Shown here: positions 1-64,000 of the stretch, piece after piece
Numbering within the stretch: the first letter of the stretch is position 1
How the letters are laid out: each line of letters opens with the position of its first letter
DNA from: Elusimicrobia bacterium RIFOXYA12_FULL_51_18
GTDB lineage: Bacteria > Elusimicrobiota > Elusimicrobia > Elusimicrobiales > UBA9959
NCBI GenBank assembly: GCA_001800245.1
Contig: MGVA01000028.1
Span: forward strand, 66,328-130,327
Length of the DNA: 64,000 bases
Direction of reading: 5' to 3'
The notes under the pieces: generated by a model
Told to the model about the DNA's origin: nothing
What the model saw: only the letters and a program-made list of their open reading frames with translations
The model's database searches: none
Translations under genes and position numbers: made by a program

Positions 1-1018
1 CAGAGACGCGGCAAAGGCCTCGGCTCTGGCCGCGAAACTGGCGGAAAAACTTTCACAGATGCGGCGGGTGATGGAGGAGTATGCGGCCTATCAGGCTTCC
101 GCGGACGAGGGGCGGGGAGAAGCGGACAAGGCCGCCGAACTGTCCGGCCGCTGGAAAGCTCTTTATGACGCGCAGAGTGCGGAAACCGCGGCGGGCAGAG
201 AGCTTACTGAAACCTTGCTGGTTAAAATCGAACGGGCGCGTACCAGTCTCCTCGCGGAATTGTCAAATACCCCGGTGTTGACGGCTAAAAGCCTGGCCGC
301 TGTAAAACAGGAGACGCCGGGCGTTTATCCGGCGGTACAGCGGGCCGAAGAGAGGTTGAAAGCAAAGGATATGGCGGGCGCGCGCGCGGTTCTTGAGGGC
401 GCGCGCGTAGAACTTATGAAGAGCACCTGCGTTCCCTGCGCCCCGGCTTTGCGCGCGGCCGAGGCGGAGATCCAAGGCGGGGTTGACCGTATCACCCGGC
501 TGGAATCTGACGCCGCCCTGCTTGAGCCCGCCGCCCTGGCCCCGTTCCTTTCAGCCGCCGAAAAACAGGAAAGGGTCAGGCAGGAAAGCGCCGCCCTGGC
601 GGCTTTGATAACCGGGAATTATTCAGGCGCGATGGCCGCAAGCCTGATAGAGAAGCTTGAAAAAGCCGGGGGTTACATGGCGAAGGCGGTGGAAGCTTTC
701 GCCGCTAAAAATATAAGGCCTGCCGGGGAAGAGCAATTGAAAGCTTTGAACGAACTTGAACTGGGGAACAAAACCCTTGATGATATGCTTGAAAAAATGA
801 AATCTGCCGCCGCCGGGATGGACTCTTCTCCTAAACCTTCCGGAGTATTCACGCGGCCGGCCTCCGGCCTGGATTCTTCTCCGGTTAAACTGCCGAAAGC
901 GGGGGATTATATCCCGCCGGCCGAACTGCGCAAAAAGGTCATGGAGTCGCTTCAGGAGCGTTACCCTTCCTCCCAAAAGGATATTGTGGAAAGTTACCTT
1001 AAAAATGTGGCGAAGTAA
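1..1018 (+). CDS. C-terminal part of a large helical/coiled-coil protein (DUF4175-like), truncated by the window start
   Basis: Frame is open from base 2. Ala/Glu/Lys-rich helical sequence; C-terminal 'PAELRKKVMESLQERYPSSQKDIVESYLKNVAK' resembles DUF4175-type tails. Confidence 0.6.
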   Translation, partial: RDAAKASALAAKLAEKLSQMRRVMEEYAAYQASADEGRGEADKAAELSGRWKALYDAQSAETAAGRELTETLLVKIERARTSLLAELSNTPVLTAKSLAAVKQETPGVYPAVQRAEERLKAKDMAGARAVLEGARVELMKSTCVPCAPALRAAEAEIQGGVDRITRLESDAALLEPAALAPFLSAAEKQERVRQESAALAALITGNYSGAMAASLIEKLEKAGGYMAKAVEAFAAKNIRPAGEEQLKALNELELGNKTLDDMLEKMKSAAAGMDSSPKPSGVFTRPASGLDSSPVKLPKAGDYIPPAELRKKVMESLQERYPSSQKDIVESYLKNVAK

Positions 1019-1079
1019 GCAGCGGCCCCTTTTTCTCTTCCCCTTTTGAGTGTGTATCCTAAATCACATGACAAGGCTC

Positions 1080-1109
1080 TTGAACATCGCCCAGTAGCCG
1101 ATGTATAAT
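1080..1109 (+). promoter_or_regulatory. Putative sigma70 promoter of the FecR/barrel/giant protein/PorV locus
   Basis: TTGAAC (1080-1085), 18 bp spacer, perfect TATAAT (1104-1109), in the gap before the FecR gene. Confidence 0.5.
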
Positions 1110-1187
1110 AGTAACGGTGTTTAGGAGCGTGCCGGGACGCAATTTGAGCGCGTCGCGATTTTTTTGATATTCAATGGGGGATTTTCC

Positions 1188-2867
1188 ATGACCTGTCAAA
1201 CTATAGCGGATATGGGTCCGTTCCGGGGAGCGGTTGGCCGTCCGGGGGCCATAGGCCCCGCCGAACCCGGCGGGCGCCGTTTTAGCCGCGGCGCTTACGC
1301 GAATATCGTTCCCGGATCCCCGTCGGTTTTTCATCGTTTTTTTTCCGTTTCAATTTCATTGTTCCTGCTTTTGGGCCTGGAAGTTTTTTCCGATGCGGCC
1401 AAGATCACAGATACCTGGGGTAAAGTGGAGGTCAAACGCCAGGGCGCCGGAGAGTGGCAGAGAGTGGAAGGTTCCGGCACGCTGAAAGCCGGGGATTCCA
1501 TAAAAACCAATTGGCGCGGCAAACTTCGGATGTATCTGGAAGACGGCTCGCGTGTGGACATGGGCTCTTCCTCTTCCGTCACGCTTGACGCCGACGGAGC
1601 CGCGACTACGACTACGGTTAAGCTCGGAATGGGGTGGCTCAAGGCCTGGGTAAAAAAGGCCCAAAGAAAATTCGAGGTGCGCACCCCCAGCGCGGTCTGC
1701 GCCGTGCGCGGAACCGAATTTGAGGTGGAAACGGACGGGCGTAAAACTTCGGTAGATCTTGTAACCGGGCTGCTGGCCGTCAGTGATAACGCCGGCAACG
1801 AGTCCCTGCTTAATGCCGGACAGCATGTGAACGTGGACGAGCGGGGTATCGGTTCCGTTCAGTCTATTGAGGAAGGCCGTACCCAGCGCAGAGAGGAAAA
1901 CCAGGTGGGGCTGAAGAACGAGGTCGCCCTGGATATGACTAAAGAACAGGTAATGGCCGCGGCTTCAGAGGAAATGAAGCTTGCCGAGTACCAGCAGGGC
2001 AAGAGCATGATAGACGTCTTCGGCGAGAGGGTGCGTCTGGAGCAGTATATCGTGCGTCCCAGGGATAACCAGTTCAAGCTGGTGGTGCTGAACGACCGGA
2101 ACGGCAGGTTCGACTATTTTTTCTATAAAGGCACTTTTAATACTTCCCTTCCCACCGACCTGAGCGTGGCTCTTGGACAGCTCGGGGGCTGCGCGGGCGC
2201 TCCGTGCCAATACTACATGACCTCCTACGAAACCGCCAGGTCCAATCTGACGGACAAGGTTGAAGAGCTGGCTTCGGGCGGCCATCAGGTTAATGTGAAC
2301 GCAAACGCTGTGGCCAACGACGACGTGTCCTCATATTTTGATTCTTCCCTCAACAGTTATGCTGGAGTTTCCGGCGCGTATTGGAAGACGCTCTTTGATA
2401 ATTATTACATTAAATATAACGGCGTGACCTTCAATACCTGGGAACCCAATACGGGCGTTACCGCATACAACGGTACCCTCGGAACCGGCATACAAGCGTA
2501 TTTTAAAGATGACGGCACCGAGCAGGATGCCTTGCACAAATACATAGGGGATAACGGCGCTTTGGGCACCGCCCTTCCCGGGCAGAACTCCGACAGGAGT
2601 CCGGACGGGACGGTTTTGCACGATAAAATCAGGCTTACCTACGGTACCGGCGGCTACTGGGAACAGTACGATAACTACATCGTGAACGACGAGGGGCAGG
2701 TCGCGTCGCTGGGTGATTTCGACGGCAATCGCACGGGGGTTTCTTATAAGGAAACTCTCCTGAAATGGAATTTCGAGCAGGTGGTGACATGCAGTTTGTT
2801 CGGGGGAAGGAAGATCGATCTGGTCATTGAACCCAAGACCCTGATACAGTCGGGGCTTATAAGATAA
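1188..2867 (+). CDS. Exported FecR-domain protein with a long C-terminal domain of unknown type
   Basis: Hydrophobic signal-like segment, then a FecR-like region ('GDSIKT...LEDGSRVDMG...FEVRTPSAVCAVRGTEF'). Start uncertain (1164/1188/1212). Confidence 0.8.
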   Translation: MTCQTIADMGPFRGAVGRPGAIGPAEPGGRRFSRGAYANIVPGSPSVFHRFFSVSISLFLLLGLEVFSDAAKITDTWGKVEVKRQGAGEWQRVEGSGTLKAGDSIKTNWRGKLRMYLEDGSRVDMGSSSSVTLDADGAATTTTVKLGMGWLKAWVKKAQRKFEVRTPSAVCAVRGTEFEVETDGRKTSVDLVTGLLAVSDNAGNESLLNAGQHVNVDERGIGSVQSIEEGRTQRREENQVGLKNEVALDMTKEQVMAAASEEMKLAEYQQGKSMIDVFGERVRLEQYIVRPRDNQFKLVVLNDRNGRFDYFFYKGTFNTSLPTDLSVALGQLGGCAGAPCQYYMTSYETARSNLTDKVEELASGGHQVNVNANAVANDDVSSYFDSSLNSYAGVSGAYWKTLFDNYYIKYNGVTFNTWEPNTGVTAYNGTLGTGIQAYFKDDGTEQDALHKYIGDNGALGTALPGQNSDRSPDGTVLHDKIRLTYGTGGYWEQYDNYIVNDEGQVASLGDFDGNRTGVSYKETLLKWNFEQVVTCSLFGGRKIDLVIEPKTLIQSGLIR

Positions 2868-2902
2868 ACCCAAACAGATTTGCGGATTCAGAGGAGGCGG
2901 GA

Positions 2903-4180
2903 ATGACATTTAGCGGTACTACGGAATTTATAAGCCGGAAGAACAACAGGTTTGTTCAAAAAGCGGCCTATCTTATTGTTCTGCTGCTGGCCGCCTGCCG
3001 CCTGCCGCTTACCGCGTACGATATTACCCCTTACTACAATGCGTCCCTGATGGGCGGGCAGTATTTTTATGAAACCAACGCAGGGGCTCTGGCCGGCAAC
3101 GCTTCTTTGCTTGCCTCCGCCTCCATGAAATTATCTCCGGTGTTTACTCTTATCCCGCTCTATAGCGGCCGGTATCAGGGCGCTAAACAGGTGTCGGACC
3201 TAGCGGGCGGCGGGACGCTCTTTCAGGCGCTGATGGATCACAAAGCGGCCGTTAAAGGCGTCTATTCCGTCAGCCCTCTTTTAAAAATTAAGCCCGAGCT
3301 GGCCTTTAAGCGGGAGTACCTGAAAGAAACAAAAGATGAAGCCTGGGGCGACGGTCTTTTTGACTATAAACGCCCCGGTTTTTCCATTGAAGGGGAATAT
3401 AAATACAGCGATCCTTTCACTCTTCGCGTCGGCTACGATATTTATAATATAAGATTCCACAATTACACATCGCTGGAGTCCCAGATCGGAGCCGTTGACG
3501 GAAGTCTTGCCAGGGAAATGGCCGGCGATCATACCCTGAATTCGATGAATAATAATTTCTATATCGCAGGCAACGCTAAAATGCCCTGGGAGTCCCTGGG
3601 GGATGCGTCTGTCAGTTATACTATGCGTTCTTATGCCCATCAGCATGTAGTGAATGAGGCGGGGCAATTCAAGTCCGATACCAGAAGCGACAATGTGATC
3701 TCAGCCGAATTGGGCTGGCGGTTCCCCAGGAAGCTGGCAAACGGGAAAATGATGACGCCGGGTCTGAGCCTTGCCTACGTTATGAACGGTTCGAACCAGA
3801 ATAGTTATGATGCGCAGAATACCAAATTTATAAAGGACTATTACGCTTACGGCAAGGTCAGGACCGGCCTGGACGCGTCCCTGCGGACGCCCCTGGCGGG
3901 AGAAAAGCGGTTCTGGGAAACACGGCTTGGCGTGGGGTGGGTCCGGACCGGCTATGCTGAAAGACTTGTGCAGGACGCCGCCGGACTTTATAAATCCGCC
4001 AAGATCTATATCGACGAGCTTACGGCGGCTGGTGATGTCTCTTACGACATTGTGAAGAATTTCAAGTTGAAGGCCTCCATGCAGTACGGGCGCCAGAGTT
4101 CCAATATGAAATATGAGAAGCTTTATAAATATAGTTACGCGATGTTCAGTTATCTGATGGGGGTTACATACGAGTATTAG
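2903..4180 (+). CDS. Outer-membrane beta-barrel protein (Slam/DUF560- or BBP2-like)
   Basis: Signal peptide, alternating aromatic beta-strands and a terminal 'GVTYEY' BAM-type beta-signal; RBS GGAGG upstream. Confidence 0.7.
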   Translation: MTFSGTTEFISRKNNRFVQKAAYLIVLLLAACRLPLTAYDITPYYNASLMGGQYFYETNAGALAGNASLLASASMKLSPVFTLIPLYSGRYQGAKQVSDLAGGGTLFQALMDHKAAVKGVYSVSPLLKIKPELAFKREYLKETKDEAWGDGLFDYKRPGFSIEGEYKYSDPFTLRVGYDIYNIRFHNYTSLESQIGAVDGSLAREMAGDHTLNSMNNNFYIAGNAKMPWESLGDASVSYTMRSYAHQHVVNEAGQFKSDTRSDNVISAELGWRFPRKLANGKMMTPGLSLAYVMNGSNQNSYDAQNTKFIKDYYAYGKVRTGLDASLRTPLAGEKRFWETRLGVGWVRTGYAERLVQDAAGLYKSAKIYIDELTAAGDVSYDIVKNFKLKASMQYGRQSSNMKYEKLYKYSYAMFSYLMGVTYEY

Positions 4181-4181
4181 G

Positions 4182-4207
4182 CCGGAAATAGCATCGGCTA
4201 TTTTCGG
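4182..4207 (+). other. Intergenic hairpin between the barrel gene and the giant gene
   Basis: CCGGAAATAGC-atcg-GCTATTTTCGG, an 11-bp stem with one G-U pair. Confidence 0.6.
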
Positions 4208-4243
4208 AGGGATGAAGGCTGAATGATTCGGGATTGATTTTTT

Positions 4244-7200
4244 ATGAGCGTTAAAAACAAGGGTGAAATTATTATGACGAAAACACGCATAAATTTGTTC
4301 AGAAAATTCCTATTGGCGGCTGTTTTGGCCTTTATCCCGATACGCGCGATGGGCGTTTGGCCCGGCAGCGCGGTAAATTATCTTCCGGGAGCCGCCGGGC
4401 AGGGCCCTGTTGATAGTTTTTATTCTATCCAGGATGAGACTGGCGGGATATATAATGTCTGGACGGCCACCGCTCCGGCGCATCCGAACTATCATCAGGT
4501 ATATGTGCAGCATATAAATATGAACGGCGTTCCGGATTGGTTTACAAGGGTTAGTACTTCGGCCAATTATCAGGATTTATATGTGGATCCTAAATTAAGC
4601 TACGATGGTCAGACTGCCCTTAACGTGGCCTGGGGAGAACACGTGGATTCAACCGCCGGATCTGCCAAGGTTATGAAAGTAAAGCGTTTTATTTCTTCCG
4701 GCAGCATAGTGTGGGGCGGTGTGGGCGGCATACAGGTATCTTCCGGTATCATTGACGGTGGCACGATGGAGATCTCTTCCGACGGCGGACCGGTTTTTAT
4801 GATGGGGTATCCGGTTGGATCGGGTCTAAAGATGGTGGTTCAGAAATTGCAGAACTCCGGAGGCGGTTGCGCCTGGCCTGGCATTGGCGATTGCGTTACC
4901 GGAGCCTCCGGAACAGAGCTGTACTCCGCGGCCAACACCGATTCTATCGGTAATGTGGCTTTAGTCCCGTCCTCTTCAGGCATGCTGATAGTAGTCTCAA
5001 CGGGAGTGGTTTCCGGAGACTGGGCTATTTATGCGCATAGGTTAAACGAAACCAACGGTTCCCCTGTATGGTCATCCACTTTGGTCTCCGGTACAGGGGC
5101 CCGTGGAGGGATCGTGAACGGTATTTCCGACGGTTCCAACGGAGCTTATATTGTTTGGGATGATGCAAGGAGCGGTTATAAAAATGTTTACGCCACAAGA
5201 ATAGACAATGACGGAGCCGTTGTAACCGGCGGCGCCTGGTCCCTGGGCGCTAATGCGGGCGTGCAGTTCACAAATTTCACCGACGATATAAATAATATGC
5301 ATGTAGTCCCGACCGCAGACGGTTTCGCTCTGACATGTTCCACCGTAACAGGGCAGGACCAGCGATTCCTCTTCGGTACAATGTCCGCGTCCGGGGTTAT
5401 CCTCTCCTCCGGAGTGACCGCCGGGTTGGAGCCTCTCTACTCCCAAGCGGTTTGCAGGGATAGCGCCTGTTTTGTCGCGGGTTATAAGGGCGTGCCGGAG
5501 TTTACGGCCTATGTGGCCAGGATTACTCCGGGGAACTCCGTCAGTCTGTACCCAATGTTTGCGGGCGGGGATTTTCCGTACAATATAGCGCTGTCCTCCG
5601 TAGCCGGCGGCATCGCGGCTTCCTGGACCAGCAGCGCCGGCGCGCAATGGGCGAGGTATGCCCCCGCTACGGTTTTTGACCGGCGCCAGGTTTCGGGCTT
5701 AGTCACTTTCAGCGGCGTTTATGAGCCGAATACGGTTCTCACAGTGTGGCTCAGCACCTCGGCTGATTTTAGAGGAGTCACCGCTTCCACCCATATCCCC
5801 AACCCTTCTACTACACAGTCCTATACCATATCCGATATCCCCTCCGGGATATATTATATGGCCCTGACGGCGTCGTTCGACTGGCAAGTGGTTGCCTCCA
5901 CCCATCCCTGGGGAGTCCTGGGCCAGCTTGGTACGCCTACGGCGGTCGATGTCACGATCGGCGACGTTTCGGGTAATAATGTGGCGATGACCGACGGCCA
6001 TGTCCAGCCGAACCCCTGGTCTCCGGAATCACAGGCGCCTTCCATAGTTTCCTGCGTGGAGAACTTCGCTAACGGCGGTTCCTGCAGGATAAACGGCAAC
6101 AGCACTTACGGCAACGCTATCGCCGTGGACGGCTCCGATAATAGTTATATCATAGGCACCAATCTGACTGACTCGGCTATTGTGAAGTATGACGCTTCGG
6201 GCGTTATCGTTTCTTCAATTACGGCTAAATACGCGGTTTTCAACGATATAAAAATAAGCCCCGTCAACGGCGATCTTTATGTGGCGGCCCAGGGCCTGGT
6301 TTCCGGGATACGCGTATTCCGTTACGCCGCTTCCAATCTTTCTTTTGTTTCCTCTATAACCGTGTCAGGATACCAGGGAGCGCGCCAGTTGGATTTCGGC
6401 GCGGACGGCGAGGTTTATGTGGTTTCCGCGGTGGATAACGGGGGTTCCTACGGTAACGATATAAGAGTGGTCAGGCTGTCGGCTAACCTGTCTTCCGTTA
6501 CCGGAGATTGGAGCGATACGTCCAACGGTCCCGATCAGGGGATCGGCATACATGTAAGCGGGGGAGACGTTTTTGTGACGGGGTTTCAGCATCCAGTTTC
6601 AACTGATCAGGTTGTTGTCATCAGGCTGAGTACCGCTACCACCATGTCCAAGCTGGATACAGGGACGGCTGGTACGTCCCCCGTCGTTTTTGCCGAGGGG
6701 GAAGGTTTCAACCATTTCCGCGTCACTTCCGACGCCACAGGCGTTTATGCGGCTTATAGTTATCTTCTTAATACCAGCACCCAGACCGCTATATACCGCT
6801 TTGACAGGTCGAATATGTCGGCCGGATATTCGTCGGCCACCATGGCGGGCGCCGCCGCTTTCGGCGATCTTAAATCTTCCGGTTCCAAGTTTTTTGTTGT
6901 TGCGCAGTCGGATGGCAACCAGGCCCGTGTAACGCGGTACGATGCCGCAACTTTTGCGGCGGAGGCCTCCACCCGCGCTTCGGTACCTGCCGCCTACGGC
7001 ATGGCTCCCGGCGGTATGGCCTTTGGCACCGGTGGAGAGGTTTATCTGTCGGGTGCGCTGCCCGATGCCGGTGATTCTGCGAGTATCGGTATAACCAAAC
7101 TTGATTCTGTTGCCGGTCCGGTTCCGGGGGAAGAGGAGCTTATTACGGTATATGTCTCTACCGCAGACGCTTCGCCGGCCGCTTTTACAACCGGGGTGGA

Positions 7201-10200
7201 AGCCGCCGCCTTGAGGATGGATATCTATACCGTTTCGTCCTCAACTTCTATTTCCAATGTCAGGGTAAGCGTCAATCCGAATGGCCCCTATACGCGGGCG
7301 GCCTATGTGGGTTTTTATGTGGATAGCAACCGAAACGATATCTGGGAGCCGGGAACCGACGCGCTTATTTCAAGCGCCGCCGTTACCTCGGCTTTTGTGG
7401 ACCTGCCTGTGGCCGCGGGAATAATAAATAACGATCCGTACGGTTCGTTCATTACCCTTACTCCCTCCGCTTCAGCTCTAGGTTCCAGTATAAATCTTGG
7501 CATAGATTCAACCGCCTCATTCACCGTGGGAGGCGTTATGGCGGAGCAGGCTGTGTATCCCATAAGGTCGGACGCGAGATTGGTTCAGCCCCCGGTGTCC
7601 TTCAGCGGGGGAGGGCTTAACGGGCCGAGCGCTTCGATTTTGAACGGCACGGCTATGGATCAGGGTGTAGATGTAAAAGCCTATGGTTCAAGCGTTTATG
7701 CCATAGGTATAGCGTATCCTAACTCCGTGTTGATAAAATACAGCACTTCCACAGGCCAGGTGGCCGCTTTGACCGGCCTTTCGGGAGTGGATTTCACGGC
7801 TTTAGCCGTGAATGCGAACGGGATTTATGTAACCGGTAAGGGCTACTATGCGCCCGGGTTCGTGACTATAAAATACGCGCATGATCTAACGATTGTTTCT
7901 TCGGTCACGCTCGCGGGGGCTTCCAGCGCCTACGGTATAACTCTGGATGGCGCCGGCAGGGTATATGTTATCGGGGACAATGCCGGAGAGGGCGGGAGCA
8001 ATAACGATTACAAAATAGTCGAATACAATTCCGATCTGGTCCAGCAGGGCGCGGCTCATATCTGGAACGCGGGCGGAGTTGACTATGGCAAGGGTATAGC
8101 CGTATCCGACGACGGTTCTCTTATTTATGCGACCGGCCTTTCGCTTATGGGCGGAGCCACATATTACGCCACCGCTAAATTCGACGGAGCTTTTGTATTC
8201 GTTTCTTCAACCGCTTATCCGGGTTATGCGGACGATCATATTGATACGGTCGACATAGTGCAGAATAGCACCAGCGGCGCCGTTTATTTGGCCGGTTCCG
8301 CTAACCACGAGGCGATGCTGCTTGCCAAATATAATTCCAATCTGGTGCTGCAGTCCACCGCCGGGGTCTACAGCCCGGCTTACGCTGTGGGCGCCGGTAT
8401 CGCGCAGGATAGCGTCGGCAACGTATATATAGCCGGCGGCTATAATGCCGGCGGCGCGGCGCATGATGAGAATACGGTGGTCAAATTCAGTCCCGCCTTG
8501 GTCAGGCAGTCCAGTGCTACGACCTTTTCGGCATACGGATTTGAACCCGGTGGTCTCGCGCTGGACGGTTACGGGTATCCGTATGTGACCGGCGTGCTGT
8601 TGGTTTCCGGTTCTTCTTCCACCTGGGATATGAAAACCGTCCGGCTGGCCCAGCTTGCCGATGTGGTAGCCGCAAAGCCTTATATAACGGTAACGGTTCC
8701 TTACGGTGGGGCGGTGGATGTTTCAAGCGGCATAAGGTATATCGACATTACATTCAGTGAGCCTGTGACCCCGGCCTCGCTTAATGCCGGCGGCGATGGT
8801 TTGTCTCCTTATCTTATGTTCAGCAAGCCGGGCGGGTATCATAACCCGAGATTTACCGGTTTTAGCAATCTCTACGGCAATACTTACCGGATAGCTATGG
8901 TGGATGTGGATCTTGACTCCAACACCGTGTACACGGTAGAGGCCGCTAATTTTGAAAGCGGTTCGGCAGTAGTAATGGATCCGGCTTCTTTCTCCTTCAC
9001 TACAACAGGCTCCGCTCCCGCGGGGAAACCGTCCATCACCGCCACCAATCCGACCGCCGGCGCAACCGGGGTTTCCCTTGGGTTGACGGCTATAGATATA
9101 ACTTTCAGCGAACCTATAGTTCTGGACGCGGGAGATATAGGCGGTAAGATAAATCTGTTTGTCGGGGCGGAAGATCGGTACAACCTTCTCTCCACATTTA
9201 CATATGTTTCAGGCAATACTTACAGGCTTGAACTTAAAAACGGGCCTCTTGCGGCCGGGACGGTTTACAGGGTTGAACTGTCTAATTTCGCTAATGAAAG
9301 CGCGGCGGTTATTGACCCGGATTCATTCAGCTTTACCACCGAAGCCGGCGCGACGACGGTGAACCTGCTGGTGCAAAATGCCGCTTCCCCTTACATGAGG
9401 TATTACAGTACCAACTCCGCTCTGAAGCTTTCCCTTTGGACGGATTCCGGCTCCTCTCAATGGTCGGCAATGACCGTCAATCTTGGAGGCACGGTCGTGC
9501 CCTGTTCCGACGTGGATGCTTTGTATGTGTACAGGGACAGCGGGGACGGGGCATATTCCGACACAAACGATTCCTATGTCGGTTATGCGTCGCCCTGTAA
9601 CGGCGGTACGTTCAACTTCTATACCCCGGAGACTATAGGCGTTTCCACCAGTGTTTACTTTGTGACCGTGAGTCCCAGATCCAGCGCTATCGGCAAAACC
9701 GCGCGTCTCACTATTACAAGCACGGCCGCGTTCACTATAGGCGGTTCGGACGTTATGCATTCGCTTACCGGCATGCCGGCTAATTCGGCCATAGCCACTG
9801 TGATGAACTATATATATGCCAGCGAAATGGGATCATATAATTACGACACCAATATTTCGGTGATAGCGGGACAGGCTTTGCAGATAAATGCGACCGGCTA
9901 TTGGAATTATGACGCCACACATCAGGTGAACGCGGACGGTTCTGGCGAGTGTTCCAGTACTTGTCCTTTGCCTTCGGCCTACCGCGGAGCGCTTATAGCC
10001 CGCGGCGATTCGACTCCCTGGTTCGTGGTAGGCCGGTCCACCACTATCGTGCTCGGCTACAGCGATACGCTGCGCCTTGCGATGAACGACGACGACTATA
10101 ACGATAATACCGGCATAATGATGTTTGAAAAAGCCGCCCAGGCCGTCACCAAGATCTGGACCGGAGCCGCTTGCGGAGGCGTAGGCTGCAACGAGGCCGG

Positions 10201-13200
10201 GAATCCCATGAACTGGCAGGGCGGAGTCCTGCCCGCCTACGGAGATAACGTGGTCTTCGGCGGCACCGGCGCAAAGGATTGTTTGTGGAATCTTAACATA
10301 ACCGTGAACAGCCTGTATGTCTATCCGGAATACAACGGCCGTATCAGCCTGATAAATCCTCCGGGCATGAATATCAACAGGCTTGAGATAACGGACTATC
10401 TCTATATACGCGGCGGCACTTTTGACATAGCGGGCAATATCCTGGCCGCTTCTTCAATAACCGTTTCCGGCGGCGTCCTTGACCTGGGCGCCGGGCTGGG
10501 CGACTTGCAGGTAGGCCCGGGCGGCTTGAACGTTACCGGCACGGGAACGCTCGCCTTTACCGGTAATACATCCGCATCTATTGATCCGATGGCGGAGGGA
10601 TATTACCCGATATCTATATTCGGCGGCACCGTGACAGTGAACGGCGCCGGCCTTCTTAATATACGTGGTTCCAACGGCATCGCAATATCCAACTCTCCGG
10701 CGCTTACGTTCAACAATGTCAGGATAATGAATCTGGCGTCCGGCGCCACCGCTCTCAGCATTACCGCGGCTTCGGGCGATTACACATTCGATAATTGGGG
10801 TTTTGATGCGTCGGTCACCAATAATGTTGGCCTGACCGGTTCCGCCATGATTTATATGAACAACGCTTCCGGAGCTCAGATGGGGACCCCGCATGAACTT
10901 TCGGACCCGGATAACAGGATAATCTGGAATCCGGACGGCGGCGGGACCGGCAGTATCGGAGGCAACCTTAGTTATTCCGGAAATAAGACCGGAAACTATA
11001 TAGTTTTTGTTACCACGAATATGACCAGTTCCAGCTTTGCCGCCATTAGCACTTCCGCGTCAACCGGCTATTCGTTCGGAAGTCTGAAAGCTCCCGCCAC
11101 TTACTATCTGTGGGCCACCAGGGACTCAAATTCTGACTATGATTATACGGCTTCCATCATGGAACCAATCGGCTGGCTGAATGCGCCGGTGTATTTATCC
11201 ACTGGTGCGGCTCTTACGCGAAACATGACGCTTTTGGATACGGGGAAGATCACAGGAACTATAGACAAGAGCGCCACTAACCAGGCCGGCATGACCATAG
11301 TGGAATTGCATACTCAGCCGCTTTCCGCCACTTCGTTGTTCGATTGGCAGGTCCTGGACCAATGGGAGTATCAATATCTGGTCGCCGCTCCGTCCGCCAC
11401 CTATACCGTGCTGGCTTATATAGACGTCAACCAGAATGAACGCTTCGATCCGGCTTTTGAAAGCTCCGGTACCGCGACCGATGTGCTTATTTCAACAGGC
11501 GGGACGGTTACGAATAATATAGCCCTTAATTCCGGTTCCGTGGAGGCCGGTGGAATTGTGGGAATTTCCACCACCGCTTTCTTTGCCGGAAGTTTTATAG
11601 GCAAGACAAATTCCGCGGCTGTGATGAAGTTAGGCCTTGTTTCAAACGGCGGAGAGGCCACGGTTGGAAGTCTGAGGTTCAGCTCCATTGGAACGGCCGA
11701 AGCCGGCAAGTTCAGTCTTTCCGTTTACAAGGATGACGGCAACGGACTGTTCGATAATGATCCTTCCATACCGAATTCAACGTACAATGATATGTTGCTG
11801 GGAAACGGCTATTTCGGAGGAGTTTCTTCACAGGCCGCTATCTCATTCACGAACGAAGTCGGACTGCTCAGCAGCGGCGCTACGCAGTATTTCTTTGTTA
11901 TGCTGACGGCCACCAACCCGGTTTCAGGCTCCACCATAGGGGCCGTGCTGCTTTCTTCGGACAGCGTGGGCTTGTTGAAGGGGACTATGGCCGGTCAAGC
12001 CATATACCCGGTTTCCACGCCTCTCAGGACCGTCAGTGATTCCATAGATGTCTGGTCAACCCTTTATACGGGTGTTGACGTATATTCCGGTCAGACCATA
12101 AATATTTCCGCTTCCGGCCAGTGGCAGGTTAATGGCGTTTATGTTTATGCCACCGGCTCCGGCAGCAATATGTACAACGGCGTGTATCCGAACGCTCCCG
12201 TGGGAGCCCTGATCGCCCAGGTCGGTTATAACTCGCCTTGGTTCTATGTAGGCACTTCCACAAGTTTCGTTTATTCCGGCATGACAGGGCCTCTTATGCT
12301 GCATATGAACACCAATTATGACTTCGGTACCATGATGTGGAATTATCCCAACGGGGTGAGCGGCCAGCTTTACGTGAATTATTCGGTGGAGGGTGACACG
12401 CACGCCGTGATTTCCGGCTTAGTCACCTACGCCGGAGGCACAAACGGCACCATTATTGTAAATGCCGGCAGCCGCAGGCCCGATCTTAGCAGGTATGAGT
12501 GCCGGGTCATGACTCCCTCGGAAAGCTGTATGGTCGACGTTATCGTCGGGACCCATACTATACCCAGTCCGCTTGCCGGCGGTACCAGTTATTACACTAT
12601 GGGCGGCATTGAGATACCACAGGGAGATTCCGACAACGTAATTATTTCCGCTTACATTCAGGAAGATCCTTCCCAACGCGGGATCGCTCCCACGCAAGTC
12701 GGGATACGGATAGGCCAGGCTGCGACAGGCGGGGATGTTACGGTCTATTCCGGCGCGGGCACGCTGAACGGTAACATCAGCTATTCAGGCGCTCAGCAGT
12801 TCGGGAATACCGTGGTGGCTTTGTTCACCAACCTGGAAGGCGGGAACCCCGTAGTTTCCACTACGCTGGCGGAAGGAGTTTCGGCTTTCAGTATAGCTGA
12901 TATACCCGGGCCGGCCCTTTATTATGTGGTCGCTTTCAGGGACTTGGATTATGACAATAAACCCAGCGGTCCCGAACCGTTCGGATATTACGGGTCAACC
13001 GGTCCTATTTCTCTGATGAGTTCCAACGCAGTCCAGTTGAATGTGGCTTCAAACGTCGTTACAAATGTGCCGGCCACGATTAACCTGCTGGATATGGGAC
13101 AGATCAACGGACGCATCGACCTTGGCAGCCTTCAATTCGGAATAAGGGTTTTGGTGCAGGCCGGTCACGGCATTCCCGGAAGTTCGTTCGTGAAAGAGAA

Positions 13201-16200
13201 CCAGTCGGAGTACTTCGCCCAGCCTTGCTGGTGGTACGGCTGTATTAACGAGGTCTATTACAATGTCGGAACTTTGTCTCCGGCCGAGGATTACACGGTC
13301 GTCGCTTTCCTGGATAAAAACGGAAACAATCAGTGGGATTGCGACGCGGAAAATTGTGAAAGATTCGCTTCCAGCCGCAATAATATATCTGTGACCGCTA
13401 ACGGCATGGCCCAGGCGGATATAGCGCTGACCGCCGCTCCGGTTCCCGATACGCCGCAATCGTTCAGCGGCACGGTCCTGAGCACGGACGTTATACTTTG
13501 GGCGTGGAACGATGTGCCGACCGAGACCAGTTACTATCTGACCACTTCCACAGGCGGTATATTGCATGTCCTGGATGCGAACACCACCCAATACAGCGAA
13601 ACAGTGGCCGGCGGGGCTAATACTATAAGTTCCGTGCGCGCCGTCAGGGCGCATAACTATGCCGGAGACAGCCCGCTTTCATCCATGATCGCGCTTTATA
13701 CGAAAGCCGCCGCTCCCGAGCTTGTTGTCAACGGAGTTAGCGCCTCTGAAGTGAATCTTGGCGTTTCCAGCGCTACTAACCGTTTCGTTTTGCAAAGAAG
13801 CACCGCTATTGCCGGTGGCTATATCGTCGTTTACAGCACTTATACGGGGACTTCTGTCACTTCACGCGTTGACGCGGGATTGACCCCCGGCACCACCTAT
13901 TACTACAGGGCCTTGAACTTCAACGCCCAGAGCGTGGCAAGCGCTTATTCCGCGGTTGCGATCGCGACCACCACCGCTCCCACCGGTTATTTTATAAGGG
14001 GCACGGTCAATTATCCCGGCCTTATGACGGGCAATATAACCCTGCTGGCGTCCACGCAGGAGTTCCTGTCCAATCCCATCACGGTGGCCTTATCCGGCAA
14101 TACCACGCAGGCCTATTATCTGACCGGGCTAGCCAGCAATACGTCTTATTACATACGGGCGTTCGTGGATTATAACGCCGACAACGCCAGACAGATATAC
14201 GAAGACGCCAGCGCTATTGCCGGCCCCATTTACCTTGCAGCCTCCGGTCTTTCCGGCCAGGACATAAACATTGTACGCAGCACCGCTATTCCGGCTTCTC
14301 CATCCGGACTGGTCGCTACGCCCGGCTTCCAGCGGGTGAGTCTGCAGTGGATAGCTTCCGCCGCCTCCAATCTGATCGGTTATGAGGTTTTTAGGAGCAC
14401 AAATGCGTCCTTCTCTTCGGCGGTAACAAGGGTTTCCGGAGATAGTTTTGTCACCGGCGCCTCTTTCACGGACTTTAACCCCCTGGCGGGAGTTCCGTTG
14501 TACTACAGGGTCAAGGCCGCGGATTGGGGGCGGAACCGCAGTTTGCCCGCCGCGCTTTCCTCTCCGGTCAATGTGTCCGCCGGCGGCAGTATAACCGGCA
14601 CGGTCTATGCCGTGGATACCTCCACGCAGGGGCTTTATCATGTGCGCGTTTCAACCACGCCGGACGCCAATGTGCCCAGCCTTATGGATATTATGGTTTC
14701 CACCGCGCCCGCTACGTATACCGTTTCGGGTCTGCCGGACGGTTCCTATTACGTTCGCGGATATCGCGACTTTAACAATGATTTTAAACAGGACCGCAGG
14801 CAGGAGCCTTCCGGCACTCATGGGGGCATAGCCAGGCCTTTTGATATTTATATGACCCAGGGCAATAGTCTTACCGGCATAGATGTTAAGGTCTGCAACA
14901 GGTTGCCGCTGGCGGTGGGGGTTTCCACAAGAGTTACGATTTCAGCCACCGGCTGCGAGGCCCTGGACCGGGGTCCCGGTTATTATACCAGGGTCTACAC
15001 GCTGGAGGCCGGTTACGGCGCGGGCAAGGTGCCTACAGGCTCGCAGATCACCGTGTACGCGAACAAGACCGATCCGTTGGACGGCATAAACGACGCTTAT
15101 CTGTATCTGGTGGGTCCTACCGGAGATGTCGTAGCAAGGGATGACGATAGCGGCGGGGATATGAACTCCAGGATACAATATACCCTGGACACTCCCGGAG
15201 TTTATCTTATAGAACCCACTTCCTACGCTTCCGGCCTGTCCGGAGCCCTGAACGTGGGCTTTGATGTGACAGGCGGATTCGCCGGCAGGATCTCCGGCAC
15301 GCTCAGTTACTCCGGTTCTATGACCGGGCCTTCGGTCGTGCAGATTTACGAAACTCTGACGGCTAATTCATGGCCGGTAATGATGTCCTCCACCTCGGTT
15401 TCGGATTTTGAGATCATAGGGCTCAGGGACGGGAATTTCTATCTCAAGGCGTTCAAGGACGTCAACGGTAACGGGGTCCAGGACTCCTTCGAACCGTACG
15501 GCGTTTACGGCGGCACTACGGCCGTTCAGTTTTCTGTAAGCGGCGGCGTGACAAGCGCGTCGCTTGCCATAACGCTGGCGGAGCCTGCGGTCGGTTCGGT
15601 GTCCGGAAATCTATTTTATAACGGCGGGCGGACCGGTAATATCAGAATAGAGGCGGCAAGGCAGCGCGGCAGCGACCAGTACGATCTGGAAGTGGTGAAA
15701 TTCTCCACTGTGACGCGCGGAAATGAAACCGTGGATCAGGCATATATTCTTGACCTGCTGGCGCCCGCTACCGATTACACTATCAGGGCTTTCGTTGACG
15801 AGAACAGCAATAACCAGAAAGATGTGATGGAGCCGTTCATTTCCGCGCGTTCTATCACAGTTACCGCCAGCACCCAAACTACCGGGGTTAACCTGAACAT
15901 CGTAAATCCGGGCAGTGGAGGAGTCGGCAACTCTATCCTGAGCGGCGCGATCACCTACACTCCGATTCCTGGCCAGAACTATATTTCAACCGGCAATATC
16001 TGGGTAGGCTGGGCAAGCGACCAGAGCTTTGAGAACATCTTGTATTCGCAGGTGGTTTCAACGTTTACCCAATATGCTTCCTCCACCGCGTGGACCTATT
16101 CCAAGAGCGATGTAATGGGCGGGGCCACCTATTATATGGCTTCGTTCCTGGATCTCAACGGCAACGGTCAGCCGGATGATAGGAACGGCGAACCGATGGC

Positions 16201-19200
16201 TATGTATTCGATCGATGGGGAGATGGCTCCTGTATCTGTGCCTACCTCATCGACCGTGGTCAGGAATCTAGCTCTTACCCCTCCTTCAACCGGCTATCTC
16301 AGCGGTGTTGTGCATTATTACGGCGCTATGACGGGGTCCGCTAAAGTCAGCGCGTGGAACCAATCCTGCGAGAACACTTCCGAACAGAAGGATTGTTCCG
16401 CTGAAAACTACTTCGCTATTATCAACGGAGTTACGGATTACCCTTTCACGCTGCGTTTCCTGAATCCGACCACAAGCTACCAGTTGTCGTCCGTTATCGA
16501 TCTGAACGGTAATCAGATGACGGATCCGGGCGAGCCGAACGCTTATCTTCCCGGCTACATTGTGAGCGGTTCCACTACCGCAGCGCTCACTATCATGGAT
16601 CCGGGCCAGATGGCCGGCGGGAATATAGGCGAGATCCGCGGCATCGTCACTTACGGCGGACATCAGGGCGGGGATAAGATAGTAAGGCTGTTCCGCGGCG
16701 GTTTCTACGGGGCTCCGGTTCAGACCATGAATATAAACGCCGGCTGCCTCGGCAATTCCTGCAGCTTCGCTATCAGCGGCTTGTCTTACGCCGCCGATTA
16801 CTATGTGGACGCTTTTGTGGACTCCAGCTTCAACGGGATGTTTGAGCCGGCTTTTGAGCCGCACGGCGGCATAACATCGGCTATAAGTGTATCCCAGGCC
16901 GTGCCGCAGTCGCGCAATAATTACATGACCCTGGAAGATCCGGGAACGGGCGCCGATATTCCGACCGGCAGCAATCTGCTTTCCGGAATGGTTAGCGTAC
17001 AGGGCGGCACTCCGTCCGGCACCGTGCGCGTACAGCTGTTCAGGTTCGTAAGCACGGTAAGCGTGATGGAAGTACCTATAAGGGTGGCAACCTACCCGTA
17101 TGTATCCTCCGCGAATCAAACCCCGATAAGTTATTCGTTCGATAATCTGCCCAGCGACGGCGGCGCCAGGTATATCGCGCAGGCTTATGTGGATTCCAAC
17201 TCCAACTTCACTCCGGACAGGAACGAGGCCTGGGGGCAGACCAAAGCCCTGAACCAGGGAATTTCAACCTCGGATCCGGCGGAGCAGAAGAACTTCTCCG
17301 TCTGCGCCAGGACTTCCATTGACCAGGGACAGAACCTGAACGGATCGCTGGAAACTTCCGATTGCGTGAGCTCGGACAGGGGCCAGGCGTCGGCTTTCGT
17401 GGACTACTATTCCTTCGGCGGCCGCGCCGGAGACATAGTCACGCTGGAAATGACAGGGACCGGGTTCTCGGACACCTATCTTTATCTGTACGGCCCGTCC
17501 ATGCGTAGTACCGAGGCTTTTACCAGTTATAATCTGGCCGCTTTTGATGACGATGGCGGCGGTAATTACAATTCCAAGATAAACGGCTATACGCTTACCG
17601 CCGACGGCATATATACTATAGGCGCCGCTTCGTACGGCAATAACATAACCGGCGCTTATACTTTGTCTATGCGCGTTTCCGGCGGGACCAACGGTTCGAT
17701 AGCCGGAACCGTCCGTTACAACGGCACACAGGGCGGCAATATCAACGTGGGCCTGTTCAACTCTAATCCCATGGAAGCGCAGAACGTGAACTCTATCATG
17801 GGTGCATCCATGCAGGTTCCGGGTGCGTTCCTGTTCGGCGATCTGCCCAGCGGAACCAGTTATTACATAGCCGGTTTCGTGGATGTCAATGGGAACAACT
17901 CCCCCGATCAGGGAGAGGACTTCGGGATGTATCCCAATATTATCACGCTCAGAGCCGGCCAGAACGTCACCGGGACGCTGCTGGAAATAAATCATAGCAC
18001 CGACGTGGTCTTCGTGGGCGGGGCCGGCCAGGGAACCATTTCCGGCGCCATAAGTTATACCGGTATCTCCACCGCGACATCTCTGGTCATAGAGATGTGG
18101 AATACCGCCACGTTCAGGGGCACTCCCATCGGTATACGGACCATGCAGCTCACCGGCGAATGGCCGGTAAATTATGATCTTCAGGTGCCCGGAGACCAGA
18201 CCTATTATCTTAAGGCGTTCCTTGACGCCAATAATAACAGGATGCCCGAACCCAGCGAAGCTAAAGGCGCTTATACTCCTAACAATGAGGGGCCTGAACC
18301 TATCTATGTCGGTTCGGCGGCTTATATCACGGATCGTAACTTCACGCTGTATGACCCCGGTCAGACATTAGCGGGCGGCGCCCAGGGCGTGTCCGGAGAA
18401 GGCTGGGCCTCGGTTCTTCCTTCGTTGGTTGCGGCCGGCAGCCAGTTCACGTCCACTGTGACCGTGCGCGTAACCGGTCTTGGTGAAGGCGGGGTAGTCA
18501 TGGTCGGTATGCCCAACAATCTTTATAGTTCCCTGCAGACGGGCTGCTCCGGGTGTCCCGGATATGTTCAGGTCAGTTCGGACGGGACGCATTATAGCGC
18601 GGCGCAGCTTATCTCAAATAACGCGCAATATCGTGTGCCGATGGGCCAGAGCCTGGCGGCCGGCGCTTCCGTATACTTTGCGATAAATAATCTGTACGCG
18701 CCGTGCCAGGGAGGCATGACCGGCCAGCAGTCCGATAACAGGCTTGTGTTCCACGTAGGCACTTCCAGCAACGCTTTCACAGGGCCCCAGCCGCTAGTCA
18801 GCGGCGAGCCTACGGCCGTGCTGGGGGCGGGCGCTCCCCAGAATCTGAGTTTCCGTCTGGCCGATAATATGAACGGCGCCAATATGGCCGTTCCCAACGG
18901 CGAGGTTACCCCCATGCTGGCCGAAGCGAGGGATAATTGTTGGAATCTCGCTCCGATGTCCTCGGTTTATATCGCGACCGTAAGCGCCTATTTTTACAAC
19001 ATGGCCACCTACGGTTATGATAACGACGCGACGGTCAAATTCTCGACATGGAATGCCGAAGCGGATTCTGTTACAGCTACGAGCGCGACCGTGCGTTTTG
19101 AGGCTGACAGTTCCACCGGGGTCTTCTATGTTAAGCCGACGGCCCAGGGCTATAGGAACATAGGTCTGTCGTACGATCTCGCTTGGTCCAACACGTTCTA

Positions 19201-22200
19201 TATGGGCGTGCAGGTTATGGCCGGAGGGGGTATCAGCGGCGCGAACGTTTCCACCGGCGCCTATAACAACCTGTCGGCCAGTTCCATGACCGTGACCATA
19301 ACCCCCAACGGCGACGGAAATGCGGACAGGGCGTATGTCAACTTTATCATGGGCGACGCGAATATGGGCTGGCATGTGCTGGTTTCCTCCAGGCCTTTCA
19401 GAACGGGCGTGTCCCCGACTCCGGTCTGGGAGACCTGGGGCTGGGGCCAGCCGAATCCGGGCCAGATATTCTGGGAAGGCAGATATAATCCGTGGATGAA
19501 CTTCGGCGGCGTGGTTCCGACAGGGGCCTACTTCGTCAGAATAGAGGCCGGCAGTCTTAGGAACGATACCCTCAGGATAAATGTAGTGGTTCCCCAGGTT
19601 TCAGGCCAGGTCACCGACGCCGGAACCAGTCCTCAGAGGCCGCTTGAAGGTGTGATGGTGAATACGTTCGGCGCTTTCGGCTGGGGCCAGGCCACCACCG
19701 ATTCCAACGGTAATTTCTCCATCCCCGGTCTCGCGGCAGGCCAGTATAACTTCCAGTTCAGCAAGGAAGAGTACGGCATGGTGAGCTCTCAAACGGTAGT
19801 CGGAGTAAACGGCGCCACGGTTAACGCCAGCATGCGGCGCGCGCCCGCGCTTGTGATTATTCCTTCGCTGGGCAACGGCACTACCCAGCAATATGACCAA
19901 TGGGGCTGGATAAACGTTCATACCTCGGATTGGAGCCGCGTCTATAACGGCAGCCTCAGAGTGCAGGCCGGTACCACCACTATCGACGACGGCGGAAGAT
20001 GGGACGCGTCCACGAACCAGTTCGTTACCCGCAGGAGGATAAGGTTCGATGTCGAAGCGGCGACGTATACGGTGGAGGCTGAGTTGACCGGTTACGGCCG
20101 GGTAAGTTCCACGGTTTATGTCGGTTCTTCAGGACTTGAATTGACTCTTCCTTCTTTCGTCCGCAAAGCCAATTTGTCCGGCCTTGTGAGACTGCCGGTC
20201 GGCGCGCCTAACACGACCGGCGTCTGGATCTCCGTCAACGCCCTGCCCGTGGTTCTTTCCAGTTCCATAGCGGGCGGCTGGGGCGGCATCTGGCTTAACC
20301 AGGGAGTGACTTCCGGTACTTACAATATATTCGGCGTTGACTCCGGGAGTTATACGATCCGCGCGCAGGTGCCCGGTTATTCCGGAAAAAGTATAGGCCC
20401 GGTGTTCGTTTCAACCAGCGATATAAATACGGGCCTTGATATCCCCGCCTTCGATGCCGGTTCGGTGATACGGGGAACCGTTACTGTAGTGGGGGATACC
20501 CACTTGTTCCAGAAGCCCGACTGGGCTAATAATTGGGAGCAGCCGGTCAAGGTTAGCGTAAACGTCTGGTCGCCGCAGACCTATACCAACGGCTGGACCG
20601 AGATCTACGTGGCTACAAGCGCGGGACAGGCCCAGAGTACCTTCACTATAACCGGCCTTGACGCAGGCACTACTTACCAGTTGTTCGCGAACATTGAATA
20701 TAACCGTGACGACGGCAATACGGAGTTCACCGTTCCCGGCGGCTTCCCTAAACAGGTCTATGTGGATACGACCAGTCTCTCCGGCAATAGTGAATTCTCG
20801 TTCGCGCTGGCTTCCGGGGCTATATTCGGAACCATTATTCTGCCTACGACGCCCGCGGTTGATTTTAGTTCGGTGTCTATGAGTATCAGGATCACGCAGT
20901 CCGATAACCCGTACAGCGTAGGGCAGAGCTTCTCCATACTTGATATAACGGCCCCGTGCGGCGGGCAGAATAGCAATTGTCTACCCGGGGTTACATTGTA
21001 TGCGTCCAGCGCGACCTTCAGCGTATCCGGCATGGAAACCCAAAGCATAGAGGTAACTTTCACTTACAGGCTGACGGGCATGAGCAGGACCGCTTTGGTC
21101 AACGTCATAAGCGGCTCCACCGCCACCGTAGTGGTGGATTTGAGGAACCAGACCTATGCCATAGCCGGTTCTATAACCAACCAGGTTTCCAACCCGCTGT
21201 TCAATACCATGGCTCTGGCTATAGCCTATTCCTCGTATACTACGCCTTCGGGTTATCCCTCCATCCCCGCCAATAGCATGCCTATAGAGGCTGTGCGCAG
21301 GGACCTGAGCGAATTCGGCGCGGCCATGACCTCCGCGGTCTTTGACCCCGCTAAGACACGCGTTGGGTTCATAACTCTGGCCGGCACCTATACTATAAGA
21401 GGCCTGCAGGAAGGCGTCTATGTGATAAGGACCCAGCCTCTGAAGACCTGCGCCACTTGTGAAATGCTTGTGGCCGCTCAGGAAAAGATAGTGACCATAA
21501 GAGGACTGGACTACACGAATAATAGCCGCGTTATCGTGGACGGATTGTCGGTAAGCACCGGCGCCGTAAACTTTACGCTGATAGACGGCTGGAACGTAAG
21601 CGGTCTGATCTCCATAGATAATAACGTGCAGGACGCAAGGACGCTGGCGCTGACGCTCCGGAACAGGCGCAACGAGGTGGTACGGTCCACCACGGCCGCC
21701 CTGGGCAACTCCGGAACCAATTCCCTGGCCAACTCGGTGGCGTATTCCTTCACCAGGCTGCCCGGCGGAGAGTTTTACACGCTGGAGGTCAGAGATACGA
21801 AAGATTCCACAGGGACCATAAAGTATGCGGCGGCGCCGCTCAGGTTCCCGGACATCGCTTCATCGCCCAATGGTATGCAGTCCGATCTGAGCAGTCAGAA
21901 TGTGACCCTTAAACAGGGCGCTATGGTTACGCTTAAATTGCGCGACGTCAATTCGGCCAGTCTGCTGACGCAAACCAATTACACGCTGCTGGCGGCTAAC
22001 TTCAGCTGCTTCGCGATGGCTAATCCGTGGGTGCAGGGCGGCTATTATCTGGCCGCCTCCAGTATCTCCAACAGGCCCATAGAAGCCGACGGCACGGTGC
22101 GTATCGGCCCCGTGATGCCGAACGTTTATTACGACGTCAAGTGCGAACAGTCCAACTGGGACGTGGGATATATGAGGCAGGGCGCGCAGAATTATTCCCC

Positions 22201-24568
22201 GGCCGTAGTGGCCGGCATCCGGCCTTCCGCCGGGGAGACCCGCGATCTCGGAGTGCTTGACCTGAGGCAGGGTCAGGCTATGAGCGGAATTGTGAGTAGC
22301 CGCGACGGTTTCCCGCTGGTAAATATCAAGGTGACGGCCAAGCCTTCGTATATCGAAAACCCGATAACTATTCAGGCTATGACCAACAGGGACGGGAGAT
22401 ACACGCTGTGGGTGTCCACGTATATGTCCCGTTACTTCGATATAACCGCGGCCCCGCGCGAACAGAACCAGACCGTGGACGTGAGCACGATAATCTACCG
22501 GGAAAGCGTGTATACGGCGATAGATCTTACAAGATCCACCACCGTGGACTTTACGCTTGACGCCATGCTGGGCGGAGTCGAGGGCAGCGTTGTCACCATT
22601 GACAGCGGAGTCTTATCCTATCCCTTTGGCGATATGCAGGGATATCCAGCGGCGGCGTTGTTCATACAGCCGTACGGCACGGTTCCAAAGAATAATCCTA
22701 TAGGGGACATAGAAGCGATCACCGAACCCGGCGGAGGATTCTCCGTGCCGCTCACTACCGGAAGCTATACGATGAGGATCGTGAGCCTGGGCTATTCCGT
22801 GCCGGTAACCACATTTGCCGTGACGGGCTCGGGCATGGTTAACCTGGGCGCGACAGTTCTCCCCAAGGGCGGAACCGTAACCGGCCAGATAAGGAAGCCG
22901 GATTCCACCGCGGTCGGAGGCTATACGGAGCCTAACAGCGACGAGATCAGCCTGGTTACCGCCGCTAACGACGGCTTTACGGAATTCGTAATGGGAACGG
23001 TGGTGAGCGACCCTGTTTCCAGGACTATAACCCGGTATGCCATCTCCGGCTTTAAGCCGAACATAGACTACTCCCTGGCTCTGATGTCGGATAATAACGA
23101 TATGACATTCCCGTCGGAGGGAAGCGTGCGTTTCAGCCAGGATGAGTCAACCGCCACCAAATCCGTAAACCTGACCTTCAGGCCCAGCCACGGCGACTGC
23201 ATGGTGGTTTCAAAGAGGGGCGGCTCCGGTATGAGGTTGAAGTTCGTTTGCTCTAAGGCGTTCCGGAACAGGACCGCGGAAGACAATAACCTTACCCTTA
23301 TCCTGGCTACCAGTTCGGTTGATTCCTCCGGGCACGCCGTCTCCGCTCCGGATGGGTCAGGGGCGTTGTCGGATATAGAATTGTCGGCGGACCGGAAACA
23401 GTTCACGGCCCTCTACAGCACGGCCGCTTCAGAAGGCATGTTCAGTATAAGGCTGGCGGCATACACCAGCGAGATAGACCAGGCCACCGGCGATAACTTC
23501 ATGATAGACAGGGTTTACGATTTCTATACGGGCGTCAAGTCCGTTGCCGCTTCAAAGTTGAACAACATGCGCGGCGGACGCGTGGAACTAGAAGGCGAGG
23601 AAGGGGACGATGAACGCGGCGCGGTCGAATTCCCGCCCGGCACTTTCGCCCTGGACGGTTCCGCTTACGCGCTTGTTGCCACGACCGTGACGGTGGAAAT
23701 GCTAAAGGCGGATGATCTGGACGGCGCCACGGCGGGGACCTCCGCTCTAGCCGCCGGAAAGTCCGGCGGCGGCCGGCTTGCCTCAGTTCAACGCACCCTC
23801 CCGAAGGGGTTGTATAACGCCATGCAGGCTCTGCGGGAACAAAGGGTCGGCAACTACAAGACGAGAGCCGTCTCCGGTTCCGGCTCCACCGTCAATCCGT
23901 TCAGTTCCTTCTATGACATCTCTCTGCCGGCCGGTATAAGCCATGTGTTGCAGCAGCCGGCCAGGATAACGTTGAGTTACAATACCGCCCTGTCTTCCGG
24001 CACGGACGCGTCAGATCTCAACGTCTATTACTATAATCCCAACAGCCAGCGGTACGTGTTGGAGAGCAGGGAAAGGACCTTGGACCGGGATAACGGCACT
24101 ATTTCTGTGAATGTGGACCACCTCTCGGTCTTTGTGGTCCTGGCGCAGGCGCCGGCGGATGGAGCCACGGCTTACGCTTATACGGGAAAAGAATTGAAGG
24201 CGCATAACTTCCCGAATCCGTTTAATAATACCCGGACGAAATCAATAAGTCTTAACGACGCCATCGCCACAGGCGGTTATACGGCCGCCGCGGCGCCGTG
24301 CACTACTCAGGGTACCTGTATAAGGGTGTTCGTGCCGGCAGGCACAAGCGGGGATATGACCCTTAAAGTGTTCAACATCGCCGGCGAACTGGTGAGAGAG
24401 ATGCAACTGACCGGCTATTCCGCCGGCACCACCAACGTGTGGCCCTGGGACGGGAAGAACGGTTCGGGCGCCGGAGTGGCTTCAGGCGTCTATATCGGCG
24501 AAGTTAAAGTTGGAGGCGATAAGGCCTTCTTTAAGATGGCTGTAATCAAAGCTTCGAAGTATCAGTAG
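4244..24568 (+). CDS. Giant (6774 aa) secreted modular surface protein with C-terminal T9SS-CTD/FlgD-Ig-like domain
   Basis: Uninterrupted 20.3-kb ORF; signal peptide (probable start 4274). Recognisable parts: beta-propeller repeats, 2 Big_5-like, 2 LecA-like, FN3, 2 PPC-like, ~14 DxNxN Ig repeats, carboxypeptidase-regulatory-like domains, and 'FPNPF...VFNIAGELVR...WDGKN...ASGVY'. Confidence 0.9.
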   Translation: MSVKNKGEIIMTKTRINLFRKFLLAAVLAFIPIRAMGVWPGSAVNYLPGAAGQGPVDSFYSIQDETGGIYNVWTATAPAHPNYHQVYVQHINMNGVPDWFTRVSTSANYQDLYVDPKLSYDGQTALNVAWGEHVDSTAGSAKVMKVKRFISSGSIVWGGVGGIQVSSGIIDGGTMEISSDGGPVFMMGYPVGSGLKMVVQKLQNSGGGCAWPGIGDCVTGASGTELYSAANTDSIGNVALVPSSSGMLIVVSTGVVSGDWAIYAHRLNETNGSPVWSSTLVSGTGARGGIVNGISDGSNGAYIVWDDARSGYKNVYATRIDNDGAVVTGGAWSLGANAGVQFTNFTDDINNMHVVPTADGFALTCSTVTGQDQRFLFGTMSASGVILSSGVTAGLEPLYSQAVCRDSACFVAGYKGVPEFTAYVARITPGNSVSLYPMFAGGDFPYNIALSSVAGGIAASWTSSAGAQWARYAPATVFDRRQVSGLVTFSGVYEPNTVLTVWLSTSADFRGVTASTHIPNPSTTQSYTISDIPSGIYYMALTASFDWQVVASTHPWGVLGQLGTPTAVDVTIGDVSGNNVAMTDGHVQPNPWSPESQAPSIVSCVENFANGGSCRINGNSTYGNAIAVDGSDNSYIIGTNLTDSAIVKYDASGVIVSSITAKYAVFNDIKISPVNGDLYVAAQGLVSGIRVFRYAASNLSFVSSITVSGYQGARQLDFGADGEVYVVSAVDNGGSYGNDIRVVRLSANLSSVTGDWSDTSNGPDQGIGIHVSGGDVFVTGFQHPVSTDQVVVIRLSTATTMSKLDTGTAGTSPVVFAEGEGFNHFRVTSDATGVYAAYSYLLNTSTQTAIYRFDRSNMSAGYSSATMAGAAAFGDLKSSGSKFFVVAQSDGNQARVTRYDAATFAAEASTRASVPAAYGMAPGGMAFGTGGEVYLSGALPDAGDSASIGITKLDSVAGPVPGEEELITVYVSTADASPAAFTTGVEAAALRMDIYTVSSSTSISNVRVSVNPNGPYTRAAYVGFYVDSNRNDIWEPGTDALISSAAVTSAFVDLPVAAGIINNDPYGSFITLTPSASALGSSINLGIDSTASFTVGGVMAEQAVYPIRSDARLVQPPVSFSGGGLNGPSASILNGTAMDQGVDVKAYGSSVYAIGIAYPNSVLIKYSTSTGQVAALTGLSGVDFTALAVNANGIYVTGKGYYAPGFVTIKYAHDLTIVSSVTLAGASSAYGITLDGAGRVYVIGDNAGEGGSNNDYKIVEYNSDLVQQGAAHIWNAGGVDYGKGIAVSDDGSLIYATGLSLMGGATYYATAKFDGAFVFVSSTAYPGYADDHIDTVDIVQNSTSGAVYLAGSANHEAMLLAKYNSNLVLQSTAGVYSPAYAVGAGIAQDSVGNVYIAGGYNAGGAAHDENTVVKFSPALVRQSSATTFSAYGFEPGGLALDGYGYPYVTGVLLVSGSSSTWDMKTVRLAQLADVVAAKPYITVTVPYGGAVDVSSGIRYIDITFSEPVTPASLNAGGDGLSPYLMFSKPGGYHNPRFTGFSNLYGNTYRIAMVDVDLDSNTVYTVEAANFESGSAVVMDPASFSFTTTGSAPAGKPSITATNPTAGATGVSLGLTAIDITFSEPIVLDAGDIGGKINLFVGAEDRYNLLSTFTYVSGNTYRLELKNGPLAAGTVYRVELSNFANESAAVIDPDSFSFTTEAGATTVNLLVQNAASPYMRYYSTNSALKLSLWTDSGSSQWSAMTVNLGGTVVPCSDVDALYVYRDSGDGAYSDTNDSYVGYASPCNGGTFNFYTPETIGVSTSVYFVTVSPRSSAIGKTARLTITSTAAFTIGGSDVMHSLTGMPANSAIATVMNYIYASEMGSYNYDTNISVIAGQALQINATGYWNYDATHQVNADGSGECSSTCPLPSAYRGALIARGDSTPWFVVGRSTTIVLGYSDTLRLAMNDDDYNDNTGIMMFEKAAQAVTKIWTGAACGGVGCNEAGNPMNWQGGVLPAYGDNVVFGGTGAKDCLWNLNITVNSLYVYPEYNGRISLINPPGMNINRLEITDYLYIRGGTFDIAGNILAASSITVSGGVLDLGAGLGDLQVGPGGLNVTGTGTLAFTGNTSASIDPMAEGYYPISIFGGTVTVNGAGLLNIRGSNGIAISNSPALTFNNVRIMNLASGATALSITAASGDYTFDNWGFDASVTNNVGLTGSAMIYMNNASGAQMGTPHELSDPDNRIIWNPDGGGTGSIGGNLSYSGNKTGNYIVFVTTNMTSSSFAAISTSASTGYSFGSLKAPATYYLWATRDSNSDYDYTASIMEPIGWLNAPVYLSTGAALTRNMTLLDTGKITGTIDKSATNQAGMTIVELHTQPLSATSLFDWQVLDQWEYQYLVAAPSATYTVLAYIDVNQNERFDPAFESSGTATDVLISTGGTVTNNIALNSGSVEAGGIVGISTTAFFAGSFIGKTNSAAVMKLGLVSNGGEATVGSLRFSSIGTAEAGKFSLSVYKDDGNGLFDNDPSIPNSTYNDMLLGNGYFGGVSSQAAISFTNEVGLLSSGATQYFFVMLTATNPVSGSTIGAVLLSSDSVGLLKGTMAGQAIYPVSTPLRTVSDSIDVWSTLYTGVDVYSGQTINISASGQWQVNGVYVYATGSGSNMYNGVYPNAPVGALIAQVGYNSPWFYVGTSTSFVYSGMTGPLMLHMNTNYDFGTMMWNYPNGVSGQLYVNYSVEGDTHAVISGLVTYAGGTNGTIIVNAGSRRPDLSRYECRVMTPSESCMVDVIVGTHTIPSPLAGGTSYYTMGGIEIPQGDSDNVIISAYIQEDPSQRGIAPTQVGIRIGQAATGGDVTVYSGAGTLNGNISYSGAQQFGNTVVALFTNLEGGNPVVSTTLAEGVSAFSIADIPGPALYYVVAFRDLDYDNKPSGPEPFGYYGSTGPISLMSSNAVQLNVASNVVTNVPATINLLDMGQINGRIDLGSLQFGIRVLVQAGHGIPGSSFVKENQSEYFAQPCWWYGCINEVYYNVGTLSPAEDYTVVAFLDKNGNNQWDCDAENCERFASSRNNISVTANGMAQADIALTAAPVPDTPQSFSGTVLSTDVILWAWNDVPTETSYYLTTSTGGILHVLDANTTQYSETVAGGANTISSVRAVRAHNYAGDSPLSSMIALYTKAAAPELVVNGVSASEVNLGVSSATNRFVLQRSTAIAGGYIVVYSTYTGTSVTSRVDAGLTPGTTYYYRALNFNAQSVASAYSAVAIATTTAPTGYFIRGTVNYPGLMTGNITLLASTQEFLSNPITVALSGNTTQAYYLTGLASNTSYYIRAFVDYNADNARQIYEDASAIAGPIYLAASGLSGQDINIVRSTAIPASPSGLVATPGFQRVSLQWIASAASNLIGYEVFRSTNASFSSAVTRVSGDSFVTGASFTDFNPLAGVPLYYRVKAADWGRNRSLPAALSSPVNVSAGGSITGTVYAVDTSTQGLYHVRVSTTPDANVPSLMDIMVSTAPATYTVSGLPDGSYYVRGYRDFNNDFKQDRRQEPSGTHGGIARPFDIYMTQGNSLTGIDVKVCNRLPLAVGVSTRVTISATGCEALDRGPGYYTRVYTLEAGYGAGKVPTGSQITVYANKTDPLDGINDAYLYLVGPTGDVVARDDDSGGDMNSRIQYTLDTPGVYLIEPTSYASGLSGALNVGFDVTGGFAGRISGTLSYSGSMTGPSVVQIYETLTANSWPVMMSSTSVSDFEIIGLRDGNFYLKAFKDVNGNGVQDSFEPYGVYGGTTAVQFSVSGGVTSASLAITLAEPAVGSVSGNLFYNGGRTGNIRIEAARQRGSDQYDLEVVKFSTVTRGNETVDQAYILDLLAPATDYTIRAFVDENSNNQKDVMEPFISARSITVTASTQTTGVNLNIVNPGSGGVGNSILSGAITYTPIPGQNYISTGNIWVGWASDQSFENILYSQVVSTFTQYASSTAWTYSKSDVMGGATYYMASFLDLNGNGQPDDRNGEPMAMYSIDGEMAPVSVPTSSTVVRNLALTPPSTGYLSGVVHYYGAMTGSAKVSAWNQSCENTSEQKDCSAENYFAIINGVTDYPFTLRFLNPTTSYQLSSVIDLNGNQMTDPGEPNAYLPGYIVSGSTTAALTIMDPGQMAGGNIGEIRGIVTYGGHQGGDKIVRLFRGGFYGAPVQTMNINAGCLGNSCSFAISGLSYAADYYVDAFVDSSFNGMFEPAFEPHGGITSAISVSQAVPQSRNNYMTLEDPGTGADIPTGSNLLSGMVSVQGGTPSGTVRVQLFRFVSTVSVMEVPIRVATYPYVSSANQTPISYSFDNLPSDGGARYIAQAYVDSNSNFTPDRNEAWGQTKALNQGISTSDPAEQKNFSVCARTSIDQGQNLNGSLETSDCVSSDRGQASAFVDYYSFGGRAGDIVTLEMTGTGFSDTYLYLYGPSMRSTEAFTSYNLAAFDDDGGGNYNSKINGYTLTADGIYTIGAASYGNNITGAYTLSMRVSGGTNGSIAGTVRYNGTQGGNINVGLFNSNPMEAQNVNSIMGASMQVPGAFLFGDLPSGTSYYIAGFVDVNGNNSPDQGEDFGMYPNIITLRAGQNVTGTLLEINHSTDVVFVGGAGQGTISGAISYTGISTATSLVIEMWNTATFRGTPIGIRTMQLTGEWPVNYDLQVPGDQTYYLKAFLDANNNRMPEPSEAKGAYTPNNEGPEPIYVGSAAYITDRNFTLYDPGQTLAGGAQGVSGEGWASVLPSLVAAGSQFTSTVTVRVTGLGEGGVVMVGMPNNLYSSLQTGCSGCPGYVQVSSDGTHYSAAQLISNNAQYRVPMGQSLAAGASVYFAINNLYAPCQGGMTGQQSDNRLVFHVGTSSNAFTGPQPLVSGEPTAVLGAGAPQNLSFRLADNMNGANMAVPNGEVTPMLAEARDNCWNLAPMSSVYIATVSAYFYNMATYGYDNDATVKFSTWNAEADSVTATSATVRFEADSSTGVFYVKPTAQGYRNIGLSYDLAWSNTFYMGVQVMAGGGISGANVSTGAYNNLSASSMTVTITPNGDGNADRAYVNFIMGDANMGWHVLVSSRPFRTGVSPTPVWETWGWGQPNPGQIFWEGRYNPWMNFGGVVPTGAYFVRIEAGSLRNDTLRINVVVPQVSGQVTDAGTSPQRPLEGVMVNTFGAFGWGQATTDSNGNFSIPGLAAGQYNFQFSKEEYGMVSSQTVVGVNGATVNASMRRAPALVIIPSLGNGTTQQYDQWGWINVHTSDWSRVYNGSLRVQAGTTTIDDGGRWDASTNQFVTRRRIRFDVEAATYTVEAELTGYGRVSSTVYVGSSGLELTLPSFVRKANLSGLVRLPVGAPNTTGVWISVNALPVVLSSSIAGGWGGIWLNQGVTSGTYNIFGVDSGSYTIRAQVPGYSGKSIGPVFVSTSDINTGLDIPAFDAGSVIRGTVTVVGDTHLFQKPDWANNWEQPVKVSVNVWSPQTYTNGWTEIYVATSAGQAQSTFTITGLDAGTTYQLFANIEYNRDDGNTEFTVPGGFPKQVYVDTTSLSGNSEFSFALASGAIFGTIILPTTPAVDFSSVSMSIRITQSDNPYSVGQSFSILDITAPCGGQNSNCLPGVTLYASSATFSVSGMETQSIEVTFTYRLTGMSRTALVNVISGSTATVVVDLRNQTYAIAGSITNQVSNPLFNTMALAIAYSSYTTPSGYPSIPANSMPIEAVRRDLSEFGAAMTSAVFDPAKTRVGFITLAGTYTIRGLQEGVYVIRTQPLKTCATCEMLVAAQEKIVTIRGLDYTNNSRVIVDGLSVSTGAVNFTLIDGWNVSGLISIDNNVQDARTLALTLRNRRNEVVRSTTAALGNSGTNSLANSVAYSFTRLPGGEFYTLEVRDTKDSTGTIKYAAAPLRFPDIASSPNGMQSDLSSQNVTLKQGAMVTLKLRDVNSASLLTQTNYTLLAANFSCFAMANPWVQGGYYLAASSISNRPIEADGTVRIGPVMPNVYYDVKCEQSNWDVGYMRQGAQNYSPAVVAGIRPSAGETRDLGVLDLRQGQAMSGIVSSRDGFPLVNIKVTAKPSYIENPITIQAMTNRDGRYTLWVSTYMSRYFDITAAPREQNQTVDVSTIIYRESVYTAIDLTRSTTVDFTLDAMLGGVEGSVVTIDSGVLSYPFGDMQGYPAAALFIQPYGTVPKNNPIGDIEAITEPGGGFSVPLTTGSYTMRIVSLGYSVPVTTFAVTGSGMVNLGATVLPKGGTVTGQIRKPDSTAVGGYTEPNSDEISLVTAANDGFTEFVMGTVVSDPVSRTITRYAISGFKPNIDYSLALMSDNNDMTFPSEGSVRFSQDESTATKSVNLTFRPSHGDCMVVSKRGGSGMRLKFVCSKAFRNRTAEDNNLTLILATSSVDSSGHAVSAPDGSGALSDIELSADRKQFTALYSTAASEGMFSIRLAAYTSEIDQATGDNFMIDRVYDFYTGVKSVAASKLNNMRGGRVELEGEEGDDERGAVEFPPGTFALDGSAYALVATTVTVEMLKADDLDGATAGTSALAAGKSGGGRLASVQRTLPKGLYNAMQALREQRVGNYKTRAVSGSGSTVNPFSSFYDISLPAGISHVLQQPARITLSYNTALSSGTDASDLNVYYYNPNSQRYVLESRERTLDRDNGTISVNVDHLSVFVVLAQAPADGATAYAYTGKELKAHNFPNPFNNTRTKSISLNDAIATGGYTAAAAPCTTQGTCIRVFVPAGTSGDMTLKVFNIAGELVREMQLTGYSAGTTNVWPWDGKNGSGAGVASGVYIGEVKVGGDKAFFKMAVIKASKYQ

Positions 24569-24577
24569 CCCCGGCAG

Positions 24578-24599
24578 GGGATCCCCCGCGGGGGATCCC
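24578..24599. other. Perfect 22-bp palindrome just after the giant gene
   Basis: GGGATCCCCCGCGGGGGATCCC is its own reverse complement; no U-tract follows. Confidence 0.8.
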
Positions 24600-24677
24600 G
24601 CGAGGGCCTAAAATTCGCCGCGAAAGATTCCGTTTATTGAGGAATTCCGGTTAATTGCACGATCGGGAGAGAATATT

Positions 24678-25637
24678 ATGAAGACCATTAAAAAAATGAT
24701 TTTTGCGTTAGGGGCGGTTTTCACCGCCCAGGCGCTTTGCGTCTGCGCGGTTTTTGCCGCATCGAGCGAAGCCGGGACCAGCGCGGCTCAGTTCCTGAAG
24801 CTGGGAGCCGGTTCGAAGGCCGGGGGCGTGGCTGAAGCTTATACGGCCGCCGCGGATGACGTCTATTCCGCCTATTATAATCCGGCCGGACTTACGCGCA
24901 TGCCGTCCCCGGAGTTTGCCGCCCAGCATGTCAGTTATTTTCAGGACATAAGCTATGAATTCCTGGCTTTTGCCTTTCCTTTCGACAAGCAGGACGGCGT
25001 GTCCAGGCAGGCGCTGGCCCTCTCGATCTATAATCTGTCGGCCAGCGGCCTGGAGACAAGGACGGAAGATACCCTTCTGGCCTCGGGGCTTTTCGATTCG
25101 TCCGAATCCGCTTACGCGTTCAGCTACGCTTACCGCATGAAAAAGAATTTAGGCCTTGGCGTCACGGCGAAGTATATCCGGGAAAAAATAGACACCGAAT
25201 CCGCCGGCGCGGCGGCGATGGATGCCGGCCTGTATTATAAGCCGCTTGAGGACAGGCCTTTGGATATAGGGCTTGCCGTCAGAAATTTCGGTTCCAAGCT
25301 CAATTTCGGCGGCGGCCGGGATCCTTTGCCGCTGGGCGGGGTTCTGGGATTGGCTTATACCTTCATGCCGGGCCTGAAGGCGGATATAGACTTTGTCCAG
25401 TACAGGGACACGGATCTTATTGTGGCCGGCGGAACGGAATATTCTCGCGATTTTAAATATGATCTGTCCGCGGCCCTGCGTCTTGGATATTCCACGCATA
25501 ATAAGGACGTGGGGGGGCTGAAAGGCATCGCCGCGGGGGCTGGCCTTAAGTATTCACGTTTAAGTTTTGATTTCGCCTGGGTTCCTTTCGGAGATCTGGG
25601 CAATACTTTCCGCTATACCCTTTCGGTGAGATTTTAA
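24678..25637 (+). CDS. PorV/PorQ (FadL-like, UPF0164) family outer-membrane protein
   Basis: 'GTSAAQFLKLGAGSKAGGVAEAYTAAADDVYSAYYNPAGL' hatch motif, signal peptide, terminal Phe. Confidence 0.85.
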   Translation: MKTIKKMIFALGAVFTAQALCVCAVFAASSEAGTSAAQFLKLGAGSKAGGVAEAYTAAADDVYSAYYNPAGLTRMPSPEFAAQHVSYFQDISYEFLAFAFPFDKQDGVSRQALALSIYNLSASGLETRTEDTLLASGLFDSSESAYAFSYAYRMKKNLGLGVTAKYIREKIDTESAGAAAMDAGLYYKPLEDRPLDIGLAVRNFGSKLNFGGGRDPLPLGGVLGLAYTFMPGLKADIDFVQYRDTDLIVAGGTEYSRDFKYDLSAALRLGYSTHNKDVGGLKGIAAGAGLKYSRLSFDFAWVPFGDLGNTFRYTLSVRF

Positions 25638-25705
25638 ACATCCCAAGGAAAGCTTATAGGGTGTGTGCGGCGCTTTTTTAAGGCCGCTCCGCGCCCCTTT
25701 GCCCG

Positions 25706-26317
25706 TTATTTTATGAAATCTTTGTCGTGCCAGTCTCCGGGCTGGCCTTCCACCGACACCAGCCGGGAGTCTTCGTTTGAAAGCGCGCTGGTTTTCTGGA
25801 AGGATTCCTTTAGTTCGGTAAGCGAGACATCGGAGCGTTTTATTTTCATGAGGACGAAATAAGAAACCGCCGCCATCACTAGCGAAAGCGGCAGTATCAT
25901 GAGCCAGGCCGGCGCGTGCAGACGGAAAAGCAGCAATGCACAAAGGAAAACCCAGAAGCTGAGTATGGCGCCGGACCCGGAGAGCACGTAGGCGATAATA
26001 ATATTATGCTCTTCGTTCTTCGGCAGGGATAAAAGTATCACCAGCAGGGCTATATCCATGATCAGAAGATATACCGCTCTTACCACCCAGTTTTTCCAGC
26101 GGCTTTTGGAAACCATGAACACGCCTCTGATGGGATCGGTGATCATCTCCGCGTCGTCATAATCCACGGAGACGGTCTCTTTCTGGATCTGTTCCGTTTC
26201 CGCGTTCTTGGGATTGTAATCGAAAGATTGCTGGCTCTTGTCCGTGTCGAACTGGGCGGCGGCCGGCAGGGCCGGGCCGGAGAAAGCCAGCGCGATCAGG
26301 AACATTCTAATTCCCAT
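25706..26317 (-). CDS. Hypothetical membrane protein (signal peptide plus ~3 TM helices)
   Basis: Hydrophobic segments; overlaps the upstream gene, continuing the valS operon. Confidence 0.7.
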   Translation of the reverse strand: MGIRMFLIALAFSGPALPAAAQFDTDKSQQSFDYNPKNAETEQIQKETVSVDYDDAEMITDPIRGVFMVSKSRWKNWVVRAVYLLIMDIALLVILLSLPKNEEHNIIIAYVLSGSGAILSFWVFLCALLLFRLHAPAWLMILPLSLVMAAVSYFVLMKIKRSDVSLTELKESFQKTSALSNEDSRLVSVEGQPGDWHDKDFIK

Positions 26318-26615
26318 TATTTTCCTCGGTCAGGTCCGGGATAACGGGGAGGGTGCTTTTCTCCTCCAGCTTGTAGTATTGCGTGGCGCCTACCTGTAGC
26401 TTGGGCTCAAAATAGCCAGCTTCCCTCAATTTCTGGAATTCCTGCGCTTTAGTGATCTTAGGCTGCCGGATCGATATATTCTGTTTTACAGCCATGCGGT
26501 CTGAGAAGTGCCAATAAGAGGAGACAAAACCGGCTATCACGCAGGTTACTATAACCCCGCTTAAAAAATATTGTTCCCTATCCTTGCGTATCCAGAACTT
26601 CCTGCTGAGTTTCAT
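26307..26615 (-). CDS. Hypothetical single-TM protein
   Basis: ATGA overlap with the valS stop; one hydrophobic helix. Confidence 0.65.
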   Translation of the reverse strand: MKLSRKFWIRKDREQYFLSGVIVTCVIAGFVSSYWHFSDRMAVKQNISIRQPKITKAQEFQKLREAGYFEPKLQVGATQYYKLEEKSTLPVIPDLTEENNGN

Positions 26616-29311
26616 GATAAGTCTTTCGTTATTTCCTTGAGCCGGTTCAGCCTGCCCTCGGTGTCGGTCCTGCGGAGGGTTATTTTTTCCACTTCCTCTC
26701 TTGGCGCATGGCTGATGAAATTACCGTTCTTAAGCAGTTCTTCCGAAACGGCCAGTTCCGCCGCGAGCTTCTCTATTTCTTTGGCAAGACGGCCGCGCTC
26801 TTTGTCCAGATCTATCACCCCGTCCACCGGGATATAGATGTTGAACGCCCCCGACAGAGCGGTGACGGCGTGAGACGGCTTTGCCAGCCCGGCCGCGATG
26901 TCCAGTTTTTCCACCTTGGCCAGGCGCTTTATGTAGTCCTGGTGCTTTTGAACCAGTTCCAGGCCCGTTTCGTCGGCGGAGGTAACGAGCGCGGAGACGT
27001 GCCTGGTGGGCGAGATCTCAAACTGGGCGCGCACTATCCGCATCTGGGTGATGATGCTCATGAGCTTTCTCATCTCCGCGTCGGCGGTCCCGCCGGAGTT
27101 TTTCGCGCCGCGAGGATAGGCTTCCTTTAAAAGGAAAGGTTTGTCCGAACCTAGGTAAGGTTTGAGGCCCGAGAAGATCTCTTCCGTTACGTAAGGCATG
27201 AACGGATGCAGCGCCTTCAGCGTGCCGCCGAACACGTGGAGCAGCAGGCCGAGGGTGCGGTCCTTGTCGGCCGTTTCCAGGCGGGGCTTGGCAAGCTCCA
27301 GATACCAGTCGCAAAATTCGTCCCAGAGAAAAGAGTAAAGAGCGCCGACGGCCGCGGGCATATCGTAATCCGCCATGGAGATCCTGACTTCCTCCAGTGT
27401 TTTGTGATAGCGCTCAAGTATCCATTCGTCGGCTAATTCAAGATTTTCCGGCACGGACGCCATGGGGCGCGGGGCCTCAGGCAGGTGCATCTGGATGAAT
27501 CTTGAAACATTGTAGATCTTGTTGACGAAATTTCTGCCGCCTACCACATCCTCCTCGGAGAATGGGATATCCTTGCCGCCTATGGCCTGGCTTAGAAGCG
27601 TGAAACGCATGGCGTCGGTGCCGTATTTTTCCATCATAGCCAGCGGGTCTATGCCGTTGCCCAGCGACTTGGACATCTTCCTGCCGCGTTTGTCGCGCAC
27701 TATGCCGTGAAGATATACGTCGCGGAAGGGAACCCGGCCCATGTGCTCGATGCCGCTCATGACCATCCGGGCCACCCAGATGTAAAGGATGTCGTAGCCT
27801 GTCACCAGGACCGAGGTCGGGTAGTAATACTCCAGTTCTTCGGTCCGGTCCGGCCAGCCGAACACCGAGAACGGCCAGAGCGCCGAGGAAAACCAGGTGT
27901 CCAGCACGTCGGGATCCTGGAGAAGGCCGCTGCCGCCGCAATCGGGGCATTTTTCCGGCTTTGTGAAGGAGATTATGGGTTTGGCGCCTTCCTTGAATGA
28001 AATCCGGGAAAGCCCGCCTTGCCCGGACATCTTTAAGCCTGCGGCGGAACAGTCCCGGCAGTACCACACCGGGATCCGGTGTCCCCACCAGATCTGACGT
28101 GAGACGCACCAGTCCTGCATGTTTTTCAGCCATTCTATGAAAGGTTTTTTCCAGGAAGAGGGGTAAAATTTAACCTCATCTTTTTCCACAGCGGCGATGG
28201 CCGGGGCGGAGAGGTCCTTCATCTTTACGAACCATTGCTCTGAAACCAGCGGTTCTATATTCTGATGGCAGCGGTCGCATTTGTTAATGGAGTGTCTGTA
28301 ATGTTCTTCTTTTTCCAGGAATTCTCCCGCTTTAAGGTCTTCCAGAATCTCTTTCCTGGCGGCTTGCACGCTTTTTCCGGCGTACTTTTCCGGGACCGCG
28401 GTCATGCGACCCTCAAACGAGATCACCTGCATTATGGGCAGGCCGTGGCGCTGTCCCAGAGCGAAGTCTACCGGGTCGTGGGCGGGTGTGATCTTTACCG
28501 CGCCGGTGCCGAAAGCCTTGTCCACTTCGCTGTCGTAAATTACTGGGATAGTCCTGCCGGTGAGCGGCAGGAGGAGCCGTTTGCCGACCATTGTGGTGTA
28601 ACGTTCGTCGTCCGGATTGACCGCCACGGCGGTGTCGCCGAGCATGGTTTCCGGCCGCGTGGTTGCCACTACTACGCCCCTTGAGCCGTCTTCCAGCGGG
28701 TAATGTATATGCCAGAGCTTGGATTTTTCCTCTTCATACTCCACTTCTATATCCGAAAGGGCTGTGCCGCAGTGCGTGCACCAGTTTATCATGCGTTCGC
28801 CGCGGTAGATCAGCTTTTTCTCCCAGAGGTTCCTGAAAGCCTCGAATACGGATTTAGCGCGCTTTTCATCCATGGTGAAGCGGACATTATCTTTGCCGGT
28901 ATCCAAGGCGCAGCCGAGTTTTTTGAGCTGATTTAAAATAACGTCCCCGCATTCATCATACCAGGCCCAGGTGCGTTCCAGGAACTTTTCGCGGCCCAGC
29001 TCTTCCTTGGTCGTGCCCTCGGTTTTAAGGATCTTTTCCATTACGATCTGCGTGGCTATGCCGCCGTGGTCGGTGCCGGGTACCCAATAGGCTTCTTTGC
29101 CGGTCATGCGCTCGTAGCGTACCAGCGAGTCCTGCAAAGCGTTATCCAGGGCGTGCCCCATGTGCAGAGCTCCTGTGATGTTGGGTGGGGGGATGACTAT
29201 GACAAAAGGCTTCTTGTCCCTGGCCACGGCCGAGATGAAGAGTTTTTCATTCTGCCAGACTTCCGACCATTTGGTCTCTACCGGTTTGGGGTCATAAACC
29301 TTTGGGAGCAT
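26612..29311 (-). CDS. valS: Valine--tRNA ligase
   Basis: PPPNITG, HMGH, GTDHGGIATQ, SRQIWWGHRIP, KMSKS, C-terminal coiled coil. Confidence 0.98.
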   Translation of the reverse strand: MLPKVYDPKPVETKWSEVWQNEKLFISAVARDKKPFVIVIPPPNITGALHMGHALDNALQDSLVRYERMTGKEAYWVPGTDHGGIATQIVMEKILKTEGTTKEELGREKFLERTWAWYDECGDVILNQLKKLGCALDTGKDNVRFTMDEKRAKSVFEAFRNLWEKKLIYRGERMINWCTHCGTALSDIEVEYEEEKSKLWHIHYPLEDGSRGVVVATTRPETMLGDTAVAVNPDDERYTTMVGKRLLLPLTGRTIPVIYDSEVDKAFGTGAVKITPAHDPVDFALGQRHGLPIMQVISFEGRMTAVPEKYAGKSVQAARKEILEDLKAGEFLEKEEHYRHSINKCDRCHQNIEPLVSEQWFVKMKDLSAPAIAAVEKDEVKFYPSSWKKPFIEWLKNMQDWCVSRQIWWGHRIPVWYCRDCSAAGLKMSGQGGLSRISFKEGAKPIISFTKPEKCPDCGGSGLLQDPDVLDTWFSSALWPFSVFGWPDRTEELEYYYPTSVLVTGYDILYIWVARMVMSGIEHMGRVPFRDVYLHGIVRDKRGRKMSKSLGNGIDPLAMMEKYGTDAMRFTLLSQAIGGKDIPFSEEDVVGGRNFVNKIYNVSRFIQMHLPEAPRPMASVPENLELADEWILERYHKTLEEVRISMADYDMPAAVGALYSFLWDEFCDWYLELAKPRLETADKDRTLGLLLHVFGGTLKALHPFMPYVTEEIFSGLKPYLGSDKPFLLKEAYPRGAKNSGGTADAEMRKLMSIITQMRIVRAQFEISPTRHVSALVTSADETGLELVQKHQDYIKRLAKVEKLDIAAGLAKPSHAVTALSGAFNIYIPVDGVIDLDKERGRLAKEIEKLAAELAVSEELLKNGNFISHAPREEVEKITLRRTDTEGRLNRLKEITKDLS

Positions 29312-29436
29312 GATTACCTCTGGCTGCGCAGTACATTGGAGTTTGACGGCCTTAGCGTATTTGAGCCGGGGAAAAGGACTTTGCGCTTAAAATCATCAGC
29401 AACGATACAGGATCGCGGGCCCTGAAATTGTCCGTC

Positions 29437-30528
29437 TTAAACAAATTCCCGGAAGACCGCGTTGGAAATATAAAGCGCTTCCTTTTTTAATTTTACGCGC
29501 CGGCCTGAAACTTCCAGCAGACCTTGCGCGGCTAACTTATCTATCCGTACCTTGAATTCTATAAATATATCATCCGCCAGTTCAATTCCATCCGTTTTAC
29601 GCAGGCCCAGCATCAGCTTTTCCGCCTTGCGCTGCGCCGGGGTGAGTGTTTCGGAATATTCAAGCGCCGGGCCTTCGGGCGTCGCGGCGGTTTTTATATA
29701 GAGTTCCGGATCATTTATGTTGGCCCGGCGAAGTCCGCCCATGTGCGAGGCCGCGGAGGACCCAAGGCCCAGGTAATCGCCCTGCGCCCAGTAATTGAGG
29801 TTATGCGCGGATTCCCGGCCCGGCCTGGCGAAATTAGAGATCTCATAGTGTCTGAACCCGGCGTTCTCAAGAACAGGGATCGCCAGCTCGAACATGTCGG
29901 CTGCCGCTTCCGGCGCCTCGCCGACCTTTTCCGCGGCGAAGGTCGTGTCCTCGTGCACTTCCAGGGCGTAAAAGGATATATGTTCCGGGGCCAGGTCCAG
30001 GACCTCTTTTAAAGAGTCCATGAAATTTTCGGGATTCTGGTCCGGAATGCCTGTCATCAGGTCGATGTTGAGATTGTTAAATCCGGCCAGCCGTAAACTA
30101 CTGAAAGCTTTTACAAATTCTTCAAAGGATGCCAGGCGGCCCAGCCGGTCTAAAAGACGGTTCTGCGAAGCCTGGAGCCCGATGCTGACCCTGTTGATCC
30201 CGGCGGCCTTCAGCAGGGCGGCCTTTTCCGGCGTGAGGCTTTCGGGGTTCGCTTCAAAAGTGGATTCTTTAAGGTCTTTTACGGCTCCAAAGGCGTCTTC
30301 AAGCAGTGAAATAAGTTTTTTCAGCTGTTCCCGCCCGAGCAGGCTTGGTGTGCCCCCGCCGATGTAAAGGGTATCCGGACGCGCGAAAATGGTTTTTGCG
30401 CGCTCAGCCTCCCGTTTTAGCGCCTCCAAATACGGTTCTATGAGCGCGTCTTTTCCGGCGAAGGATGCGAAATCGCAATAATTGCATTTGCGCCTGCAAA
30501 AAGGGAGATGGACATATAGGCCGGGCAT
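29437..30528 (-). CDS. hemW: Radical SAM heme chaperone HemW
   Basis: YVHLPFC-x3-C-x2-CDF, GGGTPS, YEISNF, HNLNYW. Confidence 0.9.
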   Translation of the reverse strand: MPGLYVHLPFCRRKCNYCDFASFAGKDALIEPYLEALKREAERAKTIFARPDTLYIGGGTPSLLGREQLKKLISLLEDAFGAVKDLKESTFEANPESLTPEKAALLKAAGINRVSIGLQASQNRLLDRLGRLASFEEFVKAFSSLRLAGFNNLNIDLMTGIPDQNPENFMDSLKEVLDLAPEHISFYALEVHEDTTFAAEKVGEAPEAAADMFELAIPVLENAGFRHYEISNFARPGRESAHNLNYWAQGDYLGLGSSAASHMGGLRRANINDPELYIKTAATPEGPALEYSETLTPAQRKAEKLMLGLRKTDGIELADDIFIEFKVRIDKLAAQGLLEVSGRRVKLKKEALYISNAVFREFV

Positions 30529-30569
30529 AAGTAATGTTAACCTGAGTTTAGAGGAGACAAGAGATAAAA

Positions 30570-30617
30570 CTGAAGGACGAAGGGAAACCTGTAAGAATGA
30601 TCCCTTCGTCCCTTCAG
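30570..30617. terminator. Imperfect inverted repeat between SPFH gene and hemW
   Basis: CTGAAGGACGAAGGGA ... TCCCTTCGTCCCTTCAG (16-bp stem with one bulge). Function as terminator not established. Confidence 0.4.
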
Positions 30618-30654
30618 AATGCGGTTTGAGTTTAAACTTCAGTCCTTGATGTCA

Positions 30655-31401
30655 TCAGTTCCTGTTCTTCAGGAACATCTGTATCAGGTCCATCGGCACC
30701 GGGAAGATGATGGTGGAATTGTTGTCGGTCGCTATCTCGGTCAGGGTCTGCAGGTACCTGAGCTGGATGGCGGCCGGGTTGATGGCCATGATCTGCGCGG
30801 CATCGGAAAGCTTCTGCGCGGCCTGGAATTCGCCTTCGGCGTGAATTACCTTGGCCCGTCTCTCTCTTTCAGCTTCCGCCTGCTTGGCTATAGCCCGCTG
30901 CATTTCCTGCGGCAGGTCCACGTTCTTCACTTCCACGCTGGAGATCTTTATGCCCCAGGGCTCGGTGTGCAGGTCCAGTATCTCCTGGAGGTTCTTGTTT
31001 ATTTTATCGCGGTTGGCGAGGAGGTCGTCCAGTTCCTGCTGGCCGAGCACGCTTCTGAGCGTGGTCTGCGCCAGCTGGCTGGTGGCGTACATATAGTTTT
31101 CCACGTTCAGGACGGCGGTCTGGGGGTTGACCACCCTGAAGTAAATAACGGCGTTGACCTTCACCGAGATGTTGTCGCGGGTTATGACATCCTGGGGAGG
31201 GACGTCCAATACGACCACACGGGTGCTCATCCGGAACATCTGCTGCACGCCGGGGATGACGAAAATAAGCCCGGGGCCCTTAACGCCGGTGAAGCGGCCG
31301 AACGTGAGGATCACGCCCCGCTCGTATTCGTTAAGCACCTTTATACTGGAAAAAGCTACCACGATAGCTATTATGATGATCGGAGTCATGCCGATGAACA
31401 T
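30655..31401 (-). CDS. SPFH/stomatin (slipin) family protein
   Basis: [44 protein letters not shown]. Confidence 0.95.
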
Positions 31402-31532
31402 TGAAACCTCCCATTACTTTGTCAGATTTTTACAGCGGCAATTAAAACGGTCCCGCTATTTAAAGTCTATCAAAAAAGCGGCGCATTTTGTACTATATTA
31501 TGGATTTGCGAATGTTCTTTAATTGACATCAT

Positions 31533-31952
31533 ATGAGTAAAAGAAGACTCGCCCGGGAAAATTGCCTGCAAGCGCTGTATCTGGATGACGTCTCTACGCT
31601 GGAGACGCCGGATATTCTTGCCATCTTCCAGATGCAGGAGTTCGCCCGGGAAGAAAAAGTCTTCGAGTTCTATAAAACCATTTTCTCCTCCGCCACAGCC
31701 AACCGCGACAAAATAGACGGGATCATAACGGCCACCAGCAAAAATTGGGAATTGGAGCGTATGTCGGCCATAGACCGCTGCGTGCTGCGCCTCGCCGTTT
31801 GTGAAATGATGTTCCTGGAAGACGCCCCCGTCCCCGTCATCATAGACGAGGCTATCGAACTGGCTAAAAAATATTCCACCGAGAATTCGGGTAAATTCGT
31901 GAACGGCGTCCTTGATACGATCGCCAAACAGCACAATCTCCGACCAAAATGA
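31533..31952 (+). CDS. nusB: Transcription antitermination factor NusB
   Basis: RRLARE, W.LERM..IDR, IIDEAIELAKKY, FVNGVLD. Confidence 0.95.
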   Translation: MSKRRLARENCLQALYLDDVSTLETPDILAIFQMQEFAREEKVFEFYKTIFSSATANRDKIDGIITATSKNWELERMSAIDRCVLRLAVCEMMFLEDAPVPVIIDEAIELAKKYSTENSGKFVNGVLDTIAKQHNLRPK

Positions 31953-31976
31953 CTAGACTATGTCTGTGCCGTATAG

Positions 31977-34004
<2,028 letters not shown>

Positions 34005-34028
34005 AATCTTCCGATCGGAGTCCGAATA

Positions 34029-35663
34029 ATGAAATTTATCACTTTCCTGACCGCGGTACTGCTGTCCGTCCGGGTTTCCGCGGCAGAACAGGCGCCGGCG
34101 CCTTCCTATTTGACCGAACCCCCGCCTAAGACGGCCAAGCTTAACGAGGTTATAAAGTTCAAACCGAAGGAGGGCTATCATTTCAACCTGGAAGCTCCCC
34201 AGGAATGCGGCGCCGGCGAAGCCTTCGAGGTCAGTACGTCTTCGCTGAAGTGCCAGTTCACGGCTGGCGGCGAGCAGTCCGTAAGCCTGAAGATCTGCGG
34301 AGATAAAGAGACCGTATGCCTGTTCGAGGATTTTAAAGTTTTGGTGGAAGGGCCGGCCGCCGCCGGTCCGGCCGCCGGGACCGGTCTCAGTGAAGAGGAG
34401 CCCGCCTTGCCTGGCTTCCTGCTTAATGTGCCTGAGGCCGCCCTTGGGCAGGCCAAACGCGAACATAAACTTCTGCTTATAGATTTTTTCGGCAAATGGT
34501 GCCCGTTCTGCCGCATAATGGAAGATACGGTACTTACCCAGCCGGCCTTTCTCGAGGCCAGCCGGAACATGGTGCGCGTCAGCCTGGACGTGGACAAGCC
34601 GGCGGCCCGGGAATGGCTGACCCGTTTCCGGCCGGCCGGTTATCCGACCTATCTGGTCGCCGACGCGGAGTTGCGGGAAATAGGCCGCAGCTTCGGGGGC
34701 GGCCTTGAGAGCTTTAATGCCTGGCTGAAAGAACAGGAGACCTGGAAGGCCCAGCCTATAGCGGATGCCAGGGCAAAAGCCGCCAGCCTGGACGAAGCCG
34801 GGAAATTACGGGTCGCTCAGGCCTACATGGATGAAAAAAGCTGGGATAAGGCGCGCGAACTGCTGGCCGGCCTTAAGACCCGTACAGGGCTCTATCTGGA
34901 CGCCGTTGCCCGCATCAAAGAAGCGGAGGACAAGAAAGACGCCGGCCTCCCGGCGCTTTACCGCGAGATGATAGGACGTTTCGACGGCAGCGACGGAACG
35001 GAAGCCGAGGGCTCGGTGATGGACTGGATAGCCGCGCTCCACAAGCTTGAGCCGGCGGCCGCAAAGCCTTATCTGGACGACCTGGGAACTTATATCGGCC
35101 GCCTTAAAACCTCCAAAGAGGCGGCAAGGGAAGGTTATGCCGGCCCTGATATTTACGTGGGACTTGCCGAGGCGATGGATGAAGCGGGATTGCCGGAAAA
35201 AGCCAGAGCTTTTTATATACGGGCGGCCGGCGCCTATGCGGAATTGGCCGAAAAGGCCGACCCGGGATCGGCCAAGGGGCTGCGCATGGGGCAGGCTAGA
35301 TATCTGTCCCGCGTTAAGCTCTACGACGAAGCGGCCGCGGTCTACGGAGACCTTGTTGAAAAATTCCCCGGGGAATACGCGTTCCACCGCTCCTACGCCG
35401 GCCTGCTCTCGGAACTGAAAAAATATCCGGAGGCTTTGCGCGAAGCTTCGCTGGCTTACGATCTTTCATACGGCAATATCCATCTGGATATAGCGCTTAT
35501 GAAGGCCCGGATCGAGATGAAACAAAAGAACAAGGCGGCGTCGTTAAAAACACTGGACGACGCCATCGCTTCCGTGGAACTGCCCGCCGACAGCAAGCTC
35601 GGCGCCCACGGCTCCTACAGGCGGCTGAAAGAATATCGAAAAGAGGTTGAAGTCTTGAAATAA
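34029..35663 (+). CDS. Exported thioredoxin-family protein with DsbD-N-like N-terminus and TPR-like C-terminus
   Basis: Signal peptide, 'GYHFNLEAP...ICGDKETVC', WCPFC active site, helical repeats. Confidence 0.75.
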   Translation: MKFITFLTAVLLSVRVSAAEQAPAPSYLTEPPPKTAKLNEVIKFKPKEGYHFNLEAPQECGAGEAFEVSTSSLKCQFTAGGEQSVSLKICGDKETVCLFEDFKVLVEGPAAAGPAAGTGLSEEEPALPGFLLNVPEAALGQAKREHKLLLIDFFGKWCPFCRIMEDTVLTQPAFLEASRNMVRVSLDVDKPAAREWLTRFRPAGYPTYLVADAELREIGRSFGGGLESFNAWLKEQETWKAQPIADARAKAASLDEAGKLRVAQAYMDEKSWDKARELLAGLKTRTGLYLDAVARIKEAEDKKDAGLPALYREMIGRFDGSDGTEAEGSVMDWIAALHKLEPAAAKPYLDDLGTYIGRLKTSKEAAREGYAGPDIYVGLAEAMDEAGLPEKARAFYIRAAGAYAELAEKADPGSAKGLRMGQARYLSRVKLYDEAAAVYGDLVEKFPGEYAFHRSYAGLLSELKKYPEALREASLAYDLSYGNIHLDIALMKARIEMKQKNKAASLKTLDDAIASVELPADSKLGAHGSYRRLKEYRKEVEVLK

Positions 35664-35676
35664 ACCTGTGGGCATT

Positions 35677-37173
35677 ATGGATAAAACCGCATATCTCAGT
35701 GTTTATGATAAGACCGGGATCGTCGATTTCGCGCGCGGTCTTGCCGACCTGGGTTTCGAGATCTACGCTTCCGGTTCCACTTTTAAGCTCCTGAAAGAGT
35801 CCGAGATAGAGGCGGAGGAGATACGCTATTCTCCGCCGGTGCCTGTTTCCGTCCTTAAAGCCCTCTCCGGCAATAAGACCACGGTTTCGGAGAATGGCGT
35901 CGAAGTACCCAAACCCCAGATCGTGGCCGCGAACCTTTATCCGATCGCCAACATTGTCGGCCAGGAAGAATTCGCCATCGAGGAGCTTTCAAGTTATCTC
36001 GACCAGGCCAATGCCTCCGTCCTGCGCGCCGCGGCCAAGGATTTTGAGAACGTGATCACGCTCTGCCGGCCGGAGGATTACGGTACGGTCCTGGAGTCGC
36101 TTAAAGCGGCGGGGGGGCTTGAGCCGGAGAACAAGCGGCAGCTCGCCGCAAAAGCCTGGCAGTACCTTGCCGCTTACGACGCGACCGTCGCGCATTATCT
36201 TTCCGAGACGAGGGACCTGCTGGGCGAAGAAGTGGTCATGAGCCTTAAGAAAGTGATGGACCTGGCTTACGGGGAGAACCGCCACCAGAAGGCGGCTTTT
36301 TACGCTTTGAGCGGCGCCAGGCCGCGCGGTCTTAACTCCGCCAAAATACTTTCCGGCGGGGAGTTGAACCTGAATCATTATCTGGACCTGGACACGGCCT
36401 TCGAACTGGCCGCGGAATTCACGGAACCTGTCTGCGTCATCTCCAAGCACGCCCGGCCGGCCGGCGTCTGCGCCGCGGCAAAGCCGGTGGATTGTTTCAA
36501 GGGGGCCTTTAAAGCCGATCCCGCCGGCGCGGCCGGGGGTACGACCGCTTTCAACCGCCCGGTGGATACTGAAACGGCTCTGGCGCTGAAAGAAGTTTTC
36601 ATTGAAACCGTGGTGGCGCCGGATTACAGCAAGGAAGCTCTGGCGCTGCTGCGCGCCAAAGAAGGATTGAAGGTTATCTCCCTGCCGGCTCCGGTCCTGT
36701 CGCCGCACGAAGTGGAGCTCTATTCGGTGGCCGGCGGGCTGCTGATCGAATCCAAGGACCAACGAAATGACAGCGAGCTGCAATGCGTGACCAGGCGTAA
36801 ACCTTCAGACGAAGAGCTGCGTTCGCTTAAACTGGCCTGGAAGACGTCCAAATACGCCAAAACCTACGCGGTGGTGCTGGCGTCCGGCGGGACTTCCGTT
36901 TCCACGAGCGCGGCTGAAAGTTCCACCTACGACGCGGTGCTGGGGGCGGTCGCGAAGCTTAAAGATAAGCACCCTATTTTTGAAAGCAAAGCGCCGCTGG
37001 TGATGGCCTGCGACGCGGCTCTGCCGTTGAAAACGCTGGAGGCTGCGCTGATGGCAGGGGTAAGCGCGGTTATACAGCCCGGCGGCTGGCGGGAAGATCT
37101 GCTTTGCGCCCAATTCTGCGACATGAAGAACGCCGCCATGCTTTTGACAGGCGTGAGACACTTCAAACACTAA
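35677..37173 (+). CDS. purH: PurH-like protein (AICAR transformylase/IMP cyclohydrolase fold) with degenerate motifs
   Basis: SVYDKTG, NLYP, RAAAK, YGENRHQ, KH, IQPGG and RHFKH are present; GRVKTLHP and DIGG are absent. Confidence 0.8.
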   Translation: MDKTAYLSVYDKTGIVDFARGLADLGFEIYASGSTFKLLKESEIEAEEIRYSPPVPVSVLKALSGNKTTVSENGVEVPKPQIVAANLYPIANIVGQEEFAIEELSSYLDQANASVLRAAAKDFENVITLCRPEDYGTVLESLKAAGGLEPENKRQLAAKAWQYLAAYDATVAHYLSETRDLLGEEVVMSLKKVMDLAYGENRHQKAAFYALSGARPRGLNSAKILSGGELNLNHYLDLDTAFELAAEFTEPVCVISKHARPAGVCAAAKPVDCFKGAFKADPAGAAGGTTAFNRPVDTETALALKEVFIETVVAPDYSKEALALLRAKEGLKVISLPAPVLSPHEVELYSVAGGLLIESKDQRNDSELQCVTRRKPSDEELRSLKLAWKTSKYAKTYAVVLASGGTSVSTSAAESSTYDAVLGAVAKLKDKHPIFESKAPLVMACDAALPLKTLEAALMAGVSAVIQPGGWREDLLCAQFCDMKNAAMLLTGVRHFKH

Positions 37174-37383
37174 TAATCTGCCGACCGATGAATTCCCCAA
37201 ATAAGGTGTTTTAGAAATACACAACCGAATTTAAGTGACTGATTATATCCGACCGTCTGGACGAATGTGGGTAAAGTCCATCTTATCCCCGCCTTTGAAC
37301 TGGTCTTGAGCCTCTTCCGGACCAAGGGCGATAGAAACGAAAAGAACCTCTCAATCGTAAAAGAACCCATCTAAATCCCTTAA

Positions 37384-37425
37384 ATTTCGAATCCCATAGA
37401 CTTAGAGGGTCGCGGGATTCGAAAT
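37384..37425. repeat. 12-bp inverted repeat upstream of the YhcG gene
   Basis: ATTTCGAATCCC (37384-95) / GGGATTCGAAAT (37414-25). Confidence 0.6.
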
Positions 37426-37502
37426 AGCAAAAAATAACCATTTTTATCCAGACAGCACGCTGTCGGGTTCGTCTGCTATGCTATTAGGCGAAAGGAGGAG
37501 CT

Positions 37503-38548
37503 ATGCCTAAAGAAATTGTTCCCGGTTATGGCACATTGCTGGCGGATATCAAGCAGCGTGTACGCGCGGCGCAATACGCGGCGCTGAAAGTTGTAAACAC
37601 AGAACTGATAAATATGAACTGGGATATCGGCAAGATGATCACTGAACGTCAGAAAGGCGCGACATGGGGGAAATCCGTGGTGGAGAAACTATCATTAGAC
37701 CTGCGGGCCGAATTCCCCGGAGTTAAGGGGTTTTCGTCGCAAAACCTGTGGTATATGCGCCAATTCTATAATTTGTATAACGGCAAACCAAAACTCCAAC
37801 CATTGGTTGGAGAAATTAGCTGGTCGAAACATTTAATAGTGATGTCAAAATGTTCGGACGACCAAGAGCGGGAGTTTTACATTCGGATGACGAGTAAGTT
37901 TGGCTGGACAAAAGACGTGCTTGCTCTTAACGTTGAAGCCCAGACTTTCAGGAAATATCTGGCTAACCAGACTAATTTCGATTCTACTGTATCCGAAAGC
38001 GTCCGCAGCCAGGCCAAGCTGGCGGTAAAGGACGAATACACGTTTGGTTTTCTGGAACTGGGGGAGGAACACAGTGAACGTGAGTTGGAGGGGGCGCTGA
38101 TAGCCAAGGTCGGACGCTTTCTCATCGAGATGGGCGGCGTTTTTACATTTGCGGGCAGCCAGTACCGGCTGGAGGTTGACGGACAGGAGTACTTTATAGA
38201 CATCCTTCTTTATCATCGGCATCTTAAATGTCTGGTGGCTGTGGAACTGAAGGTCGGTGAATTCCTGCCGGAATACATAGGTAAAATGCAGTTCTACCTG
38301 GCCGCGCTGGACTCACTGGTTAAAACTCAGGACGAGAACCCGTCCATAGGTATAGTTATTTGCAAGAGCAAGCGGCGCACCATAGTGGAGTATTCCCTGC
38401 GGGAATCCCGTAAAAGCCCATCGGAGTTGCGACCTACAGGGTTTTAAAGGCCCTCCCTGCTGAACTGAAGGGCCAGCTACCTTCCCCGGAGCAGGTGGCA
38501 CTATTAATCGAGGAAGGCTTATGTGGCGGAAGCGACATCATGAAGTAG
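37503..38548 (+). pseudogene. YhcG/DUF1016 PD-(D/E)XK nuclease-domain gene with a late frameshift
   Basis: Typical DUF1016 sequence. After AAAA at 38412-15 the expected tail 'KPIGVATYRVLKALPAELKGQLPSPEQV' continues in another frame to TAG at 38548. Confidence 0.85.
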
Positions 38549-38798
38549 GCGCGGAAATATCTTATTAACTGATGCAATAAACTGGCTTTCCCAATATGGA
38601 AAACTATCCCCTGATAAACTCGATAAGGATTTAGAGCAATCAATCATTGAGGCATGGGACTTATGTTGGGCTACAAAGAAAGAAAAAATTAAAACCAATG
38701 CGTTGCTGCTGTCAAATTTTAACATTCTTTTAGGTATGCTGGCAGCAAAGCAAAATGTAACAGCATTAGCTTTGCAGAGCAAAGTGGTGTCTGAATAA
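38544..38798 (+). pseudogene. Start-less AT-rich 84-codon gene fragment
   Basis: Open frame 'SRRGNILLTDAINWLSQY...ALALQSKVVSE*' with no plausible N-terminal start; visibly lower GC. Confidence 0.45.
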
Positions 38799-39074
38799 GG
38801 GCGTAGAATTTATCCCCCAAGTTTTTCCTTGCGATTTATTCGAGGGCGAAAAACCGCCACCATCGGTACTCAAAAAATTTGTCTTTTGGGGGGTATGGGT
38901 GTTTAGAACCACGAGGGCCAAAATACAAAAATTCCCCTCGAAAACACAACAAATTCGAACAGTCTGGTTATCCGTAAAAATAGCTGCGAATTTATGTAAT
39001 CCAAAAGCGGGCGCTTTAACCGGTTGCGCTGAAAGTTATATGCTTAATTTAAGGTGCTTTGGCAGGGAGGGGAG

Positions 39075-39488
39075 ATGCGATATATCATAATAATTCTGGC
39101 GTTTCCGTTGTTTTTTCTTTCATTTTACGCTTGTTCCGAAAATCTGCGAAGAACGGCTCCGCCCATTGAGGACGTGCTGCACGCCGGTCCGCTTGCGACC
39201 ATACTTGTCTATGCGGGCAATGTCGCTCTGGGACAGAGCGGTCCCAGTGCTGAGGGGCTTAAGCTTGATATCGGCGGTACCGCCGTATTAAGCGCGCAAG
39301 GCCGCGACGTGAACAATCGGCCGATAAAAATTACTCCCGTCTGGACCGCCAGCAAGCCGGAACTTATAAGCGTTACTCCTTCCGTGGGGGATATCGTGGC
39401 CGTTAAAGGGTTACGAGAAGGAACCGCGGAGATAGTAGCGGAATACAATGGAGTGAAAAAGACCGTTAACTATATTTTTATTAAATGA
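39075..39488 (+). CDS. Lipoprotein with Ig-like (Big_2-type) domain
   Basis: Lipobox FYAC; 'PVWTASKPELISV...VKGLREGTAEIVAEY'; strong RBS. Confidence 0.75.
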   Translation: MRYIIIILAFPLFFLSFYACSENLRRTAPPIEDVLHAGPLATILVYAGNVALGQSGPSAEGLKLDIGGTAVLSAQGRDVNNRPIKITPVWTASKPELISVTPSVGDIVAVKGLREGTAEIVAEYNGVKKTVNYIFIK

Positions 39489-39649
39489 AATTCGAAGCCG
39501 ATTATAAACTTTCCGGCGGCCCTGCGATCGCTTTATCCAGGGACGGTATTGCTGTTTCCCGGCAGACACTCAGTCTATTATCGTTCTATATTTTCATTTG
39601 ATGGTATGACCATGCCGACCGTGCGCGCATATTGCCTGTGCGTGACCCA

Positions 39650-40834
39650 TTAGCCGACTATTCCCAGTTCCCTGCCTACTTTTTTGAACTTCTCTATGGC
39701 GAATTTCAGGTCCTTCATGGTGTGGCCAGCGGTCACTATCGTGCGCAGGCGCTCTTTGCCTTTGGGCACGGTCGGGAATCCGAGCGCCAGGGCGAACACC
39801 CCTTCCTCGAAAAGGCGGTTGGAGAATTCAACGGCTTTCGCAGTCATGATCGGGGTTATGGGCGTGACCGAAGAGCCGGTGTCGAAGCCGGCTTTCTTCA
39901 GTTCTTCCTTCAGAAAGGCGGTGTTGTCCCAGAGCTTTTTGAGATATTTCGGTTCGGTGAGAAGTATGTCAAGCACGGCCAGGCAGGTGGCAGCCACGGA
40001 AGGCGGCTGTGAACTTGAGAAAAGGAAGGGTCTTGCCACGGAACCCAGGTAGTCCCTAAGGCTACGAGTGGTGGCGGCATAACCGCCCACCGCGGCGAAG
40101 GCCTTGGAAAGCGTGCCTATCTGTATCTCCACTTTGCCGTCCAGGTTGAAATGGCTCACGGTGCCGCGGCCTTCCTTGCCGATGACGCCGCTGGCGTGCG
40201 CGTCGTCCACCATCACAAAAGCCCCGTACTTATGCGCCACCGCGACCACTTCATCCAGCTGGGCGATATCGCCGTCCATTGAGAATACCCCGTCGGTTAC
40301 CACCATCTTGCGTCTGGCTTTGCGGGCTTCCGGCGTCTCAAGAATCTCGGCCAGGTGCTTCATATCTTTGTGACGGTAGATCTTGCGGGGGGCTTTTGCC
40401 AGGCGCGCTCCGTCTATGATTGAGGCGTGGTTCAGTTCGTCCGAGATCAGCAGGTCTTCCTCTCCGGACATCAGCGACTGGCAAACCGCCACGTTGGAGG
40501 TGAAGCCGGACTGGAAGAGAATGGAGGCGTCGGCATGCTTGAACGCCGCGAATTTTTTCTCCAGTTCCTCGTGTATCGACATGGTGCCGATTATGGTCCG
40601 CACCGCGGCCGTTCCCACTCCGTATTTCTTTATGGCCGCTATGGCGGCTCTTTTTACTTTTGGGTTATTAGCCAGCGCGAGATAATTATTGGAGGTGAGG
40701 TTTACTACTTTCTTCCCGTCTATTACGGCCGCCGGTTCCTGCGCGGACTGCAGGACGCGGGGCGTTATAAAACGGTTCTCTTTCTTAAGCGCGGCCACTT
40801 CCTCTTCGGCGAATTTTAAAGTGTCGAATTGCAT
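39650..40834 (-). CDS. kbl: Glycine C-acetyltransferase / 8-amino-7-oxononanoate synthase family PLP enzyme
   Basis: SNNYL, SDELNHASIIDG, DGVFSMDG, DDAH, GTLSKA. kbl versus bioF not fully resolved. Confidence 0.8.
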   Translation of the reverse strand: MQFDTLKFAEEEVAALKKENRFITPRVLQSAQEPAAVIDGKKVVNLTSNNYLALANNPKVKRAAIAAIKKYGVGTAAVRTIIGTMSIHEELEKKFAAFKHADASILFQSGFTSNVAVCQSLMSGEEDLLISDELNHASIIDGARLAKAPRKIYRHKDMKHLAEILETPEARKARRKMVVTDGVFSMDGDIAQLDEVVAVAHKYGAFVMVDDAHASGVIGKEGRGTVSHFNLDGKVEIQIGTLSKAFAAVGGYAATTRSLRDYLGSVARPFLFSSSQPPSVAATCLAVLDILLTEPKYLKKLWDNTAFLKEELKKAGFDTGSSVTPITPIMTAKAVEFSNRLFEEGVFALALGFPTVPKGKERLRTIVTAGHTMKDLKFAIEKFKKVGRELGIVG

Positions 40835-41021
40835 GGTGATAGCGCCTCCATCGGTTTTAATAAAGCGTCATTCGTCTTGGGATTAAATCTGCGGTCATTA
40901 ACGGACATCCTCTTTTAATGATATAAAAAAACAGGACATAAAAAAATGTTTTTAATCCATGGGAAATTTAGTAAATTATCATTAGGATATTGTTAAGTGC
41001 CGTGATACCGGATACCAGGGC

Positions 41022-41414
41022 GTGATTATGACGGATTTTTCTCTTTCAAACGATAAAGTTTACCTGCTTGTCCGTAATCCGTCCTCCGTCTTTATCTGCT
41101 GGACCTGGAGCCGGGCCAGGGCTGAAGTCTTTGAGGCGCTGGGATACGAACCGGAAATACTCGTCAGACTTTCCGCCGCCGGAGACAAGATCCCGGCCGT
41201 TGAACAAGCCGTTCCGTGGAACTCCGGTAAACTTTATATGGCGCCGCCGGTGGAAGGGAAAACGTACACCGCCGCCATTTACGCCCGCAATAAGGAAGGC
41301 GTTCAGGAGAAGCTTCTGGAGAGCAACTCCGCTCTCACACCCGTTTCCTCCCAGAGACCCGGCCTTTCAGCCGGTTACGCCAGCGCCGAGTTCTTCCGCA
41401 GGAGCCCGGTATGA
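41022..41414 (+). CDS. DUF4912-like protein
   Basis: 'LLVRNPSSVFICW...LLESNSALTP'; ATGA-coupled to the GH57 gene, its usual partner. Confidence 0.7.
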   Translation: MIMTDFSLSNDKVYLLVRNPSSVFICWTWSRARAEVFEALGYEPEILVRLSAAGDKIPAVEQAVPWNSGKLYMAPPVEGKTYTAAIYARNKEGVQEKLLESNSALTPVSSQRPGLSAGYASAEFFRRSPV

Positions 41415-43015
41415 GTTCCAAAGGCTCCATACTTTTCCTCCTTCACGCTCATCTGCCGTACATTAACCATCCGGAGCACGCCGATTTCCTGGAAGAAAAC
41501 TGGTTCTTTGAAGGCGTTGTGGAGACTTATATCCCGCTTATTTCCGTGCTGGAAAGGCTGGTGCGGGACGGTATCAGGCCCGGCATCGCCATCTCCATTT
41601 CCCCCACGCTGGGCGCGATGCTTGAAAACGAGCATCTTGAAAATAAACTTCGCCGGTATATCGATGACCGCCTGGAACTGATAGAGAAGGAACTTGTCCG
41701 GGTGGAGAACGATCCCGTAGTTTCAAAGACCGTGCGGCTCTACGCGCAGCTTTACGGGGAAGCCGCCGAGATGATACGTAAGTACAGCGGCGACCTTATC
41801 ACGCCTTTAAAGCAGCTCCAGCACGCCGGGAATATTGAGATCATTACCACTTCCGCCACTCATGCGGTCCTGCCGATGCTGGCTCATCCCGAGGCTTTGC
41901 GCGCCCAGATCTCGGCCGCGGCCGATGATTATCTGGACAGGTTTAACACCAAGGCGGAGGGCTTCTGGCTGCCGGAATGCGCCTACGATCCGCGCCTCCA
42001 GACCTACCTCAAACTTTCCGGCTTTAAATATCTCTTCACAGAGTCGCACGCCGTAAACCTCTCCGATGGCGCGCCGAAAAACGGGGTTCACGTTTCCTAC
42101 CGCACTCCCAACGGCATCAATATCTTCGCCCGCGACGCCGATTCTTCGCGGGAGGTGTGGAGCGCTAAATTCGGTTATCCCGGAGATCCCGCCTACCGCG
42201 AGTTTTACCGAGATATGGGTTATGACGCGGACTACGACTATATAAAGCCGTATCTAAACGCCGGAGGCGCGCGCCGGTCCTTGGGCCTGAAATATCACCG
42301 CATCACCGGCGAAGTGGATCTTGCCAAAAAGCTTTATTACGATCCCGACGAAGCCATGGCGGTGGTGGAGCGCCACGCCGCGGATTTTCTGGACCGTCGT
42401 ATGCGCCAGGTGGAGGAAATCTATTCCGCCAAGGGTATCCGGCCTGTGATCGTGGGTTGTTATGACGCCGAACTGTTCGGTCACTGGTGGTTCGAAGGCC
42501 CCGCTTTCCTTGAAAGCGTTTTGAGGAAGATCCGGCAGGACCGTCTGCCTTTGCAGTTCGTAACACCCGGCGAGTACCTGAATTCCTGTCCGGAGCCCGT
42601 TGAACTTAATCCCCAAATCTCGTCATGGGGAGAGAACGGATATTTCGACCCCTGGGTTAACGAAACGAACGATTCTATCTACCCCAAGGTTCTTGACGTG
42701 ACGGACAGAATGATCGGGACCGCCAACCGTTTTCGCAGCCAGGACCTGCCCAGCGTTACGCTGCGGGCCCTTAACCAGGCCGCCCGCGAGGTCCTGCTGG
42801 CGCAGAGCTCTGATTGGCCTTTCCTTATGTACATCGGTTCACACGCGCAATATGCCGCCGAACGGGTAGATGTTCATACCACGAACGCAGCCCGGCTGCT
42901 ATCCGAAGTGCTGGAAAAACGCATAGACGAAAAAGCTCTAGTGGAACTTGAAAAAAAGAACAACCTGTTCCACAGGCTGGATTTCCGCCTCTTTGCTTCC
43001 GTTTCCAAATTTTAA
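41411..43015 (+). CDS. GH57 1,4-alpha-glucan branching enzyme (DUF1957)
   Basis: HAHLPY, ETYIPL, WLPECAY, YDAELFGHWWFEG, LAQSSDW. Confidence 0.93.
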   Translation: MSSKGSILFLLHAHLPYINHPEHADFLEENWFFEGVVETYIPLISVLERLVRDGIRPGIAISISPTLGAMLENEHLENKLRRYIDDRLELIEKELVRVENDPVVSKTVRLYAQLYGEAAEMIRKYSGDLITPLKQLQHAGNIEIITTSATHAVLPMLAHPEALRAQISAAADDYLDRFNTKAEGFWLPECAYDPRLQTYLKLSGFKYLFTESHAVNLSDGAPKNGVHVSYRTPNGINIFARDADSSREVWSAKFGYPGDPAYREFYRDMGYDADYDYIKPYLNAGGARRSLGLKYHRITGEVDLAKKLYYDPDEAMAVVERHAADFLDRRMRQVEEIYSAKGIRPVIVGCYDAELFGHWWFEGPAFLESVLRKIRQDRLPLQFVTPGEYLNSCPEPVELNPQISSWGENGYFDPWVNETNDSIYPKVLDVTDRMIGTANRFRSQDLPSVTLRALNQAAREVLLAQSSDWPFLMYIGSHAQYAAERVDVHTTNAARLLSEVLEKRIDEKALVELEKKNNLFHRLDFRLFASVSKF

Positions 43016-43199
43016 AATCGTACAACAATCGCTTTATTTTGGATCGGTTGAATAAGCTGGTCGGCGGTATGTTGCGTGGGCGGGGGAATTTTAACCTCTA
43101 CGCCTCTTCCCTCTGAAAAGATTGACAGCAACCTGACCGGGGCATTAGGTTGCATCAGAAACAGGGCGGGCGGATGTGTGCAAAACTTAAAAAATTCAA

Positions 43200-43289
43200 G
43201 CGGAGGTGAGGGAGGGTTCCCTGGGCGCTCCATTCGAGGGTTTTAAGCCCGTGGTCCGGAGCGCTCAGGCAACCCTCCCTCGCCTCCGT
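43200..43289 (+). ncRNA. Unclassified long hairpin, putative structured RNA
   Basis: 43201-31 pairs with 43258-88 (31 positions, one C-C mismatch, G-U pairs on the + strand) plus an inner stem-loop. Confidence 0.45.
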
Positions 43290-43309
43290 ATCAGTATTGT
43301 CTTATTGGG

Positions 43310-44230
43310 CTATTCGGCTTTCTTTATTTTTACCCACTCGCGCTGGAAATCTTCCGGTAATTCCACCTTCAGGGTCATCTTTTTGTTTTTGGAGGGGTGG
43401 ATAAAAGTAATCTCGCGGGAATGGAGCAGCAGCCGGGTGCCTCTCTCTCCGCCATAAAGCCTGTCGCCCACTATCGGGTGGCCGATGAACTCCAGATGGA
43501 TCCGTATCTGATTGGTCCGGCCGGTGCGTGGATAAACTTCCAGCAGGGAGTGTTTTTTAGCCTTTTCCGTCACCTTGAAATCGGTTTGCGCGGCCCGGCC
43601 GTATTCCCATACTTTTATCTTCTTGAAACCGGAAGCCCGGCCTATCGGGGCGTCTATCGAACCGGTTTTTTTGGCCGGTACGCCGGCTACAACTCCGACG
43701 TACGTTTTTTCAACCAGCCTTTCCCGGAACTGCGTCTGGAGGGCGGTTTGCGCTTTAAGCGTCTTCGCCACCAGCATCAGGCCGCTTGTGTCCCTGTCCA
43801 GCCGGTGCACCAGTCCCATGCGGGGGACTTTATTGTTTCCAAGTTCCGGCCGCGCCCGCAACAGCATGGAGACCAGTGTTTCTTCCGATATAAGGCAGGT
43901 TTCGGGGCGGCGCTCCCAGTTGGAATCGTTGGGGTGCACCGGTATGCCGGCGGGTTTGGCCACGGCCAGCATGTCCTTGTCCTCGTAAATAATGATGGCG
44001 TCCAGGTGCGCGGTTTCCTTTTTGCCCATGGCGGGAAGATCTATCGTCACCGAGTCTCCGGGCTCAAGCAGTAAAGAGGGCTTCCTGGGCTTGCCGTTCA
44101 CCAACGCCCGCCCTTCGAGTATAAGCCGCTTGACGAATTCTCTTGATAGCCCCGTCTCGGAGCGTGTTATGAAGATGTCCAGCCTTTCCGGAGCGCCTTC
44201 AAATATCATTGTTCTTAACGGTGTTTTCAT
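43310..44230 (-). CDS. RluA/RluD family pseudouridine synthase
   Basis: S4 domain, HRLDRDTSG, TGRTNQIR; start set at MKTPLR. Confidence 0.92.
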   Translation of the reverse strand: MKTPLRTMIFEGAPERLDIFITRSETGLSREFVKRLILEGRALVNGKPRKPSLLLEPGDSVTIDLPAMGKKETAHLDAIIIYEDKDMLAVAKPAGIPVHPNDSNWERRPETCLISEETLVSMLLRARPELGNNKVPRMGLVHRLDRDTSGLMLVAKTLKAQTALQTQFRERLVEKTYVGVVAGVPAKKTGSIDAPIGRASGFKKIKVWEYGRAAQTDFKVTEKAKKHSLLEVYPRTGRTNQIRIHLEFIGHPIVGDRLYGGERGTRLLLHSREITFIHPSKNKKMTLKVELPEDFQREWVKIKKAE

Positions 44231-45006
44231 TTTTTCCTCATCCTGGTGATCATGAATATCGCGGCCGAGGCCGCGATGATCGATAACGTTTGAGCGGGTG
44301 AAAGCCCCAGCCACGAGCCGCCGCGGTCGTCGCCCCGCAGGAACTCAACCATGAACCTTAAAAACGAATATGCCAGTATGTAGACGGCGAATATCATTCC
44401 GCCGGCGCGAACCTTGCCCCGGCGGGACAGCCAGGCCAGCGCGCCGAATATGAGAAAATTTCCCGCAGCCTCGTAGAGCTGTACGGGGTGAAGCGGCACG
44501 CCAAGGTATGCTTGCGGTACTTCGCACATCGGGTCGGTGAAGGCCACGCCCAGGGCGCCGCCGGCGGGACGGCCGTAGCAGCAACCCGCCATAAAACAGC
44601 CCAGCCTTCCGAACCCATGCGCCAGGGCCAGGGCCGGGGCGAAGTGATCCGCTGTCTTAAGGAAATTCAGTTTATTGCGGCGGCAATAGAGGAAAAAGGC
44701 CGCGGCGCCCGCGGCAAAGCCCCCATAGAATACGAAGCCGTAAGGGAAACCTTTAAAGATATAGACGAATCTTGAGGCAAAATCCGGACCTAATTCGGTC
44801 CAATAGGTGGCGGCGAATACCGCCTTCGCCCCCAAAATTCCGGCCAGCGCGGAGTAAAATACAAGATCCGCCTCCTGGTCCCGGGTCACAAAGGCGATGG
44901 CCCGGCTTTTATACAGGTAGAAGATGGCCGCCGTGTAGCCCAGGGCGATAGTGAACCCGTAGGCGGGAAGTTTAAAACCGCCGAAATGTAATAGGAAAGG
45001 ATGCAT
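44227..45006 (-). CDS. lgt: Prolipoprotein diacylglyceryl transferase
   Basis: FYGG, GRLGCF.AGCCYG, HPVQLYE, RF.VEFLR. Confidence 0.92.
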   Translation of the reverse strand: MHPFLLHFGGFKLPAYGFTIALGYTAAIFYLYKSRAIAFVTRDQEADLVFYSALAGILGAKAVFAATYWTELGPDFASRFVYIFKGFPYGFVFYGGFAAGAAAFFLYCRRNKLNFLKTADHFAPALALAHGFGRLGCFMAGCCYGRPAGGALGVAFTDPMCEVPQAYLGVPLHPVQLYEAAGNFLIFGALAWLSRRGKVRAGGMIFAVYILAYSFLRFMVEFLRGDDRGGSWLGLSPAQTLSIIAASAAIFMITRMRKK

Positions 45007-45028
45007 AATAAATCACTTTTTCCCGGAA

Positions 45029-45670
45029 CTATTTCCCCTGTTGTGTCAGGAACTTTTGCACGTCTAAAAAATTTTTGAGCCGCCGGTTTCTTACGCCTTC
45101 TTCCAGACAGAAGCGCCGGAGCCGTTTTGTGGCGAAGACCGCGTCCGCCAGGCGCGCGGCCTTCAGGTCGCTGGTGCCGTCTCCGCAGAAGGCTACTTTA
45201 TAGCCCAGGCGCTGGTAGCGGCTTACCCGGGCGGCTTTAAAAACGTCCAGAGTCGCGCCTTTTAAACAAGGATACTCCACCAGGATCCCCGCCTTGGTAA
45301 AACGGGTCCGGCCGTAAAATGATTTTATCCTCAACTTCCATTTTTTCAGCAGGCAGTCTATGTAGAGGTCCACGCCGCCGCTTGCTATCTCAAGGGGAAT
45401 TCTCCTCCGGGCGCAGAAAGCGTTGAATTTTATAAAACCGCCGCGCAGGCGGGTGGATTCAAGCACATAAGCCTCTATTTTTTTTCGGGGGATTTTAAGC
45501 GGCCGGAAATATTCCATCATCCACTCTTCCATTTTTACGTGCGGAGCGTAGGAATTCTCTATCTCCTCCCTGGTGGCGGCGTTGAAATGCCTGAGAAGAA
45601 CGTCCCCCACATCCTTAAGAGTGACGGTTCCGTCGAAATCTGTGACCACGGCCCAACCTTTTGATTTCAT
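45029..45670 (-). CDS. MtnX-like HAD-IB phosphatase
   Basis: DFDGT, SGG, GDGTSD. Confidence 0.85.
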   Translation of the reverse strand: MKSKGWAVVTDFDGTVTLKDVGDVLLRHFNAATREEIENSYAPHVKMEEWMMEYFRPLKIPRKKIEAYVLESTRLRGGFIKFNAFCARRRIPLEIASGGVDLYIDCLLKKWKLRIKSFYGRTRFTKAGILVEYPCLKGATLDVFKAARVSRYQRLGYKVAFCGDGTSDLKAARLADAVFATKRLRRFCLEEGVRNRRLKNFLDVQKFLTQQGK

Positions 45671-45801
45671 AAGACTCTTTTTTTACCGTTCAGCCGGAGA
45701 CTTGGACAGGCGACTGACTCCGTCTTGCCGCAAAATCTGCCTAATGCGCGGCGTTCCGGCTGAGGGATGAAGACGCGCTTCTCAAGAATCATGCTTCTGG
45801 A

Positions 45802-46434
45802 TCACGCCGCGGCTTTAACGAATTCCGCCTCGCCTCGCGCGGCGAGTTTCATATAAATATTGTATTCCTTCTGTACGCCTATGGTGGAGGTGTGGCCGTT
45901 ATAAGCGTGGCCGGGGTAAAGGACGGTTTCGCCGGGAAGGGCGGCCAGCTTCAAAAGGCTGAGGCGGAGAGCTTTGGGATCCGAACCGGGCAGGTCCGCC
46001 CGGCCGCATTGTCCCACAAAAAGGGTGTCCCCCGTGAAAACCGCGCCGCCGGCCAGATATGAGACCGAACCGGGAGTGTGCCCCGGAGTATGGATAACCT
46101 TCATCTTGAGGTGCCCGAACGCCAGTTCCTCTTCGCCTTTGAGCAGGTTAAGGGGGTTTATATCGTCATCCAGGAGGAAAGTGTCTTCTTTGTGCACGGT
46201 CAGCGCCAGCGTCTTATCTTTTTCCAGAAAATAGCGGGCGGCGTTGGCATGATCAGGATGGGCGTGAGTGAGCAGGAGGAACTTGAGGATGAGCTTTTCC
46301 TTACGTATTAATTCCTCTAAGACTTCCGGCTGCCAGGCAGGGTCTATAACGGCGGCTTCTCTAAGTCCGGCATCCCATACGATGTAGGAAAAATTACCCA
46401 TCGGGCCCAGCTTAAATTGTTTCACTTTCATCAT
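45802..46434 (-). CDS. MBL-fold hydrolase (glyoxalase II family)
   Basis: THAHPDH, HTPGHT, FTGDTLF, YPGH. Confidence 0.9.
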   Translation of the reverse strand: MMKVKQFKLGPMGNFSYIVWDAGLREAAVIDPAWQPEVLEELIRKEKLILKFLLLTHAHPDHANAARYFLEKDKTLALTVHKEDTFLLDDDINPLNLLKGEEELAFGHLKMKVIHTPGHTPGSVSYLAGGAVFTGDTLFVGQCGRADLPGSDPKALRLSLLKLAALPGETVLYPGHAYNGHTSTIGVQKEYNIYMKLAARGEAEFVKAAA

Positions 46435-46721
46435 TTTCCGTCTTCTTTTGGGCGGGGGAAGCGATATTCTATCTCGTTAGGCCTTATGAGCCCCAACTCC
46501 TTGCGGGCGGTTTCCTCTATCCGGCCTGGCTCTTTCATGGTCTGTAAATTTTGTCCCAGGCGGATCTTTTCCGCGTCAAGCGCTATTTTCTGGTTCTTTA
46601 ACCGCCGGTATTCCAGAGAATTCTTGATCAGGGACCTAAATCCCCTGTTGGCCAGCAGAAAGACGATCACCAGGATCAGAATTATATAATTAAGCCGGTG
46701 TTTGTATTTTTTAAACTGCAT
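46431..46721 (-). CDS. Septum formation initiator (FtsB/DivIC family)
   Basis: TM plus coiled coil, 'IEETARKELGLIRPNE'; follows eno, as is common. Confidence 0.85.
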   Translation of the reverse strand: MQFKKYKHRLNYIILILVIVFLLANRGFRSLIKNSLEYRRLKNQKIALDAEKIRLGQNLQTMKEPGRIEETARKELGLIRPNEIEYRFPRPKEDGK

Positions 46722-46841
46722 CGCTTGAAAAACAGGCGCAACAAAAGCCTGTCCCGGGTGGCGTGACAGGGGGCGATGGCCTCCGTACAAAAGAATACCC
46801 CGCGCTGCGCCTTTATGCCCCCGCGTCTTTCCGAAATTTAC

Positions 46842-48122
46842 TTAAAACTTGAAGACCATGTCTTTGGCGTACTTGGCATTCTTTCCCAGCTCTTCCTCTA
46901 TTCTTATGAGCTGATTGTACTTGCACAGGCGTTCCGAGCGGCAGGGCGCTCCGGTTTTGATGGCGCCGGCGTTGGTCGCCACGGCCAGGTCGGCGATGAA
47001 AGCGTCTTCCGTCTCTCCGGAGCGGTGGGAGATAATTGTTTCAAAACCGGCTTTGTGAGCCATCTCTATCACGCGCACGGTCTCGGTCAGGGAACCTATC
47101 TGGTTAAGCTTGATGAGAATGGAATTGGCGATGCCTTCTTCGATGCCCCGCTTGAGGCGTGTCGGGTTGGTTACGAACAGGTCGTCGCCCACTATACGGG
47201 CTTTTTTCCCGAGATGCTTGGTCATGTGTTCCCAGCCGTCCCAGTCATCCTCCGCGAGAGGATCCTCGTAAGAGATGATAGGGAAATGTTTTTTCCACTC
47301 GGAGTACTTGCTGGTCAGTTCCTGATAGGTCAGGTTCGAACTTTCGAACACGTATCGGTCGTTCTGGTAAAATTCGCTCGCGGCGGAGTCCAATCCTATC
47401 TGCACTTCCTTGAAGGTATATCCGGCGTCCTTTATGGCCTTGCAGATCGTTTCTATGACCGCCTCATGGGTGAAGATCTTGGGAGCGAAGCCTCCCTCGT
47501 CCCCTACGGACACGGTATAGCCGCCTTTGGACAGGATGGCCTTAAGCGTGTGGTAGATCTCCGAGCCGGCGCGGATTGCGTCGGAGAATCTCGCCACTCC
47601 GGTCGGCACTATCATGAATTCCTGAATGTTAATGCCGCTGTCGGCGTGCTTGCCGCCGTTGACTATGTTCATCATCGGGGCGGGGATGATGAAGTTCTTA
47701 TGCTTGAGACCGTAAGCCTTGCGGATATAGGCGTAAAGCGGAAGGTGCGCCGAGGCGGCCGCGGCCCTGGCCAGCGCCATGGATACCGAGAGGATTGCGT
47801 TCGCGCCCAGTTTTGATTTGGTCTGGGTTCCGTCGAGTTCTATCATCATCCCGTCTATTTTTATCAAGTCGGCCTTAAGTCCCGAGATCTCGGGGGCTAT
47901 AAGGTCGGTTACGTTCTCAACGGCTTTCACCACGCCTTTGCCCATATAGCGTTTGCCGCCGTCGCGCAGCTCCAGTGCCTCGTGCGTGCCGGTGGAAGCG
48001 CCGCTGGGCACCGCGGCGCGGCCGAAAGAGCCGTCGGTCAGATAAACGTCGGTCTCTACGGTGGGGAAACCTCTGGAATCAAGTATTTCCCTGGATGTAA
48101 TTTTTTTTATTTTGGCGTCCAT
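46842..48122 (-). CDS. eno: Enolase
   Basis: DSRG.PT, PSGASTG, GDEGG, SHRSGET, RSER. Confidence 0.98.
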   Translation of the reverse strand: MDAKIKKITSREILDSRGFPTVETDVYLTDGSFGRAAVPSGASTGTHEALELRDGGKRYMGKGVVKAVENVTDLIAPEISGLKADLIKIDGMMIELDGTQTKSKLGANAILSVSMALARAAAASAHLPLYAYIRKAYGLKHKNFIIPAPMMNIVNGGKHADSGINIQEFMIVPTGVARFSDAIRAGSEIYHTLKAILSKGGYTVSVGDEGGFAPKIFTHEAVIETICKAIKDAGYTFKEVQIGLDSAASEFYQNDRYVFESSNLTYQELTSKYSEWKKHFPIISYEDPLAEDDWDGWEHMTKHLGKKARIVGDDLFVTNPTRLKRGIEEGIANSILIKLNQIGSLTETVRVIEMAHKAGFETIISHRSGETEDAFIADLAVATNAGAIKTGAPCRSERLCKYNQLIRIEEELGKNAKYAKDMVFKF

Positions 48123-48222
48123 AATTTTCTCCTATTCACGAAGTTGAAATTAAAAGATCAGTATTGCACAAACGCTTTTCATCGTGTCCGCTTAGAACCG
48201 GTCCCTTGCTACCGCCACGCGC

Positions 48223-57850: not shown

Positions 57851-58163
57851 TCCTCCCTGCTAAAGGCCGGCATAAGCGGGTTCCACTTCCATGACCTGCG
57901 CCCATACCTTCGCCAGCTACTTCATAATGCGTACAGGCAACCTGCTGTCCATACAGAACCTCCTGGGGCATTCTACGCCCCTTCTGACACAGCGCTATGC
58001 CCACCTGTACAACGCGCATTTAAAGGAGAATATGGAGAAACTGGACGCTGGATGGTCACCTGTATGGACACTTGGCCCGTCGAGCGCCTTAACTCCGATT
58101 CAGAAAAATGCTAACATTAACAATGAAGAAGATACCACAGATGCCGCGGTAGCTCAGTGGTAG
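57851..58163 (+). pseudogene. Tyrosine integrase C-terminal remnant
   Basis: 'KAGISGFHFHDLR' / extra C at 57901-03 / 'HTFAS...LLGHS...TQRYAHL'; N-terminal part missing. Confidence 0.88.
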
Positions 58164-58214
58164 AGCACTGGTCTGAAAAACCAGGTGTCGTTGGTTCGAT
58201 CCCAACTCGCGGCA
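58143..58214 (+). tRNA. tRNA-Phe(GAA)
   Basis: Acceptor GCCGCGG/TCGCGGC, anticodon arm CTGGT-CTGAAAA-ACCAG, T-arm GTTGG-TTCGATC-CCAAC; CCA not encoded. Confidence 0.96.
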
Positions 58215-58309
58215 CGTTTTAATGTTGTTCTCCCAACCGGAGCCGATGGCCGTCAGGCGGCGGCCCAGCAAAGGACCAGGATGCATTTTAGGAAGGATAA
58301 CTGAGAACT

Positions 58310-58681
58310 ATGCCCCTTGTAAGCAAGATCCTTATAGCCGACGATGACAATGAGATGCGGGAAAGCCTTGTGGCGCTGCTGACGCAGGCCGGCTATCTTG
58401 TAATAGAGGCGGAGAACGGCCTGGAAGCCGTGCAGTCGGCGAAAAAAGAGCTCCCGGCTCTTATTCTCCTGGACATTCACATGCCTAAGATGAATGGGTT
58501 GGAAGCCTGCAAGGTTATAAAGTCCGATCAGATCACCAAACACATCCCTGTTGTAATGCTGACCGTAGAAGGGAGCATAGCGGAGATCCAGGAAGCTATA
58601 GGTTACGGCGCCCGGACCTACCTGACCAAGCCCTCCAGCAAAGAAGAGATCCTTAAAGTAGTAAAAGGAGTTCTTTGCTAG
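58310..58681 (+). CDS. Single-domain response regulator
   Basis: ILIADDD, LLDIHMP, MLT, TKP. Confidence 0.92.
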   Translation: MPLVSKILIADDDNEMRESLVALLTQAGYLVIEAENGLEAVQSAKKELPALILLDIHMPKMNGLEACKVIKSDQITKHIPVVMLTVEGSIAEIQEAIGYGARTYLTKPSSKEEILKVVKGVLC

Positions 58682-58854
58682 TCTGTGATTGCATCGGAAC
58701 CATGCCAGGTGATTAATTTAAAAGTGGATCCCGCCGTAACTATTTTCCCATATAAGATAAAACACCGCCTTTTTAGATCCTCGAAGGGGCCCGGATTCAA
58801 ATTTGAGCTTCCAAATGCCCGTACGATTCCATTACAGGCCTTAATCTGGGGGGA

Positions 58855-60288
58855 TTGATGGTTTGCCGGTTTAGCCTGTTGAATGTCTGGAAACCCATCC
58901 TTATCGCGTCGCTTTGCTGCGCCGCTTTTTGGCCCACTCTGCGTGTCGGATTCATGCTCGATGACCCGTTCCTGCTCCGTGCGGTCGAACGCGCCCCGGC
59001 TCTGAGCCTCAAGGGCCTGCGGTCCGATTTTACCGATAATGTTTACAAAGAGCCGGGTACGTTCTACTACCGCCCTCTTTTATCGGTAATGGTCCGGCTG
59101 GAATACTTTTTCTGGGGCCGGAATCCGGCTGGTTATCATGTCGTTTCTCTGTTGTTCCACATAGCAAACGCCATACTTGTCTTTTCCCTATTGACATTGC
59201 TTGAGTTCGAGCCACATGTCGCTCTCTTTACCGCCTGCCTCTTCGCGGTGAACCCGGTCATCGTAGACGATCTATTGGCCGCCACGGGGGGGGAGTCAAT
59301 GGCTAATTTTTTCCTCCTTACCGCGCTTATCCTGTATTTAAATAAAAAATGCGCCTGGGCCTGGCTGGTGTCTTTCCCCGCGCTGTTCGCGAAAGAGAGC
59401 AATGTCATGCTTCCGGCGCTCTTGCTCCTATGCTTTGTCTATCAGGGGCGTATTCGAAAGGAGTACTGGAAAGTTCTGTCGCTGCTGCCGGTGTGCGGTT
59501 TTTTTCTTGTCATGCGTCATTGCTATGTCGCTTCTCCGGAGGATATCGCGGTGTTTCCAATGCTGAGGTTTATGCTGGAGGCTTTTCCGCGCATCGTTTT
59601 TTATTATCTGCGGGTCTTGTTGTTTCCCTGGGAACTTGAAACCTGGCCGCCTGTTTTTCCTTTGTCGCCTTTCTGGTTCCTTATTCTTCCCGGCGGCGCG
59701 GCTTTTATCGCCGGTTTGTTCATGCTGCCGGTCCGCAGGCGGATCACGGCGTTTTGCGTGGGCTGGTTTTTTCTGCTGATGGCGCCGCGGATCCCCGCCA
59801 TTCTGCATAATCAGGTGCTTATGGATAAGTGGATCTTTATGGCGTCGCCGGCGGTCTTTGCGCTGCTGCTTGCTCTTCTTGTGAAGATCTGGGATCACCC
59901 CTCGCCTTATCTGCGAGCTCTCCCCCGGGGCGCGGTTGCGGTAATAATCATTTTTTGGGCGTCCCTGGCGCAGGCCAACGTCAAATTAAGAGGCTCTGAT
60001 GAGAAAAATTATCGGTGGACGATTCGCAACGGCCCCCGGAGTTTCGCGAGTTATCGTCTGGGCGTGATCTTATTGCAGGAGGGCCGGGCGGAGGAGGCGG
60101 TCCAGGTCTTAGAGCCTCTGCCCGGGCTATACCCGGACCAGCCGGATCACCAGAACGCATACGCTATGGCCTTGTGGCATAGCGGCCGACACAAAGAAGC
60201 GCGGATACTCATGGAGGCTCTGGAAAAGAGCTATCCCGGATCAGCGGCGATAAAAGAAAACGCCGCAAGAATTCGCGCCGGACGTTAA
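58855..60288 (+). CDS. TMTC-like GT-C membrane glycosyltransferase with C-terminal TPR
   Basis: 'GFMLDD', 'YYRPL', 'GYHVVSLLFH..N', 'AKES', TPR tail. Confidence 0.75.
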   Translation: MMVCRFSLLNVWKPILIASLCCAAFWPTLRVGFMLDDPFLLRAVERAPALSLKGLRSDFTDNVYKEPGTFYYRPLLSVMVRLEYFFWGRNPAGYHVVSLLFHIANAILVFSLLTLLEFEPHVALFTACLFAVNPVIVDDLLAATGGESMANFFLLTALILYLNKKCAWAWLVSFPALFAKESNVMLPALLLLCFVYQGRIRKEYWKVLSLLPVCGFFLVMRHCYVASPEDIAVFPMLRFMLEAFPRIVFYYLRVLLFPWELETWPPVFPLSPFWFLILPGGAAFIAGLFMLPVRRRITAFCVGWFFLLMAPRIPAILHNQVLMDKWIFMASPAVFALLLALLVKIWDHPSPYLRALPRGAVAVIIIFWASLAQANVKLRGSDEKNYRWTIRNGPRSFASYRLGVILLQEGRAEEAVQVLEPLPGLYPDQPDHQNAYAMALWHSGRHKEARILMEALEKSYPGSAAIKENAARIRAGR

Positions 60289-60370
60289 CCCGAATCCCGC
60301 AGTTCAACAGTTCCGCGAAGGGAAAAATTCAACTGAAATAATTTTCCGAGTTCCGAACGGGGAATCCGGG

Positions 60371-61561
60371 CTACAACACTTTTATGAGCGCGAAATGGAG
60401 GTATTCCGTTTCCGGCATATTCAGCAGTATCGGGTGGTCTTTGGCCTGGGCCCGCAGTTCCATCAGCACGGCCATGCGGCCGGCTTTGGCGGCGGCTTCT
60501 CCCAGGATGTCTATGAAGACCTCGCGTGAGATGTGGTGGGAGCAGGTTGAGAAGGCGAGCAGGCCACCGGGGGGCAGGCCCGCCATGGCGGTGGAGTTGA
60601 GCCGTACCAAAAGCTTGGCCGCCTGGACCAGATTTTTTTTGCCTCTGACGAAGTTCGGAGGGTCCAGGAGTATGAAATCCGGGCTTTCCGGCATTTCGCC
60701 GCTCTGAAGCCCGCTCAGCACGCGCTCCGCGTCTTCTTTCCTGAAAATGACCTTGTTCTGAAGGTCGTTAATCTCCGCGTTCTTTTCAGCCGCCGCGACC
60801 ACAGCGGAGGAAGAGTCCACGCCCCAGACCATTTCAGCTCCGGAGGCCGCGGCTGTCAGGGCAAAAGCGCCAAGATAAGTGTAGAGGTCCAGGACTTTGC
60901 GGCCCTTGAAATAGGGCTTCAGAAAAGCCCTGTTCTCGCTTTGATCGAAATACCAGCCGGTCTTCTGCCCCGAGGTGAGGGGGACATCGTATTTTAGGCC
61001 GTTCTCGGTTATCCGGACGGAGGCCGGGATATCGCCATAGGCGGTTTCCGTGTAAAGCTTCAGGCCCTCCAGTTTCCGGAAGTCGTGGCTGTTCCGGTAG
61101 TAGATGCCGCGCGGTTTATAAATTGCGCGCAGGTGTTTGGTTATCTCATCCTTAAGCATCTCGGCGCCGGCGGAAATTATTTCCACCACCAGGATATCCG
61201 AGTATTTATCCACTACCAGTCCCGGCAGGCCGTCTGACTCTCCGAAGAACATCCGGCCGTTTTCCGTGATCCCCATACTCTTGCGGTACTCCATGGCCCG
61301 GTTAAGCCTGGCATGTACGAAATCCGCTTCCATTTCCAGTGTTCCGGTTTTCAGGAGCCGGACAGCGATCAGGCTGTGGGGGTTGAAAAAACCGATGCCG
61401 GCCGGCTCTCCGGAGCCGCGGAGTACGGCGCAGATCTCGCCCGGGGTTATGGTCGTGTCTATTTTCTCCAGTTCGTTTGAAAATATCCAGGGATGGCCCT
61501 TTTGAAGACGCCTTTCTCCTGAGAATTTAAGCTTTAATGTTTTAATCGCTGATTTTTGCAT
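60371..61561 (-). CDS. RlmI/RlmK-family rRNA methyltransferase
   Basis: GHPWIFSNE, ESDGLPGL, GQKTG, LDPP. Confidence 0.9.
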   Translation of the reverse strand: MQKSAIKTLKLKFSGERRLQKGHPWIFSNELEKIDTTITPGEICAVLRGSGEPAGIGFFNPHSLIAVRLLKTGTLEMEADFVHARLNRAMEYRKSMGITENGRMFFGESDGLPGLVVDKYSDILVVEIISAGAEMLKDEITKHLRAIYKPRGIYYRNSHDFRKLEGLKLYTETAYGDIPASVRITENGLKYDVPLTSGQKTGWYFDQSENRAFLKPYFKGRKVLDLYTYLGAFALTAAASGAEMVWGVDSSSAVVAAAEKNAEINDLQNKVIFRKEDAERVLSGLQSGEMPESPDFILLDPPNFVRGKKNLVQAAKLLVRLNSTAMAGLPPGGLLAFSTCSHHISREVFIDILGEAAAKAGRMAVLMELRAQAKDHPILLNMPETEYLHFALIKVL

Positions 61562-61651
61562 AGGGTAGTGTTCCTTAAATTGCCGCGTGTAGTTGTCCTG
61601 GTAGTTATAAATAAAAAACGGCTTAAATGCTATCCTGGAGTTAATAGTCCG

Positions 61652-62434
61652 CTAATCTAGGGACATTATAGCTTCCACGTCGCTGCCGGCTTTTACGCCG
61701 AATGCTTTGGCGAAATTCCCGTTCCTTATGGAAAACTCCAGGAAGCCGAAGGAGCCTATAAGAGCCAGCGGTTCTCCTTCTGTTACGGAGGCGTAAGTGA
61801 GTTTGAGTCCTTTGACTAGTCTGTCCGAAACGGTGAAAATAGATTTTGCGCTGAGATATTGCTGCGTGATGTTGGTGATGGCGTTGCCGAAATGGTCCAC
61901 CGCTATGACTTTGCCCATGACCCGGTTTCCGGTTTTTTCCGGGCGGGGGTAAGGGAATTTCCTATAGTCCCGTAATACCGGGCCGATATTTTTCTCCGGA
62001 AGGCCTTTGGCTATGGCCGCCGCCACCGGGGCCATAATGTCCCGGCCGTGGAAGGTGGAACTGATGCGCGGCAGGAAAAGCGCGGAATTGTTTATAAAGC
62101 GGACCTCTTTTATCTTCTCGCGCTCGTCCACCCAGCTCAGAATACCGTTATCAGGGGCTATAAATTGGTGGTTCCTGGTCTTGGCCCACAGAATGCCGCG
62201 GCCCATGCCTACCGTGGGATCTACAACCGTAATAAAAAGCGTGCTTTTGGGCATGTAGGGCATGGCCGCCATCAGATAGAAAGCGGCGGCCTGTATGTCC
62301 TGCGGCGGTATCTGGTGCGTGATGTCTATGATCGTAAGCCCCGGAGCTTTGGCCAGGATAACGCCTTTCATTGTGCCCACGAAAGGATCGTTGGTGCCGA
62401 AATCGGAAAGCAGGGCTATGAATTTGGTTTTCAT
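61652..62434 (-). CDS. SAM hydroxide adenosyltransferase (DUF62; chlorinase/fluorinase superfamily)
   Basis: SDFG, VVDP, PDNG, STFHGRD, DHFGN. Confidence 0.9.
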   Translation of the reverse strand: MKTKFIALLSDFGTNDPFVGTMKGVILAKAPGLTIIDITHQIPPQDIQAAAFYLMAAMPYMPKSTLFITVVDPTVGMGRGILWAKTRNHQFIAPDNGILSWVDEREKIKEVRFINNSALFLPRISSTFHGRDIMAPVAAAIAKGLPEKNIGPVLRDYRKFPYPRPEKTGNRVMGKVIAVDHFGNAITNITQQYLSAKSIFTVSDRLVKGLKLTYASVTEGEPLALIGSFGFLEFSIRNGNFAKAFGVKAGSDVEAIMSLD

Positions 62435-62531
62435 AATGAGCCGGACGTAATGCTTATGTCAGAAGGCGCAAGGTTGAATCAAAAAACAGAAAGGATAGAG
62501 ATTCCTTCAGCCTAGGAGCCTTTCCGACGCC

Positions 62532-63131
62532 TTACGCCTGTTCAGTGTGCGTGTGATGGACCGTTGATCCCGGTATGGTAAGGGGCATCTTTTGTTTGCA
62601 CAGCGGACAGTTATCGGAAGTGAAAAGCTGCAGAGGATATGAGATAAGGCCGCGTACCGGCACGTTAAGAGACAGATCTGCGGTGGAGCGGTCCACGATG
62701 GCCACTACGCCGATCACCTTGGCGCCGTAGCCTCTGGCCAGGTTTATGGCTTCCGAGCACAGGCGGCCGGTGTTCAATACATCGTCTACGATGAGCGCGC
62801 GTTCGCCTTCGGCTATCTTGAAATCCCTCTTGAGGACCATCACTCCGTTTATGCGCTCGGTGAAGATGGAGCGGGCTTTTTTAACACGGGCTATTTCCTG
62901 TCCTATGCTCATGGAGCCTACGGAGGGGGAGATCACCACGTTTATCTCCTGGGGGAATTTTGAGGCCATCTCCCGGGCCACTTTCTGCGCCAGGTTTGGA
63001 TACTGCATTACCAGCGAGGTCTGGATATAGGTCTGCGTGTGGAATCTGGAAGGGAGCTGGAAATGTCCGTTTAAAATAGCTCCGTGCTCCTGAAGCAGCC
63101 CCACCACGTCAAATTTTCCCAGTTTAGACAT
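62532..63131 (-). CDS. pyrE: Orotate phosphoribosyltransferase-like protein with altered motifs
   Basis: GHF.L.S, IFTER, VDDVLNTG, IVDRS, CPLC...PGS tail. Confidence 0.75.
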   Translation of the reverse strand: MSKLGKFDVVGLLQEHGAILNGHFQLPSRFHTQTYIQTSLVMQYPNLAQKVAREMASKFPQEINVVISPSVGSMSIGQEIARVKKARSIFTERINGVMVLKRDFKIAEGERALIVDDVLNTGRLCSEAINLARGYGAKVIGVVAIVDRSTADLSLNVPVRGLISYPLQLFTSDNCPLCKQKMPLTIPGSTVHHTHTEQA

Positions 63132-63133
63132 TG

Positions 63134-64000
63134 TTATTTACCTCCAGCAGCAAATTCATCTATTTTCGCCGAATCTATCCCAACGCCCTTCTTTATAGCT
63201 TCCGCAATGATACTGCCCGCTTCCTTGGGCCGCATCATGTTGATAGTAGGTTTATTCATTTTGCCTTCTATCGTGAAAGCCAGGGCCGGCTTCCCGCTGG
63301 CATCGGTCATGGTCTCCGGCAGGCTGCCCATGGAATAATACTTATCTGATATTGTATAAACTTTTAACCTGATATTCTCGTTCGCCAGGTCTAAAGTGCC
63401 GGTAGTGTAGATGGAAAACTCCTTGCCGGCCATGTAGAAATTACGGATGTTAATGTTTCCGGAGTCCAGCGTATATTCGCCTCCTATGGAGTTGAAATTC
63501 ACGTCATTCAGTTTGTAGCCGAACTTGAGCGCGCCCATTCTGTTGAGACGGTACATGGTAAGGATCGGGAGAGAAAAAATGTAGTAGATCCGGTCCTGTT
63601 CCGAAGTCTGCTGCACGTCATAGAAGGTTCCTCCGCCGGACTTTATGGAAACGTCCCCTTTCAGTTTTTCCAGCCGGCCGGTTATGTCTCTTAGGTTGGC
63701 TGTGAGGTAGAAGTTATTGGCGTAGAAATATTCGTGTTTAAGGAAGTCGGCCTTGTAGAGCAGGCGGAAAACCGCGAAGCCGGAAGGGATGGAGTTCTTG
63801 ACCGTTTTTATCCAGGCCAGTTTGGACTCATAGAGAGGCGAAGCTTTCCTCGTCCGGACTTTTTTTATTTCCAGCAGGAAGTCCCGCCCTTCTTTGATGT
63901 CAAGGCGTTTGGAGTAGCCGGTGAAATAAGCGGTTTTTTTATCGGTAAGAGGGTTCAGGATCGTAAGCCTGCCCTTCAACGGCGCCCCGTCCCAGCGGGC
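63134..64000 (-). CDS. AsmA-like protein, C-terminal part (truncated by the window end)
   Basis: 'GTLDLANENIRLKV...LAFTIEGKMNKPTI' AsmA-type tail. Confidence 0.6.
   Translation of the reverse strand, partial: ARWDGAPLKGRLTILNPLTDKKTAYFTGYSKRLDIKEGRDFLLEIKKVRTRKASPLYESKLAWIKTVKNSIPSGFAVFRLLYKADFLKHEYFYANNFYLTANLRDITGRLEKLKGDVSIKSGGGTFYDVQQTSEQDRIYYIFSLPILTMYRLNRMGALKFGYKLNDVNFNSIGGEYTLDSGNINIRNFYMAGKEFSIYTTGTLDLANENIRLKVYTISDKYYSMGSLPETMTDASGKPALAFTIEGKMNKPTINMMRPKEAGSIIAEAIKKGVGIDSAKIDEFAAGGK

Follow-up and report, generated by a model that had tools for sequence, protein, structure and literature searches.

A probable surface-display module of Elusimicrobiota that combines a giant cargo protein, a PorV-family barrel, and a predicted FecR-like protein-barrel complex

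Four open reading frames on the + strand, spanning positions 1164-25637 of the window (the whole stretch of 64,000 nucleotides that was analysed), follow one another with intergenic gaps of 35, 63, and 109 nt (Table 1), in agreement with an original prediction of four co-oriented and closely spaced genes. The accompanying claim that all four products are exported likewise fits the translations, whose N-termini are, as judged by eye, all hydrophobic in the manner typical of exported proteins. A sigma-70-like promoter had also been proposed; a candidate site does exist ahead of ORF1, but three such sites are observed in positions 900-4400 against 2.9 expected from shuffled sequence, so that the promoter is plausible by its position only. 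The upstream ORF at 2-1018 has a weak Pfam match to DUF4175 and no other. The source genome is a groundwater Elusimicrobiota MAG, 90% complete in 69 contigs, and the expectation of a host outside the Bacteroidota is borne out by the relatives of ORF2: all six that are named come from Elusimicrobia MAGs, which places the host in the Elusimicrobiota.

Table 1. Sequence features of the four-gene locus, with positions in the window
Feature	Position	Strand	Evidence
Sigma-70-like promoter candidate, TTGAAC-18-TATAAT	1080..1109	+	10/12 consensus matches
ORF1, FecR-domain exported protein	1164..2867	+	Pfam FecR, 60.3 bits (cut-off 24)
ORF2, outer-membrane beta-barrel with 16 strands, family unclassified, 425 aa	2903..4180	+	AF2, pLDDT 88, 16 long strands
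Exported giant, 6774 aa, cargo	4244..24568	+	Translation; Pfam Big_5, SBBP, DUF2141, CarboxypepD_reg, PPC, FlgD_ig
Giant, domain at aa 1965-2202, fused to ORF2-type barrels in other Elusimicrobia	10136..10849	+	Sequence matches, 9 proteins
Giant, twelve DUF2141-like repeats, each with 'AF.D.N.N...E', aa 2391-4672	11414..18259	+	Regex count; partial Pfam DUF2141
Giant, conserved cargo core, aa 4715-6769	18386..24550	+	Homology to cargo proteins of orthologous cassettes over their whole length
Giant, C-terminal sorting/anchoring domain, FlgD_ig/T9SS-CTD-like, aa 6680-6774	24281..24565	+	Profile matches
ORF4, PorV/PorQ-family outer-membrane barrel, 319 aa	24678..25637	+	NF033709, 162 bits (cut-off 90), full-length

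Counted from the first TTG, ORF1 encodes 567 aa; its start is likely the ATG at 1188, which is preceded by GGGGGA at 1174-1179, read from the sequence as a ribosome-binding site. In the AF2 model (pLDDT 80), two linker helices connect a FecR/PupR-like beta domain at the N-terminus to a second beta domain at the C-terminus. In structure comparisons the N-domain superposes on the C-terminal signalling domain of PupR (6ovm_R; Z 17.2, rmsd 2.1 over 128 residues) and on the anti-sigma protein BDI_1681 (Z 16.3), and its first ~75 residues match the "cell surface anchoring domain" 5ix9 (Z 7.8, rmsd 2.2, 75/76 residues), with a weak score for the retention module NF033682 (22 bits, cut-off 50). For the C-terminal beta domain of ~290 aa no confident fold match was obtained, the best (Z 5-6) being to partial barrels. 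Relatives of ORF1 are numerous (5056 at E ≤ 1e-3), and its homologues begin only 4-30 residues ahead of the FecR domain, leaving no anti-sigma domain. The score against the FecR equivalog NF007296, 24.9 bits, falls far under the cut-off of 385, and the N-terminus carries no lipobox cysteine.

The prediction that the second gene encodes a barrel of 425 aa is matched by the AF2 model. Searches of Pfam and NCBIfam with ORF2 returned no match, and comparison of the model with the PDB returned generic barrels only. Its 203 relatives are annotated as hypothetical proteins almost throughout, those with organism labels being Elusimicrobia or generic "[bacterium]" MAG records, and the family is found in 31 of 81 Elusimicrobiota genomes. 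One Atlas cluster of structural look-alikes (TM 0.66/0.77) carries the surface lipoprotein assembly modulator (Slam) domain PF04575 in 19% of its members; unlike Slam, none of 38 members of the barrel family matches PF04575 at E ≤ 1, nor does ORF1 have the cysteine of a lipobox. Nine proteins of the barrel family (688-739 aa) are fused in cis at their N-termini to a domain resembling aa 1965-2202 of the giant (28-34% identity, E 1e-19 to 4e-27), in the order passenger, Pro/Ala linker, and barrel.

Co-folding of ORF1 with ORF2 gave a strong result: the three runs scored ipSAE 0.85, 0.69, and 0.85, whereas the best of three controls stayed at 0.00. By the tool's own calibration, 58 of 80 solved complexes reach the ipSAE mark, as do 2 of 110 mismatched pairs; these figures hold only roughly here because the input alignments were self-made. 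The runs share at least 64% of their contacts, with a partner pLDDT of at least 71, and conserved residues are enriched at the predicted interface on both the barrel (odds ratio 2.0, p 0.017) and the FecR-like partner (odds ratio 3.1, p 0.005). Moreover, the two are joined as one protein in P0285 and in a G009 ORF. The FecR-like protein is thus predicted to bind the barrel in a previously undescribed two-protein outer-membrane complex. As read from the list of contacts rather than from coordinates, the linker helices of ORF1 are predicted to lie within the barrel lumen. The pair therefore resembles a plugged anchor more than it does an open channel, and an anchor or dock appears more likely than a translocon.

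The giant looks like an adhesin rich in beta-sandwich domains. Whole cargo proteins of other cassettes align to its last ~2050 aa; this core shares 28-30% identity with the cargo ORFs of L067-L073 across 1814-2142 alignment columns, with E 1e-133 or better for the alignments of 1883-2142 columns. The translation ends, as had been reported, in '...FPNPF...WDGKN...ASGVY...KMAVIK', a domain that scores 39.4 bits against Pfam FlgD_ig (cut-off 27) and 20.1 bits, under the cut-off of 23, against TIGR04183. Each of the 24 C-terminal domains (CTDs) that were aligned matches FlgD_ig as well as the CTD portions of the models for PorU and PorZ; 19 of the 24 also match CHU_C, and 18 match TIGR04183.

The gene directly after the giant was correctly taken to be of the PorV/FadL family: ORF4 is a full-length PorV/PorQ-family protein and resembles the solved PorV structure 6h3i_F (E 1e-9). 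The family occurs in 49 of 51 Elusimicrobiota genomes, with up to 43 paralogues in one relative and 17 in the source genome, many encoded one per cargo. In the source genome 14 of the 17 lie directly after a CTD protein, and for a further one the cargo lies two genes off; in five other genomes such pairing is seen at 15 of 30 PorV loci. In the tree, the PorVs of cassettes like this one form two separate, well-supported clades apart from the other paralogues of the source genome, ORF4 being placed in a cassette clade at 99/99 support, and comparison with the cargo alignments indicates that cargo and PorV types co-diverge. These observations agree with the original view of a PorV homologue dedicated to its own cargo and suggest that ORF4 is the cognate partner of the giant.

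Synteny in other Elusimicrobiota genomes extends this pairing to the whole locus. Of 19 extended loci, 17 carry all four genes and 16 keep the order FecR, barrel, CTD cargo, and PorV. Among 28 informative loci, 24 have a FecR-type ORF adjoining the barrel; in five short loci PorV follows straight after the barrel with no cargo in between. Judged from these comparisons, the locus is an instance of a module, probably for surface display, that is conserved across the Elusimicrobiota.

The literature places type IX secretion (T9SS) in the Bacteroidetes or the FCB superphylum, and the host here belongs to the Elusimicrobiota. The Bacteroidota system comprises the Sov/SprA translocon, the PorV shuttle, CTD cargo, and a PorU-PorV-PorQ-PorZ attachment complex. 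The original prediction saw no PorK/L/M/N, SprA, or PorU in the window, and for the genome as a whole this stands only in part. On another contig, a divergent homologue of SprA/Sov matches TIGR04189 in three collinear pieces (142.6 bits, E 8.8e-42) below the cut-off of 200; it has ~1800 aa against 2319 model positions, and homologues occur in 141 of 151 Elusimicrobiota genomes. Because the score is below cut-off and neither a Pfam SprA match nor a PDB match by phmmer was found, a translocon role is inferred from homology only. With such a protein elsewhere in the genome, the locus need not supply a translocon of its own. The remaining core components were not found in the source genome. The models for GldL, GldM, and GldN gave no match, being equally silent in 14 control genomes, and GldM, by a model without positive control, was found in none of 61 Elusimicrobiota genomes (60 of them at least 90% complete). 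The GldK matches score 61.6 bits at best, where the cut-off is 350, and look like the generic sulfatase-modifying domain, for which Bacillus, Caulobacter, and Methanosarcina gave hits as well. The PorU model, likewise without positive control, matched in eight places through its CTD part and nowhere through its catalytic part.

The resemblance to the Bacteroidota system thus lies in the SprA/Sov homologue, in the above-cut-off PorV/PorQ-family barrels, and in cargo with an N-terminal signal sequence and a C-terminal beta-sandwich domain of ~75 aa. The differences are the missing GldK/L/M/N and PorU catalytic part (subject to the control just mentioned), the number of PorV paralogues, the length of the SprA-like protein, and a giant whose CTD scores under the cut-off for type A. 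Further parallels come from classical autotransporters and from giant adhesins of the LapA/MpIBP type with their periplasmic retention module: the first ~75 residues of ORF1 recall that module, but no T1SS is involved here. For type B CTD cargo with a PorP/SprF-like barrel and PorE (PG1035-PorP-PorE; SprB-SprF), PMC9143113 describes a large surface protein anchored by a dedicated, co-encoded barrel, and a periplasmic protein that associates with a barrel. A large surface protein, a dedicated barrel, and a barrel-associated protein are also predicted here; the dedicated barrel, however, belongs to the PorV/PorQ rather than the PorP family (TIGR03519 gives 31 bits on one PorV paralogue only), and neither the extra barrel nor the FecR-like protein is detectably related to PorP or PorE.

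With a probability of roughly 0.55, these features reflect a motor-less display pathway related to T9SS, neither the PorL/M motor nor the PorK/N ring having been detected. The giant, with its signal-like N-terminus, would be exported by Sec and would cross the outer membrane via the phylum-wide SprA/Sov-like protein. It would be retained on the surface by its uncleaved FlgD_ig/T9SS-like CTD, held by the downstream PorV/PorQ-family barrel; adjacency, the co-diverging clades, a PorU sortase that is apparently missing, and the precedents of PorU-PorV and PorZ-PorQ argue for such a hold. ORF1 and ORF2 would form a second outer-membrane complex, with the N-domain of ORF1, FecR- or retention-like, at the periplasmic face and its C-domain, from the predicted contacts, on the extracellular loops of the barrel. 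This complex would most likely dock the giant at the surface, organise it, or help to assemble it there, and would not be its channel.

The original prediction assigned the FecR-like protein and first barrel a translocon or assembly role, and a dedicated, SprA-independent machine parallel to T9SS, with PorV only anchoring or shuttling the giant, has a small chance of being correct. The wide and tight synteny, the predicted complex, the failure to find PorKLMN, and the nine fusions, which join passenger, linker, and barrel in cis as in autotransporters, would suit it. A polypeptide segment predicted in the lumen, with domains on both faces, likewise recalls autotransporters; here, however, the threaded segment belongs to a different polypeptide from the barrel, the number of strands is 16, and Pfam Autotransporter matches only weakly, in 2 of 38 family members. 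The pair lies at only one of ~15 CTD-PorV pairs in the source genome and its barrel family is far less widespread than the PorV and SprA-like families, so that it cannot be the general translocon for CTD cargo, and a lumen predicted to be filled makes an unlikely channel for 6774 aa of beta-rich protein. It is improbable that the giant is ordinary T9SS cargo whose PorK/L/M/N and PorU lie on unassembled DNA or are too divergent for the TIGR/NCBIfam models. The incomplete, fragmented assembly, the GldL/M/N searches without positive control, and the presence of an SprA homologue, PorV-family proteins, and CTDs leave room for it; no complete canonical system was found, however, in this 90% complete genome with those models, GldM was matched in none of the 61 Elusimicrobiota genomes searched, the GldK and PorU matches look generic or CTD-derived, and one PorV per cargo is a non-canonical layout.

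Two further explanations give individual genes other roles. That ORF1 and ORF2 form a cell-surface sensing pair regulating expression of the giant rather than its display is very unlikely. The N-domain fold, the Pfam FecR match, and the predicted contact with an outer-membrane barrel do resemble FecR/PupR regulators, but ORF1 has a ~290-aa beta domain in place of a cytoplasmic anti-sigma domain and scores far below the cut-off of the FecR equivalog, its partner barrel family matches neither TonB-dependent receptors (the transducers of such systems) nor STN, and the locus has no neighbouring sigma-factor gene: the ORF upstream gives only its weak DUF4175 match. Least credible of all is that the PorV-family barrels are FadL-like small-molecule channels whose position is unrelated to anchoring: ORF4 does match FadL/Toluene_X (15.7 bits) and UPF0164 (22.8 bits) weakly, and some relatives are named "long-subunit fatty acid transport protein" in one source, yet the full-length, above-cut-off match to NF033709, the recurrent adjacency to cargo, and the co-divergence of cargo and PorV types all speak for a cargo-linked role.

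The original interpretation, a T9SS-derived or parallel pathway, is partly supported; on the preferred reading, a motor-less display pathway, the module has been assembled in part from components related to type IX secretion. That reading would place such components in the surface biology of the Elusimicrobiota, a phylum in which type IX secretion has not been described before.

In the Elusimicrobiota genome that carries the window, four closely spaced genes lie on the same strand, as had been predicted, and encode a FecR-like protein (ORF1), a barrel (ORF2), a giant cargo protein (ORF3) and a PorV/PorQ-family barrel (ORF4). The intergenic gaps are 35, 63 and 109 nt, and convergent housekeeping genes, such as the minus-strand valyl-tRNA synthetase gene (26612-29311), close the locus downstream. 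The host is a metagenome-assembled genome of 2.75 Mb (69 contigs, 90% complete), in which the window occupies G000:C28:66328-130327, and the expectation that it would not belong to the Bacteroidota is borne out by the six named relatives of ORF2, all of them from Elusimicrobia.

Genes of the four-gene locus, in window coordinates
Feature	Position	Strand	Length
ORF1, FecR-like	1164-2867	+	567 aa, counted from the first TTG
ORF2, barrel	2903-4180	+	425 aa
ORF3, giant	4244-24568	+	6774 aa
ORF4, PorV/PorQ-family	24678-25637	+	319 aa

The likelier start of ORF1 is the ATG at 1188, with GGGGGA ahead of it at 1174-1179. Between this start and the hydrophobic segment of the protein lie about 46 Gly/Pro/Arg-rich residues, including “GGRRFSRG” (1188-1325); homologues do not have this stretch, for which a long signal n-region and a membrane anchor are the candidates. 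The sigma70-like promoter assigned to the locus can be seen as TTGAAC-18-TATAAT at 1080-1109, but such sites are no more common in this sequence than in shuffled versions of it (3 found, 2.9 expected). No convincing plus-strand terminator was found between the four genes or past 25637. Among the sequencing runs listed as containing window positions 1000-4600 there was no RNA run; these comprise 11 DNA metagenomes, ten from groundwater and one, with a small share, from soil. At least half of the sampled words of the stretch occur in each of 6 of the 11, all six of them groundwater metagenomes. Elsewhere in the window, a YhcG/DUF1016 PDDEXK nuclease gene (37503-38447) sits beside a dip in G+C to 0.49 (38001-40000), and a stretch of lower G+C (0.48-0.50) and strong positive GC skew at 50001-58000 contains co-oriented ORFs of 398, 445 and 873 aa (51035-56173).

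The same set of genes recurs in other Elusimicrobiota genomes, as surveyed here with a simple ORF caller of our own rather than a gene finder. Of 29 short loci, 28 are informative, and in 24 of these a FecR-type ORF with an ORF1-like C-terminal domain closely precedes the barrel; a FecR-type ORF also does so in all six loci of a separate set. Nineteen of the 29 were extended to 20 kb, and the predicted synteny of the four genes holds in most of them: the order FecR-like protein, barrel, cargo of 1570-3589 aa with a type IX secretion system (T9SS)-like C-terminal domain (CTD), and PorV-family protein is kept in 16 of 19. Loci left at their original length were those in which the barrel is followed directly by a PorV ORF (L043, L046, L050, L058, L065), those at contig ends (L051, L057, L059), one with FecR downstream (L064) and one in which no FecR was seen (L066). 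Exceptions among the extended loci include one without a flagged PorV and one without FecR, and in a locus from the same genus the four genes are all present but their order is permuted. Three loci (L070, L077, L078) carry an ORF of 132-152 aa between barrel and cargo that the window locus does not have. The four genes can be regarded with confidence as a functional unit.

The PorV-family gene reported directly after the giant is confirmed by a full-length match of ORF4 to the family model NF033709 (162 bits against a cut-off of 90, model positions 1-326) and by similarity to the solved PorV structure 6h3i_F (E 1e-9). As ORF4 falls short of the equivalog cut-offs for both PorV (NF033710, 83.6 against 250) and PorQ (NF033711, 88 against 220), it is a member of the family and not PorV or PorQ proper. 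A genome-wide survey, in which tblastn, jackhmmer and hmmsearch were used alongside our ORF caller, found 17 strong PorV-family genes, 16 from the ORF caller together with one at C34:9193-10086. The same CTD terminates 18 ORFs, and for 14 of the PorV-family genes a CTD-ending gene lies immediately upstream on the same strand; for the copy on contig C3 the cargo is two genes upstream with a FecR-domain gene intervening, that on C14 stands at the contig start, and that on C51 has no CTD neighbor. PorV paralogues on C13, C14, C9, C33 and C20 are 492-575 aa long as compared with a core of about 320 aa, so that they must carry an extra domain, and in one database relative (P0164) TPR repeats are fused to the PorV domain.

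Across the phylum, PorV-family genes were found in 49 of 51 sampled genomes, with 1-2 copies per genome in family f2, 0-5 in f12, and from 4 to at least 34 (mostly at least 7) in the other sampled families; one relative has 43. Among the 30 best PorV loci of five other genomes, 15 have a CTD ORF ending less than 400 nt upstream, in one the distance is 584 nt, and in two the upstream gene encodes an ORF2-type barrel. When 42 PorV-family sequences are placed in a maximum-likelihood tree, those from the four-gene cassettes form two clades, one of 13 rows (support 100/95) and one of seven (99/99) that unites the window gene with exactly those loci whose cargo shares long homology with the giant; other paralogues from the window's genome fall outside both. 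The label “cassette” requires two changes on this tree, a value reached by none of 500 shuffles, which, since kin share labels, shows clustering rather than independent events. Adjacency and co-divergence suggest that barrels of the ORF4 family may bind the CTDs of surface cargo. The CTD-PorV part of the cassette is a putative T9SS-related cargo-receptor pair present in many copies in the genome.

The giant itself matches the Pfam families Big_5, SBBP, DUF2141, CarboxypepD_reg and PPC, and ends in FlgD_ig (39.4 bits against a cut-off of 27). Compared with itself by blastp at E 1e-6, it gives no off-diagonal match, and its repeats are visible as motif only. Over 1814-2142 alignment columns, its residues 4715-6769 are 28-30% identical to the complete cargo proteins of seven cassettes, so that the giant can be described as a conserved core of about 2000 aa with an N-terminal extension of about 4700 aa; the remaining cassettes have the last ~240 aa in common with it. 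A second giant ORF in the genome, of at least 5939 aa (C46:34506-52325), reaches the contig end, with its C terminus beyond.

Alignment of 24 cassette CTDs yields the common pattern “GT.IKY.LP...I.IYN.AGELVREID...YY..WDG.ND.G..VASGVY...KMAVIK”. All 24 match FlgD_ig, 19 match CHU_C and 4 match Por_Secre_tail; all 24 also match the PorU and PorZ models over their CTD part, and the type A CTD model TIGR04183 is matched by 18 at E<=0.01. PorU and PorZ are T9SS proteins that retain their CTDs and are seated on PorV and PorQ. Searched against the PDB, the CTD profile matches structures of FlgD (best E 4.6e-6) as well as PorU 6za2 (E 0.0024). By TIGR04183 the CTD of the giant itself is not of type A, its tail scoring 20.1-20.3 bits, just under the cut-off of 23.

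ORF1, the first gene of the cassette, matches Pfam FecR (PF04773, 60.3 bits against a cut-off of 24). In its structure model (pLDDT 80), two helices (residues 181-200 and 206-218 of a folded sequence starting at window position 1326) lie between a beta domain at the N terminus and another at the C terminus. The N-domain resembles the cell-surface signaling domain of PupR (6ovm_R, Z 17.2), and its first ~75 residues match the “cell surface anchoring domain” 5ix9 (Z 7.8). For the C-domain, Foldseek and VIA-align gave best Z scores of 5-6 to partial barrels (TamA, LptD), within the background range, and comparison with the Atlas gave TM < 0.33. ORF2 has no match in Pfam or NCBIfam; its model (pLDDT 88) has 16 long strands, and its PDB matches are generic barrels only, led by PgaA 4y25 (TMt 0.57) and including porins, OmpG and BcsC. 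The 203 relatives detected are nearly all hypothetical proteins, those with organism labels coming from Elusimicrobia or from “[bacterium]” metagenome-assembled records, and 31 of 81 genomes of the phylum were found to carry the family (11/11 in family f15, 1/25 in f2, 0/21 in f12).

Co-folding predicts a complex of the two proteins, as had been anticipated. With residues 36-425 of the barrel and 25-513 of the ORF1 partner, ipSAE was 0.85, 0.69 and 0.85, the best of three controls giving 0.00; in the tool's calibration 58 of 80 solved complexes reach this ipSAE mark, as do 2 of 110 mismatched pairs, counts that hold only roughly here because the co-fold was given alignments made for this analysis. 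The runs share at least 64% of contacts, with partner pLDDT at least 71. In the contact list, the partner's helices lie against alternating lumen-facing residues of barrel strands 1-9, its N-domain residues against periplasmic turns 77-81 and 123-125, and its C-domain strands 220-266 against conserved extracellular loops. Read from these contacts rather than from coordinates, the FecR-like protein appears to be threaded through the barrel or to plug it. The interface is enriched for conserved residues on both sides, with odds ratios of 2.0 for the barrel (p 0.017) and 3.1 for the partner (p 0.005). The two parts are also found fused, as a 793-aa protein (P0285) and within one open frame in another genome, G009. 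The pair is predicted with high confidence to be a new outer-membrane complex. A second, divergent pair of FecR-like (621 aa) and barrel (409 aa) genes occurs 37 kb upstream of the window (C28:29521-37432), with a 247-aa ORF between them and a 1163-aa ORF without a CTD after them; this barrel is 22% identical to ORF2, and a barrel of the second type lies just upstream of the cassette in three loci (L075, L080, L084).

The pair was also compared with familiar systems. A FecR-type anti-sigma regulator would require for ORF1 a cytoplasmic anti-sigma domain and a transmembrane helix; its homologues begin only 4-30 residues before the FecR domain, and the regulator model NF007296 gives 24.9 bits against a cut-off of 385. 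For a TonB-dependent transducer as its partner, the barrel has no TonB-receptor or STN match. As regards an autotransporter (T5SS) beta-domain, nine members of the wider ORF2 family, of 688-739 aa, carry an N-terminal domain of about 230 aa that is 28-34% identical to residues 1965-2202 of the giant (E 1e-19 to 4e-27), followed in the two printed sequences, P0022 and P0025, by a Pro/Ala-rich linker in an autotransporter-like layout. ORF2 itself does not match PF03797, which only 2 of 38 family members match, weakly (best E 0.0028), and it is modeled with 16 strands as compared with the 12 of T5SS. A Slam (DUF560) barrel is supported only by a look-alike cluster in the Atlas, 19% of whose members carry PF04575, a model matched by none of the 38 family members at E<=1, and the PorP/SprF model TIGR03519 matches neither ORF2 nor ORF4. 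The original prediction had the FecR-like protein and barrel acting as translocon or assembly parts; as the pair accompanies only the conserved large-cargo class and is predicted to be plugged, it is read instead as an anchor or dock.

The remainder of a T9SS, of which the original prediction had seen no PorK/L/M/N, SprA or PorU gene in the window, was sought elsewhere in the genome. An ORF of 1816 aa (C31:34750-40200) matches the SprA/Sov model TIGR04189 in three collinear pieces at 142.6 bits (E 8.8e-42), where the equivalog cut-off is 200; it is a SprA/Sov homologue but only a candidate equivalent, and neither Pfam nor a phmmer comparison with the PDB gave a match. Of 151 sampled Elusimicrobiota genomes, 141 encode a SprA-like protein of about 1750-1900 aa (44/45 in family f2, which is related to the culturable Elusimicrobium minutum). 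Around this gene (C31:32572-40962) lie divergently transcribed LptF/LptG permease genes, and downstream is a double-zinc-ribbon and phosphoribosyltransferase gene, presumably ComF-like.

No motor was found in the genome with models for GldL (TIGR03513) and GldM (TIGR03517), which were likewise silent in 14 control genomes; GldM was found in 0 of 61 genomes of the phylum with a model that has no T9SS-bearing positive control, as is also the case for GldN, not found in the window's genome. Because the 14 controls contain no T9SS, these Gld parts are properly described as not found rather than absent. For a PorK/PorN ring, GldN has no match, and the best GldK match (61.6 bits against a cut-off of 350) covers only a generic C-terminal domain, with similar matches in Bacillus, Caulobacter and Methanosarcina controls. 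The PorU sortase model NF033707 matches at eight places, all at CTD positions 955-1095 of the model and at best with 55.1 bits against 420, and the only PorP-family (TIGR03519) match, 31.4 bits against 90.55, is a PorV paralogue on C33. With these models PorKLMN and the catalytic part of PorU were not found, but a SprA-like homologue is present.

These observations can be combined, with a probability of roughly one in three, in a T9SS relative without a motor that extends across the phylum. The SprA-like protein, the obvious candidate pore for CTD cargo, would serve many cargoes, PorV-family receptors dedicated to each cargo would retain its uncleaved CTD and thereby anchor it, and one class of giants would in addition be provided with an “autotransporter in trans,” the FecR-like protein threaded through its dedicated 16-strand barrel. 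The threaded pair would form a dock across the outer membrane, or perhaps provide a connection to the periplasm in place of the missing PorKLMN. By comparison with T9SS, Elusimicrobiota, a phylum outside the FCB group, keep the SprA-like candidate pore, an expanded set of PorV-family barrels and CTD cargo, while motor, ring and sortase were not detected.

Published accounts assign T9SS to Bacteroidetes or to the FCB superphylum and make it dependent on a PorLM motor and PorKN ring; they describe PorU, PorV, PorQ and PorZ as an attachment complex, with cargo binding PorV at the surface. TXSScan detected T9SS among Bacteroidetes alone, in 60 of 97 genomes. Within the literature covered, supplements such as PMC4793230 Table S3 being outside its scope, there was no report tying Elusimicrobia to T9SS, PorV or SprA: in PMC7031533 and PMC8542988, T9SS occurs in the reference lists only, and in PMC12204202 Elusimicrobia and T9SS are handled separately. 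Relatives of ORF4 are already annotated in databases as “PorV/PorQ family protein,” so that what is new is the system-level pattern and the FecR-barrel complex.

If true, this reading would bear on the evolution of T9SS, on its minimal core, and on whether PorV-type barrels began as anchors for individual cargoes. The FecR-like/barrel complex would be an additional means by which proteins are held across the outer membrane and, if the modeled complex is correct, would provide the many “hypothetical” Elusimicrobia proteins of this large family with a function. In practical terms, the cassette would serve as a marker for the main giant surface proteins of an uncultured lineage from groundwater.

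Follow-up and report, generated by a model that had tools for sequence, protein, structure and literature searches.

A predicted self-cleaving ZU5/GAIN-type domain ahead of a T9SS-like tail in a giant adhesin-like protein of an Elusimicrobia bacterium

Organization of the locus

The window (the whole stretch of 64,000 nucleotides that was analysed) contains a giant adhesin-like gene, flanked by two genes upstream and one downstream. The host of this giant surface protein is a groundwater Elusimicrobia bacterium.

1164..2867, + strand: FecR-domain protein (Pfam FecR, 60 bits), a conserved partner lying upstream of the giant gene
2903..4180, + strand: 425-aa Elusimicrobiota-family protein, probably a beta-barrel of the outer membrane, likewise a conserved partner on the upstream side
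4244..24568, + strand: giant ORF of 6774 aa, adhesin-like, with many beta-sandwich repeats
4244..4354, + strand: probable Sec signal peptide, in the translation read by eye: basic stretch, then hydrophobic FLLAAVLAFIPI, then RAMG
24119..24127, + strand: His6626-Leu6627-Ser6628 (CAC-CTC-TCG), predicted catalytic turn by conservation and by its place between the last two strands of its domain
24678..25637, + strand: PorV/PorQ-family outer-membrane barrel (NCBIfam NF033709 over its full length, 162 bits against a cut-off of 90), likely partner of the C-terminal domain (CTD)

The 425-aa protein belongs to no Pfam or NCBIfam family, and its structure neighbours in the Atlas are barrels of the BBP2_2/SlipAM type. 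Both upstream genes recur in G026 and G111, the FecR-domain gene at the same position and the 425-aa protein gene in synteny. Pfam matches in the giant ORF are to Big_5, CarboxypepD_reg, PPC, DUF2141 and FlgD_ig, and the string NGTISVNVDHLSVFVVL is found in its translation. The original prediction had placed an HLS motif at 24119-24127 (residues 6626-6628), followed by a C-terminal piece of 147 residues. Both are borne out on the ORF: the predicted scissile bond lies between 24124 and 24125, before Ser6628, and Ser6628 to Gln6774 amounts to 147 residues.

Conservation of the motif

The pattern H-[LFIVM]-[ST] is found twice in the whole giant protein, so the HLS tripeptide alone could be a product of chance; its significance comes from its position and conservation, not from the tripeptide itself. 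A homologue search against 1.84 billion representatives recovered 164 proteins at E<=1e-3, and 149 of the 150 listed were re-matched locally, giving 154 domain rows. The most conserved column is the His (150 of 154 rows), with Ser or Thr two positions later in 151 rows and an aromatic residue (F/Y) two residues past the Ser in 153, all three ranking among the most conserved columns. The original prediction depended on His and Ser being conserved in homologues, and H-x-S/T is intact in 148 of the 154 aligned copies, corresponding to 144 of the 149 proteins. The consensus is HFS (79 rows), followed by HAS (31), HLS (19) and HFT (10), the residue preceding the Ser being variable (F, A or L, with Ala in 31 rows).

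Fold of the domain around the motif

A class of domains named MAIN (Microbial Autoproteolysis INducing) has been described in a preprint by Brogan & Rudner (2026); the class had been predicted as ZU5 in 2012. The region around the HLS motif was divided as follows.

23576..24142, + strand: ZU5 / GAIN-B / MAIN-type beta-sandwich domain, residues 6445-6633 (AlphaFold2 model, VIA-align)
23711..23908, + strand: low-confidence insert of about 65 residues within this domain, with two short helices
24125..24142, + strand: last strand, SVFVVL (AlphaFold2 strand at model residues 190-194)
24143..24196, + strand: linker to the CTD, without regular structure and of lower pLDDT, variable in alignment A1

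The AlphaFold2 model was run with alignment A1 (26 sequences) and reached a mean pLDDT of 78.9; within the insert, two stretches (model residues 54-71 and 96-109) have pLDDT values under 50, and the helices occupy residues 71-76 and 82-92. The HLS is modelled in the turn between strands 180-187 and 190-194, the last two of the domain. The beta domain originally delimited as 'ARITLSY...LNVYYYN' corresponds to the C-terminal half, but the domain as modelled is larger, starting near 23576 (residue 6445).

Structure prediction and comparison with ZU5 and GAIN, as had been proposed with the original prediction, gave ankyrin ZU5 as the best solved matches and then GAIN. For model residues 1-201, the top VIA-align match is ankyrin ZU5 3ud1_A (Z 11.5, rmsd 3.4, 128 aligned), a second being 3f59_A (Z 9.9). 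Adhesion-GPCR GAIN domains follow, from CD97 (9mqr_A, Z 9.2), CELSR1 (8vy2_A, Z 9.1), Gpr126 (Z 8.3) and BAI3 (4dlo_B, Z 8.2), and 9 of the 11 listed VIA rows covering these residues are ZU5 or GAIN. The ZU5 fold by itself does not cleave, and the ankyrin ZU5 domains that head the list are not known to be self-cleaving. Entry 9MQR of CD97 carries S531A at its cleavage site; model residues 1..196 align with 367..538 of this entry. Judged from the range ends only, and assuming a last strand without gaps, Ser189 of the model would pair with residue 531.

By sequence, the window protein has no Pfam ZU5 or GPS match at E<=1 and matches no solved ZU5 or GAIN chain. GPS domains show a Cys/Trp pattern, which is missing from the window protein because it has neither Cys nor Trp. 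Family links are provided by its relatives. P0241 has a Pfam ZU5 match (26 bits, above 21) inside the stretch matched by the domain HMM and the same layout, HFS then CTD; P0140 has a Pfam GPS match (27.8, above 22.5) on its SHLTTF copy; and P0142 has a Pfam ZU5 match of 55 bits, and also an HFS copy before SLH anchors. The structural matches and these Pfam matches support the 'ZU5/GPS-like' assignment made originally, residues ~6445-6633 being modelled as a ZU5-superfamily beta-sandwich (GAIN subdomain-B type, MAIN class).

The C-terminal tail and the neighbouring barrel

24197..24565, + strand: T9SS-like CTD, from the NFPNPF motif to KMAVIK plus 5 residues

The 'secretion CTD' of the original prediction is T9SS-like by fold, matching the CTDs of PorU (Z 10.5), PorZ (9.5), mirolase (8.5) and NucA (7.6), but by sequence it stays below the TIGR04183 cut-off (18.7 against 23) and the only model passed is Pfam FlgD_ig (35 bits against 27, at 24335-24505). 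A CTD follows the ZU5/GAIN-type domain in 131 of the 149 re-matched homologues, a median of 122 residues remaining beyond the aligned end. The module was re-found at 9 loci of relatives, and at 8 of them the barrel gene is again immediately downstream. This genome has 18 CTD frames, of which 14 have a PorV/PorQ-family barrel gene as the next gene downstream; the motif is present in 7 of these 14 cargo-barrel pairs. Distances among CTDs and among barrels correlate (Mantel r 0.47; 28 of 5000 permutations as high), a correlation that duplication of whole cassettes can produce without any binding. From gene order and analogy, we infer that tail and barrel bind each other.

Proposed self-cleavage and its outcome

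In Gram-positive proteins built of signal peptide, ectodomain, MAIN domain and surface anchor, Edman degradation places the MAIN cut within HFS, after the F and before the S; the S1346A exchange prevents it, and the two fragments stay associated, co-purifying (Brogan & Rudner preprint). This precedent and the conservation of H-x-S/T support the original proposal that the giant protein may cut its own chain at HL|S. If the domain works as GAIN and MAIN domains do, His6626 would activate the hydroxyl of Ser6628, which would attack the carbonyl of Leu6627; an N-to-O acyl shift would yield an ester, to be hydrolysed by water. The chain would thus be cut between Leu6627 and Ser6628, with the neo-N-terminal strand SVFVVL staying hydrogen-bonded in the sandwich, and the outer part of 6627 residues would therefore remain joined non-covalently to the 147-residue tail. 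The huge outer part is probably held by such contacts alone and could be pulled off.

Two outcomes had been envisaged, PorU-independent release or a force-sensitive tether. The tether fits better, because published MAIN fragments stay associated and because the downstream gene encodes a full-length PorV/PorQ-family barrel that is syntenic in most of the relatives' loci. Self-cleavage as a general substitute for PorU in release is less likely, given that the motif is missing from 11 of the 18 frames with a CTD in this genome. PorU was not found in this genome, which is 90% complete, so that a PorU-type sortase may lie unseen; control genomes are likewise silent for C25, GldL and GldM. Under the tether reading, the CTD would not be removed and would bind the barrel encoded next door, fixing the giant protein to the outer membrane via a breakaway joint opened by pulling force. 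We hold this reading as a whole, a self-cleaving ZU5/GAIN/MAIN-type joint ahead of a barrel-bound T9SS-like tail, with moderate confidence.

Comparison with known systems

The kind of self-cutting domain known from animal adhesion receptors and Bacillus surface proteins appears to occur here as well, placed before an outer-membrane anchoring tail. In Porphyromonas, the CTDs of PorU and PorZ are uncleaved, PorQ holding PorZ, and these tails bind a barrel, as is proposed for the tail of the giant protein. In contrast to the Gram-positive MAIN proteins, the anchor here is a T9SS-like CTD, closest to the uncleaved PorU/PorZ tails. The self-cutting MAIN domain class is known already, and what differs here is the T9SS-like anchor with its PorV/PorQ-family barrel gene.

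Conservation of the HLS motif

The giant protein and its candidate cleavage motif are encoded at the following positions.

4244..24568, + strand: giant open reading frame of 6774 codons, the one such frame in the window
24119-24127, + strand: His-Leu-Ser (codons CAC CTC TCG), residues 6626-6628

Translation of the frame, in which NGTISVNVDHLSVFVVL is present, confirmed the HLS motif ahead of the C-terminal domain (CTD) where it had been predicted, and a count from Ser6628 to the end of the frame returned the predicted C-terminal piece of 147 residues for a cut before this serine. The giant protein has two tripeptides of the class H-[LFIVM]-[ST], so that the letters alone are no proof of function; this recurrence speaks for HLS having arisen by chance within an Ig-like repeat of ordinary type.

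A comparison of residues 6440-6652 with 1.84 billion representative proteins yielded 164 matches at E<=1e-3, of which 103 reach E<=1e-10 and 6 reach E<=1e-30. In nearly every case the match is located about 110-130 residues from the C-terminus of a very long protein. Local re-alignment of the best 150 of the 164 matched proteins recovered 149, and yielded 154 domain rows because five proteins hold two copies; the chitin-binding repeat protein P0058 gave no local re-match and was excluded from the counts. The observed conservation centres on the motif. Conservation in the domain peaks at its His (150 of 154 rows), two positions further 138 rows have Ser and 13 have Thr, and an aromatic residue follows the Ser/Thr at +2 (Phe in 132 rows, Tyr in 21). 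H-x-S/T is retained in 148/154 aligned copies, as HFS (79), HAS (31), HLS (19), HFT (10), HTS (3), HMS (2), HLT (2), HYS (1) and HMT (1), and of the departing rows one has a gap while the others read SFS, SLS, EVS, HLA and HLG. The motif is intact in one or more copies in 144 of the 149 proteins, while the other five keep the domain without the H or the S/T. The original prediction had made its case depend on H and S being conserved in homologues, and these counts show that they are. A chance motif is ruled out by the same 154 rows.

Three other searches recovered little: a word-indexed homology search with residues 6535-6642 only found just 7 close relatives, a related-locus search of genome contigs with the single protein returned no relative, and the protein atlas held nothing usable for the domain.

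All high-score matches that carry an organism name derive from Elusimicrobia, Elusimicrobiota or Endomicrobiia assemblies. When the same query was applied to a sample of 201 genomes of the phylum, the domain was detected in 41 genomes and 33 of 74 genera, always within long open frames, and two small-genome families were nearly devoid of it (1/59 and 0/63).

Fold and family membership of the domain

Modelled from the single sequence, the last 449 residues gave an unusable AlphaFold2 structure (mean pLDDT 35). When 26 aligned sequences (A1) were supplied, residues 6440-6774 were modelled at a mean pLDDT of 78.9. The model predicts a beta-sandwich whose final two strands comprise model residues 180-187 and 190-194, with HLS (model residues 187-189) forming the turn that joins them. 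The domain is predicted to start near residue 6445 (window position 23576) and to hold an insert of about 65 residues that is modelled at low confidence; the helices seen in the model, which covers residue 6440 onwards, are two short ones within this insert.

Comparison with 48,161 representative chains by VIA-align ranked ZU5 domains first, with the ZU5A-ZU5B of erythrocyte ankyrin (3ud1_A, Z 11.5, rmsd 3.4, 128 aligned) followed by ZU5-ANK (3f59_A, Z 9.9, 122/149 residues). GAIN domains were also matched, including those of CD97 (9mqr_A, Z 9.2; 8ikj_R, Z 8.3), CELSR1 (8vy2_A, Z 9.1), Gpr126 (6v55_A, Z 8.3) and BAI3 (4dlo_B, Z 8.2). Among the listed VIA-align rows over model residues 1-201, 9 of 11 are ZU5 or GAIN and two are axonemal microtubule entries, and a repeat comparison agreed in placing ZU5/GAIN best. 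The CD97 entry 9mqr carries S531A, a substitution that blocks cleavage (PMC12519206). Model 1..196 aligns with chain 367..538, and from these range ends we infer that model Ser189 would lie opposite this residue if the last strand is ungapped.

A Foldseek search of the PDB with the two-domain model returned PorU first and then mostly generic Ig-pair matches; the ZU5/GAIN signal is seen by VIA-align only. The generic Ig pairs are the second point in favour of a chance tripeptide. Against it stand the conservation counts, the predicted place of HLS in the terminal hairpin, the ZU5/GAIN entries heading the VIA-align comparison and the Pfam ZU5 and GPS matches on homologous copies described next, which leave this explanation a negligible probability.

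Neither Pfam nor NCBIfam assigns a named family between residue 6176 and the C-terminal domain, and the window protein has no match to Pfam ZU5 (PF00791) at E<=1 or to Pfam GPS (PF01825). The GPS signature is a Cys/Trp pattern; the window domain sequence contains neither residue. A search of solved-structure sequences with the single protein found nothing for the domain beyond one chance match (E 1.4), and the A1 profile retrieved FlgD and, weakly, the PorZ tail, again with nothing for the domain. Homologous copies are recognized by Pfam. In P0241 (1899 aa), Pfam ZU5 scores 26 bits (cut-off 21) at 1661-1735, inside the region 1641-1792 matched by the domain HMM (E 1.7e-15), and this domain ends in SVDHFSYF, after which comes a tail like that of the window protein. 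The SHLTTF copy of P0140 matches Pfam GPS (27.8 against a cut-off of 22.5), and P0142 carries one copy ending in HFC with a Pfam ZU5 score of 55 bits (cut-off 21) and a second, ending in HFS, directly before three SLH repeats. Since Pfam ZU5 and GPS match homologous copies, the domain belongs to the ZU5 superfamily and, on these sequence matches, the window domain is a member that the Pfam model misses. The ZU5/GPS-like beta domain originally proposed is therefore upheld by the predicted fold and the homologue matches, with the correction that its start had been set too late.

The first copy in P0142 (residues 1012-1080), an SLH-anchored homologue, presents a Cys at the nucleophile position (H-F-C). 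Homologues at E 1e-5 to 1e-12 include proteins with SLH anchors (P0142, P0148 and P0136), one with a dockerin (P0141) and one with an LPxTG-like end recognized by regular expression only (P0129). In P0143 and P0150, the domain is shortly followed by a Gly-rich stretch and a C-F-I-x-T-A end, which resembles another C-terminal sorting signal.

Evidence for probable self-cleavage

Microbial Autoproteolysis INducing (MAIN) domains are GAIN-like domains of microbes (Brogan & Rudner, bioRxiv 10.64898/2026.05.12.724683). The preprint reports that Edman degradation places the cut in the B. subtilis YfkN domain between F and S of HFS, that S1346A abolishes it, that the wild-type fragments co-purify and co-elute, and that the YfkN ectodomain leaves cells only after SDS or heat; nearly all MAIN domains tested were purified as associated cleavage products (bioRxiv 10.64898/2026.05.12.724683). 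The domain class is thus already known, having been predicted in 2012, when Zhang et al. described bacterial ZU5 autopeptidase domains (PMC3482391), and demonstrated in 2026. The domain order observed in the giant protein is of the MAIN type, with a signal-peptide-like N-terminus (by eye), about 6400 residues of repeats, the domain and the tail.

The domain could alternatively be a non-cleaving ZU5-like sandwich, the final spacer or docking unit ahead of the tail, that keeps H-x-S for structure or binding. The best structural matches are ankyrin ZU5 domains, which are binding modules, and the five of 149 homologues that have lost H or S/T still keep the domain. However, no other column is as conserved as the His, and the S/T and the following aromatic residue are nearly invariant, a pattern that fits a catalytic turn and not a buried strand, and the recovery of nearly all tested MAIN domains as associated cleavage products (bioRxiv 10.64898/2026.05.12.724683) also argues against this explanation, which we regard as unlikely. 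The window domain is, with high confidence, of the self-cleaving ZU5/GAIN/MAIN kind, and it is likely that it does cleave.

The C-terminal tail and the adjacent barrel

The tail comprises the last 123 residues of the protein, starts with NFPNPF and ends with KMAVIK plus five residues. It passes the cut-off of Pfam FlgD_ig (35 bits, cut-off 27), fails that of TIGR04183 (18.7 bits, cut-off 23) and has no match to PF18962. Among the 26 members of A1, tail families detected at E<=1 are FlgD_ig (21), CHU_C (15) and Por_Secre_tail (8). In fold, as compared by VIA-align, the modelled tail is closest to the CTDs of PorU (6za2_B, Z 10.5, 22% identity) and PorZ (5m11_A, Z 9.5, 25%), followed by those of mirolase (8qb1_A, Z 8.5) and NucA (8glk_D, Z 7.6), the latter a structure in which the tail is bound within a T9SS complex. 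The tail therefore has the predicted beta-sandwich fold of a CTD but misses the curated type A score cut-off. The tails of PorU and PorZ are the two T9SS tails left uncut, and the barrel PorQ retains PorZ on the surface of Porphyromonas gingivalis (PMC10947112); PorP/SprF-like proteins hold type B tails, SprF for instance binding SprB, a giant gliding adhesin (PMC9143113, PMC12618676).

A gene for an outer-membrane barrel lies directly downstream.

24678-25637, + strand: barrel gene, NCBIfam NF033709 (PorV/PorQ family) at 162 bits against 90, covering model positions 1-326 of 326

The equivalog models were below their cut-offs (PorQ 88 < 220, PorV 83.6 < 250). The gap between the giant frame and the barrel gene is 109 bases, and no terminator or promoter was found when sought within it. 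The arrangement is recurrent. A T9SS-like tail follows the domain in 131 of the 149 homologues, and, of 11 relatives' loci fetched, 9 yielded the module again by tblastn; in 8 of these 9 the barrel gene is directly downstream, the ninth having just about 380 bases of downstream DNA. In the metagenomic relative P0033, at columns 900-1068 of alignment A1, the cargo frame continues past a garbled tail into sequence characteristic of a PorV/PorQ-like barrel N-terminus, with the gene order of the window (cargo, then barrel); this fusion is probably a frameshift or an assembly error joining two genes.

Cargo-barrel pairs and secretion machinery in the genome

The genome of the window's organism (2.75 Mb, 69 contigs, 90% complete) was analyzed as six-frame translations using HMMs built from its own copies. 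It contains 19 PorV/PorQ-like barrel frames, with mutual identities of 20-34%, and 18 tail-bearing frames, 14 of which are directly followed by a barrel frame of their own (contigs C28, C47, C64, C13, C42, C34, C29, C12, C52, C69, C20, C9, C46 and C33). In 7 of the 18, the motif H-[FL]-S-x-[FY] precedes the start of the tail match by 40-76 residues, the frames being on C28 (the window's contig), C34, C42, C64, C29, C13 and C52, and the barrel gene is next in all seven. The domain HMM at E<=1 detected four of these seven frames; those on C34, C42 and C29 were counted as motif-bearing from motif and position alone. The motif is absent from the remaining 11, seven of which also have a barrel. Barrel pairing is thus general in this genome, while the predicted self-cleaving joint is an extra that only some cargo have. 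Pairwise distances of tails and barrels are correlated (Mantel r 0.47, with 28 of 5000 permutations as high), indicating that the pairs diverged as units, which is not evidence of binding.

The type IX secretion system has been described as confined to Bacteroidota in the literature covered here. In this 90%-complete genome, the PorU model matched through CTD-like ends only, with no sortase domain, and Peptidase_C25, GldM and GldL were not found, the control genomes being likewise silent. The GldK model, with a cut-off of 350 bits, matched only weakly and in part, at 61.6 bits at best. On contig C31 (35185-38040), an 1820-residue frame holds three collinear SprA matches (74.7, 42.7 and 30.1 bits against a cut-off of 200), and may, judging by these partial matches, be a shortened T9SS translocon. 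As a whole, the set resembles a type IX secretion relative from outside Bacteroidota that is reduced and cargo-specific.

These data bear on two further explanations. In the first, self-cleavage would replace PorU, the tail being removed after export and the giant protein freed constitutively with no lasting tether. This agrees with the negative searches of the 90%-complete genome for Peptidase_C25, GldL, GldM and a PorU sortase domain, and with a cut only about 25 residues before the tail start. However, since 11 of the 18 tail frames lack the motif, 7 of them despite having their own barrel gene, the joint is unlikely to be the organism's general substitute for PorU, and PorU-independent release as a general rule, one of the two outcomes originally envisaged, is rejected. 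In addition, published fragments stay joined until denatured (bioRxiv 10.64898/2026.05.12.724683) and the last strand belongs to the sandwich in the AlphaFold2 model, so that constitutive release is quite improbable for the giant protein too.

In the second, a sortase-like enzyme would cut the tail and the protein would be attached covalently to lipopolysaccharide as type A T9SS cargo, with the joint just above that anchor. The Por_Secre_tail matches at E<=1 in 8 of 26 A1 members, the TIGR04183 score of 18.7 bits and the SprA-like 1820-residue frame are in keeping with such an attachment. Against it, the search of the 90%-complete genome detected neither a PorU nor a C25 domain, the CTDs nearest in fold are those of PorU and PorZ, whose tails stay uncleaved, and the provision of one barrel gene per cargo resembles the cognate anchoring of type B tails by PorP/SprF (PMC9143113, PMC12618676). 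A covalent lipopolysaccharide anchor is accordingly considered very unlikely.

Proposed mechanism and significance

The original interpretation of HLS as an autoproteolytic site is supported by the computation, and of its two outcomes a tether is favoured over constitutive release. In the proposed scheme, His6626 would activate Ser6628, an N-to-O acyl shift would generate an ester at Leu6627 and water would split this ester, giving an N-side peptide ending in ...NVDHL and a C-side peptide starting with SVFVVLAQAPADGATAYAYTGK. The strand SVFVVL would remain in the sandwich after the cut, the neighbouring barrel would hold the tail of the 147-residue fragment, and pulling on the 6627-residue ectodomain could then open the joint. 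This parallels the MAIN model, except that the anchor would work in the manner of the PorZ-PorQ pair or of type B tails with their PorP/SprF partners. Binding of the tail by the barrel is drawn from analogy with these systems and is put forward tentatively, as a proposition with nearly even chances; the statement as a whole, namely a self-cleaving joint with a barrel-bound tail and release by force, appears somewhat probable to us.

Two further genes adjoin the giant gene on its upstream side.

1164-2867: FecR-domain protein, first of the pair directly upstream of the giant gene
2903-4180: 425-aa protein of an Elusimicrobiota-only family, adjoining the giant gene

The structure neighbours of the 425-aa protein in the atlas are outer-membrane barrels of the BBP2_2/SlipAM type. 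Both genes hold the same place in two relatives' loci, L032 (contig C4 of genome G026; 61/55% identity) and L033 (contig C6 of G111; 46/36%), which belong to families other than that of the window's organism, and the conservation of this pair in both makes the unit a conserved four-gene cassette. FecR-like paralogues also occur near two further cassettes, on C3 and C69. At its most speculative, the cassette could be an outer-membrane counterpart of the logic of adhesion GPCRs, in which loss of the ectodomain would expose SVFVVL on the barrel-bound fragment and be sensed, for example through the FecR-domain partner, so that the cell would register attachment or shear; this extension is highly improbable. 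A more modest version is that Elusimicrobiota could possess a motor-less, sortase-less relative of type IX secretion with one barrel per cargo and release regulated by self-cleavage.

Microbial self-cleaving GAIN-like joints have so far been demonstrated only on Gram-positive cell-wall anchors, and the window locus would place the same kind of joint within an outer-membrane anchoring system, outside Bacteroidota and with no PorU sortase found. If true, the idea of mechanical release extends to two-membrane bacteria, S6628A offers a simple handle on the retention and shedding of 700-kDa proteins by Elusimicrobia, and the locus points to an unstudied reduced, cargo-specific type IX relative with 14 cargo-barrel pairs in a 2.75-Mb genome. 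The literature covered here describes no case in Elusimicrobiota of this domain coupled to a T9SS-like tail and accompanied by a dedicated PorV/PorQ-family barrel, with the proviso that the MAIN supplements may hold cases.

Comparison with known systems

The PorZ-PorQ and PorU-PorV pairs and the type B tails share with the window locus a retained CTD bound by a barrel that is often encoded beside the cargo, a binding that is putative in the window protein; its tail is closest in fold to those of PorU and PorZ, and its barrel belongs to the PorV/PorQ family. Unlike Porphyromonas and the type B systems, the locus belongs to the phylum Elusimicrobiota, in a genome with 19 barrel paralogues in which PorU, GldL and GldM were not found. 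A predicted self-cleaving joint precedes its tail, and none is described for T9SS cargo in the consulted parts of PMC10947112, PMC9143113 and PMC12618676.

Adhesion-GPCR GAIN/GPS domains have an HL|S-type motif in the same place, a subdomain B of similar predicted fold (Z 8.2-9.2) and the logic of a force-sensitive joint. They differ in that no seven-helix receptor follows the window domain, which also lacks the Cys/Trp pattern and a Pfam GPS match; a helical GAIN-A is not seen in the window model, which begins at residue 6440. The ZU5 domains of ankyrin, UNC5 and PIDD are related through the ankyrin structures, the best structural matches (Z 9.9-11.5), and through the Pfam ZU5 matches on homologous copies; unlike the window domain, eukaryotic ZU5 domains are cytosolic.

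MAIN proteins offer the closest parallel in architecture. Some 15,000 are reported to combine a signal peptide, adhesion or enzyme domains, a MAIN domain and a surface anchor, the anchors named being sortase signals, cell-wall-binding domains and SLH domains, and the domains are proposed as a possible Gram-positive counterpart of autotransporters (bioRxiv 10.64898/2026.05.12.724683). The main text of the preprint makes no mention of T9SS, Elusimicrobia or an outer-membrane anchor, and its supplementary tables (350 Pfam families) may list T9SS tails (bioRxiv 10.64898/2026.05.12.724683). Both kinds of protein share a GAIN-B-like sandwich, modelled in the window protein, with H-x-S in the turn before the last strand, and the position of the domain between a very large adhesion or enzyme ectodomain, headed by an N-terminal signal peptide, and a surface anchor at the C-terminus; in the window protein, too, the two fragments would be expected to stay associated non-covalently once cut. 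In contrast to the published cases, which are Gram-positive, the window organism has two membranes, Leu precedes the Ser, the domain contains an insert of about 65 residues, and the anchor is a T9SS-like tail accompanied by a dedicated PorV/PorQ-family barrel.
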